From Terrimicrobiaceae bacterium (lineage in GTDB: Bacteria; Verrucomicrobiota; Verrucomicrobiia; Chthoniobacterales; Terrimicrobiaceae), in assembly GCA_044342325.1 (NCBI GenBank), contig JBIIPZ010000005.1:34002-98001 (forward strand): a stretch of DNA of 64,000 bases, written 5' to 3'. A program made the position numbers and the translations under genes. This document shows, piece by piece, positions 1 through 64,000 of this stretch. The notes under the pieces are model-generated. The model was not told where the DNA came from. It saw nothing but the letters and a program-made list of their open reading frames with translations, and made no database searches. Numbering within the stretch: position 1 is the first letter of the stretch; every line of letters starts with the position of its first letter.

Positions 1-327
1 GGCGCGGCTGATATTGTAGGTATTCATCGCATTCGTGCCCACACAGGCAAACTCCGGACGCCCGAGCGCCTGGGGATTTCCCCGCTCGACCGTGGTCACC
101 ACCGCGCCAATTGTCTTGCCGCGCAGCCCGCCCGTTCCAAAAGCCAGCGTGCGGAAAAAGCGGTTGTCCAACTCGGCCCAATTGCCAGCTTCCACCAACT
201 CAGCCACAGAGGCCTGATCAACCGGTGAAGCGCTTTTCGAAAGAAGGCTCTCGATGTTTTTGGCGGACTCTGAAAGAAGTTTTCCATCAGCAGCGGCTTG
301 GCGGATCGTAGCGAGGAGAGAGTTCAT
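1..327 (-). CDS. Phosphoglucomutase/phosphomannomutase family protein, N-terminal part (runs off window)
   Basis: Not in ORF track. Manual translation from ATG 327 gives MNSLLATIRQ...ELDNRFFRTLAFGTGGLRG...GTNAMNTYNISRA; FGTGGLRG is the phosphohexomutase N-terminal motif. Confidence 0.85.
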   Translation of the reverse strand, partial: MNSLLATIRQAAADGKLLSESAKNIESLLSKSASPVDQASVAELVEAGNWAELDNRFFRTLAFGTGGLRGKTIGAVVTTVERGNPQALGRPEFACVGTNAMNTYNISRA

Positions 328-485
328 ACGCTGAGAATTAGCACGGCGCCAAGGCGCCTGTAAATCCCGGAACCCGCTTCACACGATGCAGAGCGTTCGT
401 TTCGCAAGGTAGGGTTGGTGCGCTCTCCGAGCCGGAGGCCGTCGCCGACCGATTTTTGCGGAGGGCCTGCCAGCCGACGATGCAT

Positions 486-594
486 ATTCCCACACCTGCC
501 GACGGGGACGTCGGCGCTCCAGCGCATTGGGAGGGTCATCGTCCTCGCATGACCCAAGATTCAGCCGCCCTCCGGGTCGGAGAGCAGCGGCGTC
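486..594 (+). repeat. Composite REP-like palindromic repeat, copy A
   Basis: GCCGACGGGGACGTCGGCGCTCC + GGAGGGTCATCGTCCTCGCATGACCC + TCAGCCGCCCTCCGGGTCGGAGAGCAGCGGCGTC; aligns with copies at 3677, 19547 and 21173. Confidence 0.85.
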
Positions 595-830
595 ATGGGC
601 TGGACACAGCCTGCTTCGCACCACTCGCGCAAGGTATCCGGGCAGTAATCAATCCCTCCTGGCCACTCAATCGTCAGGCCGTTTGTTGAAACTTGTGCAA
701 AAAAGTTCGCATCACGCAGAGGGTCTGTTGGTTCAAATGATGGAGACAAATCAATCTCTCCACAAAAACCATCCGAAAAATGCAGGCGTAATTGCGAGTC
801 CCCTGTCACGGCAGCCGTTAAAACTCTCAT
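561..830 (-). CDS. DUF2442-family putative antitoxin
   Basis: Motifs LRLHFSDG and TIEWPGGIDYCPDTL; ATG 830 overlaps the upstream TGA (ATGA coupling). Confidence 0.8.
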   Translation of the reverse strand: MRVLTAAVTGDSQLRLHFSDGFCGEIDLSPSFEPTDPLRDANFFAQVSTNGLTIEWPGGIDYCPDTLREWCEAGCVQPMTPLLSDPEGG

Positions 831-1090
831 TTTAATCCTCCAATTTTTCCAAGTGCACGCCCAGCTCTCATATTTTCCCATTGCTCGATAAGCTCATTTT
901 GGTGCAAGGCGGCCCACTCGACTACTTCTCCATGCTGACGAGGAGGGAGTTTTCCCGCCATTACCCCGAAGTCCGAAATGCGAATGCTGGCCTCCCATTC
1001 AGCGCTCATTGCGTGGAAGTGCGGCGGGTTGTGCTCTCCTCGAGTGTTTATAAAAATGGAAATCGAACCCCACTCAGAAATCTTCGGCAT
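827..1090 (-). CDS. DUF4160-family putative toxin
   Basis: MPKISEWGSISIF...EHNPPHFHA...WAALHQNELIEQWE; typical DUF4160 protein paired with DUF2442. Confidence 0.85.
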   Translation of the reverse strand: MPKISEWGSISIFINTRGEHNPPHFHAMSAEWEASIRISDFGVMAGKLPPRQHGEVVEWAALHQNELIEQWENMRAGRALGKIGGLK

Positions 1091-1259
1091 ACTTTTTTAG
1101 ATTATCTCTTAGCGGGAAAAATCAACACCTCATTCCAAAATTCTTTGCATTTCATCGTGGCACGCTGCCGTAGTTTAGTAAGCGTTGCGCCAAGCACCCC
1201 GTTTTTTTTTGAGGGGTTGGTGTAAATGTCGTAGGCCTATGCCACGACACTTACAGCAT

Positions 1260-2801
1260 CTACGCCGCCTTTTTCAGCGAGAGCTTCTTGTCCGCCCACT
1301 TTTCTGGGGTGAGTTCGGCTACCTGCCAGCTTGTGGTCTCGGTGATGCGGGTGAGCACGTCGCGCAGATACTCATGCGGATCGATACCGCGTCTGCGGCA
1401 ACTTTCGATAATCGTGTAGATCACGGCGCTGCGCTTTCCGGCCTCGGCGTCTCCAAAAAACAGCCAGTTCTTCTTGCCGATGGCCGTTGGTCGAATCGCA
1501 TTTTCCACGCCGTTGTTGTCGATTTCGATACGGCCATTAGCGACATACTTGGTGAGAAGTTCCCAGTGCGAGAGGGTGTAGCTGATGGCTTTTCCAAATG
1601 TGCTCGATGGGAGATGCCTTTGGGATGCCTCCATTTTTTCGAGCGCTCGCTTGAGGCGGTTCAATACCATCGCGCTTTGACTGGTTCGCACGGCCACTCT
1701 CAATGCAGGCCCAGCCTTGCTTTTACGCAGGCGTGCTTCGATTCGGTAAAGATTTTGGATTTGATACAGGACCCAGTTGGCGCGCAGTGGCACATGTTCG
1801 CGGGCCTCGTGGAAGTGCCGCCGCGCGTGAGCCCAGCATCCGGCCAGTTCGATACCTTCGCGTTTACTGGCGAAAGCAGGATAAGCCGCATAGGCGTCGC
1901 ATTGCAGCACGCCGCGAAAGTTCACCGGAACGATGTTTTCCAAGCAGGCGGCGCCTCTTCCCGTCTCCCAGTGGAAGACCGCGTCGAGTCCAGGCGCGTG
2001 GGCTGTCCACAAGTAGCCTTGTTTGGTTTTTCCATTCCCGGGCTCAAGATAAGACACGGGCGTTTCGTCGATCTGGACATACTTGTTGTCCATAACTGTG
2101 GTGCGAATGATTTCGTAAATGGGCTGCAACCAAAAGGCGATGAGTTCCATCCATCTCGCAAGCGTCGATCGCGGCAACGACACGCCGTGGCGAGTTTTGA
2201 AAATCATCTCCTGCCGGTAGAGCGGAAGGTGGTCGCAGTATTTGGAGACCGCCACGGTGGCAAGCAGGCCGGGAGCAGCAATGCCGCGCTCCTGCAGGCA
2301 CTCGGGCAGAGGCGCAATTACGGGAGCTGCCTCCTTGTCATCAATGAGCACATATTTGGGACGCACCAGAAGACGGCGAAAAAAACGCCCCGGCTCGAAG
2401 TCCAATCGCTCGCTGATTTCTTCACCAATCCGGCGCCATTTTTCCGGATCGGCAAGCACCTCCGGTGGGTCGATCACAACCTCCTCCGCAGGCAGGTTTT
2501 CAGGAATGCGTTCGCGCCTTGGGGATTTGGTTTTGGGTTTGGCGGGGATCATGGCCTCCGCAAGCAAGGAGGCATCAGGCTCGGGCGCTTGCGTCTCGGA
2601 AAGAACGGCAAACAAATCGAGTTGATTGGAGTTGAGCGCCTCGCTCGAACTCCCGAACATTTTCTTCATCAGCCAATCGATCTTTTCATTCAGAAGCTTC
2701 ACCTCCTGGCGAAGAGACTTATTTTCGGCAATCAGGCGCGCATTGTCCTTTCGGAGCCGTTCGTTCTCCTGCGCCAGGTTGTTTTCGCCGGTTTTCTTCA
2801 C
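1260..2801 (-). CDS. tnpC: IS66 DDE transposase TnpC
   Basis: Motifs KYCDHLPLYRQ, QIDETP, CWAHARRHF, IDNNGVENAIRP; N-terminal coiled coil. Confidence 0.96.
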   Translation of the reverse strand: MKKTGENNLAQENERLRKDNARLIAENKSLRQEVKLLNEKIDWLMKKMFGSSSEALNSNQLDLFAVLSETQAPEPDASLLAEAMIPAKPKTKSPRRERIPENLPAEEVVIDPPEVLADPEKWRRIGEEISERLDFEPGRFFRRLLVRPKYVLIDDKEAAPVIAPLPECLQERGIAAPGLLATVAVSKYCDHLPLYRQEMIFKTRHGVSLPRSTLARWMELIAFWLQPIYEIIRTTVMDNKYVQIDETPVSYLEPGNGKTKQGYLWTAHAPGLDAVFHWETGRGAACLENIVPVNFRGVLQCDAYAAYPAFASKREGIELAGCWAHARRHFHEAREHVPLRANWVLYQIQNLYRIEARLRKSKAGPALRVAVRTSQSAMVLNRLKRALEKMEASQRHLPSSTFGKAISYTLSHWELLTKYVANGRIEIDNNGVENAIRPTAIGKKNWLFFGDAEAGKRSAVIYTIIESCRRRGIDPHEYLRDVLTRITETTSWQVAELTPEKWADKKLSLKKAA

Positions 2802-2848
2802 TCATAAAATACATAGCATGTTCCATGCCAACTGCATAAGCGAAAACT

Positions 2849-3202
2849 TCAGGCTTCACGCTGATACCATGCCCGCATCCGCCCGCCTCGCAAATCAACC
2901 CCGTCGGTGAGCATGGCCAACGCCTCGGGTCGCAGGGCGAGTTTGGTTTTCCCATCCGTATCCTTGGGCCAGGAAAAGGTTCCCTTTTCCAGACGCTTTG
3001 TCAGCAACCAGAGGCCCGTGCCATCCCAGTAAATAATTTTGAGCCGTGTGTGCCTGCGATTGCTGAACACAAAGAGCGCCCCACTCTGCAAATCCTCGTT
3101 GAGCTTGGTTGCGACCATGCCAGAGAGCCCGTCAAATCCTTTGCGCATATCGCAAGGCTCCAAAGCCACGAACACTCGCAACGCTCCGGTGAAACTCAGC
3201 AT
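2849..3202 (-). CDS. tnpB: IS66 accessory protein TnpB
   Basis: Motifs DMRKGFDGL, LFVFSNRR, KRLEKGTFSWP. Confidence 0.95.
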   Translation of the reverse strand: MLSFTGALRVFVALEPCDMRKGFDGLSGMVATKLNEDLQSGALFVFSNRRHTRLKIIYWDGTGLWLLTKRLEKGTFSWPKDTDGKTKLALRPEALAMLTDGVDLRGGRMRAWYQREA

Positions 3203-3609
3203 ACCTCGCCTCCCATCGCGCGCAGCACCACAGCCGCCAATTCCGCATCACGCTCATCCCTGACCCTCAGCCTCGCTCCACCCCCAAGGAGTTCGATTTC
3301 CATCCCGTCGCCAGCACAGCGTGGCTCGGCCCCGCAGGCGATCTCCGCCTCGATCCATTGCACCTGAGGCTTCGCCGCCGCTCCCGTCAAAGCCGAATCT
3401 TTCCCCTGCTTTTGATTGCGCTCCTGAACCCAACTGCAAAAGGTCGAGTAGTTGATGCCAACCATGGCGGCAAACCTTGCCGCACTCATGCCCGCGCCAT
3501 CGAAGGCCGTGAGTATTTCCTGCCGCTTGCCAAGCGGCGTGCGCACACGCCCCAGACTGTCCTGCTTGAGAATTTCCCCTGCTGATAATAACGATGCTGT
3601 AGATGTCAT
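3196..3609 (-). CDS. tnpA: IS66 accessory protein TnpA (HTH)
   Basis: GMSAARFAAMVGINYSTFCSW helix-turn-helix; first gene inside the IS66 IRs. Confidence 0.85.
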   Translation of the reverse strand: MTSTASLLSAGEILKQDSLGRVRTPLGKRQEILTAFDGAGMSAARFAAMVGINYSTFCSWVQERNQKQGKDSALTGAAAKPQVQWIEAEIACGAEPRCAGDGMEIELLGGGARLRVRDERDAELAAVVLRAMGGEVC

Positions 3610-3676
3610 AGCCTCCAGACTACGACACCTCCACTACCTACGGTAGGTGGTGCTCGGCGCAACGCTTACGTAGTTT

Positions 3677-3980
3677 ATCCCCGCACATGCCGACGGGGAC
3701 GGCGGCGCTCCGGCGCATTGGGAGGGTCATCATCTTGCATGACCCATTTTTCAGCCGCCCTCCGGCTCGTAGACCTCCGGGTCGGAGAGCAGCGGCGTCC
3801 GAGGGGAGCATGGTCGTCTCGACCGTGCAGGCGCGAGGCGTGGTTTCGAATGGATTTTGAGCGTGGTGGTGTCTGGGAGTGGTTCCGCGTTTTCCGTGAT
3901 TGATATTGGGGCCATGCCAACCGAAGCACATCGCCGATGGCCCGAAGGGCGCAGCGAGCAGGGCAAAGGATGGCCCTCCA
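3677..3980 (+). repeat. Composite REP-like repeat, copy B, plus a GGGCCATGC...GATGGCCCTCC hairpin unit
   Basis: Same unit order as copy A, extended by GGAGCATGGTCGTCTCGACCGTGC. The unit at 3908-3980 resembles 21137-21163 and 60334-60361. Confidence 0.85.
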
Positions 3981-3981
3981 A

Positions 3982-6900
3982 TTAGAACGAGAAGCCGAGT
4001 GAGGTGCTGATGATGTTGTTTGTGTAGCCCTCGGCTCCGAAGTTCACGTTGTAGAATACCGACGCGCTCCAGCGGTCGCCCACCTTGGCGCTGATGCCTG
4101 CTCCGCCGAAGACGCTGTTGCTGTATGGCGCGCTGGTTTCGTAGTCGAACGATGGGCCGCTGCCGCCTTCGAGGGCGGAGCTGATGTTGCGCGGTTCGTT
4201 GAGGAACTCGTGCATCCAGAACCCGCGCACTTCGGGGATGAGCGTGGTGTTTGTGGCAACTTCCCAGTTGTAGGCCAGGCGTGCGCCGAGGTTCGTGCGG
4301 AGGCTGTTGGCATTCTGCTCGCCGAGCGCGAGGTCGAGGCTGTCGGCGCCGGTTTCCGTGAACCCGCCGATGCCGGCGTAGGTGTATTGCGCGCCGATGA
4401 TCGGGCCAAGCGTGAACTTGCCGACCTCGAAGTCCTTCCCGAGGTTTAGTGCCGCGCTGAATTGGCCGCTGTTCGGATTCGCCCGCGCCGTGCGGTCGAT
4501 TGAGCCGAACTCGATCGAGCGCCGAGTTTGGAAGCCGGTGTAGCCACCACTCACGATGGCGTCGGCGTAGTAACCGTCCTCGTGCGTGTAGCTGCCATAG
4601 AGGCCGAAGAGCGCGCTGTTGCCGCGTGTGCTGCTGCCGCCGTTGTATTTCGCGTAGCTGTATTCGTAGCCCGCGAAGAGGCCTGCCACGAAGTTCTCGC
4701 TCAGGCGGTAGTCGGCACCAACAAGGAACCCGCCGGCGTTGTTGTTGTAGTTCGGAACTCCGGCCAGTCCGCGAGAGATCGAAAACTCGCCGTTGGCCAT
4801 CACCCACGCGTTCCAGTTCGTCTCGATGGCGGATTCCACGATCGGCGAGGCCGTCTTAGCATCCGCCGTGCTCTTGCCGTCCTTGTCGTATTTGATCGGT
4901 TGGCTCAGGCCGATGGATTGGAAGCCTGTCGCCCCCAGACGCAGGGTGCCGAGGCGTTGGGTGAGGAGTTGGGTCTGGTTGTAGGTTTGTTCGATCAAGA
5001 TATCTCCGAGGCTTTCGTAGAAGCCGGGCATGATCTGGTCGAAGGCCGCAGGGAATTGCTCGGTCGTCAGCGAGTCGAGGGCTGTGCCGACGAGGACTGC
5101 ATCGCCTTCCGTGGCCAGAACAAAGCTGTCGAGAGCCTTGGCCACATTGCGTTGGTTTGGGTTGAGCGCGTAGGGAACGAAGCTTTCCGGCCCGAAGAGG
5201 AGCGACCCAACCGTTCCAAGGTTCAAGAAGCGCCCGCGCAGGCCATCGGGAACCACGATTGAATCGAACTCGCCCACAATGCTTCCCGCCTGCAGGAAGT
5301 CGTAGCGTGTGCCGGGCGTGATTTTCGCGCCTTCATAGGATTGCGCCTCCAATGTGCCGCCGAGGGTCGCTTGGCCGCTCACGACGATGCGGTCGAAGTT
5401 CGTCGGGCTGGCGATTTCGATGACGGTCGAACTGCCATCGGAGAGCAGCAGGTTGCCGGCGATGCTCAGCGTGCCGGGCGAATTGCCCGGGGAGAGGTTG
5501 CCCAGCACCACAACATTTTGGGTGATGATCAGGCCCGCGCCGCCGAGTGAGGCGAGCGGATCCACCACAACCTCGTTCGCGGCCAATTGCCCATTCACAG
5601 ACAGAAGTCCGGCATTCACAAGCGCTGTGCCGTTGACACTCATGTTGCTTTGGACATCGAGTTCCCCAGTCCCAAGCTTGTCAAAATTTCCCGGTGTGAC
5701 GACTGTGCCACCGCTAACAACAGATGCACCGGACTGCACGTTGAGCACGCCTGAGGTGACGATGAGTTTTCCCCCCGTTTCGATGGCGAGCGGAGCATTG
5801 TTACCGAATTTCAACGCATTCACGATGTTGGTTTGGCCCTTTGTGATCGTAGCTTGGGTCACATCGTAGTCGGCCACGACGGGCGTGTTCGGCCCGCCGT
5901 TGTTTTCGATGTTCGGGCCGGTGGACTCGGCTCCAGTGACAGTGTAGACCACAGTTTTGTTGGTCGTTGTGAAACTTCCGAAGAGTTTTGTGTATTCGCC
6001 GTGGGCCGCAGTGAATTTCCCGTTGTCCGCAGTTACGGTTCCATTGGTCGAAACCAGTGTGTAAGCGCCGGAATCCAGCGCTTGCACCTCGCTGAAGTCG
6101 AAGGTCGCGTTGCCCAGGGTGGAAACCGTGAAATTTCCGGCGACATTGATTTTCAAGTCCTGCGCGAGCGGTGAACTTCCCGTGTCGAAGAAGGCAATCC
6201 TGCCGCCGGTCCAATCGAGGTTGCCGCCGATCGAGAGCGTCAGGTTGCCCATGATGGACTCCTGCGAGGAGGTGACGAGGAGCTTGCCGCCATCGAGCGT
6301 GACGCTGCCTGTTCCAAGCGCCTGCGGGGCTTCCACCCAGAGTTTACCTTCCGAGATCGTGGTTCCACCAGTGTAGGTGTTGGTAGCACGAAGCCTTGTC
6401 ACTCCCGATCCGACCTGCGCGAAGGAACCGGCTCCGCTGATGACGTTGGAAATAATGGCTTCGTTGGTGCGGTTGACGGCAAAGGTCGCTCCGGAATCCA
6501 CAGAGATGTTGCTGCTGATGGCGCCCGCTGTGCCGCCGAGGGCGAGCGTTCCTGCGGAGATGGTGGTGAGACCGCTGTAGGTGTTGTTGCCGGAGAGCGA
6601 CAGGGTTGAGCTGCCGTTCTTCGTCAGAGCGGAGTTGCCCGAGATGATTCCGCTGATTTCGATGTCGGCAGCGGCGGCATCAACCTTGAGAACATCGCCT
6701 GCAGTCAAATCCATCCCGATGGTTTGAAGATTGCTGGAAGCGTTGATGATGCCGTCCTCGCCGATTTGCAGGGTGTTGCCATTGACGGTGTAGGCACCTG
6801 CTCCTTCGACGAAGTTGAACCCGGAGATCGACGAGAGGGAGGCGGCAGCGAAGTTGTTCGTGCTCGTGCCACCAGGTCCGGCGAATTCGACCTCGTCGCC

Positions 6901-9900
6901 GTTTTCGGGGAACGCCTCGTCCTCCCATTGCGTGGCTATGGTCCAATTTCCTGAGCCGGTGATCCATGTGGCGGCGGATTTGTAATTGAGGACAAGGGCG
7001 GTGTTGTTGGCTCCCAGGCTCATGAAGTAGCGACCGTCGTTTCCTGCCATTCCGGCGGGATCAAACGCGAAGGCTTTTTTCTCGAATCCGCTGATTCCGC
7101 CCTCAAAGCTGCCGACTTCCCAAGACGCTTTCTTCACATCCGCAAGCGTGGCGATGCCGAGCGTGGAAAGGGTAAAGCTGATCGGATTGGCCGACGTCGC
7201 GTTGAGGGTGAGCATTCCGCCCGAGGTGATGAGATCCCAATCCGAACCTGCCGTGCCGTTGAGGGAAGAAGTCTGCCAGTTGTAAATGCCGCCGCCGTTC
7301 CAAAGGCTATTGCCGACGGTGAGCGTGGCGGTGCCATTTCCGGTTCCGGGAGCGATGGTGCCGCCGGAGTTGAGTGATACGGATCCGAGTGTGCCGGTTC
7401 CCTGTAGGACGCCAGCCGATATCGCGGTTGGACCTGCGACTGTTCCGCTGATGGTTGTTTCTCCACCACCGACAGTCAAAGCCCCGCCGATGTTGCCGCT
7501 GTTGAAGAGTGTTCCAAAACTGATGACCTCGCCAGTAATGTTGCCGCTGTTGGTGAAGCTGCCGGAATTGAGCAGCAAAGCGACCGTGCCGTTGTTGGTG
7601 GCAGTGCCATTTCCCAGATTGACGACATTCCCGGCTACGCCGCTTTGTTCAACGCGCAGCAATGCATTGCTCGTCACAGCTGCCACGCTGCCAGCAACCA
7701 CAAATTCGCCATCACCGATCGTCGTATTTCCAGAAACCTGGCCGCTTTGGGCGACCGTTACCGCACCATCGAAGCTGAGCAAATCACCAGTGATATTTCC
7801 TCTGTTGGTGAAGGTTCCGGCGTTCGCCAAAGAAGCTGCAGTGCCGTTGTTCGTGACGGTTGCGCCAACGAGGTTGGTCACACTTCCTGCAATACCGCCC
7901 TGCTGGATTGTCAGGGTGGCGTTGTTGCTCACACCGGCCACCGTGCCGCTCACATCCAATGTGCCACTCGTGATTGTTGAAGTGCCTGCAACCTGACCAC
8001 CGGCTCCGATCGTTGCCAATCCCCCATCCACTCCCAGTGTGCCACCGATGGTTCCCGTGCTCGAAAGCGTTCCGCTCGTCGTCGCGTTTCCGGTGATGTT
8101 TCCGCTGTTGGTGAAGGTTCCCGCATTAGCCAGCGAGGCCGCTGTGCCGTTGTTTGTGCCAGTTGCGGGGGCAAGGTTGCTCACGCTTCCCGCAATACCA
8201 CCCTGTTGGATCGTCAAGGTGGCGTTGTTGGTTACACCGGCCACTGTGCCGCTCACATCCAATGTGCCGCTCGTAATGGTCGAGCTTCCTTCAACCTGAC
8301 CACCGGCTCCAATCGTTGCCGATCCGCTTTCCACGCCCAGTGTCCCACTGATCCGGCCTGTGCTCGAAAGCATTTCGCTCGTCGTCGCGTTTCCAGTGAT
8401 GTTGCCGCTGTTGGTGAAGGTTCCAGCGTTCGCCAGTGAGGCGGCCGTGCCGTTATTTGTGCCAGTCGCGCCGGCAAGGTTGGTCACGCTTTCCGCAATA
8501 CCGCTCTGCTGGATCGTCAAGCTGGCGTTGTTAGTTACGCCAGCCACTGTGCCGCTGACATCCAATGTGCCGCTTGTGATTGTCGAAGTTCCTGCAACCT
8601 GACCACCGGCCCCGATCGTTGCCAATCCGCCATCCACTCCCAATGTTCCACCGATCCGGCCGGTGCTCGAAAGCGTTCCGCTCGTCGTCGCGTTTCCGGT
8701 GATGTTTCCGCTGTTTGTGAAGGTTCCAGCGTTCGCCAGTGAGGCGGCCGTGCCGTTATTTGTGCCAGTCGCGCCGGCAAGGTTGGTCACGCTTCCCGCG
8801 ACACCGCTCTGCTGGATCGTCAAGGTGGCGTTGTTGGTTACACCGGCCACTGTGCCGCTCACATCCAATGTGCCGCTTGTGATTGTCGAAGTGCCTGCAA
8901 CCTGACCACCGGCCCCGATCGTTGCCAATCCGCCATCCACTCCAAATGTTCCACCGATCCGGCCGGTGCTGGTGAGCGTTCCACTCGTTGTGGCGTCTGC
9001 GGTGATGTTTCCGCCGTTGGTGAATGTGCCTGCGTTCGCCAGCGAGGCCACTGTGCCATTGTTCGTGCCAGTTGCCCCTGCGAGATTGTCCACGCTTCCT
9101 GCCACGCCGCTCGACTGAACAGTGAAGGTCGCGTTGTTTGTTACGTCTCTGACAGCGCCTTCCACAAGGAGCGTGCCGGCATTGACGGTTGTGCTGCCCG
9201 AGTAGGTGTTGGCGCCAGAAAGGGTGAGTGTTTGATTGCCTTCCTTCGTGAGCGTGAACCCCTCATACGTCTGATGCGAGATGCCGCCGGAGATGTTTCC
9301 GGAAACCACAAGGTTCGCGGTGTTCGCGGCGAAGGTCTGGTCGGCGCCGAGTCTAAGGTTGAGGGCGATCGTTTGGGTGCTGTTCGAATTGTTGGTGATT
9401 CCCCCCTCGCCGATCGTCAGGTTCCCCCCAGTGAGCGTAAACGAGCCTGTGGCATTGTTTGTGAAGACGAGCGCGTTGATATTTCCGACAGTCGAGTCGT
9501 TTGTGCTGGTGCCATTGGTGCCGGCGTAGTCCACCGTCACGCCATTGATCGCAGCGAATCCTGTCTCCCAGTTGGCGGTGTTGGTCCAATTTCCAGTTCC
9601 GCCAATCCAAGTGGCCACCGTGGCATAGCTAAAGTTGAGGGCCGTGCCGTTGGAGCTGACTCCAAAGCCATAGATGGCCGGAAGGTTTTCGAAACCGGTG
9701 GTGGTGATGTTGAAGGCGTCCGCTGAGAAGCCTGAGATGCCCCCGGCGAACTCCGCGATTTTCCAGCTGGCATTTTTGACATTCGGATCAAACCCACTGC
9801 CGTTGGTTGTGCTGGCGGCGATGGTGAATTTGTTGGTCGAATTTGCACCGATTGTGAGGCTTCCGGTGGAGCTCATGAGATCCCAGCCTGTGCCTGCGGT

Positions 9901-12900
9901 GCTGTTGGCATTGCCGAGTTCCCACGCGTAGGTGCCGCCACTGTTCCAGGTCATATTGCCAGTGGTGATGATGCCGGCCGAGTTGCCGGGGGCGATGGTG
10001 CCGCCGGAGTTAATGGTGACAGCGCCGAGACTTCCATTGCCCGTGAGCGTCCCACCGCTGTTGATCGCCGTCGTGGCGCCAGCCATGCTGCCAGTGAGGG
10101 ATACGGTTCCGGAGTTGATGGCTGCAGTGCCATTAAATGAACTGCTATTGCCGCTGACAGTCAGAGTGCCCGCTCCTGTTTTGGCGAATTCTCCCGACCC
10201 GCTGAGCACACCAGAGTAGGTGCCATTTGTGGTTTGGTTGAAGACCACGCTGGCATTGTTGGTGATAGCGCCTTGGAGGCTCTGGGTATTGCCTTCGAGC
10301 GTGCCCGAAGTAATGAATGTTCCGCCCGTGTAGGTGTTATTACCGGAAAGGGTGGTTGTTCCCGCGCCGAGTTTGTTCACCGCAAGATTTCCCTCCATGA
10401 TCGGGCTGAACGCGTGGGTGCCGCTGTGGTTGAAGTTCACGATGGCCGTGCCATTTCCGGCGGTGACTCTGGCGGCTTGGAGGTTGCCGACTGTGGAGCC
10501 GTTGCCGATGTTCAAGATGCCTGTGGAGCTGGTATTTACTGCCACGGTAAGATTTCCCGCACCACCTGCGATGGACACATTGCCGCCGGTGAGATTCAGC
10601 GTTCCGTTGCCGTATCGGCCAAGGCGCAATCTGTCGGAGTTCGACCAAGTGCCGCCGCTGACATTCACGACGCCGGTGGTGCCGTTGAATGTGGCAACGA
10701 AGCCAACCACATTCGTTACGGTGCCACCGGTGATATTCAGTGTTCCATTTCCGGAACTGCCCACGCGAAATTCGTTCGCATTCGTCCAGTTGCCGCCGCT
10801 GACATTGGCTACCCCAGAGCTTCCAGAAGAAGCCCCTATGTAGCTGTAGTTTCCAGTATTTGAAATGAGTCCGCCGGAGAGATTCAGCGTTCCATCTCCG
10901 GAATCGCCCACGGTGAAATAGTTGGAATTCGTCCAGTTGCCGCCACTCACATTTGCAACTCCCGTGTTGTCAGCGTTCACGCCAATGTTGCCTCGCGCAT
11001 TGGAAATACTTCCACTCGCGAGATTCAGTGTGCCATTGCCGATATTCGTGTCTACCGATGCATGCGAGATACTGCCGTTGCTGCTAATGGAGAGCGTGCC
11101 GCTGGAAATGGTGGTGCCGCCGGTGTAGGTGTTGTTGCCTGTGAGGGTGAGTGTGCCGTTGCCCGTCTTTGTGATGGATCCCGTGCCACTTAGGTTGCCG
11201 CTGTAGGTGGAATTTTGCGAATTCGCACCAATTGTAAGGGAGTTGCTACCGGTTGTGATGTTGCCAGTGCCTGAGAGACCGCCGAAGTTGTAGGTGTTTG
11301 TGCCGCCGACGGAGAGTTGAAGCGGGCCTGAATAATTGCTCAATACGACCAGTGTGGAGCCAGAGAGGGCATTGACATTCGCGAGACTGAGAGTGGCGCT
11401 ATATCCCATGGTGGTGTTGCCAGTGTATGTGTTGTTCCCCGAGAGAATCGTGGTGCCTTGGTCAATAGTCGCGCCCACGGCTCCGGCGAGGTTGGCGGTG
11501 ATGTTCGCACTGCCGAAGACGAAGCCATCGGCAGACGAGGTGAGTGTGCCGGAGCCGAGGATGGATCCGCTTGTGACGGTGACTTTTCGGACGGTTTGGT
11601 TCGTGGCGTCCATATTGAGCAGGGCATTATCCACAAGCAGGTTGGCTGACGCCGAGGACAGCGTGGCATTGGCGCCAAGCACGAGATTGCCACCGGTGAC
11701 CGATGTGGAGAAACTGCGGGTGCTGTTTCCATTCAGGGTGAGCGTGCCGCTGCCGTATTTCACGAGGCCGACCGCACCGCCGCCTGAAGTGAGGCCCGTG
11801 GTGTCGCCAATGTCGTCATTGATGACCAGGTCTTCGCCGTTGGTGTCGATGCCGAGAACGGATTTGTCGAGGAAACCTCCGGTGGAACGGTTTGCGGTGA
11901 TGAGGTTTTGGATGAGGGTGGAAACCTGAGTCCCATCGAAGCCGGCCGAGCCAGTTCGAAGCGAGAAGATGCCGTAGGAATCGACGGAGATATTTTCCGG
12001 AGTCCAAAGCGTAGCATTGCCACCATACAGAGAGCCCACCGTCTGGAACTGGAGCTTGGCATTATCCTTGGTCGGAGCGCCAGAATTGCTGGACGGGGAG
12101 GGCGATTGAGTCCCAGACCACGCCAATCCATCAACGGTCGTTCTCCCAGTATAGGAGTTATTGCCGCTGAGGAAGACGATCTCGGGCTCGGAAACATAAT
12201 AACTCGAGCCGGAGGTGTTTGTTTTGATCAGTGAGGCATTGCCCGAGAGATTGGCCGTGGCATTACCTTTGACCATGGTGTAGTTCCCAGTGGCTATGAA
12301 AGCGCCGCTGCCACCGGCGAGCAGGCCCTCCTTGAGCGTGATGTCCACAAACTGCTGGGAGTAGTTGCCGACATTGAACCCATAAGAGGCTGAGCTTTTG
12401 GAGTCAACGACGAGGTCGGAACTCGTGCGGAGGGCGTTGTTACGACCCAAAGTGACCGTTCCCTCAAAAATGCTCAACTCCCCGGTAAAAGTATTATTGG
12501 CATCGAGGATGAGATTTCCGTCGCCGATTTTATCCAAGCCGAGCACACCACCATCCGGGCGGTCGGTGATCGTGGTGGTGAGAGTAAAGTCGCTGATCGT
12601 GTTTAAGCCGATCTTAGCGTTTGCCGCCAAGCCGCCAGTGCCATTTTGGGTCAGGTTGGAGAAAATCTCGGTGATTTGTGCATTGTTGAATCCGCTGGTT
12701 GCGGTGCCAATGCCTGTTCCAAGGGAGAGTGTGGCATTGGCGCTGACGCTGATTTTTTCCTTGGTCCATGAGGCATTATTCCCGCTGTAGAGGGACTGGA
12801 CATTATCAAAGGAAAGGATACCGGAATTGATCGTGATATTGCCTGAGGAAGTGTTGTTCCCCGTGAGATAGACGCGCCCATTGTCATAACTTATCGATTG

Positions 12901-15900
12901 AGAACTGTAACCGTAGGCGTTTTTTTCCAAACCAGCCGTTCCGGCGAGGCCAGGAGCGATGCTACCATGTTGCAAATCATAGCTTTGAGCGGTAAGGGAG
13001 CCGCTGCCGGTTACGGATCCATAGCCGATGGTGAAGTTGCCGATTATTTGATTGCTGCTGCCGATGGCGAATGTGCCGATGTTCGACACAGTGACACTTC
13101 CTGTAGAAGCCAGCGTGCCGCCGGATATATCGACAGTGCCTATAGAGACTGAGGTGCCTCCTGTGAATGTGTTGTTACCGGTCAGCACGAGAGTTCCGTT
13201 CGCTCCCGACGGATAGTGGGGATAAGTAAATGTGGTGCTCAGTCTTCCATTTCCACTAATGATGCCGTTGTAGGTTCTGGTTCCTGCATAGAGTGATAGA
13301 TCGAAGACGAGACTGCCCTCATTCGCGACATTGCCCGAGAGAGAACCTGCTCTGTATGATGATGGGGAGTAGGGGTTGGTGGGATCAATAACTCCGCCGA
13401 TGGTCAAGGTGCCGGATTGAATGGTGGTGCCGCCGGTCATGGTGGCATTGCCGGCGAGGATCATATTTGCCGAATTGCCGACGAGGAGGTTTCCATTTCC
13501 AGAAACCTCGGTCTGGTAGGTCCCATAAGTGCCCAGGAGCAGTGTCCCATTATTGGTAATGTTGCCTTTGAGGCCCAGGCTGTTTCCTGAGAGCGTGCCG
13601 GTTTCGATGAAGGTGCCTCCTGTGTAGGAGTTATTGCCGGTAAGGGAGAGGGTGCCTGAACCGAGCTTTACAAGCGAGAGGGTGCCTGAACCGGTGCCCG
13701 TGCGATCCTTGAAGATGGTGCTGAGCGAGGCATCGCCTCCGCTGGTGTCCAGCCCGATTCTGGCCCCGGCGGCGATGCCGCCCGAGGTGGTTTGGCTCTG
13801 GGTGAGGTTGGTGACAAGTGTGTCGATATTTGAAGAGGAAAAGGCATCGGTGCCACCCACGCCTAAAGCCATGGTGGAGCCGGTGGCTGCGGTGATGTTG
13901 CCGGAGGTCCAGCGCGCGGAGTCGCCTCCGTAGAGGGATGTGGAAGTGAGGAATGTGAGCGCGCCAGCTGAAATAGTTGTGCTACCGGTATAGGTGTTGT
14001 TGCCCGAGAGGATGGCGGTGCCGGCGCCGGTCTTTGCGAGTGTGGCATTGCCGGCGAGGTTTGCAGTGGCTGTGCCTGATTGCACGGCGTAGCCCGATGC
14101 CGTGAGGGTGCCGCCATTTCCGGTGATCGAGCCCTCAGCCAAGGTCACTCGATTAAATGTCTGGTTATTCGAGCCGAGGGCGAGCGTGCCGCCTTGGACC
14201 GTCAGGTTTCCGGTGGCGACAAGGAGGTCCGAGGAGGCAAGGGAAAGCGTGCCGCCGCGGATGTCTGTGGCGCCGGTGTAGGTGTTGTTGCCTGTGAGGG
14301 TCAGCGACCCATCGCCGAGCTTGACGAAGCCTACTGCGCCGCCGCCCTCGCGGTCTGCAGTCACCTCAGTCAACGACATTTCCCCAGTGACATCCAAGCC
14401 CACGCTGCCGCCGTCAAGGATGCCCCCCGCCGTGGCATTGGATGTGAGGGTTTGGAAGATCGACAAGGCTTGCTCTTCCGAGAAGGAACCGTTGGCGCCG
14501 ACGGATAGGGCAAACGCACCGCCGCTGTTCACGATGATATTGTCGCCGGTCCAAGTGGAATTGTCGCCGTTGTAAAGCGAGGCGGGCGTCCCGAAGACAA
14601 GCACGCCGCCATTGATCGTGGTCGTGCCATTGTAGGTATTCGTGCCGGAGAGCGTGATGGCGTTCGTGCCTGTTTTTACCACCTTGCCCGAGCCCTCGAT
14701 GCCGCCTTCGTAGAGGGAGTCCGTGGCATTAGAGCCCATCGTAAGAGTATAGGAGCCAATATCGATCGTGGACCCGGCGACACCAGAGAGGGCTTCAATG
14801 GTTTGGTTCGCGCCGAAAGCGACCGATGAGGTGGCATCGATGATCAAGTCGCCGGGCAGGGCATTCGCCACGGCCAGCGAGAGGAAGGCGCCGTTATTAA
14901 GGAAGGTCGGGCCGTTGTAGGTGTTGGTGGCATTGAGCGTGATGTTGCCGCCATTGAGAATGAGGTCGGAGTTTTCCGCCGAGCCGGCGATGACTCCGTT
15001 CACTTGAATACCGCCTGCTCCGCCGGCAAGAACGAGGATGGTTCCGTTTTTCGTGAGTGTGCCGGTGAGCGTGAGCAGGCCGCTTCCGGTGTTCATGACA
15101 GTATTGTTTCCGGAGCCGAGGGCTTTGATGTTCTTCGCAAAGGTTCCCGCCGCGCCGGTGTAGTTGAGCGTGCCCGAGGTGGAGAGCGCCACGCCGAGAT
15201 CAACGCTCGCATTCGTGCCAAGCGCTTGGGTGTTCGTGCCGGTGGCGCTCGCGTTGTCGAATGAAACCGTGCCGTCCTCAACAATCGTCTTGCCGCTGTA
15301 GGTGTTATTTCCCGTAATGGAAAAATTTCCAACGCTGGATTTAACCACACCACCCGTTCCAGCCAGCAGTGCTGAAATCGAACCGCTTTGGATGTTGAAG
15401 CCGGTATTGGCCGTGAGCGTTCCTGTGCCGGTGATATTGCCGCCATTGAGTGTCAAGGTGGAGAGGGTTTGATTGTTCGAACCGAGACTCAAGGTGCCGG
15501 CGTTGTTCACTGCCAGATTTCCACTGGTAGCGAGGAGGTTGTCGGATGAGAGAACGAAGGTTCCAGAGTCGACAACCGTGCCGCCCGTGTTCGACTGGGT
15601 GCGATTGAGTGTGACCGTGTTGGAGCCGAGCTTGAGGAGCACACCGGTGCCGGAGGAGTTCGTGGAAAAGGTGAAGTCGTCCGATCGGTTTAGAGCCAGC
15701 GTGCCGTTATTGGTGATGTTTGCCGAGATGAGGCCCGTGCTCCCACCGTTGCCAAGTTGGAGTGTGCCGCTTTGGATTTGAGTGGATCCCGTGAAGCCTG
15801 GGAGATCCGAGGCTACGATGAGCGTGCCGTTGCCGGCCTGAACGAGCGTGCCGTTCCCTGAAAGCCCGTCGAGGAAAGCTTCGCCTATTGAATTGTAAGC

Positions 15901-18333
15901 CAGCGTGGTCCCTGTCGTGGCGGAGATATTTCCCCCAAGGGACCCCCCATCGCCGATCTGGAGGGTGCCGGCGGCGATGGTGGTGGTGCCGCCGAATCCA
16001 GCGCTGCTACCCGTCAGTGTGAGCGTGCTATTTCCCTGCTTGTTAAACGCTCCATTGCCAGAAAGGACGCCCGCAATCCCATGGGAGTCCGAGCGGTTCA
16101 CCGAGAGGGTTCCGTTTTGCAGAATGGCGATGTTTCCCGAGATCGAGCCCTCCGTGGAGCCGGCCCCGATTTGCAGGGTGCCGCTCTCAATGGTTGTTCC
16201 ACCGGTCAGATCCAAGCCATAATGAACCAACACCGACCCGGCGCCGGTTTTTAAGACGGACCCCGTTCCATCCACAGGTGCCGAGATCGTGCCGGATTGT
16301 AGAACCAAGGAATTCGTGACAGTCAGGTCGACAAAAGAACCGCGGTTGATCGTGCCGTTGTTCAGGGTGACATTTGACAGCGTTTGATTGGTGGAATTCA
16401 GGTTGAAAATACCTCCGCCATTGATGGTTAGATTTCCCGTGGATGGAATGGATACACCGGCTCCGAGCTCGAGGATTCCTTGTTCTATTCTGGTCTCTCC
16501 CGTGTAAGTCGAGTTGCTGCTGAGAACAAGCTTACCCACACCGACCTTCACGAGACCCAAGGAGCCACCGCCCACACCGGTGCTGTCCGTGATCGGAGTC
16601 GACAAATCCACCGAAATATAGCCGTTCGGCCCCGTGACATCGAAGCCCACATTCGATCCTGCCAAAAATCCACCGGCACTATTCGTGCGATTCGTGCTCA
16701 ATCCCGAAAGCACCGAGGTCACTTCATTCGATGTGAAGGATCCGTTTTTGCCCATACCCATCAAGAATGTGGCTCCACTCTCCACTACAATCTTGTTGCT
16801 GCTCCAATCCGCCACAGTTCCGTTGTAGAGCGAAGTGGTGGTCCCGAAGGAAAGTCCTCCTGATTCAATGATTGTGTTGCCTGTGTAGGTGTTGTTACCG
16901 AAGAGAAATGTGATGGCCGTTCCGTTTTGCGTCAGGGAGCCGGTTCCGGATATGTTGCTGGTGAGGTTATTATCCACGGAACGCGCAAATACGAGTGATG
17001 AATTATTCACAATCCCGCCGTATGGAAGATACCCGCCGCTGCCTCCGAACACCAACGTGCCCGAGGAAATCGTCATTGGCACAGCGTTAGAAAAGTTCCC
17101 GGTCAGATTGGTGGTTCCTGATCCGATATGATTGATCGCCACATTATTGAAGACATCCAAACCGATAGTAGCGGTTCCATTGTGATTGATATTCCAAGTT
17201 CCGTTGGAATCTTGCGGAGTCCCAATTTGAAGAACTTGCAAGTTTCCCGCTGAGGTGCCGTTTCCGTAATTAAAAACCGCATCATTAGAGAGGTCGATTC
17301 CACCGGCGGCGAGAGTGCCACCCGTCAGATTGATGACCGCATTCGCTCCATCGGCACCGATACCTTGATTTACATTGGTAATATCTTGGATTGTGGTATT
17401 TCCGCCGGAAATATTCAGCGTGCCATTGTTGCCTATGCTGAATGCTCCGGCTACGGAAAACTCCCCGCCATGGATGTTGATTTCCCCGCTGCCGTTTCCT
17501 CCGCCGATGGTCATACCAGTCCAACCAGCAGTTTGTTGCAGCTTTCCAATGTTCAAATTGATGATGGCCGTTCCATTGCCAGTGCCAATATCCACTTGAT
17601 TGGCAAGGGTCAGGTTACCACCATTCACATTCACAGTTCCTGCCCCTTCTTCCCTAATGTAGAAGCCGCCAACGACATCCATATCACCCGCCCCGATGTT
17701 CAAGGTCCCATTGGAACCAGCAGAGTCGGCAATGCCCATACTCGAATTTTGAGTAATACTGCCGCCTAGCAATGCCACAGTCCCTTGTTCGATAGCGACG
17801 TAGCGAGCGATGGTGTTGTTGCCCGAAAGATTTAAAAAGAGGGTTCCGTTGCCTTCTTTGATAAATCCATCCGTGCCTGTGGCAAATTGGGTAAGGGTTA
17901 ACCCCGCTGCGTTCTCCACAGAAATGATGTTATCGTCCCCATCATTGGGATCCAGCTTCAGCGCCGACTGGATTAAGACAGCTCCAGCGCCGGCATTGAT
18001 TTGAATGGCAGAAGGACTGCCGCCACCATCAGAGGCGCTAAGTGTAAGAATGTAGTTTCCGCCGGGCGCGATGGTGAGGTTTCCGGCTCCCGAGGTGCCG
18101 TTCGCAGTCAGGCGGAAAATCGTGTAATTCGCCCCCAGCGTGCTGGTGTAATCGCTGCTGCTACCATTAAAAATAACGCCATCGCCGCTTCCGGGTTGCT
18201 GACTGGGGGACCAGCTCGCATTGTTAGTCCAAGTGCCGTCGGTTGTGTTCCAAGTCAGGTTCGCTCCGCTGCTAACGGACGAGACGACGAGAAAGAGCGT
18301 TAAGAAAACCGCAGTAAACAAACGATTTTTCAT
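3982..18333 (-). CDS. Giant autotransporter (type Va) adhesin-like protein, ~4,783 aa
   Basis: Signal-peptide-like MKNRLFTAVFLTLFLVVSSVSSGA at 18333 (ORF open from 18516); many K-G-GTL-L-G-NTYTG-T-I--GTL passenger repeats; C-terminal beta-barrel ending SLGFSF. Confidence 0.93.
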   Translation of the reverse strand: MKNRLFTAVFLTLFLVVSSVSSGANLTWNTTDGTWTNNASWSPSQQPGSGDGVIFNGSSSDYTSTLGANYTIFRLTANGTSGAGNLTIAPGGNYILTLSASDGGGSPSAIQINAGAGAVLIQSALKLDPNDGDDNIISVENAAGLTLTQFATGTDGFIKEGNGTLFLNLSGNNTIARYVAIEQGTVALLGGSITQNSSMGIADSAGSNGTLNIGAGDMDVVGGFYIREEGAGTVNVNGGNLTLANQVDIGTGNGTAIINLNIGKLQQTAGWTGMTIGGGNGSGEINIHGGEFSVAGAFSIGNNGTLNISGGNTTIQDITNVNQGIGADGANAVINLTGGTLAAGGIDLSNDAVFNYGNGTSAGNLQVLQIGTPQDSNGTWNINHNGTATIGLDVFNNVAINHIGSGTTNLTGNFSNAVPMTISSGTLVFGGSGGYLPYGGIVNNSSLVFARSVDNNLTSNISGTGSLTQNGTAITFLFGNNTYTGNTIIESGGLSFGTTTSLYNGTVADWSSNKIVVESGATFLMGMGKNGSFTSNEVTSVLSGLSTNRTNSAGGFLAGSNVGFDVTGPNGYISVDLSTPITDSTGVGGGSLGLVKVGVGKLVLSSNSTYTGETRIEQGILELGAGVSIPSTGNLTINGGGIFNLNSTNQTLSNVTLNNGTINRGSFVDLTVTNSLVLQSGTISAPVDGTGSVLKTGAGSVLVHYGLDLTGGTTIESGTLQIGAGSTEGSISGNIAILQNGTLSVNRSDSHGIAGVLSGNGAFNKQGNSTLTLTGSSAGFGGTTTIAAGTLQIGDGGSLGGNISATTGTTLAYNSIGEAFLDGLSGNGTLVQAGNGTLIVASDLPGFTGSTQIQSGTLQLGNGGSTGLISANITNNGTLALNRSDDFTFSTNSSGTGVLLKLGSNTVTLNRTQSNTGGTVVDSGTFVLSSDNLLATSGNLAVNNAGTLSLGSNNQTLSTLTLNGGNITGTGTLTANTGFNIQSGSISALLAGTGGVVKSSVGNFSITGNNTYSGKTIVEDGTVSFDNASATGTNTQALGTNASVDLGVALSTSGTLNYTGAAGTFAKNIKALGSGNNTVMNTGSGLLTLTGTLTKNGTILVLAGGAGGIQVNGVIAGSAENSDLILNGGNITLNATNTYNGPTFLNNGAFLSLAVANALPGDLIIDATSSVAFGANQTIEALSGVAGSTIDIGSYTLTMGSNATDSLYEGGIEGSGKVVKTGTNAITLSGTNTYNGTTTINGGVLVFGTPASLYNGDNSTWTGDNIIVNSGGAFALSVGANGSFSEEQALSIFQTLTSNATAGGILDGGSVGLDVTGEMSLTEVTADREGGGAVGFVKLGDGSLTLTGNNTYTGATDIRGGTLSLASSDLLVATGNLTVQGGTLALGSNNQTFNRVTLAEGSITGNGGTLTASGYAVQSGTATANLAGNATLAKTGAGTAILSGNNTYTGSTTISAGALTFLTSTSLYGGDSARWTSGNITAATGSTMALGVGGTDAFSSSNIDTLVTNLTQSQTTSGGIAAGARIGLDTSGGDASLSTIFKDRTGTGSGTLSLVKLGSGTLSLTGNNSYTGGTFIETGTLSGNSLGLKGNITNNGTLLLGTYGTYQTEVSGNGNLLVGNSANMILAGNATMTGGTTIQSGTLTIGGVIDPTNPYSPSSYRAGSLSGNVANEGSLVFDLSLYAGTRTYNGIISGNGRLSTTFTYPHYPSGANGTLVLTGNNTFTGGTSVSIGTVDISGGTLASTGSVTVSNIGTFAIGSSNQIIGNFTIGYGSVTGSGSLTAQSYDLQHGSIAPGLAGTAGLEKNAYGYSSQSISYDNGRVYLTGNNTSSGNITINSGILSFDNVQSLYSGNNASWTKEKISVSANATLSLGTGIGTATSGFNNAQITEIFSNLTQNGTGGLAANAKIGLNTISDFTLTTTITDRPDGGVLGLDKIGDGNLILDANNTFTGELSIFEGTVTLGRNNALRTSSDLVVDSKSSASYGFNVGNYSQQFVDITLKEGLLAGGSGAFIATGNYTMVKGNATANLSGNASLIKTNTSGSSYYVSEPEIVFLSGNNSYTGRTTVDGLAWSGTQSPSPSSNSGAPTKDNAKLQFQTVGSLYGGNATLWTPENISVDSYGIFSLRTGSAGFDGTQVSTLIQNLITANRSTGGFLDKSVLGIDTNGEDLVINDDIGDTTGLTSGGGAVGLVKYGSGTLTLNGNSTRSFSTSVTGGNLVLGANATLSSASANLLVDNALLNMDATNQTVRKVTVTSGSILGSGTLTSSADGFVFGSANITANLAGAVGATIDQGTTILSGNNTYTGNTTMGYSATLSLANVNALSGSTLVVLSNYSGPLQLSVGGTNTYNFGGLSGTGNITTGSNSLTIGANSQNSTYSGNLSGTGSITKTGNGTLTLTGNNTYTGGTTISSGTLSISSNGSISHASVDTNIGNGTLNLASGSISNARGNIGVNADNTGVANVSGGNWTNSNYFTVGDSGDGTLNLSGGLISNTGNYSYIGASSGSSGVANVSGGNWTNANEFRVGSSGNGTLNITGGTVTNVVGFVATFNGTTGVVNVSGGTWSNSDRLRLGRYGNGTLNLTGGNVSIAGGAGNLTVAVNTSSTGILNIGNGSTVGNLQAARVTAGNGTAIVNFNHSGTHAFSPIMEGNLAVNKLGAGTTTLSGNNTYTGGTFITSGTLEGNTQSLQGAITNNASVVFNQTTNGTYSGVLSGSGEFAKTGAGTLTVSGNSSSFNGTAAINSGTVSLTGSMAGATTAINSGGTLTGNGSLGAVTINSGGTIAPGNSAGIITTGNMTWNSGGTYAWELGNANSTAGTGWDLMSSTGSLTIGANSTNKFTIAASTTNGSGFDPNVKNASWKIAEFAGGISGFSADAFNITTTGFENLPAIYGFGVSSNGTALNFSYATVATWIGGTGNWTNTANWETGFAAINGVTVDYAGTNGTSTNDSTVGNINALVFTNNATGSFTLTGGNLTIGEGGITNNSNSTQTIALNLRLGADQTFAANTANLVVSGNISGGISHQTYEGFTLTKEGNQTLTLSGANTYSGSTTVNAGTLLVEGAVRDVTNNATFTVQSSGVAGSVDNLAGATGTNNGTVASLANAGTFTNGGNITADATTSGTLTSTGRIGGTFGVDGGLATIGAGGQVAGTSTITSGTLDVSGTVAGVTNNATLTIQQSGVAGSVTNLAGATGTNNGTAASLANAGTFTNSGNITGNATTSGTLSSTGRIGGTLGVDGGLATIGAGGQVAGTSTITSGTLDVSGTVAGVTNNASLTIQQSGIAESVTNLAGATGTNNGTAASLANAGTFTNSGNITGNATTSEMLSSTGRISGTLGVESGSATIGAGGQVEGSSTITSGTLDVSGTVAGVTNNATLTIQQGGIAGSVSNLAPATGTNNGTAASLANAGTFTNSGNITGNATTSGTLSSTGTIGGTLGVDGGLATIGAGGQVAGTSTITSGTLDVSGTVAGVSNNATLTIQQGGIAGSVTNLVGATVTNNGTAASLANAGTFTNRGNITGDLLSFDGAVTVAQSGQVSGNTTIGDGEFVVAGSVAAVTSNALLRVEQSGVAGNVVNLGNGTATNNGTVALLLNSGSFTNSGNITGEVISFGTLFNSGNIGGALTVGGGETTISGTVAGPTAISAGVLQGTGTLGSVSLNSGGTIAPGTGNGTATLTVGNSLWNGGGIYNWQTSSLNGTAGSDWDLITSGGMLTLNATSANPISFTLSTLGIATLADVKKASWEVGSFEGGISGFEKKAFAFDPAGMAGNDGRYFMSLGANNTALVLNYKSAATWITGSGNWTIATQWEDEAFPENGDEVEFAGPGGTSTNNFAAASLSSISGFNFVEGAGAYTVNGNTLQIGEDGIINASSNLQTIGMDLTAGDVLKVDAAAADIEISGIISGNSALTKNGSSTLSLSGNNTYSGLTTISAGTLALGGTAGAISSNISVDSGATFAVNRTNEAIISNVISGAGSFAQVGSGVTRLRATNTYTGGTTISEGKLWVEAPQALGTGSVTLDGGKLLVTSSQESIMGNLTLSIGGNLDWTGGRIAFFDTGSSPLAQDLKINVAGNFTVSTLGNATFDFSEVQALDSGAYTLVSTNGTVTADNGKFTAAHGEYTKLFGSFTTTNKTVVYTVTGAESTGPNIENNGGPNTPVVADYDVTQATITKGQTNIVNALKFGNNAPLAIETGGKLIVTSGVLNVQSGASVVSGGTVVTPGNFDKLGTGELDVQSNMSVNGTALVNAGLLSVNGQLAANEVVVDPLASLGGAGLIITQNVVVLGNLSPGNSPGTLSIAGNLLLSDGSSTVIEIASPTNFDRIVVSGQATLGGTLEAQSYEGAKITPGTRYDFLQAGSIVGEFDSIVVPDGLRGRFLNLGTVGSLLFGPESFVPYALNPNQRNVAKALDSFVLATEGDAVLVGTALDSLTTEQFPAAFDQIMPGFYESLGDILIEQTYNQTQLLTQRLGTLRLGATGFQSIGLSQPIKYDKDGKSTADAKTASPIVESAIETNWNAWVMANGEFSISRGLAGVPNYNNNAGGFLVGADYRLSENFVAGLFAGYEYSYAKYNGGSSTRGNSALFGLYGSYTHEDGYYADAIVSGGYTGFQTRRSIEFGSIDRTARANPNSGQFSAALNLGKDFEVGKFTLGPIIGAQYTYAGIGGFTETGADSLDLALGEQNANSLRTNLGARLAYNWEVATNTTLIPEVRGFWMHEFLNEPRNISSALEGGSGPSFDYETSAPYSNSVFGGAGISAKVGDRWSASVFYNVNFGAEGYTNNIISTSLGFSF
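7690..9170 (-). repeat. Intragenic 303-bp (101-aa) tandem repeat, about 4 near-identical units plus degenerate flanks
   Basis: Unit GSVTNLAGATGTNNGTAASLANAGTFTNSGNITGNATTSGTLSSTG... recurs; antisense ORF stops at 7996, 8299, 8602 and 8905 are spaced exactly 303 bp apart. Confidence 0.92.
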
Positions 18334-18694
18334 GGAGTGGTTGTGAGGTGTTTTGCACTGGCTGGCGTAAAAATTTTTCATGGCAATGAAGTCAAGGCGG
18401 GTATTCGCCCCGGAGTTTATCGAGTTGGATTTTTGGAAAATGTTTTTCATGTCGGGCAGAATTCTGTTCGAGCCAAAATGCCACAGAATCGCTCTGGCCC
18501 TCGCTCGGCGAGGCATCAGACAAAGCGGAAATGTTGGCGTGAAGTCTCGTCGGGGTTAGTATTTCCACTCAAGACAAACCTAAAGCTATGGTATTAAATC
18601 AGAAATTATAGGGAGTGGACAAGAAGATAATGGCGTAGTTTTTGAAGCACGCGGAGCAGGCACTCGGGAGAATCTGGCTGATCGCTGGAGAGGT

Positions 18695-18872
18695 CTCTCA
18701 CAGAGGCACCAAGACACGGAGGGGGGCGTGTGGCGGAATTTTGAAAAAATTTCGAGGGTGGTGGCGGGGTGGCATCCACTGTGGTCGAAAGCCGCTCCGG
18801 CTTCCGCTACGAGTATGCGTCGCGGTTTGGAAAATCTGAAAATACTCCGTGTTCCCCGTGGCTCTGTGAGAG
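18695..18872. repeat. MITE-like element with ~9-bp-periodic inverted ends
   Basis: CTCTCACAGAGGCACCAAGACACGGAG ... TCTGAAAATACTCCGTGTTCCCCGTGGCTCTGTGAGAG; sibling at 19703-19798. Confidence 0.7.
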
Positions 18873-18893
18873 CAAAAATGCGCTGGGCGAGAT

Positions 18894-18917
18894 GGCGTCG
18901 GCGGAGCGTTGCCCTCC
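18894..18917 (-). repeat. GGAG-headed REP-like hairpin
   Basis: Minus strand GGAGGGCAACGCTCCGCCGACGCC, just downstream of the RelE/ParE stop. Confidence 0.55.
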
Positions 18918-18935
18918 AAAATGGCGCTTGGGAAC

Positions 18936-19259
18936 CTATTCGGCTGGGAAAGTTTCGTCTTCTTTCAGTCGGGCTTGCCAACGGCGGGGGTGGCGCTTGC
19001 CGTGAATGACGGCGACGATCGAGATAAAATCCGGGAAGACACGATAGATGATCAAATAAGGAAATCGCCGGGGCAAGGCCATTCGGGCCTGACGGTGCAC
19101 GATTGGAAATAGTGTGGGCTGGCGGGAAATCAAAGCAAGACAGGCATCCACACTTCGCACAAACTCGGCTCCCAACCCGAGAGAACGCCGTTCATACCAA
19201 AGAGCTGCCTCGGCCATATCGGCTTCGGCTTCCTCCCGGAAAATGACTGGCAAACTCAC
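18936..19259 (-). CDS. RelE/ParE-family toxin
   Basis: FREEAEADMAEAALWYE...LGAEF...RFPYLIIYR...IVAVIHGKRHP; GTG start overlaps the antitoxin stop. Confidence 0.9.
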   Translation of the reverse strand: MSLPVIFREEAEADMAEAALWYERRSLGLGAEFVRSVDACLALISRQPTLFPIVHRQARMALPRRFPYLIIYRVFPDFISIVAVIHGKRHPRRWQARLKEDETFPAE

Positions 19260-19474
19260 AGGGAGGCCAGGATTTTTTCGCGAACAGTGCTCCACGGTGT
19301 TCCGTGGCTGGGATTTTTTTCCAACGCATCCAATCGGCGGTCCAGTTCGGCGATGTGCTGCGGGGAAAGGCCAATCGGTGATGTTTCAGCAGCAATGGAA
19401 TCCCACAGATCCTCGACGAGTTGGATTTTCTCGGAAACGGGGAGTTGTTTCAGATCTTCAATGGTCGCTGACAT
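19256..19474 (-). CDS. Addiction-module antitoxin component (TIGR02574-like)
   Basis: LPVSEKIQLVEDLWDSI...ELDRRLD...PWSTVREKI. Confidence 0.88.
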   Translation of the reverse strand: MSATIEDLKQLPVSEKIQLVEDLWDSIAAETSPIGLSPQHIAELDRRLDALEKNPSHGTPWSTVREKILASL

Positions 19475-19546
19475 ATTGCTACAGTTAAAATGAATGCTTC
19501 CCAAGAGCAAACATTTATGCGCGTGCAAGGAATTTCGAAGACATTT

Positions 19547-19693
19547 CGGGGACCCTGGCGCTCCAGCGCATTGGAGATGGTCATCATCTTGCATGACCCA
19601 TTTTTCAGCCGCTCTCCGGCTCGTAGAGCCTACGGGTCGGAGAGCAGCGGTGCCAGAGGGGGGCATGGTCGTCTCGACCGCGCAGACGCGAGG
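19547..19693 (+). repeat. Composite REP-like repeat, copy C
   Basis: GGCGCTCCAGCGCATTGG...GTCATCATCTTGCATGACCCATTTTTCAGCCGCTCTCCGGCTCGTAGAGCCTACGGGTCGGAGAGCAGCGG...GGGCATGGTCGTCTCGACCG. Confidence 0.85.
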
Positions 19694-19702
19694 GCGGAGG
19701 GA

Positions 19703-19798
19703 TCACGCGGAGGCACCAACGCGCGGAGGGGGAGTCTGAGCGGAAATGTTGACCGGAAATTCTGAAAATACTCCGCGTTCCCCGTGGCTCTGTGAGAG
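19703..19798. repeat. MITE-like element, shorter sibling of 18695-18872
   Basis: TCACGCGGAGGCACCAACGCGCGGAG ... TCTGAAAATACTCCGCGTTCCCGTGGCTCTGTGAGAG. Confidence 0.65.
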
Positions 19799-19851
19799 GG
19801 AAAATGCGGAGGGTAGTGGGCTCACGCGTAGGCAAAGATGGAAAAAATCTC

Positions 19852-19879
19852 TTGATCGTATATTTTTTAAATATACATT
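19852..19879 (+). promoter_or_regulatory. Putative brnTA promoter with overlapping palindromic operator
   Basis: TTGATC-N16-TACATT enclosing the inverted repeat GTATATTT-ttt-AAATATAC (19858-19876), a few bases before the start codon. Confidence 0.55.
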
Positions 19880-19885
19880 GATAGG

Positions 19886-20185
19886 GTGATTGATTGGTCA
19901 CAGATCGTCGGTTTTGAATGGGATTCCGGAAATGCCTTAAAGAGTGTCGATAAGCACGGGGTCTCCTGCGATGAGGCGGAATCTCTTTTTGCCGAAGATG
20001 AAATCCTCGTTCTCAAGGACGAGCTACACTCTCAAACCGAGGAGCGGTGGCATGCTTTCGGTCGATCCAATCAAGAGCGACTTCTGAGCATCACATTTAC
20101 AGTTCGCGAAAATTTGTTGCGTGTGATTTCGGCAAGGCCGATGAACAAGAAAGAAAGGAAACACTATGCGTTCGATCAAAAATAA
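19886..20185 (+). CDS. brnT: BrnT-family toxin
   Basis: FEWDSGNALKSVDKHGVS...HSQTEERW...LRVISARPMNKKER. Confidence 0.92.
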   Translation: MIDWSQIVGFEWDSGNALKSVDKHGVSCDEAESLFAEDEILVLKDELHSQTEERWHAFGRSNQERLLSITFTVRENLLRVISARPMNKKERKHYAFDQK

Positions 20186-20396
20186 GCAGGTCGTTCGGGA
20201 AGATGGCACGAGCACCGACCATTTGGATTTGTCCAAGGCGGTGCGTGTCTCGATGCCGAATTTGAAATTTTCCACTGAAACCATTTCCCTGCGGATGCCG
20301 GTGGCATTGCTAAACACCATCCGGCAGGAGGCCAATCGTCAGGACATCCCCTACCAAAGCCTGATCAAAATGAGCTTGGCTGATAAGTTTAGCTGA
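20166..20396 (+). CDS. brnA: BrnA/CopG-type antitoxin
   Basis: PNLKFSTETISLRMP...IPYQSLIK ribbon-helix-helix; overlaps brnT. Confidence 0.85.
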   Translation: MRSIKNKQVVREDGTSTDHLDLSKAVRVSMPNLKFSTETISLRMPVALLNTIRQEANRQDIPYQSLIKMSLADKFS

Positions 20397-20532
20397 AGAC
20401 TGCGGTCCTTCTCGGCCCTGAGTGGACGGTCAGTTCCTCTCAATCCTGCTGATCCTGTCATCCTGTCTAAATGCGGTTTTGGGTTAATTTCCGCTGGAAA
20501 ATCATGCCGTGGTGTATTAGAGAAGAGAATCA

Positions 20533-20733
20533 ATGAGTTCTCAAACCTTGCTCTCGGAAATCGAAAGCGCCCCGGAGGAAATCCGGCGCGAGGTTTGGGA
20601 TTTTTTGAAGTTCTTGAAAAGCCGACAGGCTGCGGGACCAGAAAGGGAGGATTCCCTGCTGCCTCTGGCTCAAACGGCGTGGGGCCCTGATTGGAACTCG
20701 GCCGAGGAGGACGAGGCATGGAAGGACTTGTAG
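20533..20733 (+). CDS. DUF2281-family putative antitoxin
   Basis: IESAPEEIRREVWDFLKFLK...DWNSAEEDEAWKDL. Confidence 0.8.
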   Translation: MSSQTLLSEIESAPEEIRREVWDFLKFLKSRQAAGPEREDSLLPLAQTAWGPDWNSAEEDEAWKDL

Positions 20734-21059
20734 CGGGCGATGCGGTGACCGTGCCGTTCCCTTTTACGGATTTCAGTAGCCAAAAGGTTCGCCCCGCTCT
20801 GATCCTGGCTGTGTTGGATCGCGGGGATGTGCAGCTTTGCCAAATCACTAGCCAACCTCTGACGCATAAAAACGCGATACCTGTCTACGGATCAGATTTT
20901 TTCGCCTGAGGATTGCCGAAGCAAAGTTTCCTTTTGCCCCATAGGCTGGTCACTGCCAGTAGCAGCATCGTTCGCCGGGTGGCAGGCCAGCTCACGGAAA
21001 TCTGCCAAGCTGTTTGCGCCGTGGTGCGTGGAGAGCTCGGCAACGCCCAGAAAGGGTAG
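20718..21059 (+). pseudogene. PemK/MazF-family toxin interrupted by an in-frame TGA (20907-20909)
   Basis: GDAVTVPFPFTDFSSQKVRPAL...CQITS; after the stop the same frame continues GLPKQSFLLPHRLVTASSSIVRRVAGQL to TAG 21059. Confidence 0.8.
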
Positions 21060-21130
21060 AAGTCTCCAGCGGGTGGATTGGTTCTAGCTGGCGAGGGTGT
21101 CTGAAAGTGGTTCCGAGCAGGTTGTGGCTG

Positions 21131-21367
21131 ATATTTGGGCCATGCCGGAGGATGGGCCCTCCCATGGTTTCGCGCTCCAACGCGTTGGGTGATCGTTTCG
21201 CATGACCCATTTCTCAGCCGCCCTCCGGCTCGTAGAGCCTACGGGTCGGAGAGCAGCGGCGTCCGAGTGGGGCATGGTCGTCCCGACCGTGCGGACGCGG
21301 AGCTTGGTTTGTCAGCGGTGAAGCTGCCAAGCAAGTGTCTTTTACGGTCGGGACGGCCGTGCCCCCT
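21131..21367 (+). repeat. Composite REP-like repeat, copy D, with flanking hairpin units
   Basis: GGGCCATGCCGGAGGATGGGCCCTCCC unit, core 21173-21300 as in copies B and C, and an inverted ACGGTCGGGACGGCCGTGCCCCC unit near 21344-21366. Confidence 0.85.
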
Positions 21368-21435
21368 TGGGGAAGCAGCAGGAAATTACCCGGTGAGGTC
21401 TTGAAAAGTGAATTTATGAGGCACGCATTCGACGC

Positions 21436-21769
21436 ATGCAGTTGGAATTCGACCCGGCCAAGGAAGCTGCCAATTTGGCCAAGCACGGCGTGGATTTTTC
21501 CACGGTCCTGCGGGTTTTTGAAGAACCCGATCCCAGCATGATTAACCACAGAGGACACAGAGATCACTGAGAATGAGTTTTTTGCAATTTCACTTAATTC
21601 CAGTGGCTTGTTCAATTCCCAAAACCCTTCAGACATTCCTGTCCCTCCTGATCCTCCTGTCATCCTGTCCAAAATCTTTTTGCGGGTTGCGAATCCCAAG
21701 CGCGTGATCGGTGCTGGATACTGGAGGAAGCAGAAGAGCGCCTATGAAAACCAAAAGCAAAAAACTTAA
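21436..21769 (+). pseudogene. Disrupted BrnT-family toxin (N- and C-terminal remnants)
   Basis: 21436-21540 reads MQLEFDPAKEAANLAKHGVDFSTVLRVFEEP; 21701-21769 reads RVIGAGYWRKQKSAYENQ*; the middle is occupied by 9-bp-periodic repeat DNA. Confidence 0.72.
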
Positions 21770-22061
21770 CTACACAGCAGAACCCGCTGGTGAGGGGTGG
21801 AAATTCGCGGCGGGGTCTGCCCTGGATCGCGATCAGCAAATGGCCTTGGGAATCCCGGAGCCCTCTGTAGCCGCGAAGATGAAAGTCGTGCGGAAGCCGG
21901 CCCGACCAGCACGCATCAACATCCGCACCACGCATGAGACCATTGCCGGTTTACGGGCGCGGGCAGAGGAAGCCGGGCTACCCTACCAGACGCTGGCCGC
22001 CAGCGTGTTGCACATGGTCGCCAAGGGGGAGTTGAAGTTGTCTCTGGCGCGCGTGGGGTGA
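21744..22061 (+). CDS. CopG/BrnA-like antitoxin
   Basis: RINIRTTHETIAGLRARAEEAGLPYQTLAASVLH; start overlaps the toxin remnant end. Confidence 0.8.
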   Translation: MKTKSKKLNYTAEPAGEGWKFAAGSALDRDQQMALGIPEPSVAAKMKVVRKPARPARINIRTTHETIAGLRARAEEAGLPYQTLAASVLHMVAKGELKLSLARVG

Positions 22062-22085
22062 TGGCCGAAGGGACAGGAAAAGAGA

Positions 22086-22271
22086 GGGGCATGGTCGTCT
22101 CGACCGTGCGGATGCGTGGCCTGAGGAGGATGCCGGCATTATAAGCGAAAACGTTTGTTCGTCTCTCTGTGTAAGAGCTTTTCGTTATGCGGTGCATGCC
22201 GCGTCTGACGCTTGGAGTCTTGGTGACTCGCGGAGGTTCAAATTTGGGTCAGGCGAGGACGCTGACCCGCC
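22086..22271. repeat. Partial composite repeat (copy E) and REP-like hairpin
   Basis: GGGGCATGGTCGTCTCGACCGTGCGGATGCG (22086-22116); GGGTCAGGCGAGGACGCTGACCCGCC (22246-22271). Confidence 0.65.
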
Positions 22272-22294
22272 AAGTGGGTTGGCGCGCAGGTTTT

Positions 22295-23737
22295 TTAGAG
22301 GGCTCCGGCGCGGAGGTGGGTGAAGGCGGGGCCGAGGTGGGTGGGGATGTCCGAGGCGGTGAGGGATTCTTGCGAGGCGGGGCCGTCGCGGAGGGCGAGT
22401 TCGGCGGCGTGTCCGCAGAGCCAGGCGGCGAGTTTTGCGCATTGGAGAGGGGATTTTCCTTGGGCGAGGAGTGCGGCGGCGACGCCGGTGAGGACATCGC
22501 CCATGCCACCGGTGGCCATGCCGGGATGACCTGTGGGGTTGTAGGCGGAAGGGGTTCCGCGTTCGCCGATGAGGGTGCGCGCGCCTTTGAGCAGGAGGGT
22601 AACGGGATACTCGCCGACAAAGGCCTCGAGCCACTCGCGACGGGTGCGGGATTTTTGCGGAAAGAGGCGCTCCATCTCGAGGGGGTGCGGCGTGAGGAGG
22701 CGCGGGGCGGGGTTGTTTTTCAGGCAGGCGGAGTCGGAAGAAATGGCATTCAGCGCATCGGCGTCGATGACGCAAGGCGCGGGGCATTCGAAAAGGAAGG
22801 CGCGGACCATTTCGTCGCGCTCGCGTCCAAGTCCAGGCCCGATGGCGACGGCGTCGAATTTTTGATCGAGGATTTCACACAAGTCGGTCACGGGACTGAC
22901 CATGACCTCTGGAATGACGGCCGAGGAGAGGACGGGTGCGATATCCGGGGGAACGAAGAGGGTCACCAGTCCGGCGCCGGCCTTCACAGCGGCGGCTGAG
23001 CAGAGGCGTGCCGCGCCGGGGTATTTCTGGCTGCCGGCGATCACGGCGACACGGCCGCATTGGCCCTTGTGGGTGTCGAAGCCGCGCGGAGGAAGAAGGC
23101 TGCGGAGATCGGTGGCTTGAAGAATCTCCGCCTTGTCGGCATCCGAAGGCGCACACACGCCTGGCAGCGGAATCACAGCCAACCTGCCGACGAAATGCGT
23201 GGCGACATCCGCCACGAGTTGGGTTTTCGCGAAGCCAATGGCGGCGGTGGCGTCTGCTTGAACGCAGACTTCGGAACCGAGGCCGCTGGGGATGTCCAAC
23301 GTCAGAACCCATGCGGCTTCGGTGGCGCGCAGGGCATTGATGCGACGAATCGCCGTGGCGACGGGCTCGCGGGGTTCGCCGGAGGCTCCGATGCCGAGGA
23401 GGCCATCGAGAACAACGAGCGGTCCGACGGCTTCGGGACGGGTTTTCCAGATGCGGCCGAGTTGTTTCGCGGTGAGCGGAGCGAGGTCGGAATCGGGGAA
23501 TATTTTTTGGAGTTCGATAGACCAGCCGGCCTCGGCGAGGTAGCGGGCGACCACGAGCGCATCGCCGCCGTTGTGGCCTTTTCCAAAAAACACCACACAC
23601 CGGCCGGGCCTCGGATGAAACTGGCGCACGAGGCGGGCTGCTTCGCGGCCTGCGATTTCCATGAGGCTCTCCGCCGTGGCTCCGGCGGAGAAGGCGATCT
23701 TCTCCGCTTCGAGCATCTGGGTGGCGGAGACGATCAT
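22295..23737 (-). CDS. nnr: Bifunctional NAD(P)H-hydrate epimerase/dehydratase (YjeF/Nnr)
   Basis: LMEIAG, GKGHNGGD, DIPSG, HKGQCG, GPGLG, DADAL, TPHPLE, GGMGDVL. Confidence 0.93.
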   Translation of the reverse strand: MIVSATQMLEAEKIAFSAGATAESLMEIAGREAARLVRQFHPRPGRCVVFFGKGHNGGDALVVARYLAEAGWSIELQKIFPDSDLAPLTAKQLGRIWKTRPEAVGPLVVLDGLLGIGASGEPREPVATAIRRINALRATEAAWVLTLDIPSGLGSEVCVQADATAAIGFAKTQLVADVATHFVGRLAVIPLPGVCAPSDADKAEILQATDLRSLLPPRGFDTHKGQCGRVAVIAGSQKYPGAARLCSAAAVKAGAGLVTLFVPPDIAPVLSSAVIPEVMVSPVTDLCEILDQKFDAVAIGPGLGRERDEMVRAFLFECPAPCVIDADALNAISSDSACLKNNPAPRLLTPHPLEMERLFPQKSRTRREWLEAFVGEYPVTLLLKGARTLIGERGTPSAYNPTGHPGMATGGMGDVLTGVAAALLAQGKSPLQCAKLAAWLCGHAAELALRDGPASQESLTASDIPTHLGPAFTHLRAGAL

Positions 23738-23741
23738 GACA

Positions 23742-24881
23742 TCAGGCGAAGAACGACTTGATACGGTCGTAGAAACTGGTGTGGATCGGGTTGTTCTCCT
23801 CGCCGCACAGCTCGGCGAAACGCTCGAGGGCTTCACGCTGTGCGGAGTCGAGGCGCGTGGGGACTTCGACCTGCACATAGGTGAGAATGTCACCTTTTGC
23901 CAAGCCTTGAAGCGCGGGCATTCCGAGACCGCGAATGCGGAAGGTCGATCCACTCTGTGTGCCGGCGGGGATTTTGAGACTCACAGCACCATCCAAGGTC
24001 GGCACGCGGATTTCGCCACCGAGCGCGGCTGTCGTGAAGGGAATCGGCACCTCGCAGGCGAGATCCATGCCATTGCGGGTAAAAACTTCGTGCTCCTTGA
24101 TATGAACCACCACATAGAGGTCGCCGGAGGCCCCACCGCGAAGTCCGGCCTCGCCGCCGCCCGTGCTGCGCAAGCGGGAGTCGCTGTCGATGCCGGCGGG
24201 GATTTTGATTTTGACGCGGCTTGTTTTTTCGACCCGGCCCTCGCCTTGGCAGGATGGGCAGGGTTTCTCGATGATGCGCCCCGAGCCGTGGCAGGCTGGG
24301 CAGGTCTGCGCGACTTGGAAAAAGCCGCGCGAGGCGACGACTTGGCCGCGGCCGCGGCAAGTCGGGCAGGTGACGGCCTTACTGCCTTTCTGCGCGCCGG
24401 AGCCGGTGCATGGCTCGCAGGCATCGAGCTTGCGAATCTCGATTTCCTTTTCGCAACCTTTGGCAGCCTCCTCGAGCGTGATCTGCATGTCATAGCGCAG
24501 GTCGGATCCCCGCTGGCGGCCAGAGGAATCCACTCCACCGCCACCGCCGCCGAAAAATTGCTCAAACACTCCGCCACCACCACCGCCACTGAAGACTTCT
24601 TTGAAAAGGTCGAACGGATCGTGGAATCCACCGCCACCGCCGCCCATGCCATTTTGAAAAGCAGCGTGTCCGTAGCGGTCGTAGGCGGCGCGCTTATTCG
24701 GGTCGCTGAGGGCCTCGTAGGCCTCACCGAGTTCTTTGAATTTCTCCTCCGCCTCGTGATCGCCGGGGTTTTTGTCCGGATGATATTTGACGGCCAGCTT
24801 GCGGTAGGCGCGCTTCAAATCCTCCTCGCCGATATTGCGATCGACGCCGAGCACTTCGTAGTAGTCCCGCTTTTTGCTCAT
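23742..24881 (-). CDS. dnaJ: Chaperone DnaJ
   Basis: J-domain HPD, G/F-rich region, four CxxCxGxG motifs. Confidence 0.98.
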
Positions 24882-25411
24882 TGTGCGCCCTTGGAAACAA
24901 TCACAGATGCCGCGCGGAGGAGTCGGTCTTTGAGTTTGTAGCCCTTGCGGACTTGGCGGATCACTTGTCCTTCCGGCACCTCGGCGCTGAACTCCTGAGA
25001 CACGGCGTCGTGCTTGTTGGGATCAAACGCCTCGCCGTCGGTGGGCACTTCCTCGAGTCCCTGACTGCGGATGAAATCCTGGAGCTGGCGTTGGACCATG
25101 GACATCCCTTGCAAGACAGAAGCGGCATCGGTCGCGTTGCGGGCGGCATCGAGGCCGAGTTCGAAATTGTCGATGACGGGAAGCAGTTTTTCGAGCAGGC
25201 CGTTGTTCGCATAGCGGATGGCGTCCTCTTTTTCGCGGAGCGAGCGCTTGCGGAAATTGTCGAGGTCGGCGCGGGCGCGGAGGGCGAGGTCCTTGAGCTT
25301 GGCGGCTTCGGCCTGAAAGTCCACCTCGGCAATTTCGCCATCGGGCGTCGCATCAGGTGCGGCCTCCAGCACTTGGTCGTCAAGGGGATCGGATTCGTTG
25401 GAAGTGTTCAT
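24878..25411 (-). CDS. grpE: Nucleotide exchange factor GrpE
   Basis: [40 protein letters not shown]. Confidence 0.97.
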
Positions 25412-26820
25412 TTTTTTGATATGGCGATGAGTGTGAAGTCGTCGTGCTTGAAGTCTGCGCCGGTGAGGTTTTTAACATCCTCCGCGACATGCCGGACGAC
25501 GCCAGCAGCCCCGTGCGGTGCGCTCGAGCGGAGGGCTTCGATCAGGCGTTCAATACCGTATTCAAGACCCTCGTGATTCATGGCTTCCGTGGCACCGTCG
25601 GTATAGAGCAAAATGCAGTCACCGGCCTCCATCACAAGACTCAAATCGGCGCAAACTCTATTGAAGACCTCGCCGCTGTCAATCCCGAGGGCCATGCCTT
25701 TGGGGCTGAGTTTTTCAACGGCGCCTGTGGCCGCACGATAGAGCAACGGAGCATCGTGCCCGGCCCGGGCGAGCGTGACCCGCCCTGCCGCGCCATCGAG
25801 AATCAGGTAAGCCATGCTGATAAACATGTCCTCTTTGATGTCAGGGTAGAGTTGGGCGTTCACCCGACGGAGGACATCCGAGGCAGCGGCTGCGGCAGTG
25901 GCCTCGCGACGCAACACGCCGCGGCACATGGCCATGATCAGCGAAGCCGGAACACCTTTGCCGGAAACATCGGCGATGGCCACACCAAGCCGGTCGGCCC
26001 CGAGCGGGATGTAATCGAAATAATCCCCGCTCACATGCCGAGCGGCGAGGCTCACAGCGCTGAGTTCGTAGCCGGGGAAAACGGGATCCGCCTCGGGAAG
26101 CAGAATGCGCTGGATGTCGCGGGCGATTTCCAGATCGCGGTCGAGGAGTTTTTTTTCGCCCGCCTCGAGATAGATCGCTTCGTTGTAGAGCGCGAACGCA
26201 CTCTGCTCGGCGAGGGCGCGGAAGACCTTGAGATCTTTCTCTTCAAAGGCGACGGCCGACTTCGGATTGACCAGCGCCATGACTCCAATCGTGCGGTGCC
26301 TGTAAACAAGTGGTCCAAGAATGGCAGAATGCGCAGGGAGCTGCGGGTCACTCCCGGCCGCGATCAAGCGTGTCGCGCCATTTTTCCAGCACTCCGGAAA
26401 AAGGCCGACGGCATCCTTGCCGACCGGTTGGAGCTGAAGAAAACTTTCGATCACGGCGGGGTTCGATGCAGCCTGCGTGAGGATATGCTGAGGAATCTCG
26501 ACCAGCGGGGGGCATCCGCTGGTGATGAAGGCCGGTGTGAGCGCGGTGTCGGTTTTATTTGTGAGGTAAAGAGCTCCCGACTGGGCATCCAGGATCCGCA
26601 GCGAACTCTCAACGATGAGCCGGTGCAGTTCCGAACTGCGAACGCCCTCGGAGAAGGCCGCGCCTATTCCATGCAGGAAATCGAAAACCCGGTCTTCCTC
26701 CTTCTGCAATTCCTGAAGCCGCCGCTCCAACCCGCGCACCCGATTCCTGCTTTTGCGCATGGCAAAAAGGACTGCGGCGAACAGCAAAGCGCAGAGTGCA
26801 AGAATGAAAATCGTCCACAT
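25408..26820 (-). CDS. Membrane-anchored GAF + SpoIIE/RsbU (PP2C) phosphatase
   Basis: N-terminal TM, GAF-like middle, VSGDYFD, ADVSGKG, AGH, YTDG, DDFT. Confidence 0.9.
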   Translation of the reverse strand: MWTIFILALCALLFAAVLFAMRKSRNRVRGLERRLQELQKEEDRVFDFLHGIGAAFSEGVRSSELHRLIVESSLRILDAQSGALYLTNKTDTALTPAFITSGCPPLVEIPQHILTQAASNPAVIESFLQLQPVGKDAVGLFPECWKNGATRLIAAGSDPQLPAHSAILGPLVYRHRTIGVMALVNPKSAVAFEEKDLKVFRALAEQSAFALYNEAIYLEAGEKKLLDRDLEIARDIQRILLPEADPVFPGYELSAVSLAARHVSGDYFDYIPLGADRLGVAIADVSGKGVPASLIMAMCRGVLRREATAAAAASDVLRRVNAQLYPDIKEDMFISMAYLILDGAAGRVTLARAGHDAPLLYRAATGAVEKLSPKGMALGIDSGEVFNRVCADLSLVMEAGDCILLYTDGATEAMNHEGLEYGIERLIEALRSSAPHGAAGVVRHVAEDVKNLTGADFKHDDFTLIAISKK

Positions 26821-26878
26821 GAAGTGTTGAGCCGACTACCTTCCCGAAAGCCGCCCCGCCAATCAAGAGCGATTAATT

Positions 26879-27388
26879 CTAAGGCGAGGGTTCGCCTTCC
26901 GTAATTTCCTGGCGCAGATACTCAATCACATCCTGGAAACGAACAGCATTCCGCGGGTCGGCATCGATCAAGGCCTCATGGGCTTCAAGGATTGCGATCC
27001 TTTGCTCCTCCGGCGCGAGTCCAGGTATGCCGGCCTTTTGAAGAGCGGGAGGCAGCGAAGGAGAGGGCTCGGGTTCGACTTGGAAGAGATGATCCAGACC
27101 AAGGCCCTCAAGAAGCGAGAAATTGCGGGCGTTGGCTCTTACGACGCGGAGCAGCCCGCTTTCCAAATCGCGGAGGCTGAAGGCCACGGAAGCCAGGGTG
27201 CCCATGAAAGTCGAGTCCATGAGTTCGCACTTTTCGAGATCCAGAACAAACTCATTGTTGCCCTTTGAGATCATGCGCTGGACGAAATCCTTCACGCACT
27301 TTGAGTTCTCAAAGGTGCCTCGCCCCTCAAGCTTCATCCAGACAATGCCATTTTCGCTGCCGACGAGGATGGATGATGATTTACTCAC
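26879..27388 (-). CDS. STAS-domain anti-anti-sigma factor
   Basis: LDLEKCELMDSTFMGTL phosphoacceptor motif. Confidence 0.88.
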   Translation of the reverse strand: MSKSSSILVGSENGIVWMKLEGRGTFENSKCVKDFVQRMISKGNNEFVLDLEKCELMDSTFMGTLASVAFSLRDLESGLLRVVRANARNFSLLEGLGLDHLFQVEPEPSPSLPPALQKAGIPGLAPEEQRIAILEAHEALIDADPRNAVRFQDVIEYLRQEITEGEPSP

Positions 27389-27438
27389 AAAATACAGAAG
27401 GAATTTAATGCCGAAGAAAACGGAATGTCAAACTGGCA

Positions 27439-27960
27439 CTACCTCCACATGTAGGACTGGCTGAGCGCCACAATGCGGCCCTCGACTATCAGCAGAACGC
27501 GCCAGGCGGTGACGCGTCCGTTTTCCAAAAATTCGTCTCCGGTGACTTCGAATGTCGAACGGTGCGACCCGAACGCGTCAGGGTAGGAGCGCTCTTTGGC
27601 CATGACATAGTTACCCAAGCCTGCCTGCCTGTATTCCAAGCGGAGGGTCACATCCGACCGCGTCGAGTTGCGCCAGAAAATCGTGTAGTAATTTCCATGA
27701 CGCTGCGCCATCTCGGTGGAATCCACCACGCCGAACGAGCGGCGGGCGCGCTCGAAATTGATCATGTCGTTCTTCGTCTCAATCTCGACATACTCTGGAT
27801 CGAAGGATGAAGTCAGGATTTTGCGGAACTGGTAGGCATCGTCGATCGCAAGAGGCAGCACATTGGCCTTCGGCAATCGGGTGGCAGGGCCTTCCGGGAC
27901 GGAGCAGCCTGCCAAGAGGGTCAAAACAACCAAGCTGGAAAGCAGGGTGAGGCGGATCAT
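27439..27960 (-). CDS. Hypothetical lipoprotein
   Basis: Lipobox LLAGC after a hydrophobic leader; ends VTAWRV...SYMWR. Confidence 0.75.
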   Translation of the reverse strand: MIRLTLLSSLVVLTLLAGCSVPEGPATRLPKANVLPLAIDDAYQFRKILTSSFDPEYVEIETKNDMINFERARRSFGVVDSTEMAQRHGNYYTIFWRNSTRSDVTLRLEYRQAGLGNYVMAKERSYPDAFGSHRSTFEVTGDEFLENGRVTAWRVLLIVEGRIVALSQSYMWR

Positions 27961-27990
27961 TGGCGCAGAGCAAAGCGGGTTTGAGCGGGA

Positions 27991-30900
27991 GTGTCAATTT
28001 TCCCCACGCTGAGTGGAGCGGCGCATTGCATTGGATCGAGGCGGGCGCTAAAGTCTCGCAAAGTGGAACCTGCCTCATCTCCAGCGAGCCCGGGTGGCGT
28101 GCAAAGCCGACTCGAGGGAGCGCTTCGACTCGCCGCCCGCATCCAAGCGAAGTGCAGGCACATTCTTCGCCGAATCCAGCGGAAACCCCGCACCGTCATC
28201 GAGGCCCCAAACCTCCTGCCGACGCTGATCCAGGTCCTCGCAGCCTTCTCCCGCGTCGATGGCGAATTGCTCGAGGAGGAGATCGATTCGAGCCTCGGCT
28301 TTCTGCGTTATGACTACCCGGATGCTGTTTACTCCGAGCTCCGCGAATTGTTCCGAAATGCGCTGCAACAAAAGCAGGACCTCGACGTCATGGCTCAAAG
28401 CCTGGCCGGCCGCCTGAGTAACGAACGCAAGATTCTGCTTGGGGTTCAACTCTACGACCTCATCGCCCGGGCGGGGTTGAAAAGCGAAGCTGTCGTGGCC
28501 TATTACGAATTCATGTCGCGCCTCGGCATGGCCTCGCAGGCGATCGACATCGTTTACCAACTCAACGCCGACGACAAAACCGACACCTCGATCTACAGCT
28601 CCGGCGCATCCCCCCTCGAAATGGTGAGCTTCGGCTTCAAGGAAAACAATGATGTCGTGCTCGCCGACTTCGCGCCCAACGAGCGGCTGAACACCTACCG
28701 CTACGGCGACCTCGTCATTATTAAAAACCTCAGTGGCCGCACCCTCATCGTGCAGGGCCGCGCATTGGAACCAGGCAGCTTTGCGCGCCTCTACCCCGGG
28801 CAGCGCGTGCTTATCGATGATGTTGTGCTCGCCTACGCGGACCTCATTTTCTACTTCAATGCCAAGAAAAATGTGACCCTCCCGGAGATCTTCGTCGCGG
28901 TGGACAAGGAAGACGAAGTCACTCTGGAAAAAAACCGCTCGCGCGACTCGTGCCTGCAGGTCGCCTTCGGATTGAGAGTGCGCGTGAAGGCGCTCAAAAA
29001 TGTGGACGCCGTTCTCAATGGCATCCGTCTCGATGTCGGTCGCGAGGTCACCGCCACGCTGGAAGACAAAATCATTTTCCACGACGACAGCGAACTCGAC
29101 CTCGACTACCTGCGCCTGCGAGCTCGCTCCTATGGCGGACGCTTCCTTCTCAAGGCCTCCAAAAGCGAATACCTTGTTTCGAACAATCCCGGGCTTCTGG
29201 AGGAGGACGACATCCTACTCGCGCCGGGCTCCGGCGGCGATGTGTTGCTGAAAATCTCCTGCGACTACGATAGCAAAGTCGGCCAGATGGAAGTCCTACA
29301 AGCCGACCGGCCGATCATTGTGCGAGGCGTGCCGGTGCGAAATTCCTGTCCGCTGGAGGATGGCGACACAATTCGTGTTGATGCCGGCCAAGTGCTCCGC
29401 TGTAACTTCTCAGAACGCCTGATCGAAGAAGAAAAAAATGTCGTCCGCACACTCGATGTGCGCGATCTGGTATGCCGCTTTGCCAACAACTCGGTGGCCA
29501 TCGACGGCATCTCCTTCTCGGTCGAACGCGGCGAGATGGTCTGCGTGATGGGAGCCAGCGGCTGCGGCAAGAGCACACTCCTGCGCGCTCTGTCAGGCCA
29601 ATTCCGACCAACCCAGGGCAGCGTGCTTTTCAACAAGCGCTCGTTCTACGAAAACCACGAATCCCTGCGGAAATATGTGGCCTACATTCCCCAATACGAC
29701 GCCTTCGACGAGCATCTCACCATCGAAGAAAATCTGGAATATGCCGCCGCCATCCGCGCGCCACACCTCGGGCGCCGGGAACGCCTGCGCCGCATCGACA
29801 GCAAACTCGCCGAACTCGGCCTCAACGAGCGCCGCACCTCCATCGTCGGCTCGTCCGAAAAGAAAATCCTCAGCGGTGGCGAACGCAAGCGGCTAAATAT
29901 CGGCCTCGATATGGTCAGCCCGGCGGACATCTTCCTTTTCGATGAACCGACCAGCGGCCTCAGCTCGAAGGATTCCGAGCACATCATTGAGATCATCCGT
30001 GACATGTCGCACAACAAGATCGTGCTGGTGACAATCCACCAGCCAACCTCGCGCATTTTCCAGATGTTTCACAAGGCGCTCGTCCTCGACCGCGGCGGCA
30101 AGTTGGTTTTTTTCGGAACGCCCCAGGAAACGCTCCGCTACTTCGCCGAAGCGGAGAGTCGCCAGATGGCAACTCCCTCTTCAGGCGGGTGCGAGTCCTG
30201 CGGAACCACACGCCCGGAGTTCATTTTCGATGTTCTCGAAACACCGCTCCGCGACCTAGGCGGCGACATCATTCTGGAGGAAAACAACCGGGGACAACTC
30301 GTGCCCGCCCGCCGCTACTCGCCGGACTACTGGCGCGACAAATACGAGTCCCACCGCCTGCTCAAGGAAGTCCAGCAACCATCCCCTCCCAAAGAAGTCG
30401 CAGCCGCGCCGCCATCCGACCCGCGCCGCCGCGAGCGACTCCGGCCAAAAGAGCACTTCCGCCAATTCAGCATTCTCCTGCGACGCGCCTTTCTGAGCAA
30501 ACTCCGCAACAAGGCGAACCTGCTCACCACCGTTTTAGAGGCCCCCCTCCTGGCCCTCCTCACCGGCATGGTGCTGCGTTATTCCGAGAGTTCCGTTTAC
30601 GACTTCGCCTCGGCTTTCCACATCCCAACCTATCTTTTTCTGGCCCTCGTGGTGGCCATGTTCCTGGGACTCACAAACAGCGTGGACGATATCATCCACG
30701 ACCGCTCCGTGCTCATGCGGGAGCGAAATCTCAATGTCAACCTCGGCTACTACATCCTGGCAAAAGTCCTCACCCTCGGCTTCTTCGCCATTATCCAGTG
30801 CGCCTTGTTCACCCTCATCGGAAATGCCCTGCTCTCGCTGCGCGATGGATTTTGGATCGTTTTCACAGCCATGTTTCTCACGGCAGCAAATGGCGCCGCG

Positions 30901-31659
30901 ATAGGGCTCGTGATCTCGGCACTCGTGAGCCAGAGCAAGACAGGCATCCTAATAATTCCCGTGATTTTAATTCCCCAAATCATCCTCAGCGGCGCCCTCA
31001 TCAAGTATGAGGAAATGAACCGCAACCTCGACTTCATCCACGCGATCCAACAGTGGGTGACCCGCCACCCGGACAGCGCCATGCCTGCTCGGAGCGATCT
31101 CCAGGTCCCGCCCATCTGCGAAATCATGCCGACCCGCTGGTCCTACGAAGCCCTTGTCTTCGCGCAGTCGAAGCTCAACCCGCTGACCAGCCGACAGGAA
31201 AAAATCCAGTCGATGATCAACCAGCTCGCCCGTCAGCGAAACGCCTCGCCGGAGCAGGAAGAACGCCTCGAGGATCTCAAGGACACCCTCGCCCTCCTGT
31301 CCGGCCTCGAAGCAGCCACGCCAGGCCAACTTCGCGCCGCGCTCCGCCGCATCGATGACATCATCGCCGGCGCCCCCTTCAAAGCCTCCCGCTTCACCAA
31401 ATTCGGCACCGGCCTCACCGCCGAGCAGGTCTATGTGAACCAAAAAATCACCGACCTCGTCTCCAAAGCCGAAATGGAGCAAAGCGACTACCGCGAAAAC
31501 CGCCACCTCAATGTCTTCTTCGGCCCCACCAAAGAATACTTCGGCCTCAAGATCGGCATCCTCTGGTTCAACACCAGCGTCCTCATCCTCTCCACCCTCA
31601 CCCTCTTCGCCGCCCTCGGAGTCATCCTCCGCAAGCAAATCCGCATGCGGGTTTCTTGA
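27991..31659 (+). CDS. Fused ABC transporter (long N-terminal region, ATPase, ABC-2-type permease); true start may be downstream, e.g. GTG 28099
   Basis: Walker A GASGCGKS, signature LSGGERKR, Walker B FLFDEPTSGL, TIHQP; multiple C-terminal TM helices. Confidence 0.9.
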   Translation: MSIFPTLSGAAHCIGSRRALKSRKVEPASSPASPGGVQSRLEGALRLAARIQAKCRHILRRIQRKPRTVIEAPNLLPTLIQVLAAFSRVDGELLEEEIDSSLGFLRYDYPDAVYSELRELFRNALQQKQDLDVMAQSLAGRLSNERKILLGVQLYDLIARAGLKSEAVVAYYEFMSRLGMASQAIDIVYQLNADDKTDTSIYSSGASPLEMVSFGFKENNDVVLADFAPNERLNTYRYGDLVIIKNLSGRTLIVQGRALEPGSFARLYPGQRVLIDDVVLAYADLIFYFNAKKNVTLPEIFVAVDKEDEVTLEKNRSRDSCLQVAFGLRVRVKALKNVDAVLNGIRLDVGREVTATLEDKIIFHDDSELDLDYLRLRARSYGGRFLLKASKSEYLVSNNPGLLEEDDILLAPGSGGDVLLKISCDYDSKVGQMEVLQADRPIIVRGVPVRNSCPLEDGDTIRVDAGQVLRCNFSERLIEEEKNVVRTLDVRDLVCRFANNSVAIDGISFSVERGEMVCVMGASGCGKSTLLRALSGQFRPTQGSVLFNKRSFYENHESLRKYVAYIPQYDAFDEHLTIEENLEYAAAIRAPHLGRRERLRRIDSKLAELGLNERRTSIVGSSEKKILSGGERKRLNIGLDMVSPADIFLFDEPTSGLSSKDSEHIIEIIRDMSHNKIVLVTIHQPTSRIFQMFHKALVLDRGGKLVFFGTPQETLRYFAEAESRQMATPSSGGCESCGTTRPEFIFDVLETPLRDLGGDIILEENNRGQLVPARRYSPDYWRDKYESHRLLKEVQQPSPPKEVAAAPPSDPRRRERLRPKEHFRQFSILLRRAFLSKLRNKANLLTTVLEAPLLALLTGMVLRYSESSVYDFASAFHIPTYLFLALVVAMFLGLTNSVDDIIHDRSVLMRERNLNVNLGYYILAKVLTLGFFAIIQCALFTLIGNALLSLRDGFWIVFTAMFLTAANGAAIGLVISALVSQSKTGILIIPVILIPQIILSGALIKYEEMNRNLDFIHAIQQWVTRHPDSAMPARSDLQVPPICEIMPTRWSYEALVFAQSKLNPLTSRQEKIQSMINQLARQRNASPEQEERLEDLKDTLALLSGLEAATPGQLRAALRRIDDIIAGAPFKASRFTKFGTGLTAEQVYVNQKITDLVSKAEMEQSDYRENRHLNVFFGPTKEYFGLKIGILWFNTSVLILSTLTLFAALGVILRKQIRMRVS

Positions 31660-31694
31660 ACAGAAACCGCCGCCGATCGCCCGATTAAATTTCC

Positions 31695-32738
31695 ATGCGA
31701 ATCCTCTTTATCAAACTCCGGCACATCGGCGACTCGCTTTTGCTCACACCCACCATTGTCGCCACGAAGGCCAAATTCCCCAACGCCGAGATTTGGGTCC
31801 TCGTCCGTAAGTCATGCGATGCCATTCTCGCAGGCTGCCCCGAGATCGATCGCATTCTCACCACCGCAAACCCTGATGCCGCAAAACGCGGCTCTGGCGA
31901 TTGGATTACAGACCTGAAACTCGCCGCCCTGCTCCGCCAGACCGATTTCGACTTCGTCTTCGAACTTACCGACAACGACCGCGCCCGCTTCTTTGCCATC
32001 GCCGCACGAACCAAAGCACGCTGCACAAATGAGCACCGGTCGCTAAACCGACTCTGGAGACCTTTCTTCCAGACGATTTGCGAAGCCAAGAGGTATACAA
32101 AACATCAGGTAGAGAGAGATTATATCTGCCCCCAAGAAATTTTAGGCTTGGCCGAAACCCCGCCAGCATTGCGCTTCGCACCCGAGCGAATGGTTGAGTG
32201 GGATTCTACACCGGCAAAATATGCTGTTGTTCACCTTCATACGCGTTGGGCGCGCAAATCTTGGCCACTTGAAAAGTGGAGCGAGCTACTCGGTGAGGTT
32301 TTAAAGTTTATACCTCATGTCCTCCTAAGCTGCGGACCTGGAGAAGAAGAGGTTTCGGAAGCCAGGGCCCTCTGCGATAGACTCGGCCCACAGGTGACCA
32401 GCACCACCGGTCGCGCTTCCTGGTCTCAACTCGCATCGCTCTTGCACAAGGCTTCATTTTTTATCGGTGTCGATACCGCCGCCATGCATCTCGCCGCCGC
32501 AGCGCGGTGCCCGACGGTTTGCCTGTTTGGCCCCTCGCCTATTTACGAATACCACCCTTGGAAGGTAAAAAACTGGATCATTAGCCCGCAGGACTGGCTC
32601 GGCGAAGATCAGGCGAAAAAAATTCCGGTAAATGAATTGATGAGAGAAATCCCCGTTGATCGCGTGCTGGCCGCCTGCCGCTCGGCATGGGAGTTTTCTC
32701 AACAGGAATTACCAGAACTTCAAAAATCGTCCGCATGA
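31695..32738 (+). CDS. Glycosyltransferase family 9 (LPS heptosyltransferase-like)
   Basis: RILFIKLRHIGDSLLLTP; KSWPLEKW; IGVDTAAMHLAAA. Confidence 0.92.
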   Translation: MRILFIKLRHIGDSLLLTPTIVATKAKFPNAEIWVLVRKSCDAILAGCPEIDRILTTANPDAAKRGSGDWITDLKLAALLRQTDFDFVFELTDNDRARFFAIAARTKARCTNEHRSLNRLWRPFFQTICEAKRYTKHQVERDYICPQEILGLAETPPALRFAPERMVEWDSTPAKYAVVHLHTRWARKSWPLEKWSELLGEVLKFIPHVLLSCGPGEEEVSEARALCDRLGPQVTSTTGRASWSQLASLLHKASFFIGVDTAAMHLAAAARCPTVCLFGPSPIYEYHPWKVKNWIISPQDWLGEDQAKKIPVNELMREIPVDRVLAACRSAWEFSQQELPELQKSSA

Positions 32739-33880
32739 GGCACCGCGTCTTTTTTTTGCTGAATCAGAATCCTCTCGATGAAAGCGCTCATGCGCTCTAC
32801 TGCCTGCGACATGTGATTTCCCTCGCCCGGAATGCACCAGAAGGCTGGGGCGTGGTGCTTGTGCACGCCTCATTCAGCAAAGAGCGGGACATTCTGCGTG
32901 TGCATGATTGCAATTATGTCCCGAATCTGGAATTTCAAGGCCTCCCGAGTCTGCGGCGCGTCTCAGGCGGATGCCCTTTGCATATCAATGCGATTTTTCA
33001 CTGGGCTGCGCTGGCTTACCTTCGCGCGACGATTCACACCGGCGACATCGTGAGCACGGCGAGCTTTCCAGAAATGTTCCGATTTCTTGCGCCGCATTTG
33101 TTGAGTGCCCGCAATCGCCCCCGTTTGGTTTATGAGGTTCACCAACTCGAAATGCTCACGCGCGATCGAAAGCACCAGAAATGCCGCAATGAATTTGAAG
33201 CCCTAGAACTTGCAGACCATCTGATAACGACCTGCCTGCCGCTGGATAAAATTCTTGCGGACAATTTTCCATCCATTCCGCGTGACAATATCGGCTTGGC
33301 GGCCACATACGCTCCTATAGCCGTAACTCCGAGCAATAACCATTTTCTCCAATTCGGATACTTCGGTTCGATTTCGGAAGAACAGGGGATTCCTTGGCTT
33401 ATTGAAAATTGGCATCTTATTCGCCAAGCCACCGGCGCAGCGCACAAATTGCATATCTATGGCAGGGCTAGACGCGGAGAGATTGCATCGGTCGGCGATG
33501 CCGAAAAAGGAGTTTACATCCACGATCCTGTGCCTTCCCAAGAGGTGCCGTCGGCCTCTAGCCTTCTGGATGCCCTTGTGATTCCCTCGCTGGACATGGC
33601 TCACCGTGCTTCCATTGCTTTTACGAAAGCCTACGATTACGCAGGACTCGCGTTGCCGATTATCGCTAGTGATTTGCCTACGATTCGTGAAGTTCTCGAA
33701 CCGGAAAAGCATGCACTCTATTTTACTCCAGGCTCTGCGGAGGGTCTTGCCTCTGCCATCCGAAGACTTTTTGAAAAACCAGCGCTCCGCGAAATGATGA
33801 CCGCTGCCCTCAAAGAACGAGCTGCCTTTTTTTCTTGGACGAGTCGCGCCGGGCGTTGGTGGGACATATTCGCTCGATGA
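32735..33880 (+). CDS. Glycosyltransferase (GT-B, family 4-like)
   Basis: YFGSISEEQG, KAYDYAGLALPIIASDLPTIREV; ATGA coupling on both sides. Confidence 0.82.
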   Translation: MRHRVFFLLNQNPLDESAHALYCLRHVISLARNAPEGWGVVLVHASFSKERDILRVHDCNYVPNLEFQGLPSLRRVSGGCPLHINAIFHWAALAYLRATIHTGDIVSTASFPEMFRFLAPHLLSARNRPRLVYEVHQLEMLTRDRKHQKCRNEFEALELADHLITTCLPLDKILADNFPSIPRDNIGLAATYAPIAVTPSNNHFLQFGYFGSISEEQGIPWLIENWHLIRQATGAAHKLHIYGRARRGEIASVGDAEKGVYIHDPVPSQEVPSASSLLDALVIPSLDMAHRASIAFTKAYDYAGLALPIIASDLPTIREVLEPEKHALYFTPGSAEGLASAIRRLFEKPALREMMTAALKERAAFFSWTSRAGRWWDIFAR

Positions 33881-34725
33881 AGATTAGTATTATCACTCCC
33901 ACTTGGAATCGTTGCGGCTCTTTGACTCGCATGATTCAAAGCGTCGAGATCCAGGCGCAGCGCCCGATGGAACACCTCATCGTCGATAACCTCTCAACGG
34001 ATGATACCGGCTCCCTGATCACTGCCTACGCGGCGCGCGCACCCTATCCAGTGATTCATATGAGCGAAGGCGATAAGGGCATTTACGATGCAATGAATCA
34101 AGGCGCGGCAAAGGCGCAGGGCGATGCCCTCTATTTCCTGAATGACGATGACTCCCTTTTCCGACCGAACTCGCTTGCCCTGCTTTCCGCAGCCCTAAAA
34201 CTCGCTCCCGACGGAGTGGCATTCGGCGATGTGATCGTCCGAAATCCAAACTCCGGCACCGAGCGACGACGCAATCACCGTCAAATGAATCGGCTCACAC
34301 TTGCTGAAAAAAGCATCTGCCAACAGGCTACGATTTATTCGCGGAGGGCATTCGATACCGTTGGCTTTTTCGATGCTGGACTGAAAGCCGCTGGCGACTA
34401 CGACTGGATGATCAGAGGATTGGTTGGGCATCGCATTCCCTCCATCTACTTGCGCTCTGTAATAGCCGTTTTCGCATCCGGCGGGATTTCCAGCGATCCG
34501 GCGCGTAGCGAAGAATTCCGGGCGGAAATGAACCTTGTCACCGAGCGGCACTTCAGCGCCACCATCCGTTCAAGAGCTCTTCGCTACAGGCGATTCTGGC
34601 GCAAACTCCCTTGGGGATTGAACTGGTGTCAGGGCTACGAACATGCAGATCGCTTGTCTGTCACCTCCCGCACAGCATTTCAAAACTATTTGCTGCCAGA
34701 CCCTCTCGCTCTGCTGGACTTTTGA
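33877..34725 (+). CDS. Glycosyltransferase family 2
   Basis: ISIITPTWN, VDNLSTD, DKGIYDAMNQG, FLNDDD. Confidence 0.92.
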   Translation: MKISIITPTWNRCGSLTRMIQSVEIQAQRPMEHLIVDNLSTDDTGSLITAYAARAPYPVIHMSEGDKGIYDAMNQGAAKAQGDALYFLNDDDSLFRPNSLALLSAALKLAPDGVAFGDVIVRNPNSGTERRRNHRQMNRLTLAEKSICQQATIYSRRAFDTVGFFDAGLKAAGDYDWMIRGLVGHRIPSIYLRSVIAVFASGGISSDPARSEEFRAEMNLVTERHFSATIRSRALRYRRFWRKLPWGLNWCQGYEHADRLSVTSRTAFQNYLLPDPLALLDF

Positions 34726-34726
34726 C

Positions 34727-35857
34727 CTACGCGCGAAGGAATGACTCTAAAAGAGGGATTCGCTTCTCAAAAATGTGATCCCTCATGGTTCTTTGAAATC
34801 CTGCATCGCCTATCGCGCGAGCTTTCTCAGGATTATCGAACAGCCACCGAGCCTTCTCGACTGCCTCGCTACGACTGCCATAAAGAACAACCTCAGTGTC
34901 CGGCTCAAAGTAATCCTCCATTCCGTCCGCTCCATCTGTGAGAAGGCATGCCCCCATTCCAGTTGCCTCGAACAATCGCATGTTGCTGGCGACATTCCTG
35001 GCATTGTCGATATGGACATTGAATGTGACCAAAGACTCGCCGAAAAAGCGATACATCGGAAGACCATGCACGGCTCCTAAATTGGCCCGCCCTAGACGGT
35101 GGACATCCATGGCCTCGCTCCAATGAAAATGTCGAAGCCGCCGCCGTTGAGTTCTCTCAGTCCATTTCCACTGCAAAATACTGCCCGTGGCGCGCACCGT
35201 AAGAGGAAAGCGCTTGGCAAGCTCGCTAACCAAACGGAGACGCCGCACATGCAGATCCGAACGCACGACGAGACTTCCCGCAAAAGTCAGCGGATAGATT
35301 CGTTCGAGGGTTCCTAACTGCTCTGCAATGTCCGCGTGAAAACTATATGGCAAAACCTCGGCCCTCAAACCTGCACTCCTGTAGAAATCCCGCACAAAAG
35401 GAAAATTCGTCAGCACGAGATGACAATTCGCGAACCGTGCAGCATCGCACCGAGCAATCCCATCCCATGCAACAACAAGTCGCGGACGGCAGTGCCGCAG
35501 GACCTCGGCTTGAAATTCGACATCGAGATATTCCTGATCGTGAAAAATTAAAACCTCGGGATCAAATCGCCTCACCTGTTCGCATAAAATTCGAAGCATC
35601 CAATCTGCTCCCTCGACAACCAACCCGTTCTCCACAGCCCATTGCTCCTGAAGCGGTTTGCAATTGAGAACCACTTCCATGAGTTCCAATCCAAATCCGT
35701 CAGAAACAGCCCTCGACCAAAAATCCGTCCCCACAAAAACACTGCTCATCAGTCCAGCCAAACTGGATGCATAGTCCTCGCAGAGAGGCGATTCTTTTTG
35801 CGCAAACAATGCGGCAAGGACTTTGTGGTCGTAACTGGATGCCTTGAATACTCGCAT
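34727..35857 (-). CDS. CgeB-like glycosyltransferase
   Basis: NMRLFEATGMGACLLTD...YFEPDTEVVLY. Confidence 0.85.
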   Translation of the reverse strand: MRVFKASSYDHKVLAALFAQKESPLCEDYASSLAGLMSSVFVGTDFWSRAVSDGFGLELMEVVLNCKPLQEQWAVENGLVVEGADWMLRILCEQVRRFDPEVLIFHDQEYLDVEFQAEVLRHCRPRLVVAWDGIARCDAARFANCHLVLTNFPFVRDFYRSAGLRAEVLPYSFHADIAEQLGTLERIYPLTFAGSLVVRSDLHVRRLRLVSELAKRFPLTVRATGSILQWKWTERTQRRRLRHFHWSEAMDVHRLGRANLGAVHGLPMYRFFGESLVTFNVHIDNARNVASNMRLFEATGMGACLLTDGADGMEDYFEPDTEVVLYGSRSEAVEKARWLFDNPEKARAIGDAGFQRTMRDHIFEKRIPLLESFLRA

Positions 35858-35858
35858 C

Positions 35859-36482
35859 TTAAAAAGTGTAGCCAAACCGCTCGATGTCCTCGGCGTAAAG
35901 CCGGGCCGTCAAATCACGCGTTTCGGCATCGTAGTAGTCCTGATAACAGGTTCGTTTGGATTTATTAATATGGGGCAGTCTGGAAGAAATGCCCACCTTG
36001 TGGCAAATACTCTGAAAGTCCTCATCCAAATTTTCAAACTTGCCAACAAAGTCGACTAGCAGATTTCCAAATTCATCAACCAAACAACTTGTCTGGGTGA
36101 AACTTAACTTTTCGCGCGAAAAAACAAAATTCCGAAAACTTCCCATTTTCTTGGTCTCCTCGTGGCCACGATTTTGCGGGCGATCTAAAATGTAATGGTA
36201 GAGCGAAACTTGCCAATCCCAAGGGTTTCGAACAAAAGAAAATTTGAAAAAGGAGTCAAAAATTTCACGATCCAGCGCAGCCCGGATTTGCAATGCTGTG
36301 GCATGCTTCTTGATCGGAATGCGGTGTATTTTCCTCCAATTCGTTGAGAGAAAAGCCCTCCAATTAGATGGTCGGAAGGACTCTGGCCGATAGCAGAACC
36401 GCGCAAAACTGTCGGTAATACTTGTGCCCGCAGTCTTAAAAATGTGAACAAAGACAAACCTTTTATGATAGGAGATAAGCAT
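35859..36482 (-). CDS. Sulfotransferase family 2 protein
   Basis: FVHIFKTAGTS, FVRNPWD, VGKFENLDEDF. Confidence 0.9.
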   Translation of the reverse strand: MLISYHKRFVFVHIFKTAGTSITDSFARFCYRPESFRPSNWRAFLSTNWRKIHRIPIKKHATALQIRAALDREIFDSFFKFSFVRNPWDWQVSLYHYILDRPQNRGHEETKKMGSFRNFVFSREKLSFTQTSCLVDEFGNLLVDFVGKFENLDEDFQSICHKVGISSRLPHINKSKRTCYQDYYDAETRDLTARLYAEDIERFGYTF

Positions 36483-36485
36483 CGG

Positions 36486-37313
36486 TCAGCTCGTGTAATT
36501 AAAGCGGGTCAAGGATTCCTTGAAGATTTGGTTCAGCTGTTCAACCGTTTCCGGTCTTAACTTTTCACGGTGCTCCCCAGGCATACCCTTGCGAAGATGT
36601 TTTTGGATGTTTTCCCCTTTCGGACGACGCGCTTCGTGCTTCTCAACCAAATTTTGGCGAAAGGACTTCGAAATCTCCATCCCACATGCAGAAACAAGAG
36701 AATCAAGCCATTCAGGAAAATTCTCCACCATGTCCTCATACCGAGCCACATGCACGCTAGGGCATACAGGAAAGAGATGCATCGCGTATTTTTCGAAAAC
36801 CGACTGGAGTTTTGGCGCGCTATTCAACACATATTCATCAAGAGGCGATGCCAGAGCCGCCGCTCTTCTTGAGAGATAAACCTCCTTTTTTTCGCCATCG
36901 GGAATCGCATGGCTGTAGGCGATGGAGTAGTAATCCGAGACAAGAATATCTCTCGGGTCCCGAACGACAAGAACTACCTTGAATTTTTCCAAAGATGGTA
37001 TTCCTTCGATCATGCCTCCAAACACAGTATATAAATACCCATTTGATTTAAAAAGATGTGCATATTTTTTCACACCCTCGCAGTCCAAATGATCTAAGAA
37101 AGGCATTGAGTGATGAAATGCGTAATCATGCAACAAGACAGGCGTAAGCTTGTTCCGGCGGGCACATTCAATTAAAAGCTTTTTAACGGTTTGCGTAGCC
37201 GCCTTATTGAACGAAAAATGAAGGACGCTTCGTTGACGAGAATAAGTCCGATGCCGCCCCGCCAACAAGGCTTTTTCAACCCCAAATTTGTCTTTAAAGA
37301 ACCAGTTCAACAT
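36486..37313 (-). CDS. Sulfotransferase-domain protein
   Basis: RDPRDILVS, RYEDMV, HLRKGMPG. Confidence 0.85.
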   Translation of the reverse strand: MLNWFFKDKFGVEKALLAGRHRTYSRQRSVLHFSFNKAATQTVKKLLIECARRNKLTPVLLHDYAFHHSMPFLDHLDCEGVKKYAHLFKSNGYLYTVFGGMIEGIPSLEKFKVVLVVRDPRDILVSDYYSIAYSHAIPDGEKKEVYLSRRAAALASPLDEYVLNSAPKLQSVFEKYAMHLFPVCPSVHVARYEDMVENFPEWLDSLVSACGMEISKSFRQNLVEKHEARRPKGENIQKHLRKGMPGEHREKLRPETVEQLNQIFKESLTRFNYTS

Positions 37314-37318
37314 TACAT

Positions 37319-39151
37319 CTACCTTGTATTTTTACATAAAGGTTTAAAGATTTCTACACTTCGATTTTTGAATGGAATATTAACCTGATCAATTACTTGA
37401 AAGTTGTTACTAAAAGATACACCGCAATGTCCCAACTGGTAATCGACCCGCTCATCTCGATTGGTCCTAAAAACAAAAGCACCTTTGAGTCTGTCAAAAG
37501 GAATACGTTTGAGCGCACGCACGTTTTCCTGATCGCCAGTTTCACCATGATCGTCGAAAAACCATGGTTTCTGTGGCGATACGCCGCCTACAGCGAAAAC
37601 AAGCCCAGGCAACCCATAAAGAGCCAATATATCATCACCTGGTTTAAAATCCGCAGCGGCAAGAGCGGCTTTTGTTTTTTCAATACATTCAGCACTGGCG
37701 GGATCTAAGTTTAGAATCGTAGCTGGCACTCCCAACTCGACAGGAATCGTCTGCGTCCATTTCGAGGCCGTTCGATACGGGGTCAGCACAAAACCTGTGA
37801 TAAATTGAGAAAAACCTAGACCTACAATCAATAGACCGGCAAATGGGAGGATAATGACCCTGCGAAGGCTTTTATCTAAGGAGGCGGCCAGTAGGAGAAT
37901 CGCAGCTGCGAGCGGGGCTACATGCAACAGCGCATTGATAAAAATTTTGTGGGTTGTTCCAGCTGCGGTAACCAATGGCATCAAGGCTAACCAAGCAAGG
38001 AACATGAGACATCCAGCTAATCGATAAGGAGAAATAGTCTGTGCAGTTCCGGGTAATCCCGCGCGCAATGTCAGCAGAACCAAAAAAAGCGATGTATAGC
38101 CAATAAAACTTCTGGAGCGTCCCTGAATTCCTGCGGAGAACGCATCTTTTACTATTAAAAGAACGACCTCAGCTATGAGAACCCCCATAATACTCCAAAA
38201 AACCAGCGATTCCTTGCGATCTGGTGTCTTAACCAAATACCGAGATCTGGCAAAAAAGCCGAGACCCGCCGCGAGAAGTATAGGCAGAACAAATGAACGG
38301 ATATGGCGCATCGCAAAGTCCAAAGACTCCTGCCAGTGGCGTATGATAACTTCTCTTGCTCCATTGCCTTCGGTGAGAGCAACGATGGATCCAAGAAAAA
38401 AATCCCAGCTCACTGAAAGACTTGGTATTAAAAAAAATAAAAAAAGACCGCCTACGAGGACTGAGATAGAAACCACCCCCGCAAAAACAAATTTCTCATT
38501 CAAAGCAATGAGGTTGCAAGCACCAATTAAGATCAAGCTTATCAACGCAATACCCACGGCGCTGGATCCTTTTGCTAAAAAAGCCAGCAGCAGACCCCCG
38601 CCGATAGTAAGAATTCCAATAAATGCTTTAGCAATCGAACGGTGTGCATCGGTGTTGGAAAAGAAAGCCAGAATCCCCCCGCATGAAAGAAGCATCCCGA
38701 TTCCAGCCATGGTGTTGTAATTCGGTGTAGGCGGTAGCCAACAATAAGCGGTCAAAACGGAACCTTGCAACGCAAGATGCAATAAGACTCGTTCCACTTG
38801 ATCCTCAAAGAGCGACCAACTCCGCCCCTTCAAAAACCATGTCAGAGCGAGACTGAAGTAAAATGTGGCTGAGGCTGTTAGAAAGAAGCCAAGCAACCTC
38901 AATGCAATAATATTCCCCCCAACCAGATCGAAGAAGACCGCACCAACGCGGTGATAGGATGTATAGCTGTCCGGAAACTCGTGAGGATTTTGATAAACAA
39001 GCAAATACAGACCTTCATCAGTGAAATCAAAGCCCTTGTTCGAGGACCAAATAAAAACCCCGGCCCCTAAAAGCAGCAAAAACGCCAGAATCAGATTGGT
39101 TGCCTTTAACAATCCCTTTTGAAAAAGAAAATAACTTGAAGATTCGTGCAT
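37319..39151 (-). CDS. Polytopic membrane protein, possible GT-C-type glycan-modifying enzyme
   Basis: Many TM segments; GFDFTDEGLY after the first TM; located in the glycan cluster. Confidence 0.6.
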   Translation of the reverse strand: MHESSSYFLFQKGLLKATNLILAFLLLLGAGVFIWSSNKGFDFTDEGLYLLVYQNPHEFPDSYTSYHRVGAVFFDLVGGNIIALRLLGFFLTASATFYFSLALTWFLKGRSWSLFEDQVERVLLHLALQGSVLTAYCWLPPTPNYNTMAGIGMLLSCGGILAFFSNTDAHRSIAKAFIGILTIGGGLLLAFLAKGSSAVGIALISLILIGACNLIALNEKFVFAGVVSISVLVGGLFLFFLIPSLSVSWDFFLGSIVALTEGNGAREVIIRHWQESLDFAMRHIRSFVLPILLAAGLGFFARSRYLVKTPDRKESLVFWSIMGVLIAEVVLLIVKDAFSAGIQGRSRSFIGYTSLFLVLLTLRAGLPGTAQTISPYRLAGCLMFLAWLALMPLVTAAGTTHKIFINALLHVAPLAAAILLLAASLDKSLRRVIILPFAGLLIVGLGFSQFITGFVLTPYRTASKWTQTIPVELGVPATILNLDPASAECIEKTKAALAAADFKPGDDILALYGLPGLVFAVGGVSPQKPWFFDDHGETGDQENVRALKRIPFDRLKGAFVFRTNRDERVDYQLGHCGVSFSNNFQVIDQVNIPFKNRSVEIFKPLCKNTR

Positions 39152-39295
39152 TTTAGCAATATCACATCAAAGGAAAGCTCTTAACTCCGAAATCGGCGCC
39201 CTGAACCAAGTTGTCAGTCACGACCTCGGATTTTTATTCCTCCGAACATGAACAGCTGATAAGCATTTTTCCAGAAAAAACAGCCTCCGCCCTAA

Positions 39296-40102
39296 TTGAA
39301 ATTCGCTTACATCGTTTCACTACCACACTCCGGCTCAACCATTCTGAGCTATAACCTCTCCGAGCATCCGGATATCGTTTTTTTGGGTGAGATCGGATAC
39401 GCTCTCCAGAGGTTGCACGAATCAAAAAGCCTGACATCTCCGGTGCCGTGCAGCTGTGGAAAACCGGCCGCGCAGTGTGATTTTTGGAGCTCCGTCGTGG
39501 AGCGCTTGCCGGCACGATTCGATGAGCAAGCGGGCTACGAGATTGTCATCGAGGAATTCCAGAAGAAGTTCGGTGAGTCTAAATGGCTCCTGGACTCCAA
39601 CAAAATAGTGGAGCCACTTTATTTTTTACGCGCACGGGCCGATCTGGAAATCCGAGGCATTCACACGACAAGGGATTTCCGTGGCGCGGTGGTCTCGGAG
39701 GCGCGCAGGAAAAAGAAGAAACGGCCTGGCCGTCCGGAATGGATCACGGCCATACAGGCGGGGTTTCAATGGATGCGAAAAAACCGAGCGATTCAGCGTT
39801 CATTCGGCGAGCTGAATTTGGATGGCATGTGCAGGACCAGTTACGAGAAACTTTGCAAGGATCCAGCAGGCGAGGTCGAAAAAATCTGGCGCTTTCTGGG
39901 CATGAGTCCCCGCTCCTTTGAGGGACTGGCCTCGGCTCAAAATGCACACCTGCTTGCCGGAAACACGCTCAAATCGAGTGGTGGCACACGAACGCCAACC
40001 TATGATTCCCGCTGGAAGTCGAGCTGGATTTGGTGGCCGTGTGTTTTATTGATGCCCATCCTTCCGCTTCTCAACAAGCGCTGGGTGTATAGCCGCGATT
40101 AA
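39296..40102 (+). CDS. Sulfotransferase family protein
   Basis: [14 protein letters not shown] loop, CSCG...[18 protein letters not shown]. Confidence 0.85.
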
Positions 40103-41304
40103 TCCTTCAACAAAATGTCCGCCGCTTGGCTCACATCCTTGTCACCACGCCCACTGAGGTTGGCGATGAGGATGGCTTCCTTCGCCATCGTTGGGGCGAC
40201 TTTGATGATATGCGCGATGGCGTGAGCGGTTTCGAGTGCGGGGATGATGCCTTCGATTTCGGCGAGGCCACGGAAGGCAGCGAGGGCTTCGGCATCGGTG
40301 GCGAAGTCGTAGTCGATGCGGCCGGAGTCGCGGTAGTAGCTGTGCTCGGGCCCGATGGCGGCGTAATCGAGGCCGGCGGAGACGGAGTGGGTCAGCTCGA
40401 TCTGGCCGTCAGCGTCGGCGAGAAGCCAAGTTTTGGTGCCTTGGAGGACTCCAAGTTTTCCGCCTTGGAAGCGTGCGGCGTGTCTTCCTCGCACGATGCC
40501 GTCGCCGCCGGCTTCGACGCCGGTGAGCTTCACGGATTCATCTTGGAGAAACGGATAAAAGAAGCCGATCGCATTGCTACCACCACCCACGCAAGCGACA
40601 AGAAGGTCCGGCAGGCGTTCCTCGCGCTGGAGGATTTGGCGGCGGGTTTCATCGCCGATGACGCGGTGAAAATCCCGGACGATCATGGGATACGGATGCG
40701 AGCCAAGCGCGCTACCCAGGATGTAGTGGGTGTTGCGGACATTGGTAACCCAGTCGCGCATGGCTTCGTTGATCGCCTCCTTGAGCGTGGCCTGGCCTGC
40801 GGTGACGCCGACGACTTTGGCTCCGAGAAAACGCATGCGGGCGACATTGAGGGCTTGGCGTTCCATGTCCACCGCGCCCATGTAAATCGTGCACTCGAAT
40901 CCAAATCGCGCAGCGGCAGTGGCCGTGGCGACGCCATGCTGGCCGGCGCCGGTTTCCGCAATGATGCGGTTTTTGCCCATGCGGCGGGCGAGCAAGATCT
41001 GGCCGATGGCGTTGTTGATCTTGTGGGCGCCGGTGTGGAGAAGGTCCTCGCGCTTGAGGTAGATTTTCGCCCCGCCGAGCTTCTGCGTGAGCCGCTCGGC
41101 GAAGTAGAGCGGCGTGGGACGGCCACAAAAATCACCCAGCAACGCGGCGAGTTCCTTTCGAAATTCCGGATCCTTCCGCGCGGCATGGTATTCGTTTTCC
41201 AATTCGCGCAGGGCGGTCATCAGCGTCTCGGGGACAAACATCCCGCCGTATTGGCCGAAGTGGCCTCCGGAATCGGGCAGGGCGGCGTCTGTGGCAGTGC
41301 TCAT
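40099..41304 (-). CDS. trpB: Tryptophan synthase beta chain
   Basis: [39 protein letters not shown]. Confidence 0.98.
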
Positions 41305-41349
41305 ACTCGCATTGTGGATGTTTTTGGCCTGCGGTGCAACACGCGCCCT

Positions 41350-43068
41350 TCAGATGCGCCCGGTCGCCTGTAAGGCGGCCGAGGTCGTTTGGATTTCGTT
41401 TTTGAAAAGCTTGGACCAATCCTTGATGCAGCCCGGCACGCGGCAGGTCCAATTCTGGTCACCGACGGCCCCCGGCACATTGAAGCGCTCGCGCAGGGCA
41501 AAAACATCCGTGATCTGGTGAACAGCTAGCCAGGAATTGCAGGCGAAGAGGCCCTTAATGAGTGCATCGTGGATTTCAGGCGTGTAGGCACAGGGCACTT
41601 CGATATCCGCACGGCCGGAGAAATCGAGCAACTCTCGCATCTCGGCGACAACACGCTCCCGCGCTTCTGGATTCTTCGCCATCTCATTCCAATCGTCCCA
41701 GAATTGCCTGACCGGCGGGTGATCGTGCGTCGCAAATGTGGCGAGGCTCAGGCGGGCATAATCGGCGCCGGAAATCATCGCCCCGTTTTCTCCGCGCTCC
41801 CACTGCGGGATTTTAAAACCGGGTATGTCGAGCGCCTCCAAGGTCGGCCTGACATAAGGCGAAAGCTCGCCGAGATCCTCCGCGATGAGGCGATGAGGCC
41901 CAGTCTCCTCGAGAATCATGCGGAAAAGCATCTCGCCCTGTCGGCGATTGTATTCACGATTCTCCGGCGTGCTGTCATCAAAGGGCACAAAGCCTGGCAA
42001 CAAGCCGCCGGTGATTTCCTTCGCCTGCTCGGGCGTGAGGTCGAGGAATCGCGCATTGTCTTGGGGACGCCAAGGGAAGCTGTAGATGCGAAAAAATCCC
42101 AGCGCATGGTCCACACGCAACAGGTGAAAAACGGCACGCGTCACCTCAAGTCGCCGACGCCACCATGCAAAATTATCCCTCGCCATCGCCTGCCAGTTAT
42201 AGAGCGGGAAACCCCAATTCTGCCCCCACTTCTCCGTGAAGGGGTCGCTCTTGAAAACCTTCTCCGGCGGGGCACCGCTCGAGCGCTGGATGTCGAAAAT
42301 CTCTGGCTCCGCCCACACATCCGCGCTGTAGAGGCTCACGCCGACCGGAATGTCACCCATCAGAGCCATGCCAAGCTTATCAAATTCGCTGCGCACGGTC
42401 CGCCACTGCGAATGCGCCACCCATTGAACATAGCTGAAAAAATCAACCTTCTCGTGGAAAAGCTCCGCCTGCTTCTCATCCAACGCGGCCAACCACTCGT
42501 GCACGGCCTCTGGGCTGCGGTGCTCTTCAGGCCAGTTGCTGGTGACTTCATCGTTGTTGTTCCAAGCAATCAGAGCGCGGAAGAACGCATAGGGTTCCAG
42601 CCACTCGCTTTCGGCATCTTGGAAGGCCTCGAACTCTGCGCGCCGCGCCCGGCTTCCCTTCACACTCCGGAAATTTTTGTGCCCCAGCGCGAGCAATTCT
42701 CGCTTGAGCGCCTTGACGGCACCGTAGCGCACAAGACCCTCGCGCAGCGCGGCGACATCATGTTTTTCTGTAACATGTGAAAAATCCTTCTCGGCGATAT
42801 CCGGCAGCCATTGCGGGCTCACGGACAGCGTGACAGGCTCGTAGGCGATCGAACTGATGATATTGTAGGGACTGTGGTCGGACCCCGTTTCGTTGACGGG
42901 TAAAATTTGAATCAGCCGGAAACCTTTTTCCGAAGCCCATGACGCAAGCTCGACTAGAGTTTCCGTGTCACCGATGCCGATATCATTCGACCCCCGAATG
43001 GCACTCAGAGGAGTGAGGATTCCTCCGATTTTTTGTTCCGGCGAAAGGGTGGAAGCGGTGGATGTCAT
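41350..43068 (-). CDS. malQ: 4-alpha-glucanotransferase (GH77)
   Basis: QILPVN, GAPPE, GQNWGFP, RVDHALGF, AEDLG, THDH. Confidence 0.93.
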   Translation of the reverse strand: MTSTASTLSPEQKIGGILTPLSAIRGSNDIGIGDTETLVELASWASEKGFRLIQILPVNETGSDHSPYNIISSIAYEPVTLSVSPQWLPDIAEKDFSHVTEKHDVAALREGLVRYGAVKALKRELLALGHKNFRSVKGSRARRAEFEAFQDAESEWLEPYAFFRALIAWNNNDEVTSNWPEEHRSPEAVHEWLAALDEKQAELFHEKVDFFSYVQWVAHSQWRTVRSEFDKLGMALMGDIPVGVSLYSADVWAEPEIFDIQRSSGAPPEKVFKSDPFTEKWGQNWGFPLYNWQAMARDNFAWWRRRLEVTRAVFHLLRVDHALGFFRIYSFPWRPQDNARFLDLTPEQAKEITGGLLPGFVPFDDSTPENREYNRRQGEMLFRMILEETGPHRLIAEDLGELSPYVRPTLEALDIPGFKIPQWERGENGAMISGADYARLSLATFATHDHPPVRQFWDDWNEMAKNPEARERVVAEMRELLDFSGRADIEVPCAYTPEIHDALIKGLFACNSWLAVHQITDVFALRERFNVPGAVGDQNWTCRVPGCIKDWSKLFKNEIQTTSAALQATGRI

Positions 43069-43868
43069 AGAGTATCTGGTTTGGAGTTGTCCGTGTCCTG
43101 CATGCAGCGCGCCTCCAAGGCCTCGCGTGTGAGAACATGCCGCGCACCGCATCGCGGACAGGTGACCTTTAGCGAGGCGTCGCTGCCAAAAAGCCCGTCC
43201 GCCTCGCGCCGAAAAACAGGTGCAATAAAATCCAACAGCCGCTCCTGATTGCAACCGCAGGAGAATGTGAACTGCCGTTTCTCTAAGAGCGATAACTCGA
43301 CACTCTGATCCAATGTCCGGACACCCTCCGTCGTAAGGCCCCGCAGCCACTCCAGATCGCAATCCGGTTGCGCGGCGACCATCACGATATCTTCCTCATC
43401 ATGCCGGAAAAACCTCACGGGACGCTGCTCGCTCCGTTCGTAGAAAATCTCCACCGCGTCAAAAACCGAGCCAGCCTCGAAATCCACCGCACTCCGCCGT
43501 GGCGGCTTCAAATCCTCCACGACATCCGAGTAAAATATCCCCTTCTCGATGGGCCCGGCGTCCTCCGTGACCACTCGCGCCACGACCGTGCCAGTATTGT
43601 TGTCGCCGGCCGCAAAAATATTCGCTCGCGGGTTTGGAAATTTGATCGTCCACGCACAGGCCTCCCGCCAAGGACGGCTCGCGCAGTGAAGCGTCACAGC
43701 AGCCAGCGCATCACGCCCGAGATCCTCGACTTCGGATGGTATTTCGATGCCGTAATCCAGCCGGTGCAAATACCAGGAGGCATAAAGCTCCGAGAAATCC
43801 GCCCGCGCCACGAGAGCGTTCTTTCCCCTGGCAAAATAGGTGCGGACCTCAATGTCGGATTCGTTCAT
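43065..43868 (-). CDS. hslO: Hsp33 redox-regulated chaperone
   Basis: ERSEQ; C-terminal CGC...CPRC zinc motif. Confidence 0.82.
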   Translation of the reverse strand: MNESDIEVRTYFARGKNALVARADFSELYASWYLHRLDYGIEIPSEVEDLGRDALAAVTLHCASRPWREACAWTIKFPNPRANIFAAGDNNTGTVVARVVTEDAGPIEKGIFYSDVVEDLKPPRRSAVDFEAGSVFDAVEIFYERSEQRPVRFFRHDEEDIVMVAAQPDCDLEWLRGLTTEGVRTLDQSVELSLLEKRQFTFSCGCNQERLLDFIAPVFRREADGLFGSDASLKVTCPRCGARHVLTREALEARCMQDTDNSKPDTL

Positions 43869-43918
43869 TCGGCTCGAAAACCAACCATTCTGGTATTGTC
43901 CGCGATCTCCCGCGGGCC

Positions 43919-45163
43919 TTAGCCAACGGCCTTGAGAAGAATCGTGGCGTTGTGGCCGCCGAATCCAAAGGAATTGCTCATCACGCAAGTGAGCTTCGCC
44001 TCGCGCGCAACATTCGGCACGCAGTCGAGGTCGCACTCGGGGTCGGGATTTTCGAGATTGATGGTTGGCGGAATGAGACCGTTTTTTATGGCCAGCGCGC
44101 TGGCAGCCAATTCCACCCCGCCGGCTGCTCCAAGCAGGTGGCCGGTGGTGGATTTTGTCGCACTCACAGCGACTTTGCGCGCATGGTCACCAAGCGCGAG
44201 CTTGATGGCGCGCGTCTCGCAGATGTCGCCAAGGCCAGTGGATGTCGCATGGGCGTTGATGTAATCGACCTGGTCGGGCGTCACCTTCGCATGGCGCATG
44301 GCGATGGTCATCGCACGCGCTGCGCCCTCGCCCTCGGGCATGGGAGCAGTCATGTGATACGCATCCGCCGTGCAACCGTAGCCGGCGAGTTCGCAGTAAA
44401 TTTTGGCTCCGCGATTTTTCGCGTGCTCATATTCCTCGAGCACCACGATCCCCGCGCCTTCGCTCATGACAAAGCCGTCGCGGTCCTTGTCAAACGGACG
44501 ACAGGCCTTCTGCGGGTCATCATTCCGGCAGCTCAGCGCCTTCATGGAAGCGAAACCAGCAATACCAAGTGGCGTGATTGTCGCCTCGGCGCCGCCGGCA
44601 ATAAAGGCATCTGCGTCGCCGAATTTGATGATACGCCACGCCTCGCCAAGCGAGTTGTTCGCCGTCGCACAGGCGGTGACAATGCACATGTTCGGCCCGC
44701 GCAGGTCGTATTCCATCGATACCATGCCACTGGCCATGTTCGAAATCATCATCGCAATCGTAAATGGCGACACACGCGAAGGACCGCGATTCGCGAGACG
44801 GTGAGCCTCCTCCTCCATGCTGTAGAGCCCTCCGATGCCGCTGCCGATCATCACGCCAAATCGAGTGCGGTCCACGGTTTCAAGGTCGATACCGGAGTCT
44901 TCGAGGGCCATCTTGGTCCCGGCCATGGCAAACTGCGTGAAGCGGTCGGTGCGCTTCACGGTCTTGGGATTTTTGAAATACTTCACCGCCTCGAAGTTCT
45001 TCACTTCGCCGGCAATCTTGCAGTCATAGGCTGTCGAATCGAAGGCTTCGAAGCGCCCTATGCCGCTGCATCCTTTGATAAGGGATTCCCAGAATGTTTC
45101 CAGATCGTTTCCAACCGGGCTTACAACGCCCATGCCGGTCACGACGACTCGTCGTTCGCTCAT
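43919..45163 (-). CDS. fabF: 3-oxoacyl-ACP synthase II
   Basis: VTACAT, NAHATST, GHLLGAAG, SNSFGFGGHN. Confidence 0.97.
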   Translation of the reverse strand: MSERRVVVTGMGVVSPVGNDLETFWESLIKGCSGIGRFEAFDSTAYDCKIAGEVKNFEAVKYFKNPKTVKRTDRFTQFAMAGTKMALEDSGIDLETVDRTRFGVMIGSGIGGLYSMEEEAHRLANRGPSRVSPFTIAMMISNMASGMVSMEYDLRGPNMCIVTACATANNSLGEAWRIIKFGDADAFIAGGAEATITPLGIAGFASMKALSCRNDDPQKACRPFDKDRDGFVMSEGAGIVVLEEYEHAKNRGAKIYCELAGYGCTADAYHMTAPMPEGEGAARAMTIAMRHAKVTPDQVDYINAHATSTGLGDICETRAIKLALGDHARKVAVSATKSTTGHLLGAAGGVELAASALAIKNGLIPPTINLENPDPECDLDCVPNVAREAKLTCVMSNSFGFGGHNATILLKAVG

Positions 45164-45277
45164 GTTTTAAAAAATGTTAGGGGACGCCTCGATTGCGTCC
45201 TCATCACTTGTGCGGATGTGCCCGCGCGTTGGCAATGAATTTTTCCCCAATCAGCACAAATTTTCGGCATGGTGCGG

Positions 45278-45640
45278 TCAGGAAATGCGGAATTTGATTT
45301 CCCGGATCGCTTTTTTTCCGAAGCGCTCCTGGAGCTTGGCGAGGATTTCCCTCTTCCAGTTTCTTTCAAGTTCATAGCGTAGGCTGGGCTGGAGAACATG
45401 GATTCCAAGCACACCGCCGCTCAAGCCCGCCGGAGCAGCATGTTGAGCGATGAAATCACCCACCACATCCTTCCAAGCCGCGCGGACCTCGCTCTCGTTC
45501 AAACGCTCGCCCAAACCCAGCTTCGGCATGAGCTTTTGCAGCACATCGCCGACCGCCGCGCAGCGGTCCTTCCGCTCGAAGGGTTCCTGCAGCCCACGCC
45601 ACTCGGCGATGACTTTGGCTCTGAGAGATTCTGCAGACAT
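45278..45640 (-). CDS. DUF721/DciA-family protein
   Basis: AWKDVVGDFIAQHAAP...L-I-V...ILAKLQERFG...IREIKF. Confidence 0.8.
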   Translation of the reverse strand: MSAESLRAKVIAEWRGLQEPFERKDRCAAVGDVLQKLMPKLGLGERLNESEVRAAWKDVVGDFIAQHAAPAGLSGGVLGIHVLQPSLRYELERNWKREILAKLQERFGKKAIREIKFRIS

Positions 45641-45677
45641 AAAAAAGGCTCCCGGTTTGCAGCCGGGAGCCTGTTTT
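45641..45677. terminator. Intrinsic terminator, possibly bidirectional
   Basis: AAAAAAGGCTCCCGG-tttgcag-CCGGGAGCCTGTTTT downstream of the ferredoxin gene. Confidence 0.75.
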
Positions 45678-45690
45678 AAAAGTTTAGATG

Positions 45691-45921
45691 CTAACCGTCG
45701 TTTCCGATGGCCTCGACCGGGCAGCCATCCATCGCTTCTTGGGAGAGAGCCTCCTCCTCGGGAGTCTCCGGCTGTTTGTAGACATAGCTGTGACCGCCAT
45801 CGTCATTGCGCTTGAAATTCGCCGGAGCGGTTTCGCGGCACAAATCGCAGTCGATGCACTGGTCATCCACGAAAAATTTTCCCTCAACGTTGTCGCTGTA
45901 TTTGTTTGCTACGTCTGCCAT
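45691..45921 (-). CDS. Ferredoxin (single Fe-S cluster)
   Basis: CIDCDLC...CPVEAIG. Confidence 0.92.
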   Translation of the reverse strand: MADVANKYSDNVEGKFFVDDQCIDCDLCRETAPANFKRNDDGGHSYVYKQPETPEEEALSQEAMDGCPVEAIGNDG

Positions 45922-46016
45922 ATTAATTTGATGAATTGAGATCGCAAATTGGTTGCGCGCCCACCGGATTGCAACCGTTTTTTGAGCCTGATCAAAAATT
46001 TTTCCAAATCCTGAAA

Positions 46017-46835
46017 ATGCAGACACCACCTGAAATCCTGCCCACCGAGGGCCGCCATGTCCTCCATCTCTTCTTCCGCGTGGAGTATTCCGCTTGGGAA
46101 CTCCTCAACAAATCCGCTCGCATCGCAGCGAAGACCGCCCTTGCCGAACTCGTCCGCGAAATCCGCGCGACCCCCGGCACCCAGCTCCTCCTCTTCAGCA
46201 TGGTCACGCCAAAGGCCGATCTCGGCTTCATGCTGCTCACACCCGATCTGCAAAATGCAGACGCCTTCGCGAAGCGTCTAGCGACTGCCCTCGGGCCGGA
46301 CATCCTCACGCCGACCTTCAGCTGGCTTTCAATGACCGAGCGCAGCGAATACACGACCAGCGACCAAGAATACGCCGCCACACTCGAGACCGAGGAAAAG
46401 CTCGCTCCCGGCACGCCGGCCTTCGACGAGAAGATGCAGGCCTTCAGCGCCCGCATGGCGAAGTATCTCAAGGACCGCCTCGAGCCGAACCTTCCCGACT
46501 GGCCTGTCGTCTGCCTTTATCCGATGTCGAAACGCCGCGCCCCAGGCCAGAACTGGTATGCGCTCGATTTCGATGCCCGCAAAAAACTCATGGCAGGCCA
46601 TGCCCGCGTCGGCCGCACCTACTCGGGCCGCATTCTCCAACTCATCACCGGATCGACCGGCCTCGACGACGAGGAGTGGTTCGTGACCCTCTTTGCGAAG
46701 ACGACCTCGGACATCAAAGCGATCGTCTATGAAATGCGCTTCGACGAGGTGAGCGCACAATACGCCGAGTTCGGGGAGTTCTTCATCGGGCTCCAGCTGC
46801 CACTCGACGCGCTCTACGAAAGGCTCTGCCTCTGA
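46017..46835 (+). CDS. Chlorite dismutase-like heme protein, probable coproheme decarboxylase (ChdC/HemQ)
   Basis: LYPMSKRR, NWY, MAGHARVGR, ITGSTGLDDEEW, MRFDEVSAQYAEFG. Confidence 0.82.
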   Translation: MQTPPEILPTEGRHVLHLFFRVEYSAWELLNKSARIAAKTALAELVREIRATPGTQLLLFSMVTPKADLGFMLLTPDLQNADAFAKRLATALGPDILTPTFSWLSMTERSEYTTSDQEYAATLETEEKLAPGTPAFDEKMQAFSARMAKYLKDRLEPNLPDWPVVCLYPMSKRRAPGQNWYALDFDARKKLMAGHARVGRTYSGRILQLITGSTGLDDEEWFVTLFAKTTSDIKAIVYEMRFDEVSAQYAEFGEFFIGLQLPLDALYERLCL

Positions 46836-46850
46836 TCGCGGCCGACGCCT

Positions 46851-47525
46851 GTGCGCTTCATTGTCAAATTTTCGCTGGCCGTCTTCATCGCACTCGGCGG
46901 GTATTTGTTCTGGCCGCGAAGCAGCTCGCTTTCTTCGTTTGATGCCGCTTCGATGGCGGAGTTGCAAGTAGGCATCTGGCGACACGCGGCAGCGGGCAAG
47001 GAAACACAAGCCCTCTTCGATCTCTACAGCATCTTCGAAGGCCAATACCGCATCCCTCCTCTCCCCGCGCTGTCGGCAGCCATGAGCATACTCCAAGCCC
47101 GGCGCGCGTTTGCCGACGCTGCGGATCAAGCCGACGAGGAGCAAGCCCTGCCATTTTTAGAGAACACCTTTTCCATCCTCGCCAAAAAAACCGCCTCAAA
47201 CCTTGATCCACATATCCTCGCGAGACTCGAGCTCTTCACATGGTCACTCGCACGCGACCGCTCGAAGGAACGCCAACTAGCCGCAGCCATCTCCGAAAAA
47301 CTCGCTCTGCTCCACGGCGGCGCGGCAAAGGATTATCAAGCCGCCGCCTCGGACTTTGCACATGCCAGGCGTCTCGCAGTCGCGAAAAACTGGAGCGCGG
47401 CGAGCGATGCCGAAACCGCCGCATGGCAAAAGCTACGCCGCCAACTTGACTCCCGCAGCCAACAACCAGCAGATCACCGCGCGGCAGATCCCTCCGCCGG
47501 ATCAAGCCGCAGTAGCCAGTTGTAA
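46851..47525 (+). CDS. Hypothetical membrane-anchored protein
   Basis: N-terminal TM and helical body; follows the ChdC-like gene by 15 bp. Confidence 0.65.
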   Translation: MRFIVKFSLAVFIALGGYLFWPRSSSLSSFDAASMAELQVGIWRHAAAGKETQALFDLYSIFEGQYRIPPLPALSAAMSILQARRAFADAADQADEEQALPFLENTFSILAKKTASNLDPHILARLELFTWSLARDRSKERQLAAAISEKLALLHGGAAKDYQAAASDFAHARRLAVAKNWSAASDAETAAWQKLRRQLDSRSQQPADHRAADPSAGSSRSSQL

Positions 47526-49381
47526 ACGATCAGACTGTCAGGCGGAATGTTCAGGTAATCCGAGCCTGGAAGGACATTCCGCGACAGGAATCCAAAGAGC
47601 TTTTTTTCCCAGCGCCTCATTTGCTTGTTTGAACAAGTGACGATCAACTCCTGCGCGAGAATGTGGAACACAGGAATCCTCCACCCTCCCTCGCCGGCCT
47701 GCTCGGCACACTTTTGCAAAATCAAGGGCACATCCGGTTCGTTCATGTAACCATGCCGCGCACTTGCCTCCCAGAGACCAGCGGAGTGCTTTTTGATCGT
47801 TATGTTTTCAGCCTCGGCAAAAGGATTTCCCCACCCGGCGTCGAGCAAGAGAATCACCACATTTTCCGGCAGAACCTGCGTGCGCCGGTATTGCTCGAGA
47901 ATCCGTGCCACCGCGAATTCCGGATCAATCTGGCGCATCACATAAACCTGCGTTCCCGGCACACGGCGAAAATTCTCCGCCTCCATCCTCGCTGCCAGCT
48001 CCTGCACTCCCAGCGGGCTTGCCAGCAAGTGCCCATGCACCAAATCCCGACCCTTCCGCCAAGTGAGCATCACAGCCGCCACCGCTCCAGCCAGCGCCAA
48101 AGGCACGATGCCACCATCGGCGATTTTTGTGAGGCACGCGCCAAACAACGGCAAATCCAAACTCAACAGGCCAATCAAAACGACCACGGACCAGATGCGC
48201 GACACACCGGGCTCCGCCCACTTGACGACAAAAAACGCAACCGATGTCACAGCCATGGCTCCCGTCACCGCGACTCCATAAGCCCCCGCGAGCGCGTCCG
48301 CCGTGTGAAAACCCAACACCAGCATGATGCAGGCAATGCCAAAAAGACTGTTCAAAACAGGGATGTAAATCTGCCCTCGCGTCTCAGCGCTCGTGTGCCG
48401 CACATAGAATCTCGGCAGATACCCGAGATCCATCGCCTGGCTGGCCAGCGAGAACACCCCGCTGATCAGCGCCTGCGAGGCGATGATCGTCGCCGCCGTC
48501 GCCAACACGACAAGCGCCCCGCGCAGGTGCCCCTCCGGCATCATGAGAAAAAACAAATTCGTCTCGGCCGCATTCGCGGGATTTTTCATCACGAGGGCCG
48601 CCTGCCCGAGGTAGTTCAAAATCAGCGAGGGAAAAACAACCAGCCTCCAACCCGCCACGATCGGCTTCCGGCCAAAGTGCCCGAGGTCGGCGTAGAGCGC
48701 CTCCGCGCCCGTCACCGCCAAGACGACCGCACCCACCAGCGCCCATGCGCCCCACCCACCAGTCGCCAGCAGCCGCGCACCGTGCAGCGGATTCAAAGCC
48801 TGCAACACCTCCGGACAGGCACTGATTTGCACCACGCCCATGGCCGCCAACACAAGGAACCAGACCAACATGACCGGCCCGAAAACCCCTCCCAGCCGAC
48901 TCGTGCCAAAACGCTGGGCATAGAAAAAGCCCCCCAGAATAACCACAGCCAGCGGCAGTGAATAGCGACCCCACTCCGGATTCACACTCGCCAAGCCCTC
49001 CACCGCACTCAGCACCGAAACCGCTGGAGTGATTGCTCCGTCGCCGAAGAGCAGCGCCGCTCCGAAAACCAGCAGGCACGCCATCACCCCCCGGCTCACA
49101 GTCCTCGTCGGACGCCCGTCGAAAATCCGCGCCATCAACGCGAAAATCCCGCCCACGCCGTGGTAGTCAGCCTTCATGACCAACATCACATATTTCACCC
49201 AAACCACGAAAAAGAGCGTCCAAATGATCAGCGACGCCACACCCAGCGCAGCCTGCGCCCCGGCGATGCTCACCGCCAACTGATACGCATACAGCGGGCT
49301 CGTGCCGATATCCCCAAACACAACGCCCAGCGCCAAAACCGCCATTCCTGCAGCACCAAATTTGGTTTTTGTCCCAGCCAC
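47474..49381 (-). CDS. kup: KUP/HAK potassium transporter
   Basis: GVVFGDIGTSPLY, TGAEALYADLGHF, GQIYIP; AGGAGG upstream of GTG 49381. Confidence 0.95.
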   Translation of the reverse strand: MAGTKTKFGAAGMAVLALGVVFGDIGTSPLYAYQLAVSIAGAQAALGVASLIIWTLFFVVWVKYVMLVMKADYHGVGGIFALMARIFDGRPTRTVSRGVMACLLVFGAALLFGDGAITPAVSVLSAVEGLASVNPEWGRYSLPLAVVILGGFFYAQRFGTSRLGGVFGPVMLVWFLVLAAMGVVQISACPEVLQALNPLHGARLLATGGWGAWALVGAVVLAVTGAEALYADLGHFGRKPIVAGWRLVVFPSLILNYLGQAALVMKNPANAAETNLFFLMMPEGHLRGALVVLATAATIIASQALISGVFSLASQAMDLGYLPRFYVRHTSAETRGQIYIPVLNSLFGIACIMLVLGFHTADALAGAYGVAVTGAMAVTSVAFFVVKWAEPGVSRIWSVVVLIGLLSLDLPLFGACLTKIADGGIVPLALAGAVAAVMLTWRKGRDLVHGHLLASPLGVQELAARMEAENFRRVPGTQVYVMRQIDPEFAVARILEQYRRTQVLPENVVILLLDAGWGNPFAEAENITIKKHSAGLWEASARHGYMNEPDVPLILQKCAEQAGEGGWRIPVFHILAQELIVTCSNKQMRRWEKKLFGFLSRNVLPGSDYLNIPPDSLIVYNWLLRLDPAEGSAAR

Positions 49382-49398
49382 AGGATTGAGAATTCCTC

Positions 49399-49632
49399 CT
49401 ACGACAAATCCTCCGCCGTTACACTCTGCTGCGGGCGCGAGGCCAACATCCTCGCCTGCTCGACCACCCGCTCCGGCGCTTCGTCGAAGCGGTATCCGTG
49501 ACAGTTCGGACACGAGGTGACCCGCATCGTGACGATGGATTCACACCCCTCGCAAACCTTGAAATTTTCAGGTGCGGCGATGATTTTTTCCGCCCTCGCC
49601 GCGCGGTCCGCAAGATGATCAGTGCTCGACAT
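49399..49632 (-). CDS. Small zinc-ribbon protein
   Basis: KVCEGCESIV...CPNCHGYRFD, 77 aa. Confidence 0.75.
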   Translation of the reverse strand: MSSTDHLADRAARAEKIIAAPENFKVCEGCESIVTMRVTSCPNCHGYRFDEAPERVVEQARMLASRPQQSVTAEDLS

Positions 49633-49691
49633 TCCCGTATGCGTATCACCGATCTCGCAGTCCGCAAAATCCAAATCCACACGATCGCCGC

Positions 49692-49719
49692 TTGAAAAAC
49701 CCCGACACGCGTCTACCAT
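49692..49719 (+). promoter_or_regulatory. Putative sigma70 promoter of rnpB
   Basis: TTGAAA-N16-TACCAT, 7 bp upstream of the predicted RNA 5' end. Confidence 0.55.
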
Positions 49720-49726
49720 CTCCACC

Positions 49727-50149
49727 GATGGCGGACGGTCGCTCTCGGCCAGCCGCAAGGCGATTCGGGAGAGGAAAGTCCGGACACCACAAGGCAGCAT
49801 GCCGCGTAGAATGCGCGGGGGGCCGGGGCCAAAGTCCCGGTCGACGGAAAGTGTCACAGAGAACATACCGCCCACCCCGGCGCAAGCCGGGCGGCAAGGG
49901 TGAAAAGGCGGAGTAAAAGCCCACCGCCCCGAGCGTAAGCAAGGGGGCACGAAAAACCCCATGCGGTGCAAGACAGAACAGGAGGGATCGGGTCGCCTGC
50001 CCAACACGCCGCGCAAGCGGCGACACCCTCCGGGTATTGGTCGCAGTCCGCAAGGACCCCGCCCCGCCGCGAGGCGTGGAGTGAGACAAATGACCGTCCA
50101 GGCAGTCGGCGCAAGCCGCCCGCTGGACAGAATCCGGCTTACAGCCATC
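49727..50149 (+). ncRNA. rnpB: RNase P RNA (class A)
   Basis: GAGGAAAGTCCGG, GAAAGTGTCACAGA, ACAGAATCCGGCTTA; P1 pairing GATGGC/GCCATC. Confidence 0.96.
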
Positions 50150-50157
50150 AACCCCTC

Positions 50158-50197
50158 GGGGGCGCTCCGCAAACACGGCGCGCCCCCGGCCTTTTTT
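50158..50197 (+). terminator. Putative rnpB terminator
   Basis: GGGGGCGC...GCGCCCCC stem followed closely by TTTTTT. Confidence 0.45.
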
Positions 50198-50198
50198 A

Positions 50199-50426
50199 TC
50201 ACTGCTGTTGTTGCTGCTCCTGCTGCGGCCTGCCCAAAGCCTCCGCCTCCACCAAAACCGCCCCCTTCAGCAACCGGCAAAACTCCTTTTTCGTCACCTC
50301 CTGATGCGGCCCCCGCCCGCTCAAAGGATCCGTCATAGTCTTATATTGCACCTCCAACCGCCCCAACTGAACAATCCGGTAATACTCGCTCCCCTTATGC
50401 CAAATCTGATTCTGCTGAAGTTTCAT
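50199..50426 (-). CDS. Small hypothetical protein
   Basis: 75-aa ORF MKLQQNQIWHKGSEYYRIVQLGRLEVQYK...KKEFCRLLKGA with globular composition. Confidence 0.65.
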   Translation of the reverse strand: MKLQQNQIWHKGSEYYRIVQLGRLEVQYKTMTDPLSGRGPHQEVTKKEFCRLLKGAVLVEAEALGRPQQEQQQQQ

Positions 50427-50479
50427 ACCTCAACTTATCCAGCCCCCGCCACCCATGCGCCAACCTTTTAAACTAGGGG

Positions 50480-51538
50480 TCAGTGTTCATTTTCTTTCAT
50501 TTTTTCCGAGACAAACCGCCACAGCGCCTCTGAAACCTTCTCCTCAAGCCGCGCCGGATCCATACGATGAACCACCCGGCTCACATTCGCGGCTGTTTTC
50601 ATGCTCAGATGCTCGGCAATCCACATCTGCGAGACCGTAGTCTTTTTCCATAGCAATCCAGCCAAGAGCACCTTCCGCGGCTCGGTGCAACGATGCCCGG
50701 CCAACTCATCCTTGGTGAGTTTTGCAACTCGTAATCCCTCCTCCAAAAGCTCAAGCGCTTTTTGTTCCCCGTGAGCCTTTCTTTCAGGGCTTGCATCATA
50801 GCCGCGCGCCTTGCGCTTTCGGCCGATAGCCGCCTCGCCGAGCTTCATCAATTTCTCCGCGAACGCCTGTTTTCCCCAATACCAGCCCCGTCGCAAATGG
50901 CTTCCCCGCTTGTCGGCATCCGCATCCACCGCCACAAACCCGCTCCGCTCACGCTCCTCCGCCGCGCGCTTGTCCAAGCGCTCGACCATTTTTTTCCGAC
51001 CCTCCGCCGTATCCTCCACCCCCATCGTCCCCAGCCCCTGATCCGCAGCCAGCCACTTCGCCCTCTGATGCGGCATCACGGCATACCCACCCGCCAAGCT
51101 ACTCCACGGATAATCCAAAACACTCTGCCCCTGCGTGACATCGACCAGCCCAGCACGGCAAGGATTCAAGTGAATGTAATCCCACAGCGTTTCATAGTAA
51201 TAAGGGCTCTCCCCATCGACCACCACCGCCTTGTAGCGATCGCCAAACAACCGCCCCCACTCGCGATGCCGCACATTGAACCGCCGCGTCACCGTGTTTT
51301 GCAGCCATTTCATCCCCTCCACCAAGTTCGCCTCGGGCGTCTGAATGAAAAGGTGGTAATGGTTTTCCATCAACACCCAAGCATGCACCTTCCAACCCGT
51401 TTTTTCACAGACATCCGCAAGGCATTGCAAAAAAAACCGCCGATCATGATCATCCAAAAAAATCGCCGCCTTCCGATTCCCCCGAGCCATCACATGGTAA
51501 AAAGCTCCTTCAAATTCCAATCGAATACTTCGTGCCAT
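50480..51538 (-). CDS. HUH/Y1 tyrosine transposase (RAYT-like) with C-terminal HTH-like extension
   Basis: YHVMARGN, HUH motif NHYHL, GRLFGDRYKA, catalytic YIHLNPCRAG, YPWSS. Confidence 0.92.
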   Translation of the reverse strand: MARSIRLEFEGAFYHVMARGNRKAAIFLDDHDRRFFLQCLADVCEKTGWKVHAWVLMENHYHLFIQTPEANLVEGMKWLQNTVTRRFNVRHREWGRLFGDRYKAVVVDGESPYYYETLWDYIHLNPCRAGLVDVTQGQSVLDYPWSSLAGGYAVMPHQRAKWLAADQGLGTMGVEDTAEGRKKMVERLDKRAAEERERSGFVAVDADADKRGSHLRRGWYWGKQAFAEKLMKLGEAAIGRKRKARGYDASPERKAHGEQKALELLEEGLRVAKLTKDELAGHRCTEPRKVLLAGLLWKKTTVSQMWIAEHLSMKTAANVSRVVHRMDPARLEEKVSEALWRFVSEKMKENEH

Positions 51539-51824
51539 ACCGAAAATCCAACAGATGAAAGCGACGCGCGCAAACTAAAAGTGAAAGAAAATGAACCCTG
51601 ACCCCTAGTTTGGTTCGTCGGCGTTCTTTTGGGGTTAGCGTTGTGTTGAGGACTTCCGGCAAGAGCTGGGCTGCCAAACGAAAATTGCAAAGCAAACACC
51701 ATGACGCATGGCCGTCGCTCTTGCGCGGAAAGTTTTTCCTTTCGACAAACACCCCCGACACCTGCCGCGCATCTTTTTCATTTCCAGCACCGCCGCTGCT
51801 TTCTAAAAAATCCCCCCATCCCGC

Positions 51825-54416
51825 ATGAAGCGCTCCACAAAAAAACACGCCGCCCCGGAACTTCCTCCCGCGAGTGATTGGCGAACCTCCGACCAAGACG
51901 AAATTCTCAAGCGCCGCATCCGCGCCCGCGAGGAAACCTTCCGCATCGAAAACCTCGACCCCGCCGAGTCCATCTTTTCAAACTTCGAAATCCATTCCGC
52001 CAGCGGCATGTCCTACCGTGCCGAAATCCGCGACATCGCCGCCGCGCAGTATTCCTGCACCTGCACGGATTTCCGCATCAATGGTCTGGGCACCTGCAAA
52101 CATATCGAGGCGCTCCTCCTCCAACTCGCCCGTCGCCAGCGCGCCGCATTCTCCGCCGCCAAGCGCCTACCGTCCCCGCGCATAGACCTTGTCCCCCACG
52201 CCGAATCCAGCCGCCTCCGGATCGAACGCAATCTCGACAAACTCCCCGCCCGCTTCCGCTGCCTCTTTGATTCCGAAGGTTTCCAAATCTCCGACCTCGA
52301 CCCCGAATCCCTCCACGAAAAACTCCTAAAAAATCCCGCCCACGTGCTGCGCATTTCGCAGGATACCAAGGCCTGGCTCGCCCACCGCGCCCGCGAGCGC
52401 GATTGCGTGCTCACCCGCCGCGACTACGAGATCGGTGTCCGCGACGGCCGCCATCCCGAGCAGGTCACGCTCCATCCGCTCTTTCCCTACCAGCGCGAAG
52501 GCATGCTCCACCTTGCCTTCCGCGAGAGAGCCCTCCTCGCCGACGAAATGGGCCTCGGCAAGACCATTCAAGCCATCGCCGCATGCGCGCTCTTACACTC
52601 GCTCGGCAAGGCCCGCCGCGTCCTCGTCGTCACACCGGCCTCCCTCAAAACGGAATGGGAGGAGCAGATCAAAAAATTCACCACCCACCCGCTGCGCCTG
52701 GTCTTCGGCGGCCGCTCCGCCCGCGCCGCGCTTTACCGCGACCCAGACCCCGCCTTTTTCACCATCGCGAACTACGAGCAAATCGTTTCCGACTCGCTCG
52801 AGATCAATACCCACCTGCGCCCGGATATCGTCGTTCTCGACGAAGCCCAGCGCATCAAGAACTGGCCCACCAAGACCGCCCAAGCCGTCAAACGCCTCCA
52901 GAGCCGCTACGCCTTCGTCCTCACCGGCACACCCATCGAAAACCGCATCGACGAACTCCGCTCCCTCGTCGACTTCCTCGACCCCGCCCTTCTCGGCCCG
53001 CTTTTCCGCTTCAACCGCGAGTATTACGAACTCGACGAGCGCGGTCGACCATCCGGCTACAAAAACCTCGCCCGGCTCCGCGAACGCGTCCGCCCCATTC
53101 TCCTCCGTCGCCGCAAGCGCGATGTTGAAACCGAACTCCCCGACCGCTCGGACCGCAACCACTTCGTCCGCCTCACCAAGCCCATGCAGGATGAATACGA
53201 CGAGCACAAGGCCACCGCCAGCCGCCTCGTCAACAAATCCAAAACCCGCCCTCTCACGCCCAGCGAACAAGATATCCTGATGATCTCGCTCAACTGCATG
53301 CGAATGGTCTGCGACTCGCCCTGCCTCATCAAAAAGAACCCCTCCCGCGACTGCCCAAAGCTCGAGGAACTCGGCGGCATCCTAGACGAACTCCTCTCGG
53401 ACCCGGATGTCAAAATCATCGTCTTCTCCGAGTGGACCGGCATGCTCGAGTTCGTCCGCGACCTCGCGAAAAAACTCGGCGTCCACTTCGCCTGGCACAC
53501 CGGCTCTGTTCCACAACAACGCCGCCGCGCCGAGATTCTCGCCTTCCGCAACGACCCCGCCTGCCGCCTCTTCCTCAGCACCGACTCCGGCGGCGTGGGA
53601 CTCAATCTCCAGAACGCCAGCGTCGTCATAAACTGCGACCTCCCTTGGAATCCCGCCAAGCTCGAGCAGCGCATCGCACGCGCTTGGCGCAAGGGCCAAC
53701 TCCGCCCCGTCACCGTTGTCAACCTCGTCGCCGAACACACCATCGAGCACGCCATGCTCGGTTCCCTCGCCGCAAAGACCGGCCTCTCCGAAGGCGTCCT
53801 CGACGGCGCCGACCTTGCCAACATCAAACTCAAAACCGGCCGCGACTCGCTCCTCAAGCGCCTCGAGCAAATCCTCGCGCCCACAGATTCACAAAAAACC
53901 GCGCCGCCCGCACCCGTCACCGACCCCGCCGCGCACTTTGCCAACCGGGCCCGCGAAACCCTTGGCATGCGCCTCCAGCATTGCGAGGAGACCTGGATTC
54001 CCGGGCGCGATACCCCGATCCTCCTCGCCGTCGTCGATAAAATCGACCCTGCATCCAGTGAGAAAATCCAAGCCCTCCACCGCGAAAACCCCTGGCCAGG
54101 CACTTCCCAAAACGCCCTCCAAATCCTCGACGCCTCGACTTGGGATGCCCTGAAAAATCTCGCCGCCGTCGGCATGATCACCATCCAAAGCCGTGCCGCC
54201 CGCCCACTCATTCCCGCTGCAGGCGAACCTCTCCGCCCGCCTCTCACGCCCGAGCAACTCGCCCGCATCGCCACACTCCGCGCCCTCGCCGCAAAAAAAC
54301 ACCGCGCCGCCGAAGCCCTTACCTCCGCCGGACTCCCCGAGGAAGCCGAGCCACTCCTCGCCGCAGCCCGCGAAGCCGAAGCCCAGGCCCTCGCCATCGA
54401 GTCCGGCCAAGCCTAA
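51825..54416 (+). CDS. SWIM zinc finger + SNF2-family helicase/ATPase
   Basis: CTCTDF...TCKH; LADEMGLGKT; DEAQ; TGTPIEN; WNPAKLEQRIARAWRKGQ. Confidence 0.93.
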   Translation: MKRSTKKHAAPELPPASDWRTSDQDEILKRRIRAREETFRIENLDPAESIFSNFEIHSASGMSYRAEIRDIAAAQYSCTCTDFRINGLGTCKHIEALLLQLARRQRAAFSAAKRLPSPRIDLVPHAESSRLRIERNLDKLPARFRCLFDSEGFQISDLDPESLHEKLLKNPAHVLRISQDTKAWLAHRARERDCVLTRRDYEIGVRDGRHPEQVTLHPLFPYQREGMLHLAFRERALLADEMGLGKTIQAIAACALLHSLGKARRVLVVTPASLKTEWEEQIKKFTTHPLRLVFGGRSARAALYRDPDPAFFTIANYEQIVSDSLEINTHLRPDIVVLDEAQRIKNWPTKTAQAVKRLQSRYAFVLTGTPIENRIDELRSLVDFLDPALLGPLFRFNREYYELDERGRPSGYKNLARLRERVRPILLRRRKRDVETELPDRSDRNHFVRLTKPMQDEYDEHKATASRLVNKSKTRPLTPSEQDILMISLNCMRMVCDSPCLIKKNPSRDCPKLEELGGILDELLSDPDVKIIVFSEWTGMLEFVRDLAKKLGVHFAWHTGSVPQQRRRAEILAFRNDPACRLFLSTDSGGVGLNLQNASVVINCDLPWNPAKLEQRIARAWRKGQLRPVTVVNLVAEHTIEHAMLGSLAAKTGLSEGVLDGADLANIKLKTGRDSLLKRLEQILAPTDSQKTAPPAPVTDPAAHFANRARETLGMRLQHCEETWIPGRDTPILLAVVDKIDPASSEKIQALHRENPWPGTSQNALQILDASTWDALKNLAAVGMITIQSRAARPLIPAAGEPLRPPLTPEQLARIATLRALAAKKHRAAEALTSAGLPEEAEPLLAAAREAEAQALAIESGQA

Positions 54417-54424
54417 ACCACCCC

Positions 54425-55711
54425 ATGGCCCTCCGCCTCTGCAGCGAGATACTCCACGGCGAACTCGAGAACCGCCAACCGGGCCGCACCACCGGCATTC
54501 TCCACCTCGTCGGCCACAAAGAACCACTCACCCTCGACCTCGTTGGCAACCCTTGGCGCGACCTCGCAGGCCATCGCGTTGTTTTCAAAAACCCATCACC
54601 CGGTCCCGCCCGCGAAGCCATTTCCAGACTCGTTAAAAAACAAACCGGCCGCGTCGGCGACATCACCGCCTCCCGCAAAGTGAAGGTCCTCGACTGCCCT
54701 CTCGAGGAACTCTCCGCCCTCCACAGAGAGAACCGCCCCATCCCCCACCACTGGGCAAATTCCCTCTACCTCGAATGGTTCGGCGACACCAACGGACGCA
54801 TCGTTGTCGAGGCCACTGGATTTGAAATTTCCATCGACCCCGAGCCCGCTTGGACCATGACCACCGAGGACGAGACCGCGCAGCATGAGGACAACCGCTC
54901 CGCTATGCTCGATTTCGCAAACTCCCTCGGCGCCGCCTTTGCCAACGGCCTCGTGGAACTCCCCGCCATCGACGAATCCGACGACGAACCGCAGAGCCGA
55001 CTCGAAGCCGAGGCCGACTCCGAAGCCGCCCGAATGAACCTTCTACTCGACCGCATCCAAGCCCGAATGCTCCGTGAGGATGCCGATCCCGAGGATTTCG
55101 ACGAAATCTGGGACGAGGAACGCGAAAGGCTCCGCATCGAGCTCGGCGAACCCGAACCCCCGCCACTCACGCCCGAGCAGGAGGCCGGCATGGACGCCCG
55201 CATCGACGAACTCAACGCCCTCTCCAACGAAGCCATCCACGACCAAGCTGATAATCCACCCTTCGGTGAATCCGAAGACCATCCCCTTGTCGAAAAAGCC
55301 CGCGATCTCGCCATCTCCATGCACCACGCCGCCGAAGCCGCCGGCTGGATTCCCGAAGGCTCACCGCCGGAGCATCCCCTGAATGAAGCCTGGTCCTGCA
55401 TCGCCACGGCATCCGCCAAGCTCGCCGGCGCCCTCAACATCCACGATCCCGAAGACTGGCCCCCGGAACCACTCTTCGCCGGACACGCACTCCACCGCCT
55501 CAAGACGGCCCGACGCTTCCTCCGCGACGCCCTGCTCGCCATTGAAACCGCAGCAGCAGACCACCTCGCACCCACCGAATGGACCTCCTCCATAGCGGCC
55601 GCCCTCACCTCCGAAATCCTCCCCCAAATCGAGCACCTCATCACCGAAGTCCGCCTCATTCTCAACGCCGCCGACCAACATCCCGACTTGGACGACGAGG
55701 ACCTCCCATGA
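54425..55711 (+). CDS. Hypothetical protein with acidic helical C-terminal half
   Basis: ATG 8 bp after the helicase stop; GELENRQPGRTTG...LYLEWFGDTNGRIVVE; overlaps the next gene (ATGA). Confidence 0.8.
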   Translation: MALRLCSEILHGELENRQPGRTTGILHLVGHKEPLTLDLVGNPWRDLAGHRVVFKNPSPGPAREAISRLVKKQTGRVGDITASRKVKVLDCPLEELSALHRENRPIPHHWANSLYLEWFGDTNGRIVVEATGFEISIDPEPAWTMTTEDETAQHEDNRSAMLDFANSLGAAFANGLVELPAIDESDDEPQSRLEAEADSEAARMNLLLDRIQARMLREDADPEDFDEIWDEERERLRIELGEPEPPPLTPEQEAGMDARIDELNALSNEAIHDQADNPPFGESEDHPLVEKARDLAISMHHAAEAAGWIPEGSPPEHPLNEAWSCIATASAKLAGALNIHDPEDWPPEPLFAGHALHRLKTARRFLRDALLAIETAAADHLAPTEWTSSIAAALTSEILPQIEHLITEVRLILNAADQHPDLDDEDLP

Positions 55712-56385
55712 AGCCGCCCGCTGATTCCGACGCCATCCTCGTCTTCCCCAGCCAAGGAGAGGGCGACTGCGCCCACTGCGCCGCCCCGCTCTATCGTAGC
55801 CCCTTCGTCACTTTCAAAAATGACACCATCGCCTGCGTGAAATGCGGGGGATTGGAAAACCTCGAGTTCCTCCCCTCCGGCAACGCCGCCCTCACACGCC
55901 GCACCAACGCGCTTTCCGCCATCAAGTATGTCGTCCTGAAATTCAGTCGCGCGCGCAAACGCTACGAACGCCAAGGCATTCTTGCCCACCCCGAGATTCT
56001 CGACCAGGCCCGCCGTGAATGCGAGGCCGACGAAGCCGCTCGCGAAGCCAAACGCCACGCCTCCTCCGCGCGCCGGGTCAAACAGGACGCCGCCTACATG
56101 GCCGCCCTCGCCTCCCGCATCCGCGAACTTTATCCCTCCGCCCCAGTCGGCGTGGAACACGAAATCGCCACCCACGCCTGCCGCAAACACAGCGGCCGCG
56201 TCGGCCGAACCGCCTTCGCAAAGGAACTCGCACCCGAATCCATCCACCTCGCCGTCCGCGCCCACATCCGCCACCACCACACATCCTACGACCGCCTCAT
56301 GTCCAGCGGCGCCGATCGCGCCGATGCCCGCCGCCTCGTCGCCGCCCACATCGAAGAAACAACCCGCCGCTGGCTCAATCCCTGA
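55708..56385 (+). CDS. DUF2293-domain protein with N-terminal CxxC...CxxC
   Basis: FSRARKRYERQG; HACRKHSGRVGRT; AVRAHIRHHHTSYD. Confidence 0.85.
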   Translation: MKPPADSDAILVFPSQGEGDCAHCAAPLYRSPFVTFKNDTIACVKCGGLENLEFLPSGNAALTRRTNALSAIKYVVLKFSRARKRYERQGILAHPEILDQARRECEADEAAREAKRHASSARRVKQDAAYMAALASRIRELYPSAPVGVEHEIATHACRKHSGRVGRTAFAKELAPESIHLAVRAHIRHHHTSYDRLMSSGADRADARRLVAAHIEETTRRWLNP

Positions 56386-56625
56386 TTTTACATGATGCTC
56401 CCCCTCGGCACATGAAAGGGCTCACGCTTTGGAGCGCGGAAAAAGACGAACGATTCAAATAGTGTTACCTACGTCCTGACCGAGCCCGATTCGACCTTCC
56501 CACGCAACCCCGTTCCCATCACTTCTCGCCACACCGTTCTTTCACCAAAAATGAAAGAAAATGAACACTGACCCCTAGTTTGAGAGTCGCTTGTTAGCCA
56601 GTTTAAATATCTCTCTGGTTTTAAT

Positions 56626-58275
56626 TTAATGGATTTTTATTTCCACGAATTGTGCGGCGAGCTGCGTGCGGGCTTCGTTGAAAAATTTTTGCAGGGCGCG
56701 TTGGCGGGCTTCGTTGAGGCCGCCTTGGAGCGCAGAGAGAGCTTGGATGCGGTAGTTCAATTGATCGTCGTGTTGAGGATTGAGGTAGGGAATTTTTCGC
56801 ATGCGCGCAACGAGGCGGGCGGTGAGCGATCCATCCTCCAGAGGATTGCCGTTTTCATCGTAGGCGGAGCGCCAAGCTGTGTTTTCGAGCCACACGCCAG
56901 ATTCGTCCACTGTGCTGTAGAGAAGCGTGGCATTCAGCCCGCCGGGTTTCGTGAGGTCAACGATCATTGCCGGGATGTTGTTGTTTTCAGGGCTGGCGCG
57001 ATCCAGTGCTCGCTTCCCAATCTGCCAACCTGCGTTGCGGTAGCACACCGTGACATCGTGGTAACCAAAGAATGGATAATCCAGCGAGATGGTCGCGATG
57101 ATACCGTCTTTGGCATATTGCCAGATGTGCGAATACACACCGTCCTCAAACGCCGCGCGCTTCGGCACAGGACATCTTTGAGAGACTAAACGCCAGCCAT
57201 CGAGTTCAGCGGGCATTTCAAATCGTGCCTCACCATTCATCCATGAGGGATTGATGACTTTGGCTTTCTCTTTTCCAACATGAAAATCCCAACCTCGGAC
57301 GACCTGTGCCGCACCGAGGATCACAAGAATGAGGCCCACCCAGCGAACTCCGCCGCTGCATGCGCGGCCTTGTAAAATAGTTCCAGTGTGGGTTTCAGGA
57401 GTCTTTAGCGGTTGGCTGGGATCCGCGAGGAGTTTTGCGATGATTGCATCTGCTGCTACGATGAATCCAAGATAAGTTGCCGTGAGGACAAGTCCCAGGG
57501 CTTCGTGTTTCCATCCGGAAAAGAGATCGATCCGGTATTCCACCAAAAGAAACGCCCCGCTTGTGATGCGGAGCAGGTTGCCTGCGAGCACATATCCAAT
57601 CGTCAGTGCGTAGAGCACGATAAGAAAGAGGAGCGAGCGGCGACGCCACAAGGCGTAGAAGACGCAAGCGGATGTCATGAAAAGGACGGAGTTGATCCCG
57701 CTGCAAGCCTCTTCGACGAGCAATCGCTGGTCAGGAACATCAATAATACTCCCGCTGAGCGTATGAGGCACACCGATGATTGCCAGCACGCTGCTACTGC
57801 CTGAAACAGCCCATTCCTGCAATTGAAGAGCCAGACGCGTGTCGAGTTTGAGTGGAGGTGGAAGCAGCGTCAGAAACATCAACCAGGATGGCAGCAGCGC
57901 ACGGCAAAGTTCTGCGCCGCCCAACCACCACGATAAAATGATTACACTGAAGAGAAACGCTACCACACCGAGCCAGGGCGACCACATGACCGTTGCCACG
58001 GTGAGTAACCCAAAAACCAGCACGATTGCCGGTATGGTGACCCGTTTCGATCCAGATATGAGCGGGCGCTTTGCCTCACTGCATCCTCGCTGAGCCAGCA
58101 CGAAGGCACCTGCAAGAGCCAATGGGAAAAACTGGTAGGTTGAAAAATGCCACAGATTGAAAAAAAACTGCGCCATCAGCGGCCCGAAACCAACCAAGCC
58201 AATCAAGACCAAACTCCGAAAGTCCAGCTGTCGGGCTTGAGCGGAATTGTTATCCACAGTGCGCAGAGAGGTCAC
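56626..58275 (-). CDS. Exosortase with C-terminal soluble domain (exosortase U-like)
   Basis: Catalytic VEEACSG, NLLRI, HEALG; about 8 or more TMs; near a PEP-CTERM gene. Confidence 0.88.
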   Translation of the reverse strand: MTSLRTVDNNSAQARQLDFRSLVLIGLVGFGPLMAQFFFNLWHFSTYQFFPLALAGAFVLAQRGCSEAKRPLISGSKRVTIPAIVLVFGLLTVATVMWSPWLGVVAFLFSVIILSWWLGGAELCRALLPSWLMFLTLLPPPLKLDTRLALQLQEWAVSGSSSVLAIIGVPHTLSGSIIDVPDQRLLVEEACSGINSVLFMTSACVFYALWRRRSLLFLIVLYALTIGYVLAGNLLRITSGAFLLVEYRIDLFSGWKHEALGLVLTATYLGFIVAADAIIAKLLADPSQPLKTPETHTGTILQGRACSGGVRWVGLILVILGAAQVVRGWDFHVGKEKAKVINPSWMNGEARFEMPAELDGWRLVSQRCPVPKRAAFEDGVYSHIWQYAKDGIIATISLDYPFFGYHDVTVCYRNAGWQIGKRALDRASPENNNIPAMIVDLTKPGGLNATLLYSTVDESGVWLENTAWRSAYDENGNPLEDGSLTARLVARMRKIPYLNPQHDDQLNYRIQALSALQGGLNEARQRALQKFFNEARTQLAAQFVEIKIH

Positions 58276-58368
58276 AGAGAGTCGTTTGGAAAACCAGCGT
58301 TTTTAGGATGTGGAGTTGAGAATTTTAAAACCTGAAGCTTCAAGAAGTAGGCTCGGAAGGAGCGCAAT

Positions 58369-60123
58369 TCAAGGGAGCGCCAGCAACATTTGCTCTTCGG
58401 GGCTGAGTTGAGATTGATCGATCGTTGCCGCAAGGATCTCCGCTTGAGCGGGGCGGTTTATTTTTCGCAGGATGGCGGCGCGAATGGCTTGATTGGCAGC
58501 GGGGGCGTTTTTCCGGAGTGGGAGCGTATCGTAGAGGGCATCAGCTTGGGCGATCTCGCCCTGGCGCAGGAGGGCGAGCGCGGCGATGTGGCGGGTGCTG
58601 CGCTTGTTGGGGGATTTTTTATGTGCATCGAGTGCGATCTCGGCGGCTTGGGAGATATTTTCTTCTGCGAGGAGTTGTTGGTAGGCGAGTTCCCTGCGGG
58701 CCGAGGCTGAGTCTGGTAAAAACCCGAGCATTTCCTGATAAATCGGGATTAGGTCCCGAGCCGGAGTGGCAGCGGGCAACTGGCTGAGAACCAACTGAAA
58801 TCCAACCTCAGAGGTTTCCTTGTTGCGTGCAAGTGCCCAAGCGAGGCGCTTGGCTTCTTCGGGATGCCCGAACTTCGAGGCCGTTTCGACCAGGAGCTTG
58901 GCAAATGGGGCAGGTTCATTGATGCAGCGGATTTCCAACTCGCCCCACAAGCCCTTGGCGCGCTCCTCATCGCCATTTTTCTCGGCGGCATGCGCCAGAA
59001 AGAGGAGCCGCAGCGACGGCGCGGTGAGGGGCAGATTCCAACTGCGCAGGAAGGAGTTCATTTCCTCCCAATTTTCCAAGCGTGCCAGTGCGACGAGATA
59101 GGGGAAAAACCAGACATCCTCCGACACGGCGCGCTTTTCTCGGATGTAGTCGATGGCGCTCTGGTATTCCTGATGGAAGATCAGCCAATACGCGAGGGCC
59201 AGAGCATCCGGCTTGGCTGCCGTCGCACGCTCCAGCATGAGATTTTCTACGATGGCTTTTTGCTACGAGGGGTCGCTGACGAGTTCGAGATTTGCAGCGG
59301 ATAAAAGATCGTTGCCATCGCGCAGAGGATGGGCCTTGATCTGCTCGGCCAATTCATTGGTCGGGACCGTGGTATCTTGGGGGTTTCGCAACGCCTGCGC
59401 CGCGAGAAGCCGCAGCGCGGCCATGCCGGTGGGGGTTGTTTTTTTCGAGAGCGGGAGCAGGATCTCGCGGCTGGCCTCCGCATTCTCCTCCATGGCCGCC
59501 ACTCCGCCCTCGAGCAGGATTTTGTCGGCATCCTCACTGTCGCCGCATGAGGCGGCGGCGGATTTTGCGAGTTCTATGGCCTCGGCATTTTCCCCGTCGA
59601 GTCGCTTGAGGCGGATTTCGAGGATGGTCCGCCGTGTGGAGGGCGCTTGGGCAAGTTGCGACAGAGCCTGGAGGGCGACCTCCGTCATATTGCGATTCAG
59701 CGCCTGCTCGCCCAGAATGAGAATCTCCTCGGGCGTTGCGGCATTCAGCGCCATGAGCCTCTGCGTGTCAGTGAGAGCGGCGGGCACACCCCTCGAGGCA
59801 TTGAGAATGCGGATGCCGCGCTGCACATCCGGCGACTCGGGGCGGAGTATTTGAGCCACCTGGAGAAATTGCGAGGCCTCCTCGATCTGGCCCTGCGCCA
59901 TGGCTTTATCAAATTTCGACACCTGCTCCCGCGCACGCAGTGTTTTGAGCTTGCTGTAAACCTTGGGAGCCACGATCAGGCCCATGATGCCTAAAAAAGC
60001 CAAAACCAAAGCCCAGCGCACCCACAGGGGCGCAAGGAAGCCCAGGTATTTTTTGAAAAAGGACTTGCGCGATTTGCCATGCGTAAAATCCGGCAGCTGT
60101 GCGCTCGGAAGCGGATCACTCAT
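58369..60123 (-). pseudogene. Membrane-anchored TPR-like protein split by an in-frame TAG (59263-59265)
   Basis: ...GAC CCC TCG TAG CAA AAA GCC ATC GTA GAA AAT CTC ATG: the 286-aa and 289-aa ORFs share one frame. Confidence 0.75.
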
Positions 60124-60164
60124 AACTCATAACTTTTAGATTTTTACCCAATCCAGAGGGATTG

Positions 60165-60279
60165 ACCACGGAGGACACGGAGAGCACGGAGTAGATTGCA
60201 AGCTGATACAAAAACTCACCAATTTCAACTTGCTGCCAAACCTCAATTTCTACTCCGTGCTCTCCGTGTCCTCCGTGGT
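60165..60279 (+). repeat. MITE-like element with perfect 31-bp inverted ends of 9-bp periodicity
   Basis: ACCACGGAGGACACGGAGAGCACGGAGTAGA (60165-60195) / TCTACTCCGTGCTCTCCGTGTCCTCCGTGGT (60249-60279). Confidence 0.85.
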
Positions 60280-60333
60280 TAAATATATGAATTTGTTGTT
60301 TTTATCTGAGACGCCGCTTCGCGGCTGAGAATT

Positions 60334-60396
60334 GGGCCATGCGGGACGATGGCCCTCCCGTGGGGGTTACGACCGCAAGCGGGATGCCTGCGCTGC
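60334..60396 (-). repeat. Two REP-like hairpins at the PEP-CTERM gene end
   Basis: Minus strand GCAGCGCAGGCATCCCGCTTGCG and GGAGGGCCATCGTCCCGCATGGCCC. Confidence 0.6.
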
Positions 60397-61593
60397 ATGT
60401 TTCTTCCTCCAGAGGTAGATGCCGAGGCCGACGAGCGCGAGGAGGGAGGCGGCGACTTGGCTGGGCTCGGGGACGGCGGATGTGCCTGCCGTGTAGTTCA
60501 GCACGAGGTCGTTGCCTTGGAGGTCCAGGGAAAAGGAGCTCGCGGAGAGTAGGGTGTCGAAGGAGTCGCCAGAGTTGTCTGCCCAGTTTGCCGTGGCGAT
60601 GCTGAAGTTGTTCGCACCGGTGGTCGTGCCAGTGACATCGTAGATGACCCAGCTTTGGTCGCTGGTCCAGAAGGGATCGGCCCAATCGACATCGCCGTAG
60701 CCACTGAAGTCGAGCACGAGCGAGGTGGCCGTGTTGAAGGCCAAGTTGCCTCCCACGACGATTTGGTCGAAGGCGGAGAAGTCGGTGTCCGTATTATCCG
60801 AGAGTTGCCAGTTCACCGTCGGGATGCTTCCGCCGCTGTTGTCGTAGGTGAGATTGCCGGTGAATGTCTGGATGCCGGGCGAGTTGCCGGGGCTGTGGAT
60901 GCCGTAGATCATGGTGCCGCCGATGGTGCTATTGCCGCCGAGCGTTGCGCCAGAGGCCACCGTGAAGCGGCTTGAGGCCGAGGTGGATCCGTTCACATTG
61001 AGCGTGCCGGCAGAGACGGTGGTGTTGCCGGAGTAGGTGTTTGTGCCTGCGAGGGTGGAGGTGCCTGTGCCGATGTGGTTGAGCGAGAGGCTGCCGGTCA
61101 TGTTTGAGCCGAGGGTGTAGCTGCCACTTTGGTTAATGTTCACCACGGCGGTGCCGTTGCCGCCAGTGATCGTTGCCGCGCTGAGCGTGCCTGCGGCGGT
61201 GCCGTTGCCGAGGTTCAGCGTGCCGTTGCTGCCAGCGCCAACACCCACGGAGCCACCCACACTCGACACAATGCCATTATTACTGATCGTGAGGCTGCCA
61301 GTGCCAAGACTGCCGATGCCCAAGTTGCTGGAGTTTTTCCAATTGCCGCCGCTCACATTCACCGTGCCGTTGCTGCCGGTGCTGTTGCCCACAGTGCCAC
61401 TTGCTTTCGCCAGGATGCTCCCGCCATCGATCGTCAGGCTGCCTTGGCTAGTGTTGCCAACAATAACCGAGGTGCCATTGGAGGAATTTCCACTAAAAGT
61501 CACAGCCCCAAAAGCAGGCTGGGCGGCTGCGAGCAGAAGCAGGCAAAGCGCGGTGGCGAAGCGGAGTGGAAGATTGGTGAAGTGTGAGTTCAT
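60367..61593 (-). CDS. PEP-CTERM surface protein with autotransporter-type beta-strand repeats
   Basis: Signal peptide ending PAFGA; GTNTYSGNTTVSAGTL; C-terminal VPEPSQVAASLLALVGLGIYLWRKK. Confidence 0.92.
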   Translation of the reverse strand: MNSHFTNLPLRFATALCLLLLAAAQPAFGAVTFSGNSSNGTSVIVGNTSQGSLTIDGGSILAKASGTVGNSTGSNGTVNVSGGNWKNSSNLGIGSLGTGSLTISNNGIVSSVGGSVGVGAGSNGTLNLGNGTAAGTLSAATITGGNGTAVVNINQSGSYTLGSNMTGSLSLNHIGTGTSTLAGTNTYSGNTTVSAGTLNVNGSTSASSRFTVASGATLGGNSTIGGTMIYGIHSPGNSPGIQTFTGNLTYDNSGGSIPTVNWQLSDNTDTDFSAFDQIVVGGNLAFNTATSLVLDFSGYGDVDWADPFWTSDQSWVIYDVTGTTTGANNFSIATANWADNSGDSFDTLLSASSFSLDLQGNDLVLNYTAGTSAVPEPSQVAASLLALVGLGIYLWRKKHAAQASRLRS

Positions 61594-61709
61594 TTTCGAT
61601 TTTGATACGGACGCCGCTCTGGAACGCATAGAAAAAAACAAAAAATGCGACGAACAGGTCATAATCGTCGACGAACAGGCCAGAGGAGGCGAAAATGGAG
61701 GGGAAATTC

Positions 61710-61828
61710 ACCACGGAGGACACGGAGTAGAAAATGAGGTTTTGCAGCAAATGGAAGTCGGCTGAAAGAGAGGGAAGGTTTTTGTATCAGCTTGAAATTT
61801 CCTCCGTGCTCTCTGTGTCCTCTGTGGT
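61710..61828 (-). repeat. MITE-like element, inverted homologue of 60165-60279
   Basis: ACCACGGAGGACACGGAG / CTCCGTGCTCTCTGTGTCCTCTGTGGT; interior reverse-complements to CAAGCTGATACAAAAAC...TTGCTGC-AAACCTCA. Confidence 0.8.
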
Positions 61829-61872
61829 CAAATGATTTTGCCGATCCTGCAACGCCAAGGGCTTGGCGTGCC

Positions 61873-63924
61873 CTACCTTGGGGCTGGGGCGCGGTTGCGG
61901 TGGAGTGCAGGCTTGATGCAGGCCTCGACTTTCGGGCTGAGTAGAAATTTTTCTCCGAGGAATTCCTTCAGTTCGTTGAGAATGGGCTGCGGGTTGGCGA
62001 TGAGGTCGGGGAACGAAATCTCCAGTAGCTCGACGCGGTCGCTTTTTTTGAGGACTTCGCGGATTTGCCGGCTGTGGCTCTCTTGGGCTTCGATGAGGTG
62101 GAGTTTTTCGGATTTGGGCAGTTTGCCCTGGCGGGCGAGCATGGCCCACTGGGAATCAACGACCTGCGCGACGGGGCGCAGCATGTAGAGGATCTTGTAG
62201 CGGTGCTTGCCGGGTAGGTTGGGGAGAAGGGCGGAGATCACTTTCACGGCTTTGCCGGTGGCGGGCTCGATGAGGCGGGGATTTTTGGCGAGTTTTTTGA
62301 TTTCCTCCCATTCGTAGTAACCCTCGGGATTGTCCTCGTCGGCGAGGCGCTTGGCGTCGGTCATGAGAGGCAGGCCGCCGGCTTGGAGGATTTGCATCAT
62401 GAGGCTGGTGCCGGAGCGCGGCAGGCCGGAAACGATGAGGAAATCCAGAGGCTCGATGGCGTCGTATTCGGCCTTGAGGCGTTCGGTCTCGGCGAGTTTG
62501 ATGGCATCCTCCGCCGCGCGGACTGCGGCGCGGGCATCGGTGGCCTTGCGGAGGGCGGCCAATTGATCGCGGACTTGGATTTTTTCATCGAGCAAGTCCT
62601 TGTGGCTCTGCATCTCGCAGATGGAGGCCTTGTCGATCTGTCCGAGGAGGCGGTAGACGCGGGCGAGGAGGCGCTGGGCGCGGACGAATTTCGGCGCGAG
62701 GCGCAGGCAGTTCAGGAGTGGGCGCTCGGCTTGGGCGAAGTTCTCGAGTTGGACGAGCGCGGCCCCGAGGAGGAAATGCCCGAGCGGGTTGCCGTATTGG
62801 AAACCAATGGCTTCCAGGGCAGACTGTAGGGCTTCGGCAGGGCGGTCGCTGTGGAGTTGGATGCGGGCGAGTGTGAGGAAGGCTTGGGGATTGTGGAAAT
62901 CGATGGTGAGGACCTGGCGCGCGGCAGCTTCGGCATTGTCCCATTGGCGGAGAGCGAGATAGCTCTGGGCAAGCATGAGTTGGAGCTGCAGCTCGGCGGG
63001 GTTTTTCTCCCGCACACGCTCGAGCGCGCCCAGAGCAGCGGGGAAGTCTTTTTTCTGGATGGCGATCGAGGCCTTGATGAGATCGGCCTGCTCGGTGCGG
63101 TTGAAGGTCTCGGAAGCTCGGGCGATCGTGGCATCCGCCTCGTCGAGGAGGCCGAGTTGGAGTTGGCAGGTGGCCAACACCTGGGCGTAGTCGGTGCGGG
63201 CGGGCTGGGCGTGGTAGCAGGCCTCGAGGAGCGGCAGGGCCATTTCGTAGCGTTGCCCATACATGCAGGCGCGGGCCATGTTCCAATCGTTCTCGCGCTC
63301 GGTCTCGGCTTTGGCTTGGCCGGGATCGTCGGGAATCTCGTCGATGTAGCCGAGGGCGACGAATTGCTCGAGCAGGGCCTTGTCGGCATCGGGGCCGGAT
63401 TCCGCGCGGGTCTGGCGGGGAGCATCCGGGTTTTCCCATGTGGGCAGGGTTGCGACAGGGCGCCGCTCGGTGAAGGCATCCTCGAGCACGCGCCCCTCCA
63501 TATCCTCGCCGACGGGTAACCCAAAGTAATGCAGCACAGTAGGTGCGATATCGAGCAGGCGGGCGCCGAAGACCAATTCGTCTTTCTTGAAGCCTGGCCC
63601 GCAGGCGGCGATGACTCCTTGCGGGCGGTGCCACACGGTGATGCCGGCGGGCACACGGGGCGTGAATTTCGGCCGCAAGTGGTCGCTGTGGAAGCCGTGG
63701 TCCGAGACGAGCAGGATCGCGGTATCCGGCCCGGCGAGTTGCATAAGTCGCTGGAGGAAGAGATCGTGCAGGCGGTAGGTGCTATTCACGACATCGCGAT
63801 ACATTTCAAAGTCGGCCTCAGGGATGCCCTCCATGCGCGGGGCGTGGTAGGGCATGAACTGGTGGCTGATCTCATCCACCGCCCGATAGTAAACCGCCAT
63901 GAAGTCCCACTCGGGGTCGGCCTC
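61873..63924 (-). pseudogene. Alkaline-phosphatase/phosphodiesterase + TPR + sulfotransferase-like fusion, 5'-interrupted
   Basis: Begins mid-domain (PEWDFMAVYYRAVDEISH...LVSDHGF); TPR block; IVSGLPRSGTSLMMQ; homology is lost at 63925. Confidence 0.75.
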
Positions 63925-64000
63925 GAATGGCGCTAAGTTAGTGGGGATTTGGGATGATTTTCGATGCCCACTTTTCGATGTGGGAGGGGGCCCATTTCTT
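63925..64000 (-). mobile_element. Probable IS4-family right end with transposase C-terminus (partial)
   Basis: GAATGGCGCTAAGTTAG at the junction; a minus frame EMGPLPHRKVGIENHPKSPLT* stops inside it. Family assignment is from recollection of IS4-type ends. Confidence 0.5.

Follow-up and report, generated by a model that had tools for sequence, protein, structure and literature searches.

Short palindromic repeats of bacterial chromosomes are described in enterobacteria as REP and BIME elements with their TnpA-REP/RAYT enzymes, and in Pseudomonas as the REPIN-RAYT system. In these descriptions they are GC-rich extragenic palindromes present in tens to hundreds of copies, arranged in inverted doublets and in mosaics of fixed unit order, with REPs of its own on both sides of a single-copy RAYT gene (PMC3333891, PMC3390384). 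Chromosomal integrons and CALINs, as presented by Cury et al. 2016 (PMC4889954), carry small modules, often toxin-antitoxin (TA) pairs, between co-oriented palindromic repeats of 100-170 nt, and half of the CALINs are reported there from genomes encoding the integrase IntI elsewhere. In the folA-apaH interval of E. coli, the ccdO157 TA system occupies an intergenic site that varies strongly and is flanked by core genes, and REP sequences, present in about half of the strains, have been suggested to contribute to this plasticity (PMC3184786, citing Mine et al. 2009). Finally, the multi-copy Rpn proteins of E. coli (PF04754) raise RecA-independent recombination and promote gene acquisition; PMC5350276 gives their sites of action, and any associated repeat or target site, as unknown, and reports little or no sequence specificity for RpnA in vitro.

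The interval between pgm and nnr in the window (the whole 64-kb stretch of DNA analysed here) shares the general organisation of the REP/BIME and REPIN-RAYT systems. However, it differs from them in that four unrelated families are nested in one composite, a RAYT is linked to U1 only, copy numbers are lower (24-128), and the units show enrichment near TA loci and delimit variable DNA. As in chromosomal integrons and CALINs, small modules alternate with co-oriented repeats, and their content and order vary between related genomes, whereas attC architecture is absent, the repeats extend beyond the arrays, the module genes lie both ways, no integrase is adjacent, and the integron that the genome does carry (on contig C30) uses other sites. 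Similarly to folA-apaH, TA modules and REPs lie in a variable site between core genes, but instead of one module at one site there are multi-module arrays and four-family composites at several loci and in several species.

Composite repeats and gene modules between pgm and nnr

Repeat-family search and alignment identified a modular repeat between pgm and nnr, with five plus-strand copies set between TA modules and an invariant unit order, U1-U2-U3-U4. An earlier note had placed this repeat on one strand, in fixed order, at 486, 3677, 19547, 21173 and in part 22086, as was recovered here with nhmmer profile matches, which also define the unit coordinates below.

1..327, minus: 5' part of pgm (phosphoglucomutase), left core flank; the 653-aa ORF extends upstream of the window
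405..439, minus: incomplete U3-like unit marking the left end of the repeat cluster (blastn match to U3 in G004)
497..593, plus: composite copy 1, with U1 497-520, U2 528-565 and partial U3 569-593 (nhmmer, alignment)
561-881 and 827-1090, minus: DUF2442 and DUF4160 gene pair (Pfam E 6e-9 and 7e-19)
1178..3669, minus: IS66-family IS with Orf1, Orf2 and DDE transposase (Pfam; genes within 1260-3609)
3678..3964, plus: composite copy 2, full doublet, with U1 3688-3711, U2 3719-3755, U3 3759-3798 and U4 3802-3830
3982..18516, minus: autotransporter of 4844 aa with PATR repeats and a C-terminal beta-barrel (Pfam Autotransporter E 3e-55, PATR)
18723-18811 and 18830-18933, plus: two more small repeat units (matches in several genus genomes)
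18936-19295 and 19256 to ~19480, minus: ParE toxin and Unstab_antitox antitoxin (Pfam)
19547..19700, plus: composite copy 3, with U2 19576-19609, U3 19614-19651 and U4 19657-19685, without U1
19886-20185 and 20166-20396, plus: BrnT toxin and CopG-type antitoxin (Pfam E 4e-23 and 1e-19)
20533-20733, plus: DUF2281 antitoxin (Pfam DUF2281)
20718-21059, plus: MazF-like toxin frame with an in-frame stop at 20907-20909 (translation)
21127..21368, plus: composite copy 4, with U2 21187-21218, U3 21222-21262 and U4 21266-21294, without U1, and flanking inverted units
21417..22061, plus: broken BrnT and putative BrnA-like antitoxin ORF (Pfam BrnT fragment, translations)
22083-22111, plus: composite copy 5, U4 alone (nhmmer)
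22240-22272, minus: U2 unit right of copy 5 (right-hand units 22083..22272; nhmmer)
22295..23953, minus: nnr (YjeF_N and carbohydrate kinase), right core flank (Pfam)

Several of these units go beyond the earlier list, namely the minus-strand U2 (21127-21163) and U4 (21344-21368) around copy 4, which fall in the de novo repeat interval 21121-21366, the U2 at 22240-22272, the U3-like unit at 405-439, and the right arm of copy 2, seen in a multi-copy alignment as a U2 arm in inverted orientation whose loop is expanded (~3893-3964). Copy 2 as a whole corresponds to the de novo intervals 3694-3847 and 3852-3964, and copy 1 is also kept in G004 and G037. Over 133 nt, copies 3 and 4 share 85% identity, whereas their adjoining BrnT/BrnA genes have no mutual blastn match, so the likeness of the copies is not due to chance. 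As the earlier note had also remarked, the composite is absent from 22.3-50 kb of the window, the next nhmmer match to any U family lying only at 60325-60360.

The full pgm ORF matches Pfam PGM_PMM_I/II/III and has 92-98% amino acid identity with its counterparts in G007, G004 and G015, and nnr is present in all 31 genomes searched. The IS66 element, which has terminal inverted repeats and an 8-bp target duplication (1170-1177 / 3670-3677, read from the sequence), is the only full-length copy in the genome, and the autotransporter gene contains 303-nt tandem repeats. The gene content that the earlier note gave for the intervals was confirmed by Pfam, except that two toxin genes are damaged: the MazF-like frame carries a stop and is tied to Pfam only via a paralogue on C69 with a PemK_toxin match, and the second BrnT consists of its N-terminal 42 codons (fragment 21436-21570), a small repeat of ~140 nt (21548-21690) and a C-terminal remnant. 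The ORF at 21711-22061 may code for a BrnA-like antitoxin, judging from resemblance; it had no match in a Pfam search. The modules, whose genes lie in both orientations, recur in relatives: the ParE module as a discrete block in six genomes (G043, G032, G035, G001, G039 and G004), the BrnT/CopG-type block 19843-20398 in nine genus genomes, the DUF2281/MazF-like block as 88-89% identical counterparts in G007 and G008, and the broken-BrnT/BrnA-like module in at least 13 genus genomes.

Four palindromic families across the genome

Across the genome of this lake bacterium, nhmmer identified 205 matches to U1-U4 (U1 24, U2 128, U3 23, U4 30), which are spread over 105 loci on many contigs and fall on either strand. 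U1 is a 24-nt REP forming REPIN-type doublets; U2 is a 37-nt hairpin that makes up both inverted ends of MITE/REPIN-like doublets of 130-270 bp; U3 is a palindrome of 32-40 nt located within the loops of other hairpins and nested in two different host hairpins; and U4 is a 29-nt hairpin. Position 4 of the U2 stem is paired in 106 of 128 copies by four different pairs (T-A 48, C-G 34, G-C 13, A-T 11), and a U1 stem position shows G-C (19) and A-T (4), these compensatory changes indicating that the hairpins are maintained. Tandem arrays of units are found on C17, C45, C53, C62 and C35, and the order U2-U3(-U4) recurs at no fewer than 12 loci outside the island. Orientation is uniform within each array (5/5 in the window, all minus on C19, 4/4 in G043, 2/2 in G007, 3/3 in G008). 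Moreover, U2 was found at 27 loci in other Terrimicrobiaceae/Spartobacteria lake MAGs. Like MITEs, the U2 doublets have terminal inverted repeats and variable cores, are numerous and intergenic, and occur in tandem arrays and nested in one another, but they have no established target-site duplication, no parent with a DDE transposase was found, and the sole gene regularly beside U2/U3 is Rpn/YhgA-like (PF04754), at most a putative transposase. U1-U4 are new families of the REP/BIME/MITE kind. Many of their loci adjoin core genes, for example a fabF-like KAS gene, hisF, leuD and an acetate-permease operon, and a role of the composite as a dedicated cassette site is therefore not supported.

The earlier note had seen the interval as an integron-like cassette array without an integrase. 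A profile search indeed gave no integron-integrase match in the window, and a bona fide IntI lies on C30 (TIGR02249, 415.9-417.8 bits, cut-off 265). The composite folds into three or four separate hairpins rather than a single bulged attC-type hairpin. Next to IntI, the candidate attC sites of C30 have no similarity to U1-U4, and no U match occurs on that contig. An R''/R' core pair was found in none of the five copies with a strict pattern that also missed the two candidate attC sites on C30. The composite is thus not attC-like.

Break points in relatives and association with TA loci

In G037, a member of the genus, the pgm-nnr interval is minimal (1.46 kb) and reads composite, DUF2442/DUF4160, composite, its positions 1785-2108 being 90.7% identical to copy 2. 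Relative to G037, the window carries an extra 18.1 kb, including the autotransporter, bounded precisely by a U2 arm on one side and a U4 unit on the other; IS66 is absent from the G037 site, where the alignment joins window positions 1177 and 3662. Homology to G007, G001 and G015 ends at 373-395 and 22297, both adjoining repeat units, and on the right side it resumes at 22078 in G037 and at 22226 in G004. The same TA modules are present in G001, G004 and G039 in other orders with U1 doublets at the block edges, and at G043:C30 the ParE module is flanked on either side by units like 18723-18811/18830-18933. At one locus, on C2, a U2 doublet takes the place of 4.3 kb in G007 and 6.8 kb in G014, and the block missing from C2 was found on C39, adjoining another U2. 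Besides the window, repeats accompany TA modules on C69, C78 and C19, and they do so in several species. Most of the loci compared were picked because they bear repeats, and a neighbouring locus not selected in this way shows a 4.3-kb indel without a repeat at either end. The comparison with relatives supports the view of the earlier note that the repeats are landmarks of recombination or insertion, in that they coincide with the edges of variable DNA.

The enrichment of repeats next to TA genes that the earlier note envisaged amounts to about 3-fold: U1-U4 units occur within 600 bp of 9 of 28 TA loci vs 175 of 2237 control genes. The other 19 TA loci lack such a unit at this distance, and at least 88 of the 105 unit loci have no TA neighbour. 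With the de novo repeat catalogue, the counts are 14/28 vs 369/2237, and a catalogued TA locus is present within 600 bp at 17 of 241 repeat loci. The catalogue of TA loci has gaps: the ParE of the window and the MazF of C69 escaped the family search. Moreover, since the control genes are native and high-scoring, the enrichment may concern accessory DNA in general.

Origin of the array

On the basis of the unit families, where they occur, the link between RAYT and U1, and the break points observed here, we favor, with a probability of roughly 0.6, an interpretation of the composite as a nested, BIME-like mosaic built from four or more small palindromic families specific to the lineage, at whose copies blocks have been gained, lost and reshuffled. 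The elements would have spread through the intergenic DNA of the whole genome and accumulated in permissive, variable regions, where TA modules, IS66, further small repeats and broken genes collect as well. Since they provide dispersed stretches of 85-95% identity, blocks could then be inserted, deleted and reshuffled at them by homologous recombination between copies (or slippage), without a dedicated site-specific enzyme and with a presumed direction, gain or loss, for each event; the outcome would be an array of small modules with co-oriented repeats between them. Two points speak against this interpretation: U1 alone has an identified cognate enzyme, and the repeats of each array are co-oriented. 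Simple random insertion does not predict co-orientation, whereas growth by unequal crossing-over or strand-specific single-strand transposition would. The TA enrichment probably reflects the tolerance of accessory DNA to insertions.

An exchange of cassettes driven by enzymes other than an integrase appears unlikely. Hairpin-specific nucleases encoded elsewhere would cut at the units in trans, and the DNA between co-oriented units, i.e. the TA modules, would be excised, inserted or swapped, as a functional analogue of integron cassettes. RAYT for U1 and the multi-copy Rpn/YhgA-like PD-(D/E)XK proteins for U2/U3 would be the candidates. Three Y1_Tnp genes were identified in the genome, two of them above the NCBIfam RAYT cut-off (86.4 and 95.7 vs 80), and the RAYT gene on C52 has U1 doublets on both sides; this HUH/Y1 transposase is the cognate of U1, and no RAYT flanked by U2, U3 or U4 was found in the genome, leaving U1 as the only family with an identified cognate enzyme. 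RAYT-type enzymes, which the earlier note saw as possibly serving the array in trans, are thus present. No result demonstrates site-specific recombination. U2/U3 lie within ~300 bp of every PF04754 gene in G000 (5/5) and G007 (8/8), with U2 upstream by 130-290 bp in the same relative orientation. However, these 13 loci are not independent events, as they are paralogues with homology running through the flanking units, and units are found at 0/5 Rpn-like loci of G033, G043 and G035. The recombination raised by E. coli Rpn proteins speaks for this mechanism and the low specificity of RpnA against it. Direct co-oriented units flank TA modules in the window, on C69 and at G007:C144, G008:C20, G001:C454 and G043:C30. 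G007 and G001 share a left flank and a U1 doublet (95.8% identity) and split within ~8 nt past it into different TA modules, and "U1 doublet + TA module" blocks recur in varying contexts, one of their edges coinciding exactly with the doublet, which is also compatible with a site-specific model. Against it stand the many unit loci without a TA neighbour; nor did the genomes compared show an excision product, or an empty site whose junction had the precision expected of an enzyme.

It is rather improbable that the repeats act in cis on expression, as terminators, insulators or hairpins that stabilise mRNA, and were selected between small operons regulated independently, with their position at block edges as a by-product. 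Such roles have been reported for REP elements in enterobacteria, and the stable hairpins with compensatory changes, together with a T in the U4 stem that faces a G on the plus strand only and would form a wobble in RNA (read from the sequence), are consistent with them. However, placement relative to genes is inconsistent: copies 1 and 4 follow one operon and lie upstream of the next same-strand gene, copy 2 is downstream of the autotransporter, copy 3 lies between divergent gene starts and copy 5 between convergent ends. The occurrence in doublets, in tandem arrays and in nested form is characteristic of mobile repeats, and no Rfam family matched the units, RNase P alone passing in the 64-kb window.

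That the copies in the window remain from a single [repeat + BrnTA] block duplicated locally in tandem, with no wider role, is very improbable: the similar copies 3 and 4 both stand ahead of a BrnT/BrnA-type pair, and the end of the right arm of copy 2 recurs immediately before copy 4, but the two pairs lack a nucleotide match, the module with the broken BrnT and the BrnA-like ORF moves independently in many genomes, and the distribution of units genome-wide and in other species already contradicts this reading. Least credible of all is an array served by the integrase of C30, for which one can cite the presence of IntI elsewhere in the genome, as with CALINs, and the TA cassettes common in chromosomal integrons, against separate hairpins, unrelated attC candidates, units at 105 loci in both orientations and as inverted doublets, and module genes lying both ways.

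The observation of the earlier note is thus confirmed and its interpretation partly supported. The repeats are best seen as hot spots at which a permissive island recombines or takes up insertions. Ordinary homologous recombination between copies of the nested mosaic explains the patterns, and integron-like machinery is unnecessary for explaining gain, loss and reshuffling at the repeats.

The pgm-nnr island and its composite repeat

The source assembly (2.93 Mb, 78 contigs, 86% complete) carries the window on contig C70 at 34002-98001, and the metagenome runs containing the region come from lake water. The G+C content is about 53% in the toxin-antitoxin (TA) stretch vs 58-64% in the core flank. 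Pfam matched the gene content that an earlier note had read from the sequence, i.e. pgm, DUF2442/DUF4160, an IS66 element with three ORFs and nnr, as well as a PATR autotransporter of 4844 aa, ParE with Unstab_antitox, and BrnT with a CopG-type antitoxin; also present are a MazF-like frame beside DUF2281 and a BrnA-like ORF next to a fragment of BrnT (hereafter BrnT'/BrnA'). The MazF-like frame contains an in-frame stop, and the second BrnT is split by a further small repeat. Judged by family, the cargo corresponds to predicted type II TA modules (ParE with Unstab_antitox, BrnT with CopG, broken DUF2281 with MazF-like, and DUF2442 with DUF4160). DUF2442/DUF4160 and the ParE pair lie on the minus strand, and BrnTA, DUF2281/MazF and BrnT'/BrnA' on the plus strand. 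The recurrent same-strand repeat reported between these genes is real: families D9, D12 and D18 of the repeat search join five places, all on the plus strand, and the five copies show a common order of parts when aligned.

Repeats and other features of the window (window coordinates)
486-590 (+), composite repeat
3724-3845 (+), composite repeat
7787-8995, four 303-nt tandem repeats in the autotransporter gene
19579-19700 (+), composite repeat
20434-20471, small unit, recurring at 21636-21673
20718-21059 (+), MazF-like frame
21188-21309 (+), composite repeat
21548-21690, small repeat breaking the second BrnT
22081-22126 (+), composite repeat
49727-50153, bacterial RNase P RNA class A (Rfam RF00010, 150.9 bits)
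50470-51611, Y1 gene together with the 35-nt inverted repeat that brackets it
50480-51538 (-), Y1 gene, 352 aa, IS200-like/RAYT-like

The small repeat in the second BrnT translates in frame as a T-E-D-T-E-type peptide, and a stretch resembling it lies inside the N-terminal extension of the integron integrase ORF on contig C30 (locus L055, about 1925-1960). The small unit at 20434-20471 is also found in G001, another genome of the genus. In the autotransporter gene, the 303-nt repeats (83-85% identity to the reference copy) and many repeats of 37-94 nt together form PATR-type passenger repeats. The RNase P RNA is the sole Rfam match at the gathering threshold in the whole window.

Repeat families and the enzymes beside them

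The composite was divided into four palindromic units, and an nhmmer profile of each was iterated across the genome.

Units of the composite and their nhmmer matches in the genome
U1, 24 nt, 24 matches
U2, 37 nt, 128 matches
U3, 40 nt, 23 matches
U4, 29 nt, 30 matches

The 205 matches are spread over 105 loci, on most contigs and on both strands, many as single units or inverted doublets. U2 is often paired inversely, as U2(+)...U2(-), over 127-270 bp with variable cores (about 20 loci), and forms tandem arrays on contigs C17, C45, C53, C62 and C35. The order of the units recurs as in bacterial interspersed mosaic elements (BIMEs), with U1-U2-U3-U4 in the window and U2-U3(-U4) on C2, C3, C13, C19, C40, C42, C50 and C78. 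The 16 aligned composite loci share a fixed layout that opens with a short GC hairpin and U2, continues through an A/T-rich tail to a hairpin of the form GCCGC...GCGGC, and closes with U4, often with an inverted U2 at the distal end. U3 is inserted into the loop of the GCCGC hairpin or, at C3 and C19, into that of U4. DNA folds of three composite copies give 3-4 independent hairpins each, and compensatory changes preserve the hairpins: at one U2 stem position 106 of 128 copies are paired, by four Watson-Crick pair types, and U1 shows two types. U2-type units also occur in public lake MAGs labelled Terrimicrobiaceae/Spartobacteria.

The tandem arrays alternate U2 and U4 (C53:18898-19952, C17:142-826, C45:31-495, C62:13325-14533 and C35:8108-8490, with periods of about 271, 216, 216, 157 and 209 bp, respectively); several lie at contig ends, and that of C53 has an oxidoreductase gene on one side and a DUF485/solute-symporter operon on the other. 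Left of the U1 doublets of G001, G004, G007 and G008, and in the 3' tail of U2, a T-rich motif recurs that ends in TTTCAG or TTTCAC; it may belong to the units or be a favoured target. A gene for a group II intron reverse transcriptase/maturase (C3:72542-73762, L012:43-1263) adjoins a U2-U3 composite. Just outside this composite, positions 74348-74377 are what we take to be the 5' end of the intron, and the same sequence abuts a U1 doublet in G007 (C144) and G001 (C454), which suggests intron insertion beside such hairpins.

Short extragenic GC-rich palindromes in many copies and in inverted doublets are features of REP/REPIN elements, and the U2 doublets have the terminal inverted repeats of MITEs. 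For the latter, no clean filled/empty pair from which to read a target-site duplication was found, and the sole recurrent neighbour gene, PF04754, does not simply have the units as its two ends. Taken together, the data fit new REP/REPIN/MITE-type families arranged in BIME-like mosaics.

Three Y1_Tnp genes are present in the genome, two of which exceed the NCBIfam RAYT cut-off of 80. One of these, on C52 (86.4 bits), has U1 doublets on both sides, so that the classical arrangement of a RAYT gene flanked by its own REPs is found for U1 only; U1 doublets are also present at C52:22428-22499 and in G001, G004, G007 and G008. No RAYT gene of the genome has U2, U3 or U4 at its flanks, and other repeats accompany the remaining two Y1 genes. 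The suggestion of the earlier note that RAYT-type enzymes may serve the repeats stands, as a family assignment, for U1. The Y1 gene of the window scores 65.4, below the RAYT cut-off, and the distinct 35-nt inverted repeat bracketing it has about eight copies in the genome; since this repeat differs from U2, the gene was dropped as a server of U2. In G007 and on C69, DUF2281-MazF stands between direct U1 units, an architecture that would be compatible with an IS200/IS605-type transposon carrying cargo between two co-oriented subterminal hairpins recognised by a Y1 transposase.

U2 and U3 have another neighbour, the PF04754 (Rpn/YhgA-like) genes, which carry such units within about 300 bp in 5 of 5 cases in the genome studied here and in 8 of 8 in G007, its closest relative, vs 0 of 5 in three other species (G033, G043 and G035).

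PF04754 genes of the genome studied here and of G007
C3:75128-75658
C46:35592-36122
C50:94071-94601
C40:109369-109881
C50:22-429
G007, loci L089, L093, L095 and L097-L101

In G000 (the present genome) and G007, U2 lies 130-290 bp upstream of these genes in a fixed relative orientation. The gene copies are 80-93% identical, the similarity extending through the units.

TA genes and break points among relatives

Six-frame searches of the genome with eight TA families gave 28 loci, a sample rather than a census (the ParE of the window and a MazF on C69 were missed). Our own Markov gene caller, used only for the control set and the definition of gaps, supplied 2237 control genes, and missed nearly all TA genes (scores of -7 to +3). 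All short interspersed repeats were catalogued de novo (359 intervals, 241 loci).

TA loci and control genes with a repeat locus within 600 bp
U1-U4, all TA loci: 9/28 vs 175/2237, Fisher p 2e-4
U1-U4, without the three loci of the island: 6/25 vs 175/2237, Fisher p 0.012
De novo repeats, all TA loci: 14/28 vs 369/2237
De novo repeats, outside the island: 11/25 vs 369/2237, Fisher p 0.0012

The proposed tie between repeats and TA genes holds in that repeats are enriched at the latter (9 of 28 loci vs 175 of 2237 controls), but of the 241 repeat loci only 17 have a catalogued TA locus nearby. Moreover, as the controls are native, high-scoring genes, the excess may reflect accessory DNA of any kind. 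Core genes also adjoin repeat loci (KAS/Na-H exchanger, hisF, leuD, the acetate-permease operon and pheS). Arrays of the same style were found elsewhere. On C78, repeat clusters enclose MazEF and a DUF6290 gene; on C19, a PIN-Phd pair has units on either side, all in minus orientation; and on C69, 270-bp direct repeats with U1 bracket a DUF2281-MazF paralogue, after which comes a UPF0175/DUF3368 pair. A role of the composite as a BrnT promoter element was discarded, a third BrnT gene (C5) having no unit on its contig.

The genes pgm and nnr are conserved across the genus, and comparison of the interval between them showed breaks at the units. In G037 it measures 1.46 kb and reads pgm, U3, U1-U2-U3, DUF2442/DUF4160, U1-U2-U3-U4 with an inverted U2 arm, 49 bp, U4, U2(-) and nnr; the window has in addition the IS66 element, with an 8-bp target duplication, and 18.1 kb (3965-22077) placed exactly between the inverted U2 arm and U4. 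G004 has in common with the window pgm through DUF4160, including the first composite copy, and the U2(-) at nnr, with a DUF234 ATPase beyond. In G007, G001 and G015, homology to the window ends at 373-395 and 22297, an ATP-grasp gene adjoins pgm, and nnr is followed by a weak U1-like match and a ParD-YoeB pair. In G007, large DUF499 and DUF1156 genes stand beyond this pair, and the stretch downstream of nnr (C135:33650-40552, L016:2650-9553) looks like a neighbourhood of the defence-island type replacing the TA modules of the window.

The TA modules at 18520-22300 of the window recur as discrete blocks in many of 41 genomes of the genus. In G001, G004 and G039, the ParE module comes at most 70 bp after BrnT'/BrnA', an order absent from the window. 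G007 and G001 share a left flank and a U1 doublet at 95.8% identity and diverge within about 8 nt after it, the doublet being followed by DUF2281-MazF in G007 and by BrnT'/BrnA'/ParE in G001, while the order in G004 is MazF, U1 doublet, BrnT'/BrnA'/ParE. This pattern would fit deletion or replacement between direct doublets. On C2, a U2 doublet stands where G007 and G014 have a lipid gene cluster of 4.3 or 6.8 kb, the same cluster lying on C39 in the present genome, beside another U2. Most of the compared loci were picked for containing repeats; at one that was not, a 4.3-kb block upstream of the window (C70:26683-31022; LytTR regulator, one U2 unit, small ORF and solute symporter) that is absent in G007, the ends show no repeat, only about 10 bp of microhomology; some of the variation breaks outside repeats. 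From the comparison it follows that repeats can be the sites of break points, not how frequently they are.

In four lake metagenomes, the modules are covered by contigs that break at the repeats. Three joints skip whole cassettes (19607>21126, 19649>21135 and 19683>21131), with only 21-24 nt on the shorter side; in a fourth (21164>22079) the shorter side measures 31 nt, with 24 foreign letters between and a depth of 3.9. They were rejected as evidence of excision, as all can derive from other repeat copies.

What the repeats may do

The REP/REPIN/MITE-type families have probably piled up in permissive accessory DNA, where they would act as dispersed homology at which blocks are exchanged. Earlier papers concern REP/BIME elements with Y1 transposases (PMC3333891), REP deserts of Pseudomonas (PMC3390384), REPs in the variable folA-apaH region holding ccdO157 (PMC3184786), clusters of attC sites lacking integrases, or CALINs (PMC4889954), and Rpn proteins (PMC5350276). 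Among the matches listed for TA modules with REP, REPIN or MITE at their flanks in the open-access literature, judged by title or start of abstract, none describes TA arrays punctuated by REP-type mosaics.

An improbable reading is that the units are working sites of nucleases acting in trans, RAYT on U1 and Rpn/YhgA-like PD-(D/E)XK enzymes on U2/U3, in an integrase-free exchange that would insert, delete and reshuffle TA and defence modules. Such a role in moving modules stays alive, at about 13-15%, because the units are co-oriented within arrays and block edges lie at U1 doublets.

The integron-like array of the earlier note survives as a description, with small modules, co-oriented palindromic repeats and shuffling between genomes, but it passed none of the structural tests for attC sites or CALINs. 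An attC site is one imperfect hairpin with paired R''-L''/L'-R' boxes and a variable terminal structure, whereas the composites fold as 3-4 independent hairpins. The RYYYAAC...GTTRRRY pair is found in none of the five composites, a weak test, as the pattern also misses two candidate attC on C30. The units are not confined to clusters but occur at 105 loci genome-wide, and the genes lie on both strands while the composites are all on the plus strand. An integron integrase of the genome is encoded on C30 (L055, C30:1-2977; TIGR02249, 416-418 bits vs a cut-off of 265); its N-terminus is extended, and three low-G+C ORFs lie divergently upstream. The two candidate attC hairpins there, of about 130 nt with a common 27-nt start, have no relation to U1-U4, and about 1.5 kb into the cassettes the contig stops. 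A stretch at C46:44882-45448 is attI/attC-like and similar to that of C30.

If the nuclease reading were true, the Rpn family would gain its first candidate natural target sites in the U2/U3 hairpins, giving the enigmatic Rpn/YhgA-like "transposase_31" proteins a testable DNA target, and the island would exemplify a cassette system needing no tyrosine recombinase. On the REP/REPIN/MITE-type reading, the REP/MITE families described here are new and come, together with a REP-RAYT pair, from an uncultured freshwater lineage of Verrucomicrobiota. In practice, the repeats account for assembly breaks in these islands across the genus, and their break points mark the exchange of TA modules and larger blocks between close relatives.

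Follow-up and report, generated by a model that had tools for sequence, protein, structure and literature searches.

The locus described here lies in a 64-kb window, by which we mean the whole stretch of DNA that was analysed, from a metagenome-assembled genome available as a 78-contig draft that is 86% complete. The window carries a 35-bp repeat that matches at exactly three places when up to three mismatches are allowed (Table 1), the chance expectation for a 35-mer being a mean of 0.00 matches over 100 dinucleotide-preserving shuffles. A preliminary description of this DNA had reported the repeat at these same sites, with the same coordinates and mismatches, and we reproduced all of them. 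The left and inner copies delimit a unit of 1,142 bp, the left and outer copies one of 6,112 bp, and GGGGTCAG, a motif shared across the family and located in the outer part of the repeat, is present in all three copies. The left copy covers the last eight codons and the stop codon of the TIRYT gene, and the inner end of the inner copy lies 38 nt upstream of its start codon. The 35-nt arms of these two copies pair at 33 of 35 positions, and the repeat ends at 35 nt, since extending the inverted pair to 40 nt adds five flanking bases of which three pair. The left and outer copies are likewise inverted and are identical at 35 of 35 positions.

Three genes, all in the same orientation, lie between the inner and outer copies and are referred to here as the helicase operon. 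The first encodes a protein with Pfam matches to SNF2-rel_dom (6.5e-44) and Helicase_C (1.1e-22), together with a SWIM match of 17 bits that stays under the 19.6-bit cutoff. The product of the third matches DUF2293 (E 1.9e-22), and the 428-aa protein encoded between them has no family match in Pfam, NCBIfam or PADLOC. The operon was also considered as a defence system and rejected as such: PADLOC and NCBIfam returned only generic SNF2 entries (ZorD, DpdE, DrmD), far below the family cutoffs, and gave no matches for the two partner genes.

Table 1. Features of the locus, in window coordinates
Feature	Position	Strand	Remarks
Left terminal inverted repeat of the TIRtron	50470-50504	+	0 mismatches; outer end AAACTAGGGGTCAG
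TIRYT gene	50480-51538	-	352 aa; sole ORF between the left and inner copies
Right (inner) terminal inverted repeat of the TIRtron	51577-51611	-	2 mismatches relative to the left copy
SNF2-family helicase gene, weak N-terminal SWIM zinc-finger match	51825-54416	+	neighbour, outside the element
Gene for 428-aa protein without family match	54425-55711	+	neighbour; ATG confirmed at 54425
DUF2293 protein gene	55708-56385	+	neighbour; ATG confirmed at 55708, overlapping the preceding stop codon (ATGA)
Outer, most likely solo, copy of the 35-mer	56547-56581	-	0 mismatches; in the spacer between the convergent DUF2293 and exosortase genes

The TIRYT protein and its place among known systems

The 352-aa protein is a RAYT-like HUH/Y1 tyrosine transposase with a TnpA_REP-like catalytic fold. 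It matches Pfam Y1_Tnp (E 1.6e-12; 48 bits against a cutoff of 23), and its N-terminal HUH/Y1 nuclease domain carries H60-Y61-H62 and Y121-x3-N125-P126, motifs whose columns are invariant among 30 aligned homologues, followed by the serine motif W145-S146-S147 after the catalytic tyrosine. The predicted structure (pLDDT 86.3) finds its best fold match in 4er8_A, the E. coli TnpA_REP (E 1.1e-7, TMt 0.73), with IS200/IS605 structures following at E 1.5e-5 to 4e-4; by sequence, solved structures gave weak matches only (4er8 at E 0.07, DnaA at E 0.64). The C-terminal part of TIRYT is predicted to be a helix-turn-helix domain like DnaA domain IV. Its 103 residues were modelled at pLDDT 91.1, and the top four fold matches of this model are all DnaA domain IV, from four species (Z 8.4, 7.9, 7.2 and 7.1), ahead of the next match at Z 4.7; Foldseek also ranked DnaA domain IV first, at E 0.14. 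As a call made on a predicted structure, with Z of about 8, this likeness lies near the range that the tool warns of for helical domains, and a Pfam search of the C-terminal half returned no domain, Bac_DnaA_C included. The genome contains one full-length TIRYT gene, and at least one relative contains two diverged copies.

The inner unit is a TIRtron, a class published in 2013 that comprises a RAYT-like TIRYT gene and GGGGWSAS inverted repeats (Di Nocera, De Gregorio and Rocco 2013, BMC Genomics 14:522; PMC3733652). The likeness extends to long inverted repeats that replace REP hairpins beside a RAYT-like HUH/Y1 gene, to the GGGGWSAS motif, here GGGGTCAG, to a repeat that overlaps the 3' end of the gene ("3'ov" in the figure legends of that paper), and to a moderately abundant repeat family occurring as singles, dimers and groups (PMC3733652). 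The preliminary description was right in recognizing an HUH/Y1 tyrosine transposase with genuine inverted repeats on either side in place of hairpin REPs, and the "GGGG-starting" repeats that it mentioned correspond to this published class (PMC3733652, PMC6006769). Set against the TIRtrons of the 2013 paper, the host here is a freshwater Verrucomicrobiota lineage. Within this lineage we saw cassette relocation among congeners, doublets with a conserved interior, and breakpoints flush with the repeat ends.

TIRYT also resembles subclass 2.1 (2.1.2) of the TnpA_Y1 transposases of Quentin et al. 2018 (BMC Genomics 19:475; PMC6006769). Like the members of that subclass, it is long (352 aa), carries Y-x3-NP and, behind the catalytic tyrosine, a conserved serine motif, ends in a helix-turn-helix predicted to be akin to Bac_DnaA_C, and is encoded by a gene without REP-like hairpins beside it. 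In that subclass the C-terminal extension is Bac_DnaA_C, HTH_23 or HTH_28 (PMC6006769), whereas here the Bac_DnaA_C likeness is found in the predicted fold and not as a Pfam match. The REPtron (a RAYT with its REP or REPIN; TnpA_REP 4er8; the REPIN-RAYT system of Bertels and Rainey) has the same catalytic fold, and the two systems further share a single full-length gene in the genome, flanked by inverted copies of a dispersed repeat, and gene-less doublets that form long hairpins. They differ in that the repeat here is non-palindromic and lacks a GTAG head, the protein has an extra, predicted DnaA-like domain, the gene changes its genomic context among congeners, and the repeat, with 0-40 copies per genome, is far rarer than the RAYT-group 16-mers (57 and 140 occurrences of the flanking 16-mers for RAYT groups 2 and 3; Bertels et al. 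2017). Assignment to the REP-associated tyrosine transposases was rejected, the NCBIfam profile REP_Tyr_transpos (NF047646) scoring 65.4 bits over its whole length, below the 80-bit cutoff, and the repeat being neither palindromic nor GTAG-headed. IS200/IS605 elements (IS608, ISDra2) share the HUH/Y1 catalytic core but have subterminal hairpins, no inverted ends and usually multiple copies, unlike the TIRtron here; this family was rejected too, on an NCBIfam IS200 score of 24.3 bits (cutoff 55), the presence of inverted ends, and the single full-length copy in the genome.

The repeat family and the cassette among congeners

Among 47 loci of near full-length TIRYT homologues (31-95% identity), an inverted repeat flanks the gene at E<=1e-4 in 37, and the same-orientation control yielded none in 47; GGGTCA lies within 36 of the 37 inverted repeats. 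Single repeats are unfolded (dG -0.1 to -0.2 kcal/mol, z +1.6 to +1.9), and inverted doublets fold at -31 to -35 kcal/mol (z -6.9 to -10.6). The genome itself has eight copies at up to seven mismatches and two partial copies, and the repeat core is found in 28 of the 41 genomes of the genus. It occurs there as solo copies, as gene-less inverted doublets of about 117 bp, and as tandem arrays with a 35-nt period; ten doublets share the same 83-nt offset and a conserved interior. In further copies the repeat is joined to about 215 bp from the 3' end of the TIRYT gene, on three contigs of the genome itself (C65, C71, C55) and in G001, G017 and G044. These were considered as small genes and set aside as remnants after five had been read, with frames of at most 47 aa in four and of 64 aa in one. 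A literature search for the repeat's 8-mer returned unrelated primer matches only.

Full-length counterparts of the 1,142-bp block at 50470-51611, at 77-85% identity, were found in G015, G023 (two matches), G017, G013 and G021, and the block occupies nine different flank contexts among congeners, the home locus included. It behaves as a discrete block that is relocatable among congeners, and the inner, transposase-only unit of the preliminary description stands. The nine contexts could in part reflect rearrangement around a stationary gene. Comparisons with the genome itself and close relatives yielded no clean empty site or target duplication for cassettes, doublets or solo copies, which leaves insertion as such a putative event; in the comparisons of flanks, doublets and the outer spacer, either synteny broke off or the spacer DNA could not be aligned. 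The sequences at the two ends, AAACTAG and CTAGTTT, stand in an inverted and not a direct arrangement, and a 4-bp palindromic CTAG duplication would be indistinguishable from the repeat itself.

The helicase operon and the outer repeat copy

We consider it likely that the locus consists of a TIRtron at 50470-51611, whose repeat has spread through the genus, with a solo repeat copy at 56547-56581 and the operon as a mere neighbour. The operon is accessory, being present in 10 of the 41 genus genomes, and adjoins the cassette wherever the contigs allow a view (G000, G001, G024, G048, G047, G044, G050). Its DUF2293 gene is cut short or has lost internal sequence in G048, G007, G047, G001 and G050. 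A genome of a different family, G026, has an SNF2 homologue at 63% amino acid identity, with no homologue of the 428-aa protein, DUF2293 or TIRYT within the 7.8 kb examined. The idea that base composition marks the 6.1-kb stretch as foreign was discarded, as the G+C content of the operon (61-67%), the left flank (54-66%) and the exosortase block (52-55%) gives no such mark.

The preliminary description had proposed a 6.1-kb transposon that uses the left and outer copies as its ends, carries the transposase together with the helicase operon as cargo, and has moved recently as one unit. This proposal, which we now regard as improbable, draws on the perfect inverted match of the two copies, on homology breakpoints at the outer end of the outer copy and at the left end, on the accessory operon that stays beside the cassette, and on a convergent repeat pair around a shared segment of about 7-8 kb in three other genomes; this pair, however, has the same context in all three, and no movement is shown. 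Against it, G001 and G048 keep a colinear left flank (94-95% identity) while their DNA right of the operon differs, so that the two flanks did not change together and the 6.1-kb stretch cannot have come in as a single unit. A single contig of G024 holds the cassette and the full operon along with the left flank, an MFS gene and a gene for a 777-aa protein, with no outer copy, and in G049 the cassette adjoins the same left flank and the operon occurs nowhere in the genome. A search of the 41 genus genomes and relatives yielded no second 6.1-kb copy, second context or empty site, and no direct repeat was found flanking the unit. The identity of the left and outer copies, which had been taken as a sign of recent mobility, instead reflects the family consensus, as both carry the commonest variant of the repeat, and a 6-kb loop would presumably be a poor substrate for single-strand end pairing. 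None of the five closest genomes contains the exosortase block that lies to the right here, so that no joint between it and the left flank was findable. Logan contigs break inside the repeat and cannot bridge it, and an apparent joint 50499->56556 (X2, X4; side 29) was rejected as an excision product because it is a repeat-to-repeat palindrome that any metagenome doublet would also give. The preliminary description had itself named a dispersed 35-mer that does not bracket cargo, or an operon lacking the repeats, as evidence against its proposal, and this is largely what was found: the 35-mer is dispersed, and in G024 the operon occurs at the same locus beside the cassette without the outer copy. 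Kilobases of cargo between working ends are thus not supported, and the helicase operon is a neighbour of the cassette and not part of the element.

The outer copy itself is most likely a stray solo copy of the cassette end in a variable spacer and not the demonstrated end of a mobile unit. It recurs together with 135 bp of inner flank in G044, where homology stops at the outer end of the copy. G024 lacks it on a 15.9-kb contig with the full third gene, on which a search with a 27-nt core and up to six mismatches found only the two cassette repeats; the spacer downstream of its operon does not align with that of the window. The outer copy is missing from G048, G007 and G047 as well, but a deletion there (from 55789 to a 56-nt repeat) would have removed it, which leaves G024 as the only clear case of an operon without an outer copy. 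We think it improbable that the outer copy is all that is left of a second cassette, formerly located downstream of the operon and since decayed: truncated cassette remnants of the repeat and gene 3' end are common, but the DNA beside the outer copy is unlike the TIRYT gene or the inner flanks of the cassette, with no transposase-gene similarity and a match of 35-39 nt only, and the 135 bp on its inner side, which G044 shares, are not cassette sequence. Least plausible, to the point of being very improbable, is a contig misjoin at the 35-bp repeat that would make the link from operon to exosortase through the outer copy unreal; it is suggested by the draft state of the genome, by the placement of the 777-aa gene (after the operon in G001, G024, G007 and G048) on another contig that ends inside this gene, and by contigs of independent runs that break within the repeat without bridging it, and is opposed by the colinearity of operon, 135-bp flank and repeat with G044, by the independent run X2, in which both arms adjoin the repeat with 0-1 differences at depths of 20.4 and 22.6, and by a repeat that is presumably shorter than the reads of such assemblies.

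Breakpoints at repeat ends and their possible meaning

In five cases homology ends flush with the outer repeat ends. At the left junction, homology with relatives in which this junction is missing or different stops exactly between 50469 and 50470, and a 1,291-bp MFS gene is flush-deleted in G000, G001, G048 and G049 relative to G024, G047 and G007. Beside the inner repeat, G049 carries DNA that is similar to contig C42 but not to the operon. The outer copy is a breakpoint between G000 and the partial operon copy of G044, which a doublet truncates at window position 54913; this operon fragment is bounded by repeat ends on both sides. A junction in G017 is likewise flush with the outer repeat end. 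Together, these observations suggest that repeat ends are sites of DNA breakage and joining.

A more far-reaching reading, which we put forward only tentatively and think unlikely, is that the repeat ends are active recombination sites at which one-ended events of TIRYT delete, invert or duplicate neighbouring DNA and occasionally carry inter-repeat segments, the 6.1-kb stretch among them. Such events could be exemplified by the MFS deletion of 1.29 kb flush with a repeat end, by the operon fragment of G044, and by the breakpoints at doublet and cassette junctions.

A mechanism that belongs to our main reading of the locus, a TIRtron beside a solo repeat copy, is by contrast likely. In it, a single repeat would be unable to fold on itself, and two inverted repeats on one strand would pair into a stem of more than 30 bp. 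The predicted DnaA-like domain might read either the doublet duplex or the double-stranded repeat, and the HUH/Y1 domain could then nick at the outer boundary, in the region where ..AACTR meets GGGGTCAG, and rejoin the strand elsewhere. Nicking and rejoining of this kind would move doublets and, rarely, a whole cassette, and might sometimes result in deletions or rearrangements flush with a repeat end. Both the cleavage site and the single-strand mechanism are inferred from relatives.

TIRYTs are widespread, and none is known to have been studied biochemically; the 2013 paper explicitly defers binding and cleavage assays to future work (PMC3733652). The present genus offers a natural data set of full-length cassettes, hairpin doublets of fixed architecture and synteny that ends at the repeat tips. 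It is also a reasonable setting in which to study the recognition of inverted ends by an HUH single-strand nuclease that is fused to a predicted DnaA-like, duplex-binding domain, and it could show whether TIRtron-type elements cause rearrangements. If the tentative reading of the repeat ends were true, a domesticated-looking single-strand transposase would drive gene-order change and gene mobilisation in freshwater Verrucomicrobiota.

The transposase cassette and its class

Searching the 64-kb window with the 35-nt repeat (up to 3 mismatches) returned exactly three matches, with 0 expected from 100 shuffles, which confirms the three copies reported in the preliminary description; extending the 35-mer beyond its ends gained nothing meaningful. 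The left and inner copies bound a 1,142-bp cassette (50470-51611), in which the transposase start codon lies 38 nt downstream of the inner copy's inner end. The outer copy lies in the 240-bp spacer between a three-gene operon and the convergent exosortase gene. A small ORF outside the left copy had no family match and is kept beside the cassette's left flank in three relatives (G015, G007 and G024). Features are summarized in the table.

Positions of repeats, genes and related loci (window coordinates unless a contig is named; G000, the window's own genome; other G numbers, related genomes; C, contigs; L, fetched loci)
Feature	Position	Strand	Remarks
Small ORF	50199-50426	-	75 aa; ends in a glutamine run (QQEQQQQQ)
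Left repeat copy	50470-50504	+	perfect
Transposase ORF	50480-51538	-	352 aa; sole ORF between left and inner copies
Inner repeat copy	51577-51611	-	2 mismatches
SNF2 helicase gene	51825-54416		weak SWIM match; co-oriented with next two genes
428-aa protein gene	54425-55711		second operon gene; no family match
DUF2293 protein gene	55708-56385		third operon gene; ATG overlaps stop of second
Outer repeat copy	56547-56581	-	perfect
Exosortase gene	56626-58275		EpsH family, E 5.7e-31; convergent to operon
Further ORFs of exosortase block	58369-59238; 59263-60123
56-nt element	60308-60363		unrelated dispersed repeat
Repeats elsewhere in G000	C42; C47; C65; C71		C42, inverted pair 52 bp apart; C47, solo
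Remnants in G000	C65:9019-9250; C71:93674-93889; C55:40455-40665		repeat plus last ~66 codons
Remnants in G044	C275 (L056): 1996-2228; 5358-5589		same type
End-to-end cassette matches	G015:C311; G023:C157; G023:C66; G017:C77; G013:C89; G021:C20
Convergent repeat pairs	L145 (G048:C18); L146 (G001:C43); L147 (G047:C81)		G000 counterpart of segment, C55:32566-40665

The transposase ORF matches Pfam Y1_Tnp (E 1.6e-12) and covers the full NCBIfam profile for REP-associated tyrosine transposases at 65.4 bits, under the 80-bit cutoff; its IS200 score, 24.3 bits, is far poorer. When the window protein was aligned with 29 homologues having intact ORFs (n=30, from 31 candidates; L074, with an early stop, and L108, short, were omitted), H60-Y61-H62, N125 and P126 were invariant, and Y121 and W145-S146-S147 were conserved in at least 90% of sequences. 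The structure nearest to the AlphaFold model (pLDDT 86.3) is E. coli TnpA_REP with its REP hairpin (4er8_A; E 1.1e-7, TM 0.73 on the target, rmsd 2.2 over 150 columns), followed in the fold ranking by the IS608, ISDra2 and IS200 transposases. The C-terminal half contains no Pfam domain; its last 103 residues, modelled separately (pLDDT 91.1), match DnaA domain IV of four species (Z 8.4, 7.9, 7.2 and 7.1; next match Z 4.7), and Foldseek ranks the same entries top, yet with an E of 0.14. Based on these sequence matches and predicted folds, the transposase is a predicted fusion of a RAYT-type HUH/Y1 nuclease to a DnaA-type helix-turn-helix domain. DnaA-type helix-turn-helix domains bind duplex DNA.

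The cassette is a member of the known TIRtron class, whose enzymes are termed TIRYTs (TIR-associated tyrosine transposases). Di Nocera et al. (2013; PMC3733652) describe TIRtrons as RAYT-like genes between long inverted repeats that share GGGGWSAS, sometimes overlap the gene, and form families occurring as singles, dimers and groups. The window gene is likewise RAYT-like and flanked by long inverted repeats, and the left copy overlaps its 3' end, covering the last eight codons and the stop codon. Quentin et al. (2018; PMC6006769) assign 20 of 26 described TIRYTs to TnpA_Y1 subclass 2.1, which they characterize by C-terminal helix-turn-helix domains, some Bac_DnaA_C-like, and by no REP hairpins, while Bertels et al. 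(2017; PMC5581495) describe RAYT groups as mostly single-copy and vertically inherited. The literature searched yielded no biochemical study of any TIRYT.

Dispersal and folding of the repeat family

The window's genome, a 2.93-Mb draft of 78 contigs that is 86% complete, holds one full-length transposase gene and eight 35-mer copies (up to 7 mismatches), together with a partial copy on C60 and a degenerate one on C55. The commonest variant of the family recurs at C42, and C47 carries it with a single change. On C65, C71 and C55 the repeat is accompanied by about 215 bp of the transposase gene's 3' end. These remnants and the two in G044 measure about 215-233 bp, cover the DnaA-like domain and are 73-77% identical to the intact cassette; their open frames reach at most 47 aa in four of the five and 64 aa in the other, so they are decayed. 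Their like length across genomes suggests that a single truncated derivative may have spread. The 56-nt element, a second dispersed repeat, forms two short hairpins (DNA fold -13.7 kcal/mol) and has a 34-nt core present in 28 copies in this genome (up to 6 mismatches); a search segment containing it gave 50-63 matches per genome in five close relatives, mostly to the element, which directly follows the helicase operon in G001, G007 and G048.

All relatives are draft metagenome-assembled genomes, often broken at these repeats. A degenerate 28-nt core (up to 3 mismatches) is present in 28 of 41 genus genomes, the window's own included, at 0 to 40 copies per genome, and a reversed-pattern control found none. 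Gene-less inverted pairs of repeats (doublets) have a uniform 83-nt offset and a conserved interior in all 10 examples fetched from G015 and G023; other fetched doublets have offsets of 86-144 nt, and tandem arrays with a 35-nt period also occur. Modelled as single-stranded DNA, the left repeat plus 10 flanking nt per side is unfolded on both strands (dG -0.2 and -0.1 kcal/mol; z +1.6 and +1.9), and the inner and outer copies fold at chance level (z +0.2 and -1.5). Doublets of relatives fold into long, almost perfectly paired hairpins (dG -30.7, -31.8 and -35.4 kcal/mol; z -6.9, -8.6 and -10.6). An identity of the repeats as REPs was rejected, since single repeats do not fold into hairpins.

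The cassette aligns end to end, and no further, at six loci in relatives (77-85% identity), and the flanks of 13 cassettes, mapped on the window's genome, define nine contexts: the home locus, that is, the cassette's location in the window, and eight others. The two cassettes of G023 share only 79.6% identity and are therefore old paralogues rather than recent jumps. The home-locus cassette of G044 (L057, G044:C294, 1457-2888) has lost about 240 bp inside the transposase gene (window 51051-51290), has 78 extra bases between left flank and repeat, and is, judging from its sequence, a decaying copy. For the wider family, 47 of 77 related loci had near full-length matches and usable flanks, the other 30 being fragments, N-terminal-only matches or cut by contig ends. 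An inverted repeat surrounds the gene (E up to 1e-4) in 37 of the 47, against none in the same-orientation control (0/47), with arms 25-77 nt ahead of the start and at most about 120 nt beyond the stop. GGGTCA occurs in 36 of these 37 repeats. The motif survives even where protein identity falls to 31%, in MAGs labelled Nitrospinota and Deltaproteobacteria, whereas the inner arm sequence is lineage-specific.

The home locus and the 6.1-kb unit

The preliminary description took the 6.1-kb unit (50470-56581), operon included, for a cargo-carrying transposon. Close relatives share the left flank but differ on the right side. A 267-kb contig of G048 gives one 8.36-kb alignment to window 47448-55789 (94.5% identity), in which the cassette directly adjoins the same left flank; after 55789 comes the 56-nt repeat, and the outer copy is absent. 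G001 (94-96% identity) has the left flank and cassette as in the window and, downstream of the operon, a repeat copy, the 56-nt repeat and then a 777-aa gene instead of the exosortase gene. The left flank of G007 continues into an MFS gene; on its operon contig the third gene ends at 55789, the 56-nt repeat and then the 777-aa gene come next, and no copy of the 35-mer is present. One 15.9-kb contig of G024 carries the left flank, an MFS transporter gene (1,291 bp), the cassette, the full operon and the convergent 777-aa gene; a search with a 27-nt core, allowing up to 6 mismatches, finds no repeats on it beyond the two of the cassette. The MFS-cassette arrangement is also found in G047. A deletion in G048, G007 and G047 would remove the outer copy too, so G024, whose spacer is unalignable with the window's, is the sole clear case of an intact operon without the outer copy. 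The operon is found in 10 of 41 genus genomes; G049 has the same left flank and cassette and no operon, its inner repeat abutting C42-like DNA.

On the right, a close counterpart of the exosortase block (56582-60300) is missing in the five closest genomes, G001, G044, G048, G049 and G024, making a joint between left flank and exosortase gene impossible there; none was found in the 41 genomes searched. This is a lower-G+C block (52-55% over the exosortase gene), for which G048 has no more than a 67%-identical paralogue and G015 holds a part (89% identity). The 135-bp spacer 56412-56546 is unlike its counterparts in G001 and in the main operon copy of G044. It aligns colinearly with another, partial copy of the operon in the latter genome (G044:C3:10552-12394, L050/L054; matching window 54913-56584 at 89% identity), which lies on the same contig as the full copy, 6.8 kb away and 91% identical to it. 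Homology of the partial copy to the window stops exactly at the repeat's outer end, and its other end is truncated exactly at the outer boundary of a 179-bp doublet. Between the operon and the 777-aa gene, G044 carries 14 kb of DNA found in this genome only. Contigs of public runs break inside the repeat.

Some close relatives have the outer copy and G024 lacks it, and the genomes compared provide no second genomic context for the 6.1-kb unit. Given these observations and the stable left flank beside a variable right side, the outer copy is best read, by sequence comparison, as a lone member of the repeat family within a variable spacer, and the cargo-transposon reading is unsupported and very improbable. 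The perfect match between left and outer copies, earlier taken as a sign of recent mobility of the long form, reflects the commonest variant of the family.

Breakpoints at repeat ends and a proposed mechanism

In several independent cases, homology breaks off exactly at the outer end of a repeat. The junction of the MFS deletion reads ...CCAACCTTTT/AAACTAGGGG in G000, G001 and G048, with a similar flank in G049; with the MFS gene present, G024 and G007 read ...CCAACCTTTT/CTCAAAGAAACC. Other flush breakpoints lie at the inner repeat in G049, the outer copy in G000 versus G044, the doublet truncating the partial operon copy in G044, and the left junction of the cassette in G017. Moreover, the C42 doublet separates two blocks with 45 kb between them in G048, and the G015 and G023 cassettes sit between blocks non-adjacent in the window's genome. 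Such breakpoints fit, at the level of sequence, ends that may have been cut and rejoined by the transposase; elements accumulating in unstable spacers would fit equally. A convergent repeat pair surrounds a common segment of about 7-8 kb in three genomes, in the same context in all three, so no movement is shown; a local duplication of about 1.5 kb adjoins the remnant-bearing repeat in G048, and in G001 only about 0.2 kb of such a duplication can be seen before the contig ends.

TnpA_REP and IS608-type enzymes act on single-stranded DNA. The domains, motifs, repeat architecture, folding energies, dispersal and flush breakpoints are direct results, and the fold match to TnpA_REP invites a mechanism modelled on these enzymes. 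In a doublet, and less often in a cassette, the two inverted arms would pair while the template is transiently single-stranded. The resulting duplex would be read by the DnaA-like domain, and the HUH/Y1 domain would nick the conserved outer boundary and rejoin it elsewhere. Binding, cleavage position, strand, intermediates and target choice are the parts of this proposal that we infer. If so, "TIR" and "hairpin" would differ in appearance only, and a 6-kb loop would be a poor substrate. Of remaining interest are the cases in which homology breaks off right at a repeat end, together with the clean family of doublets.
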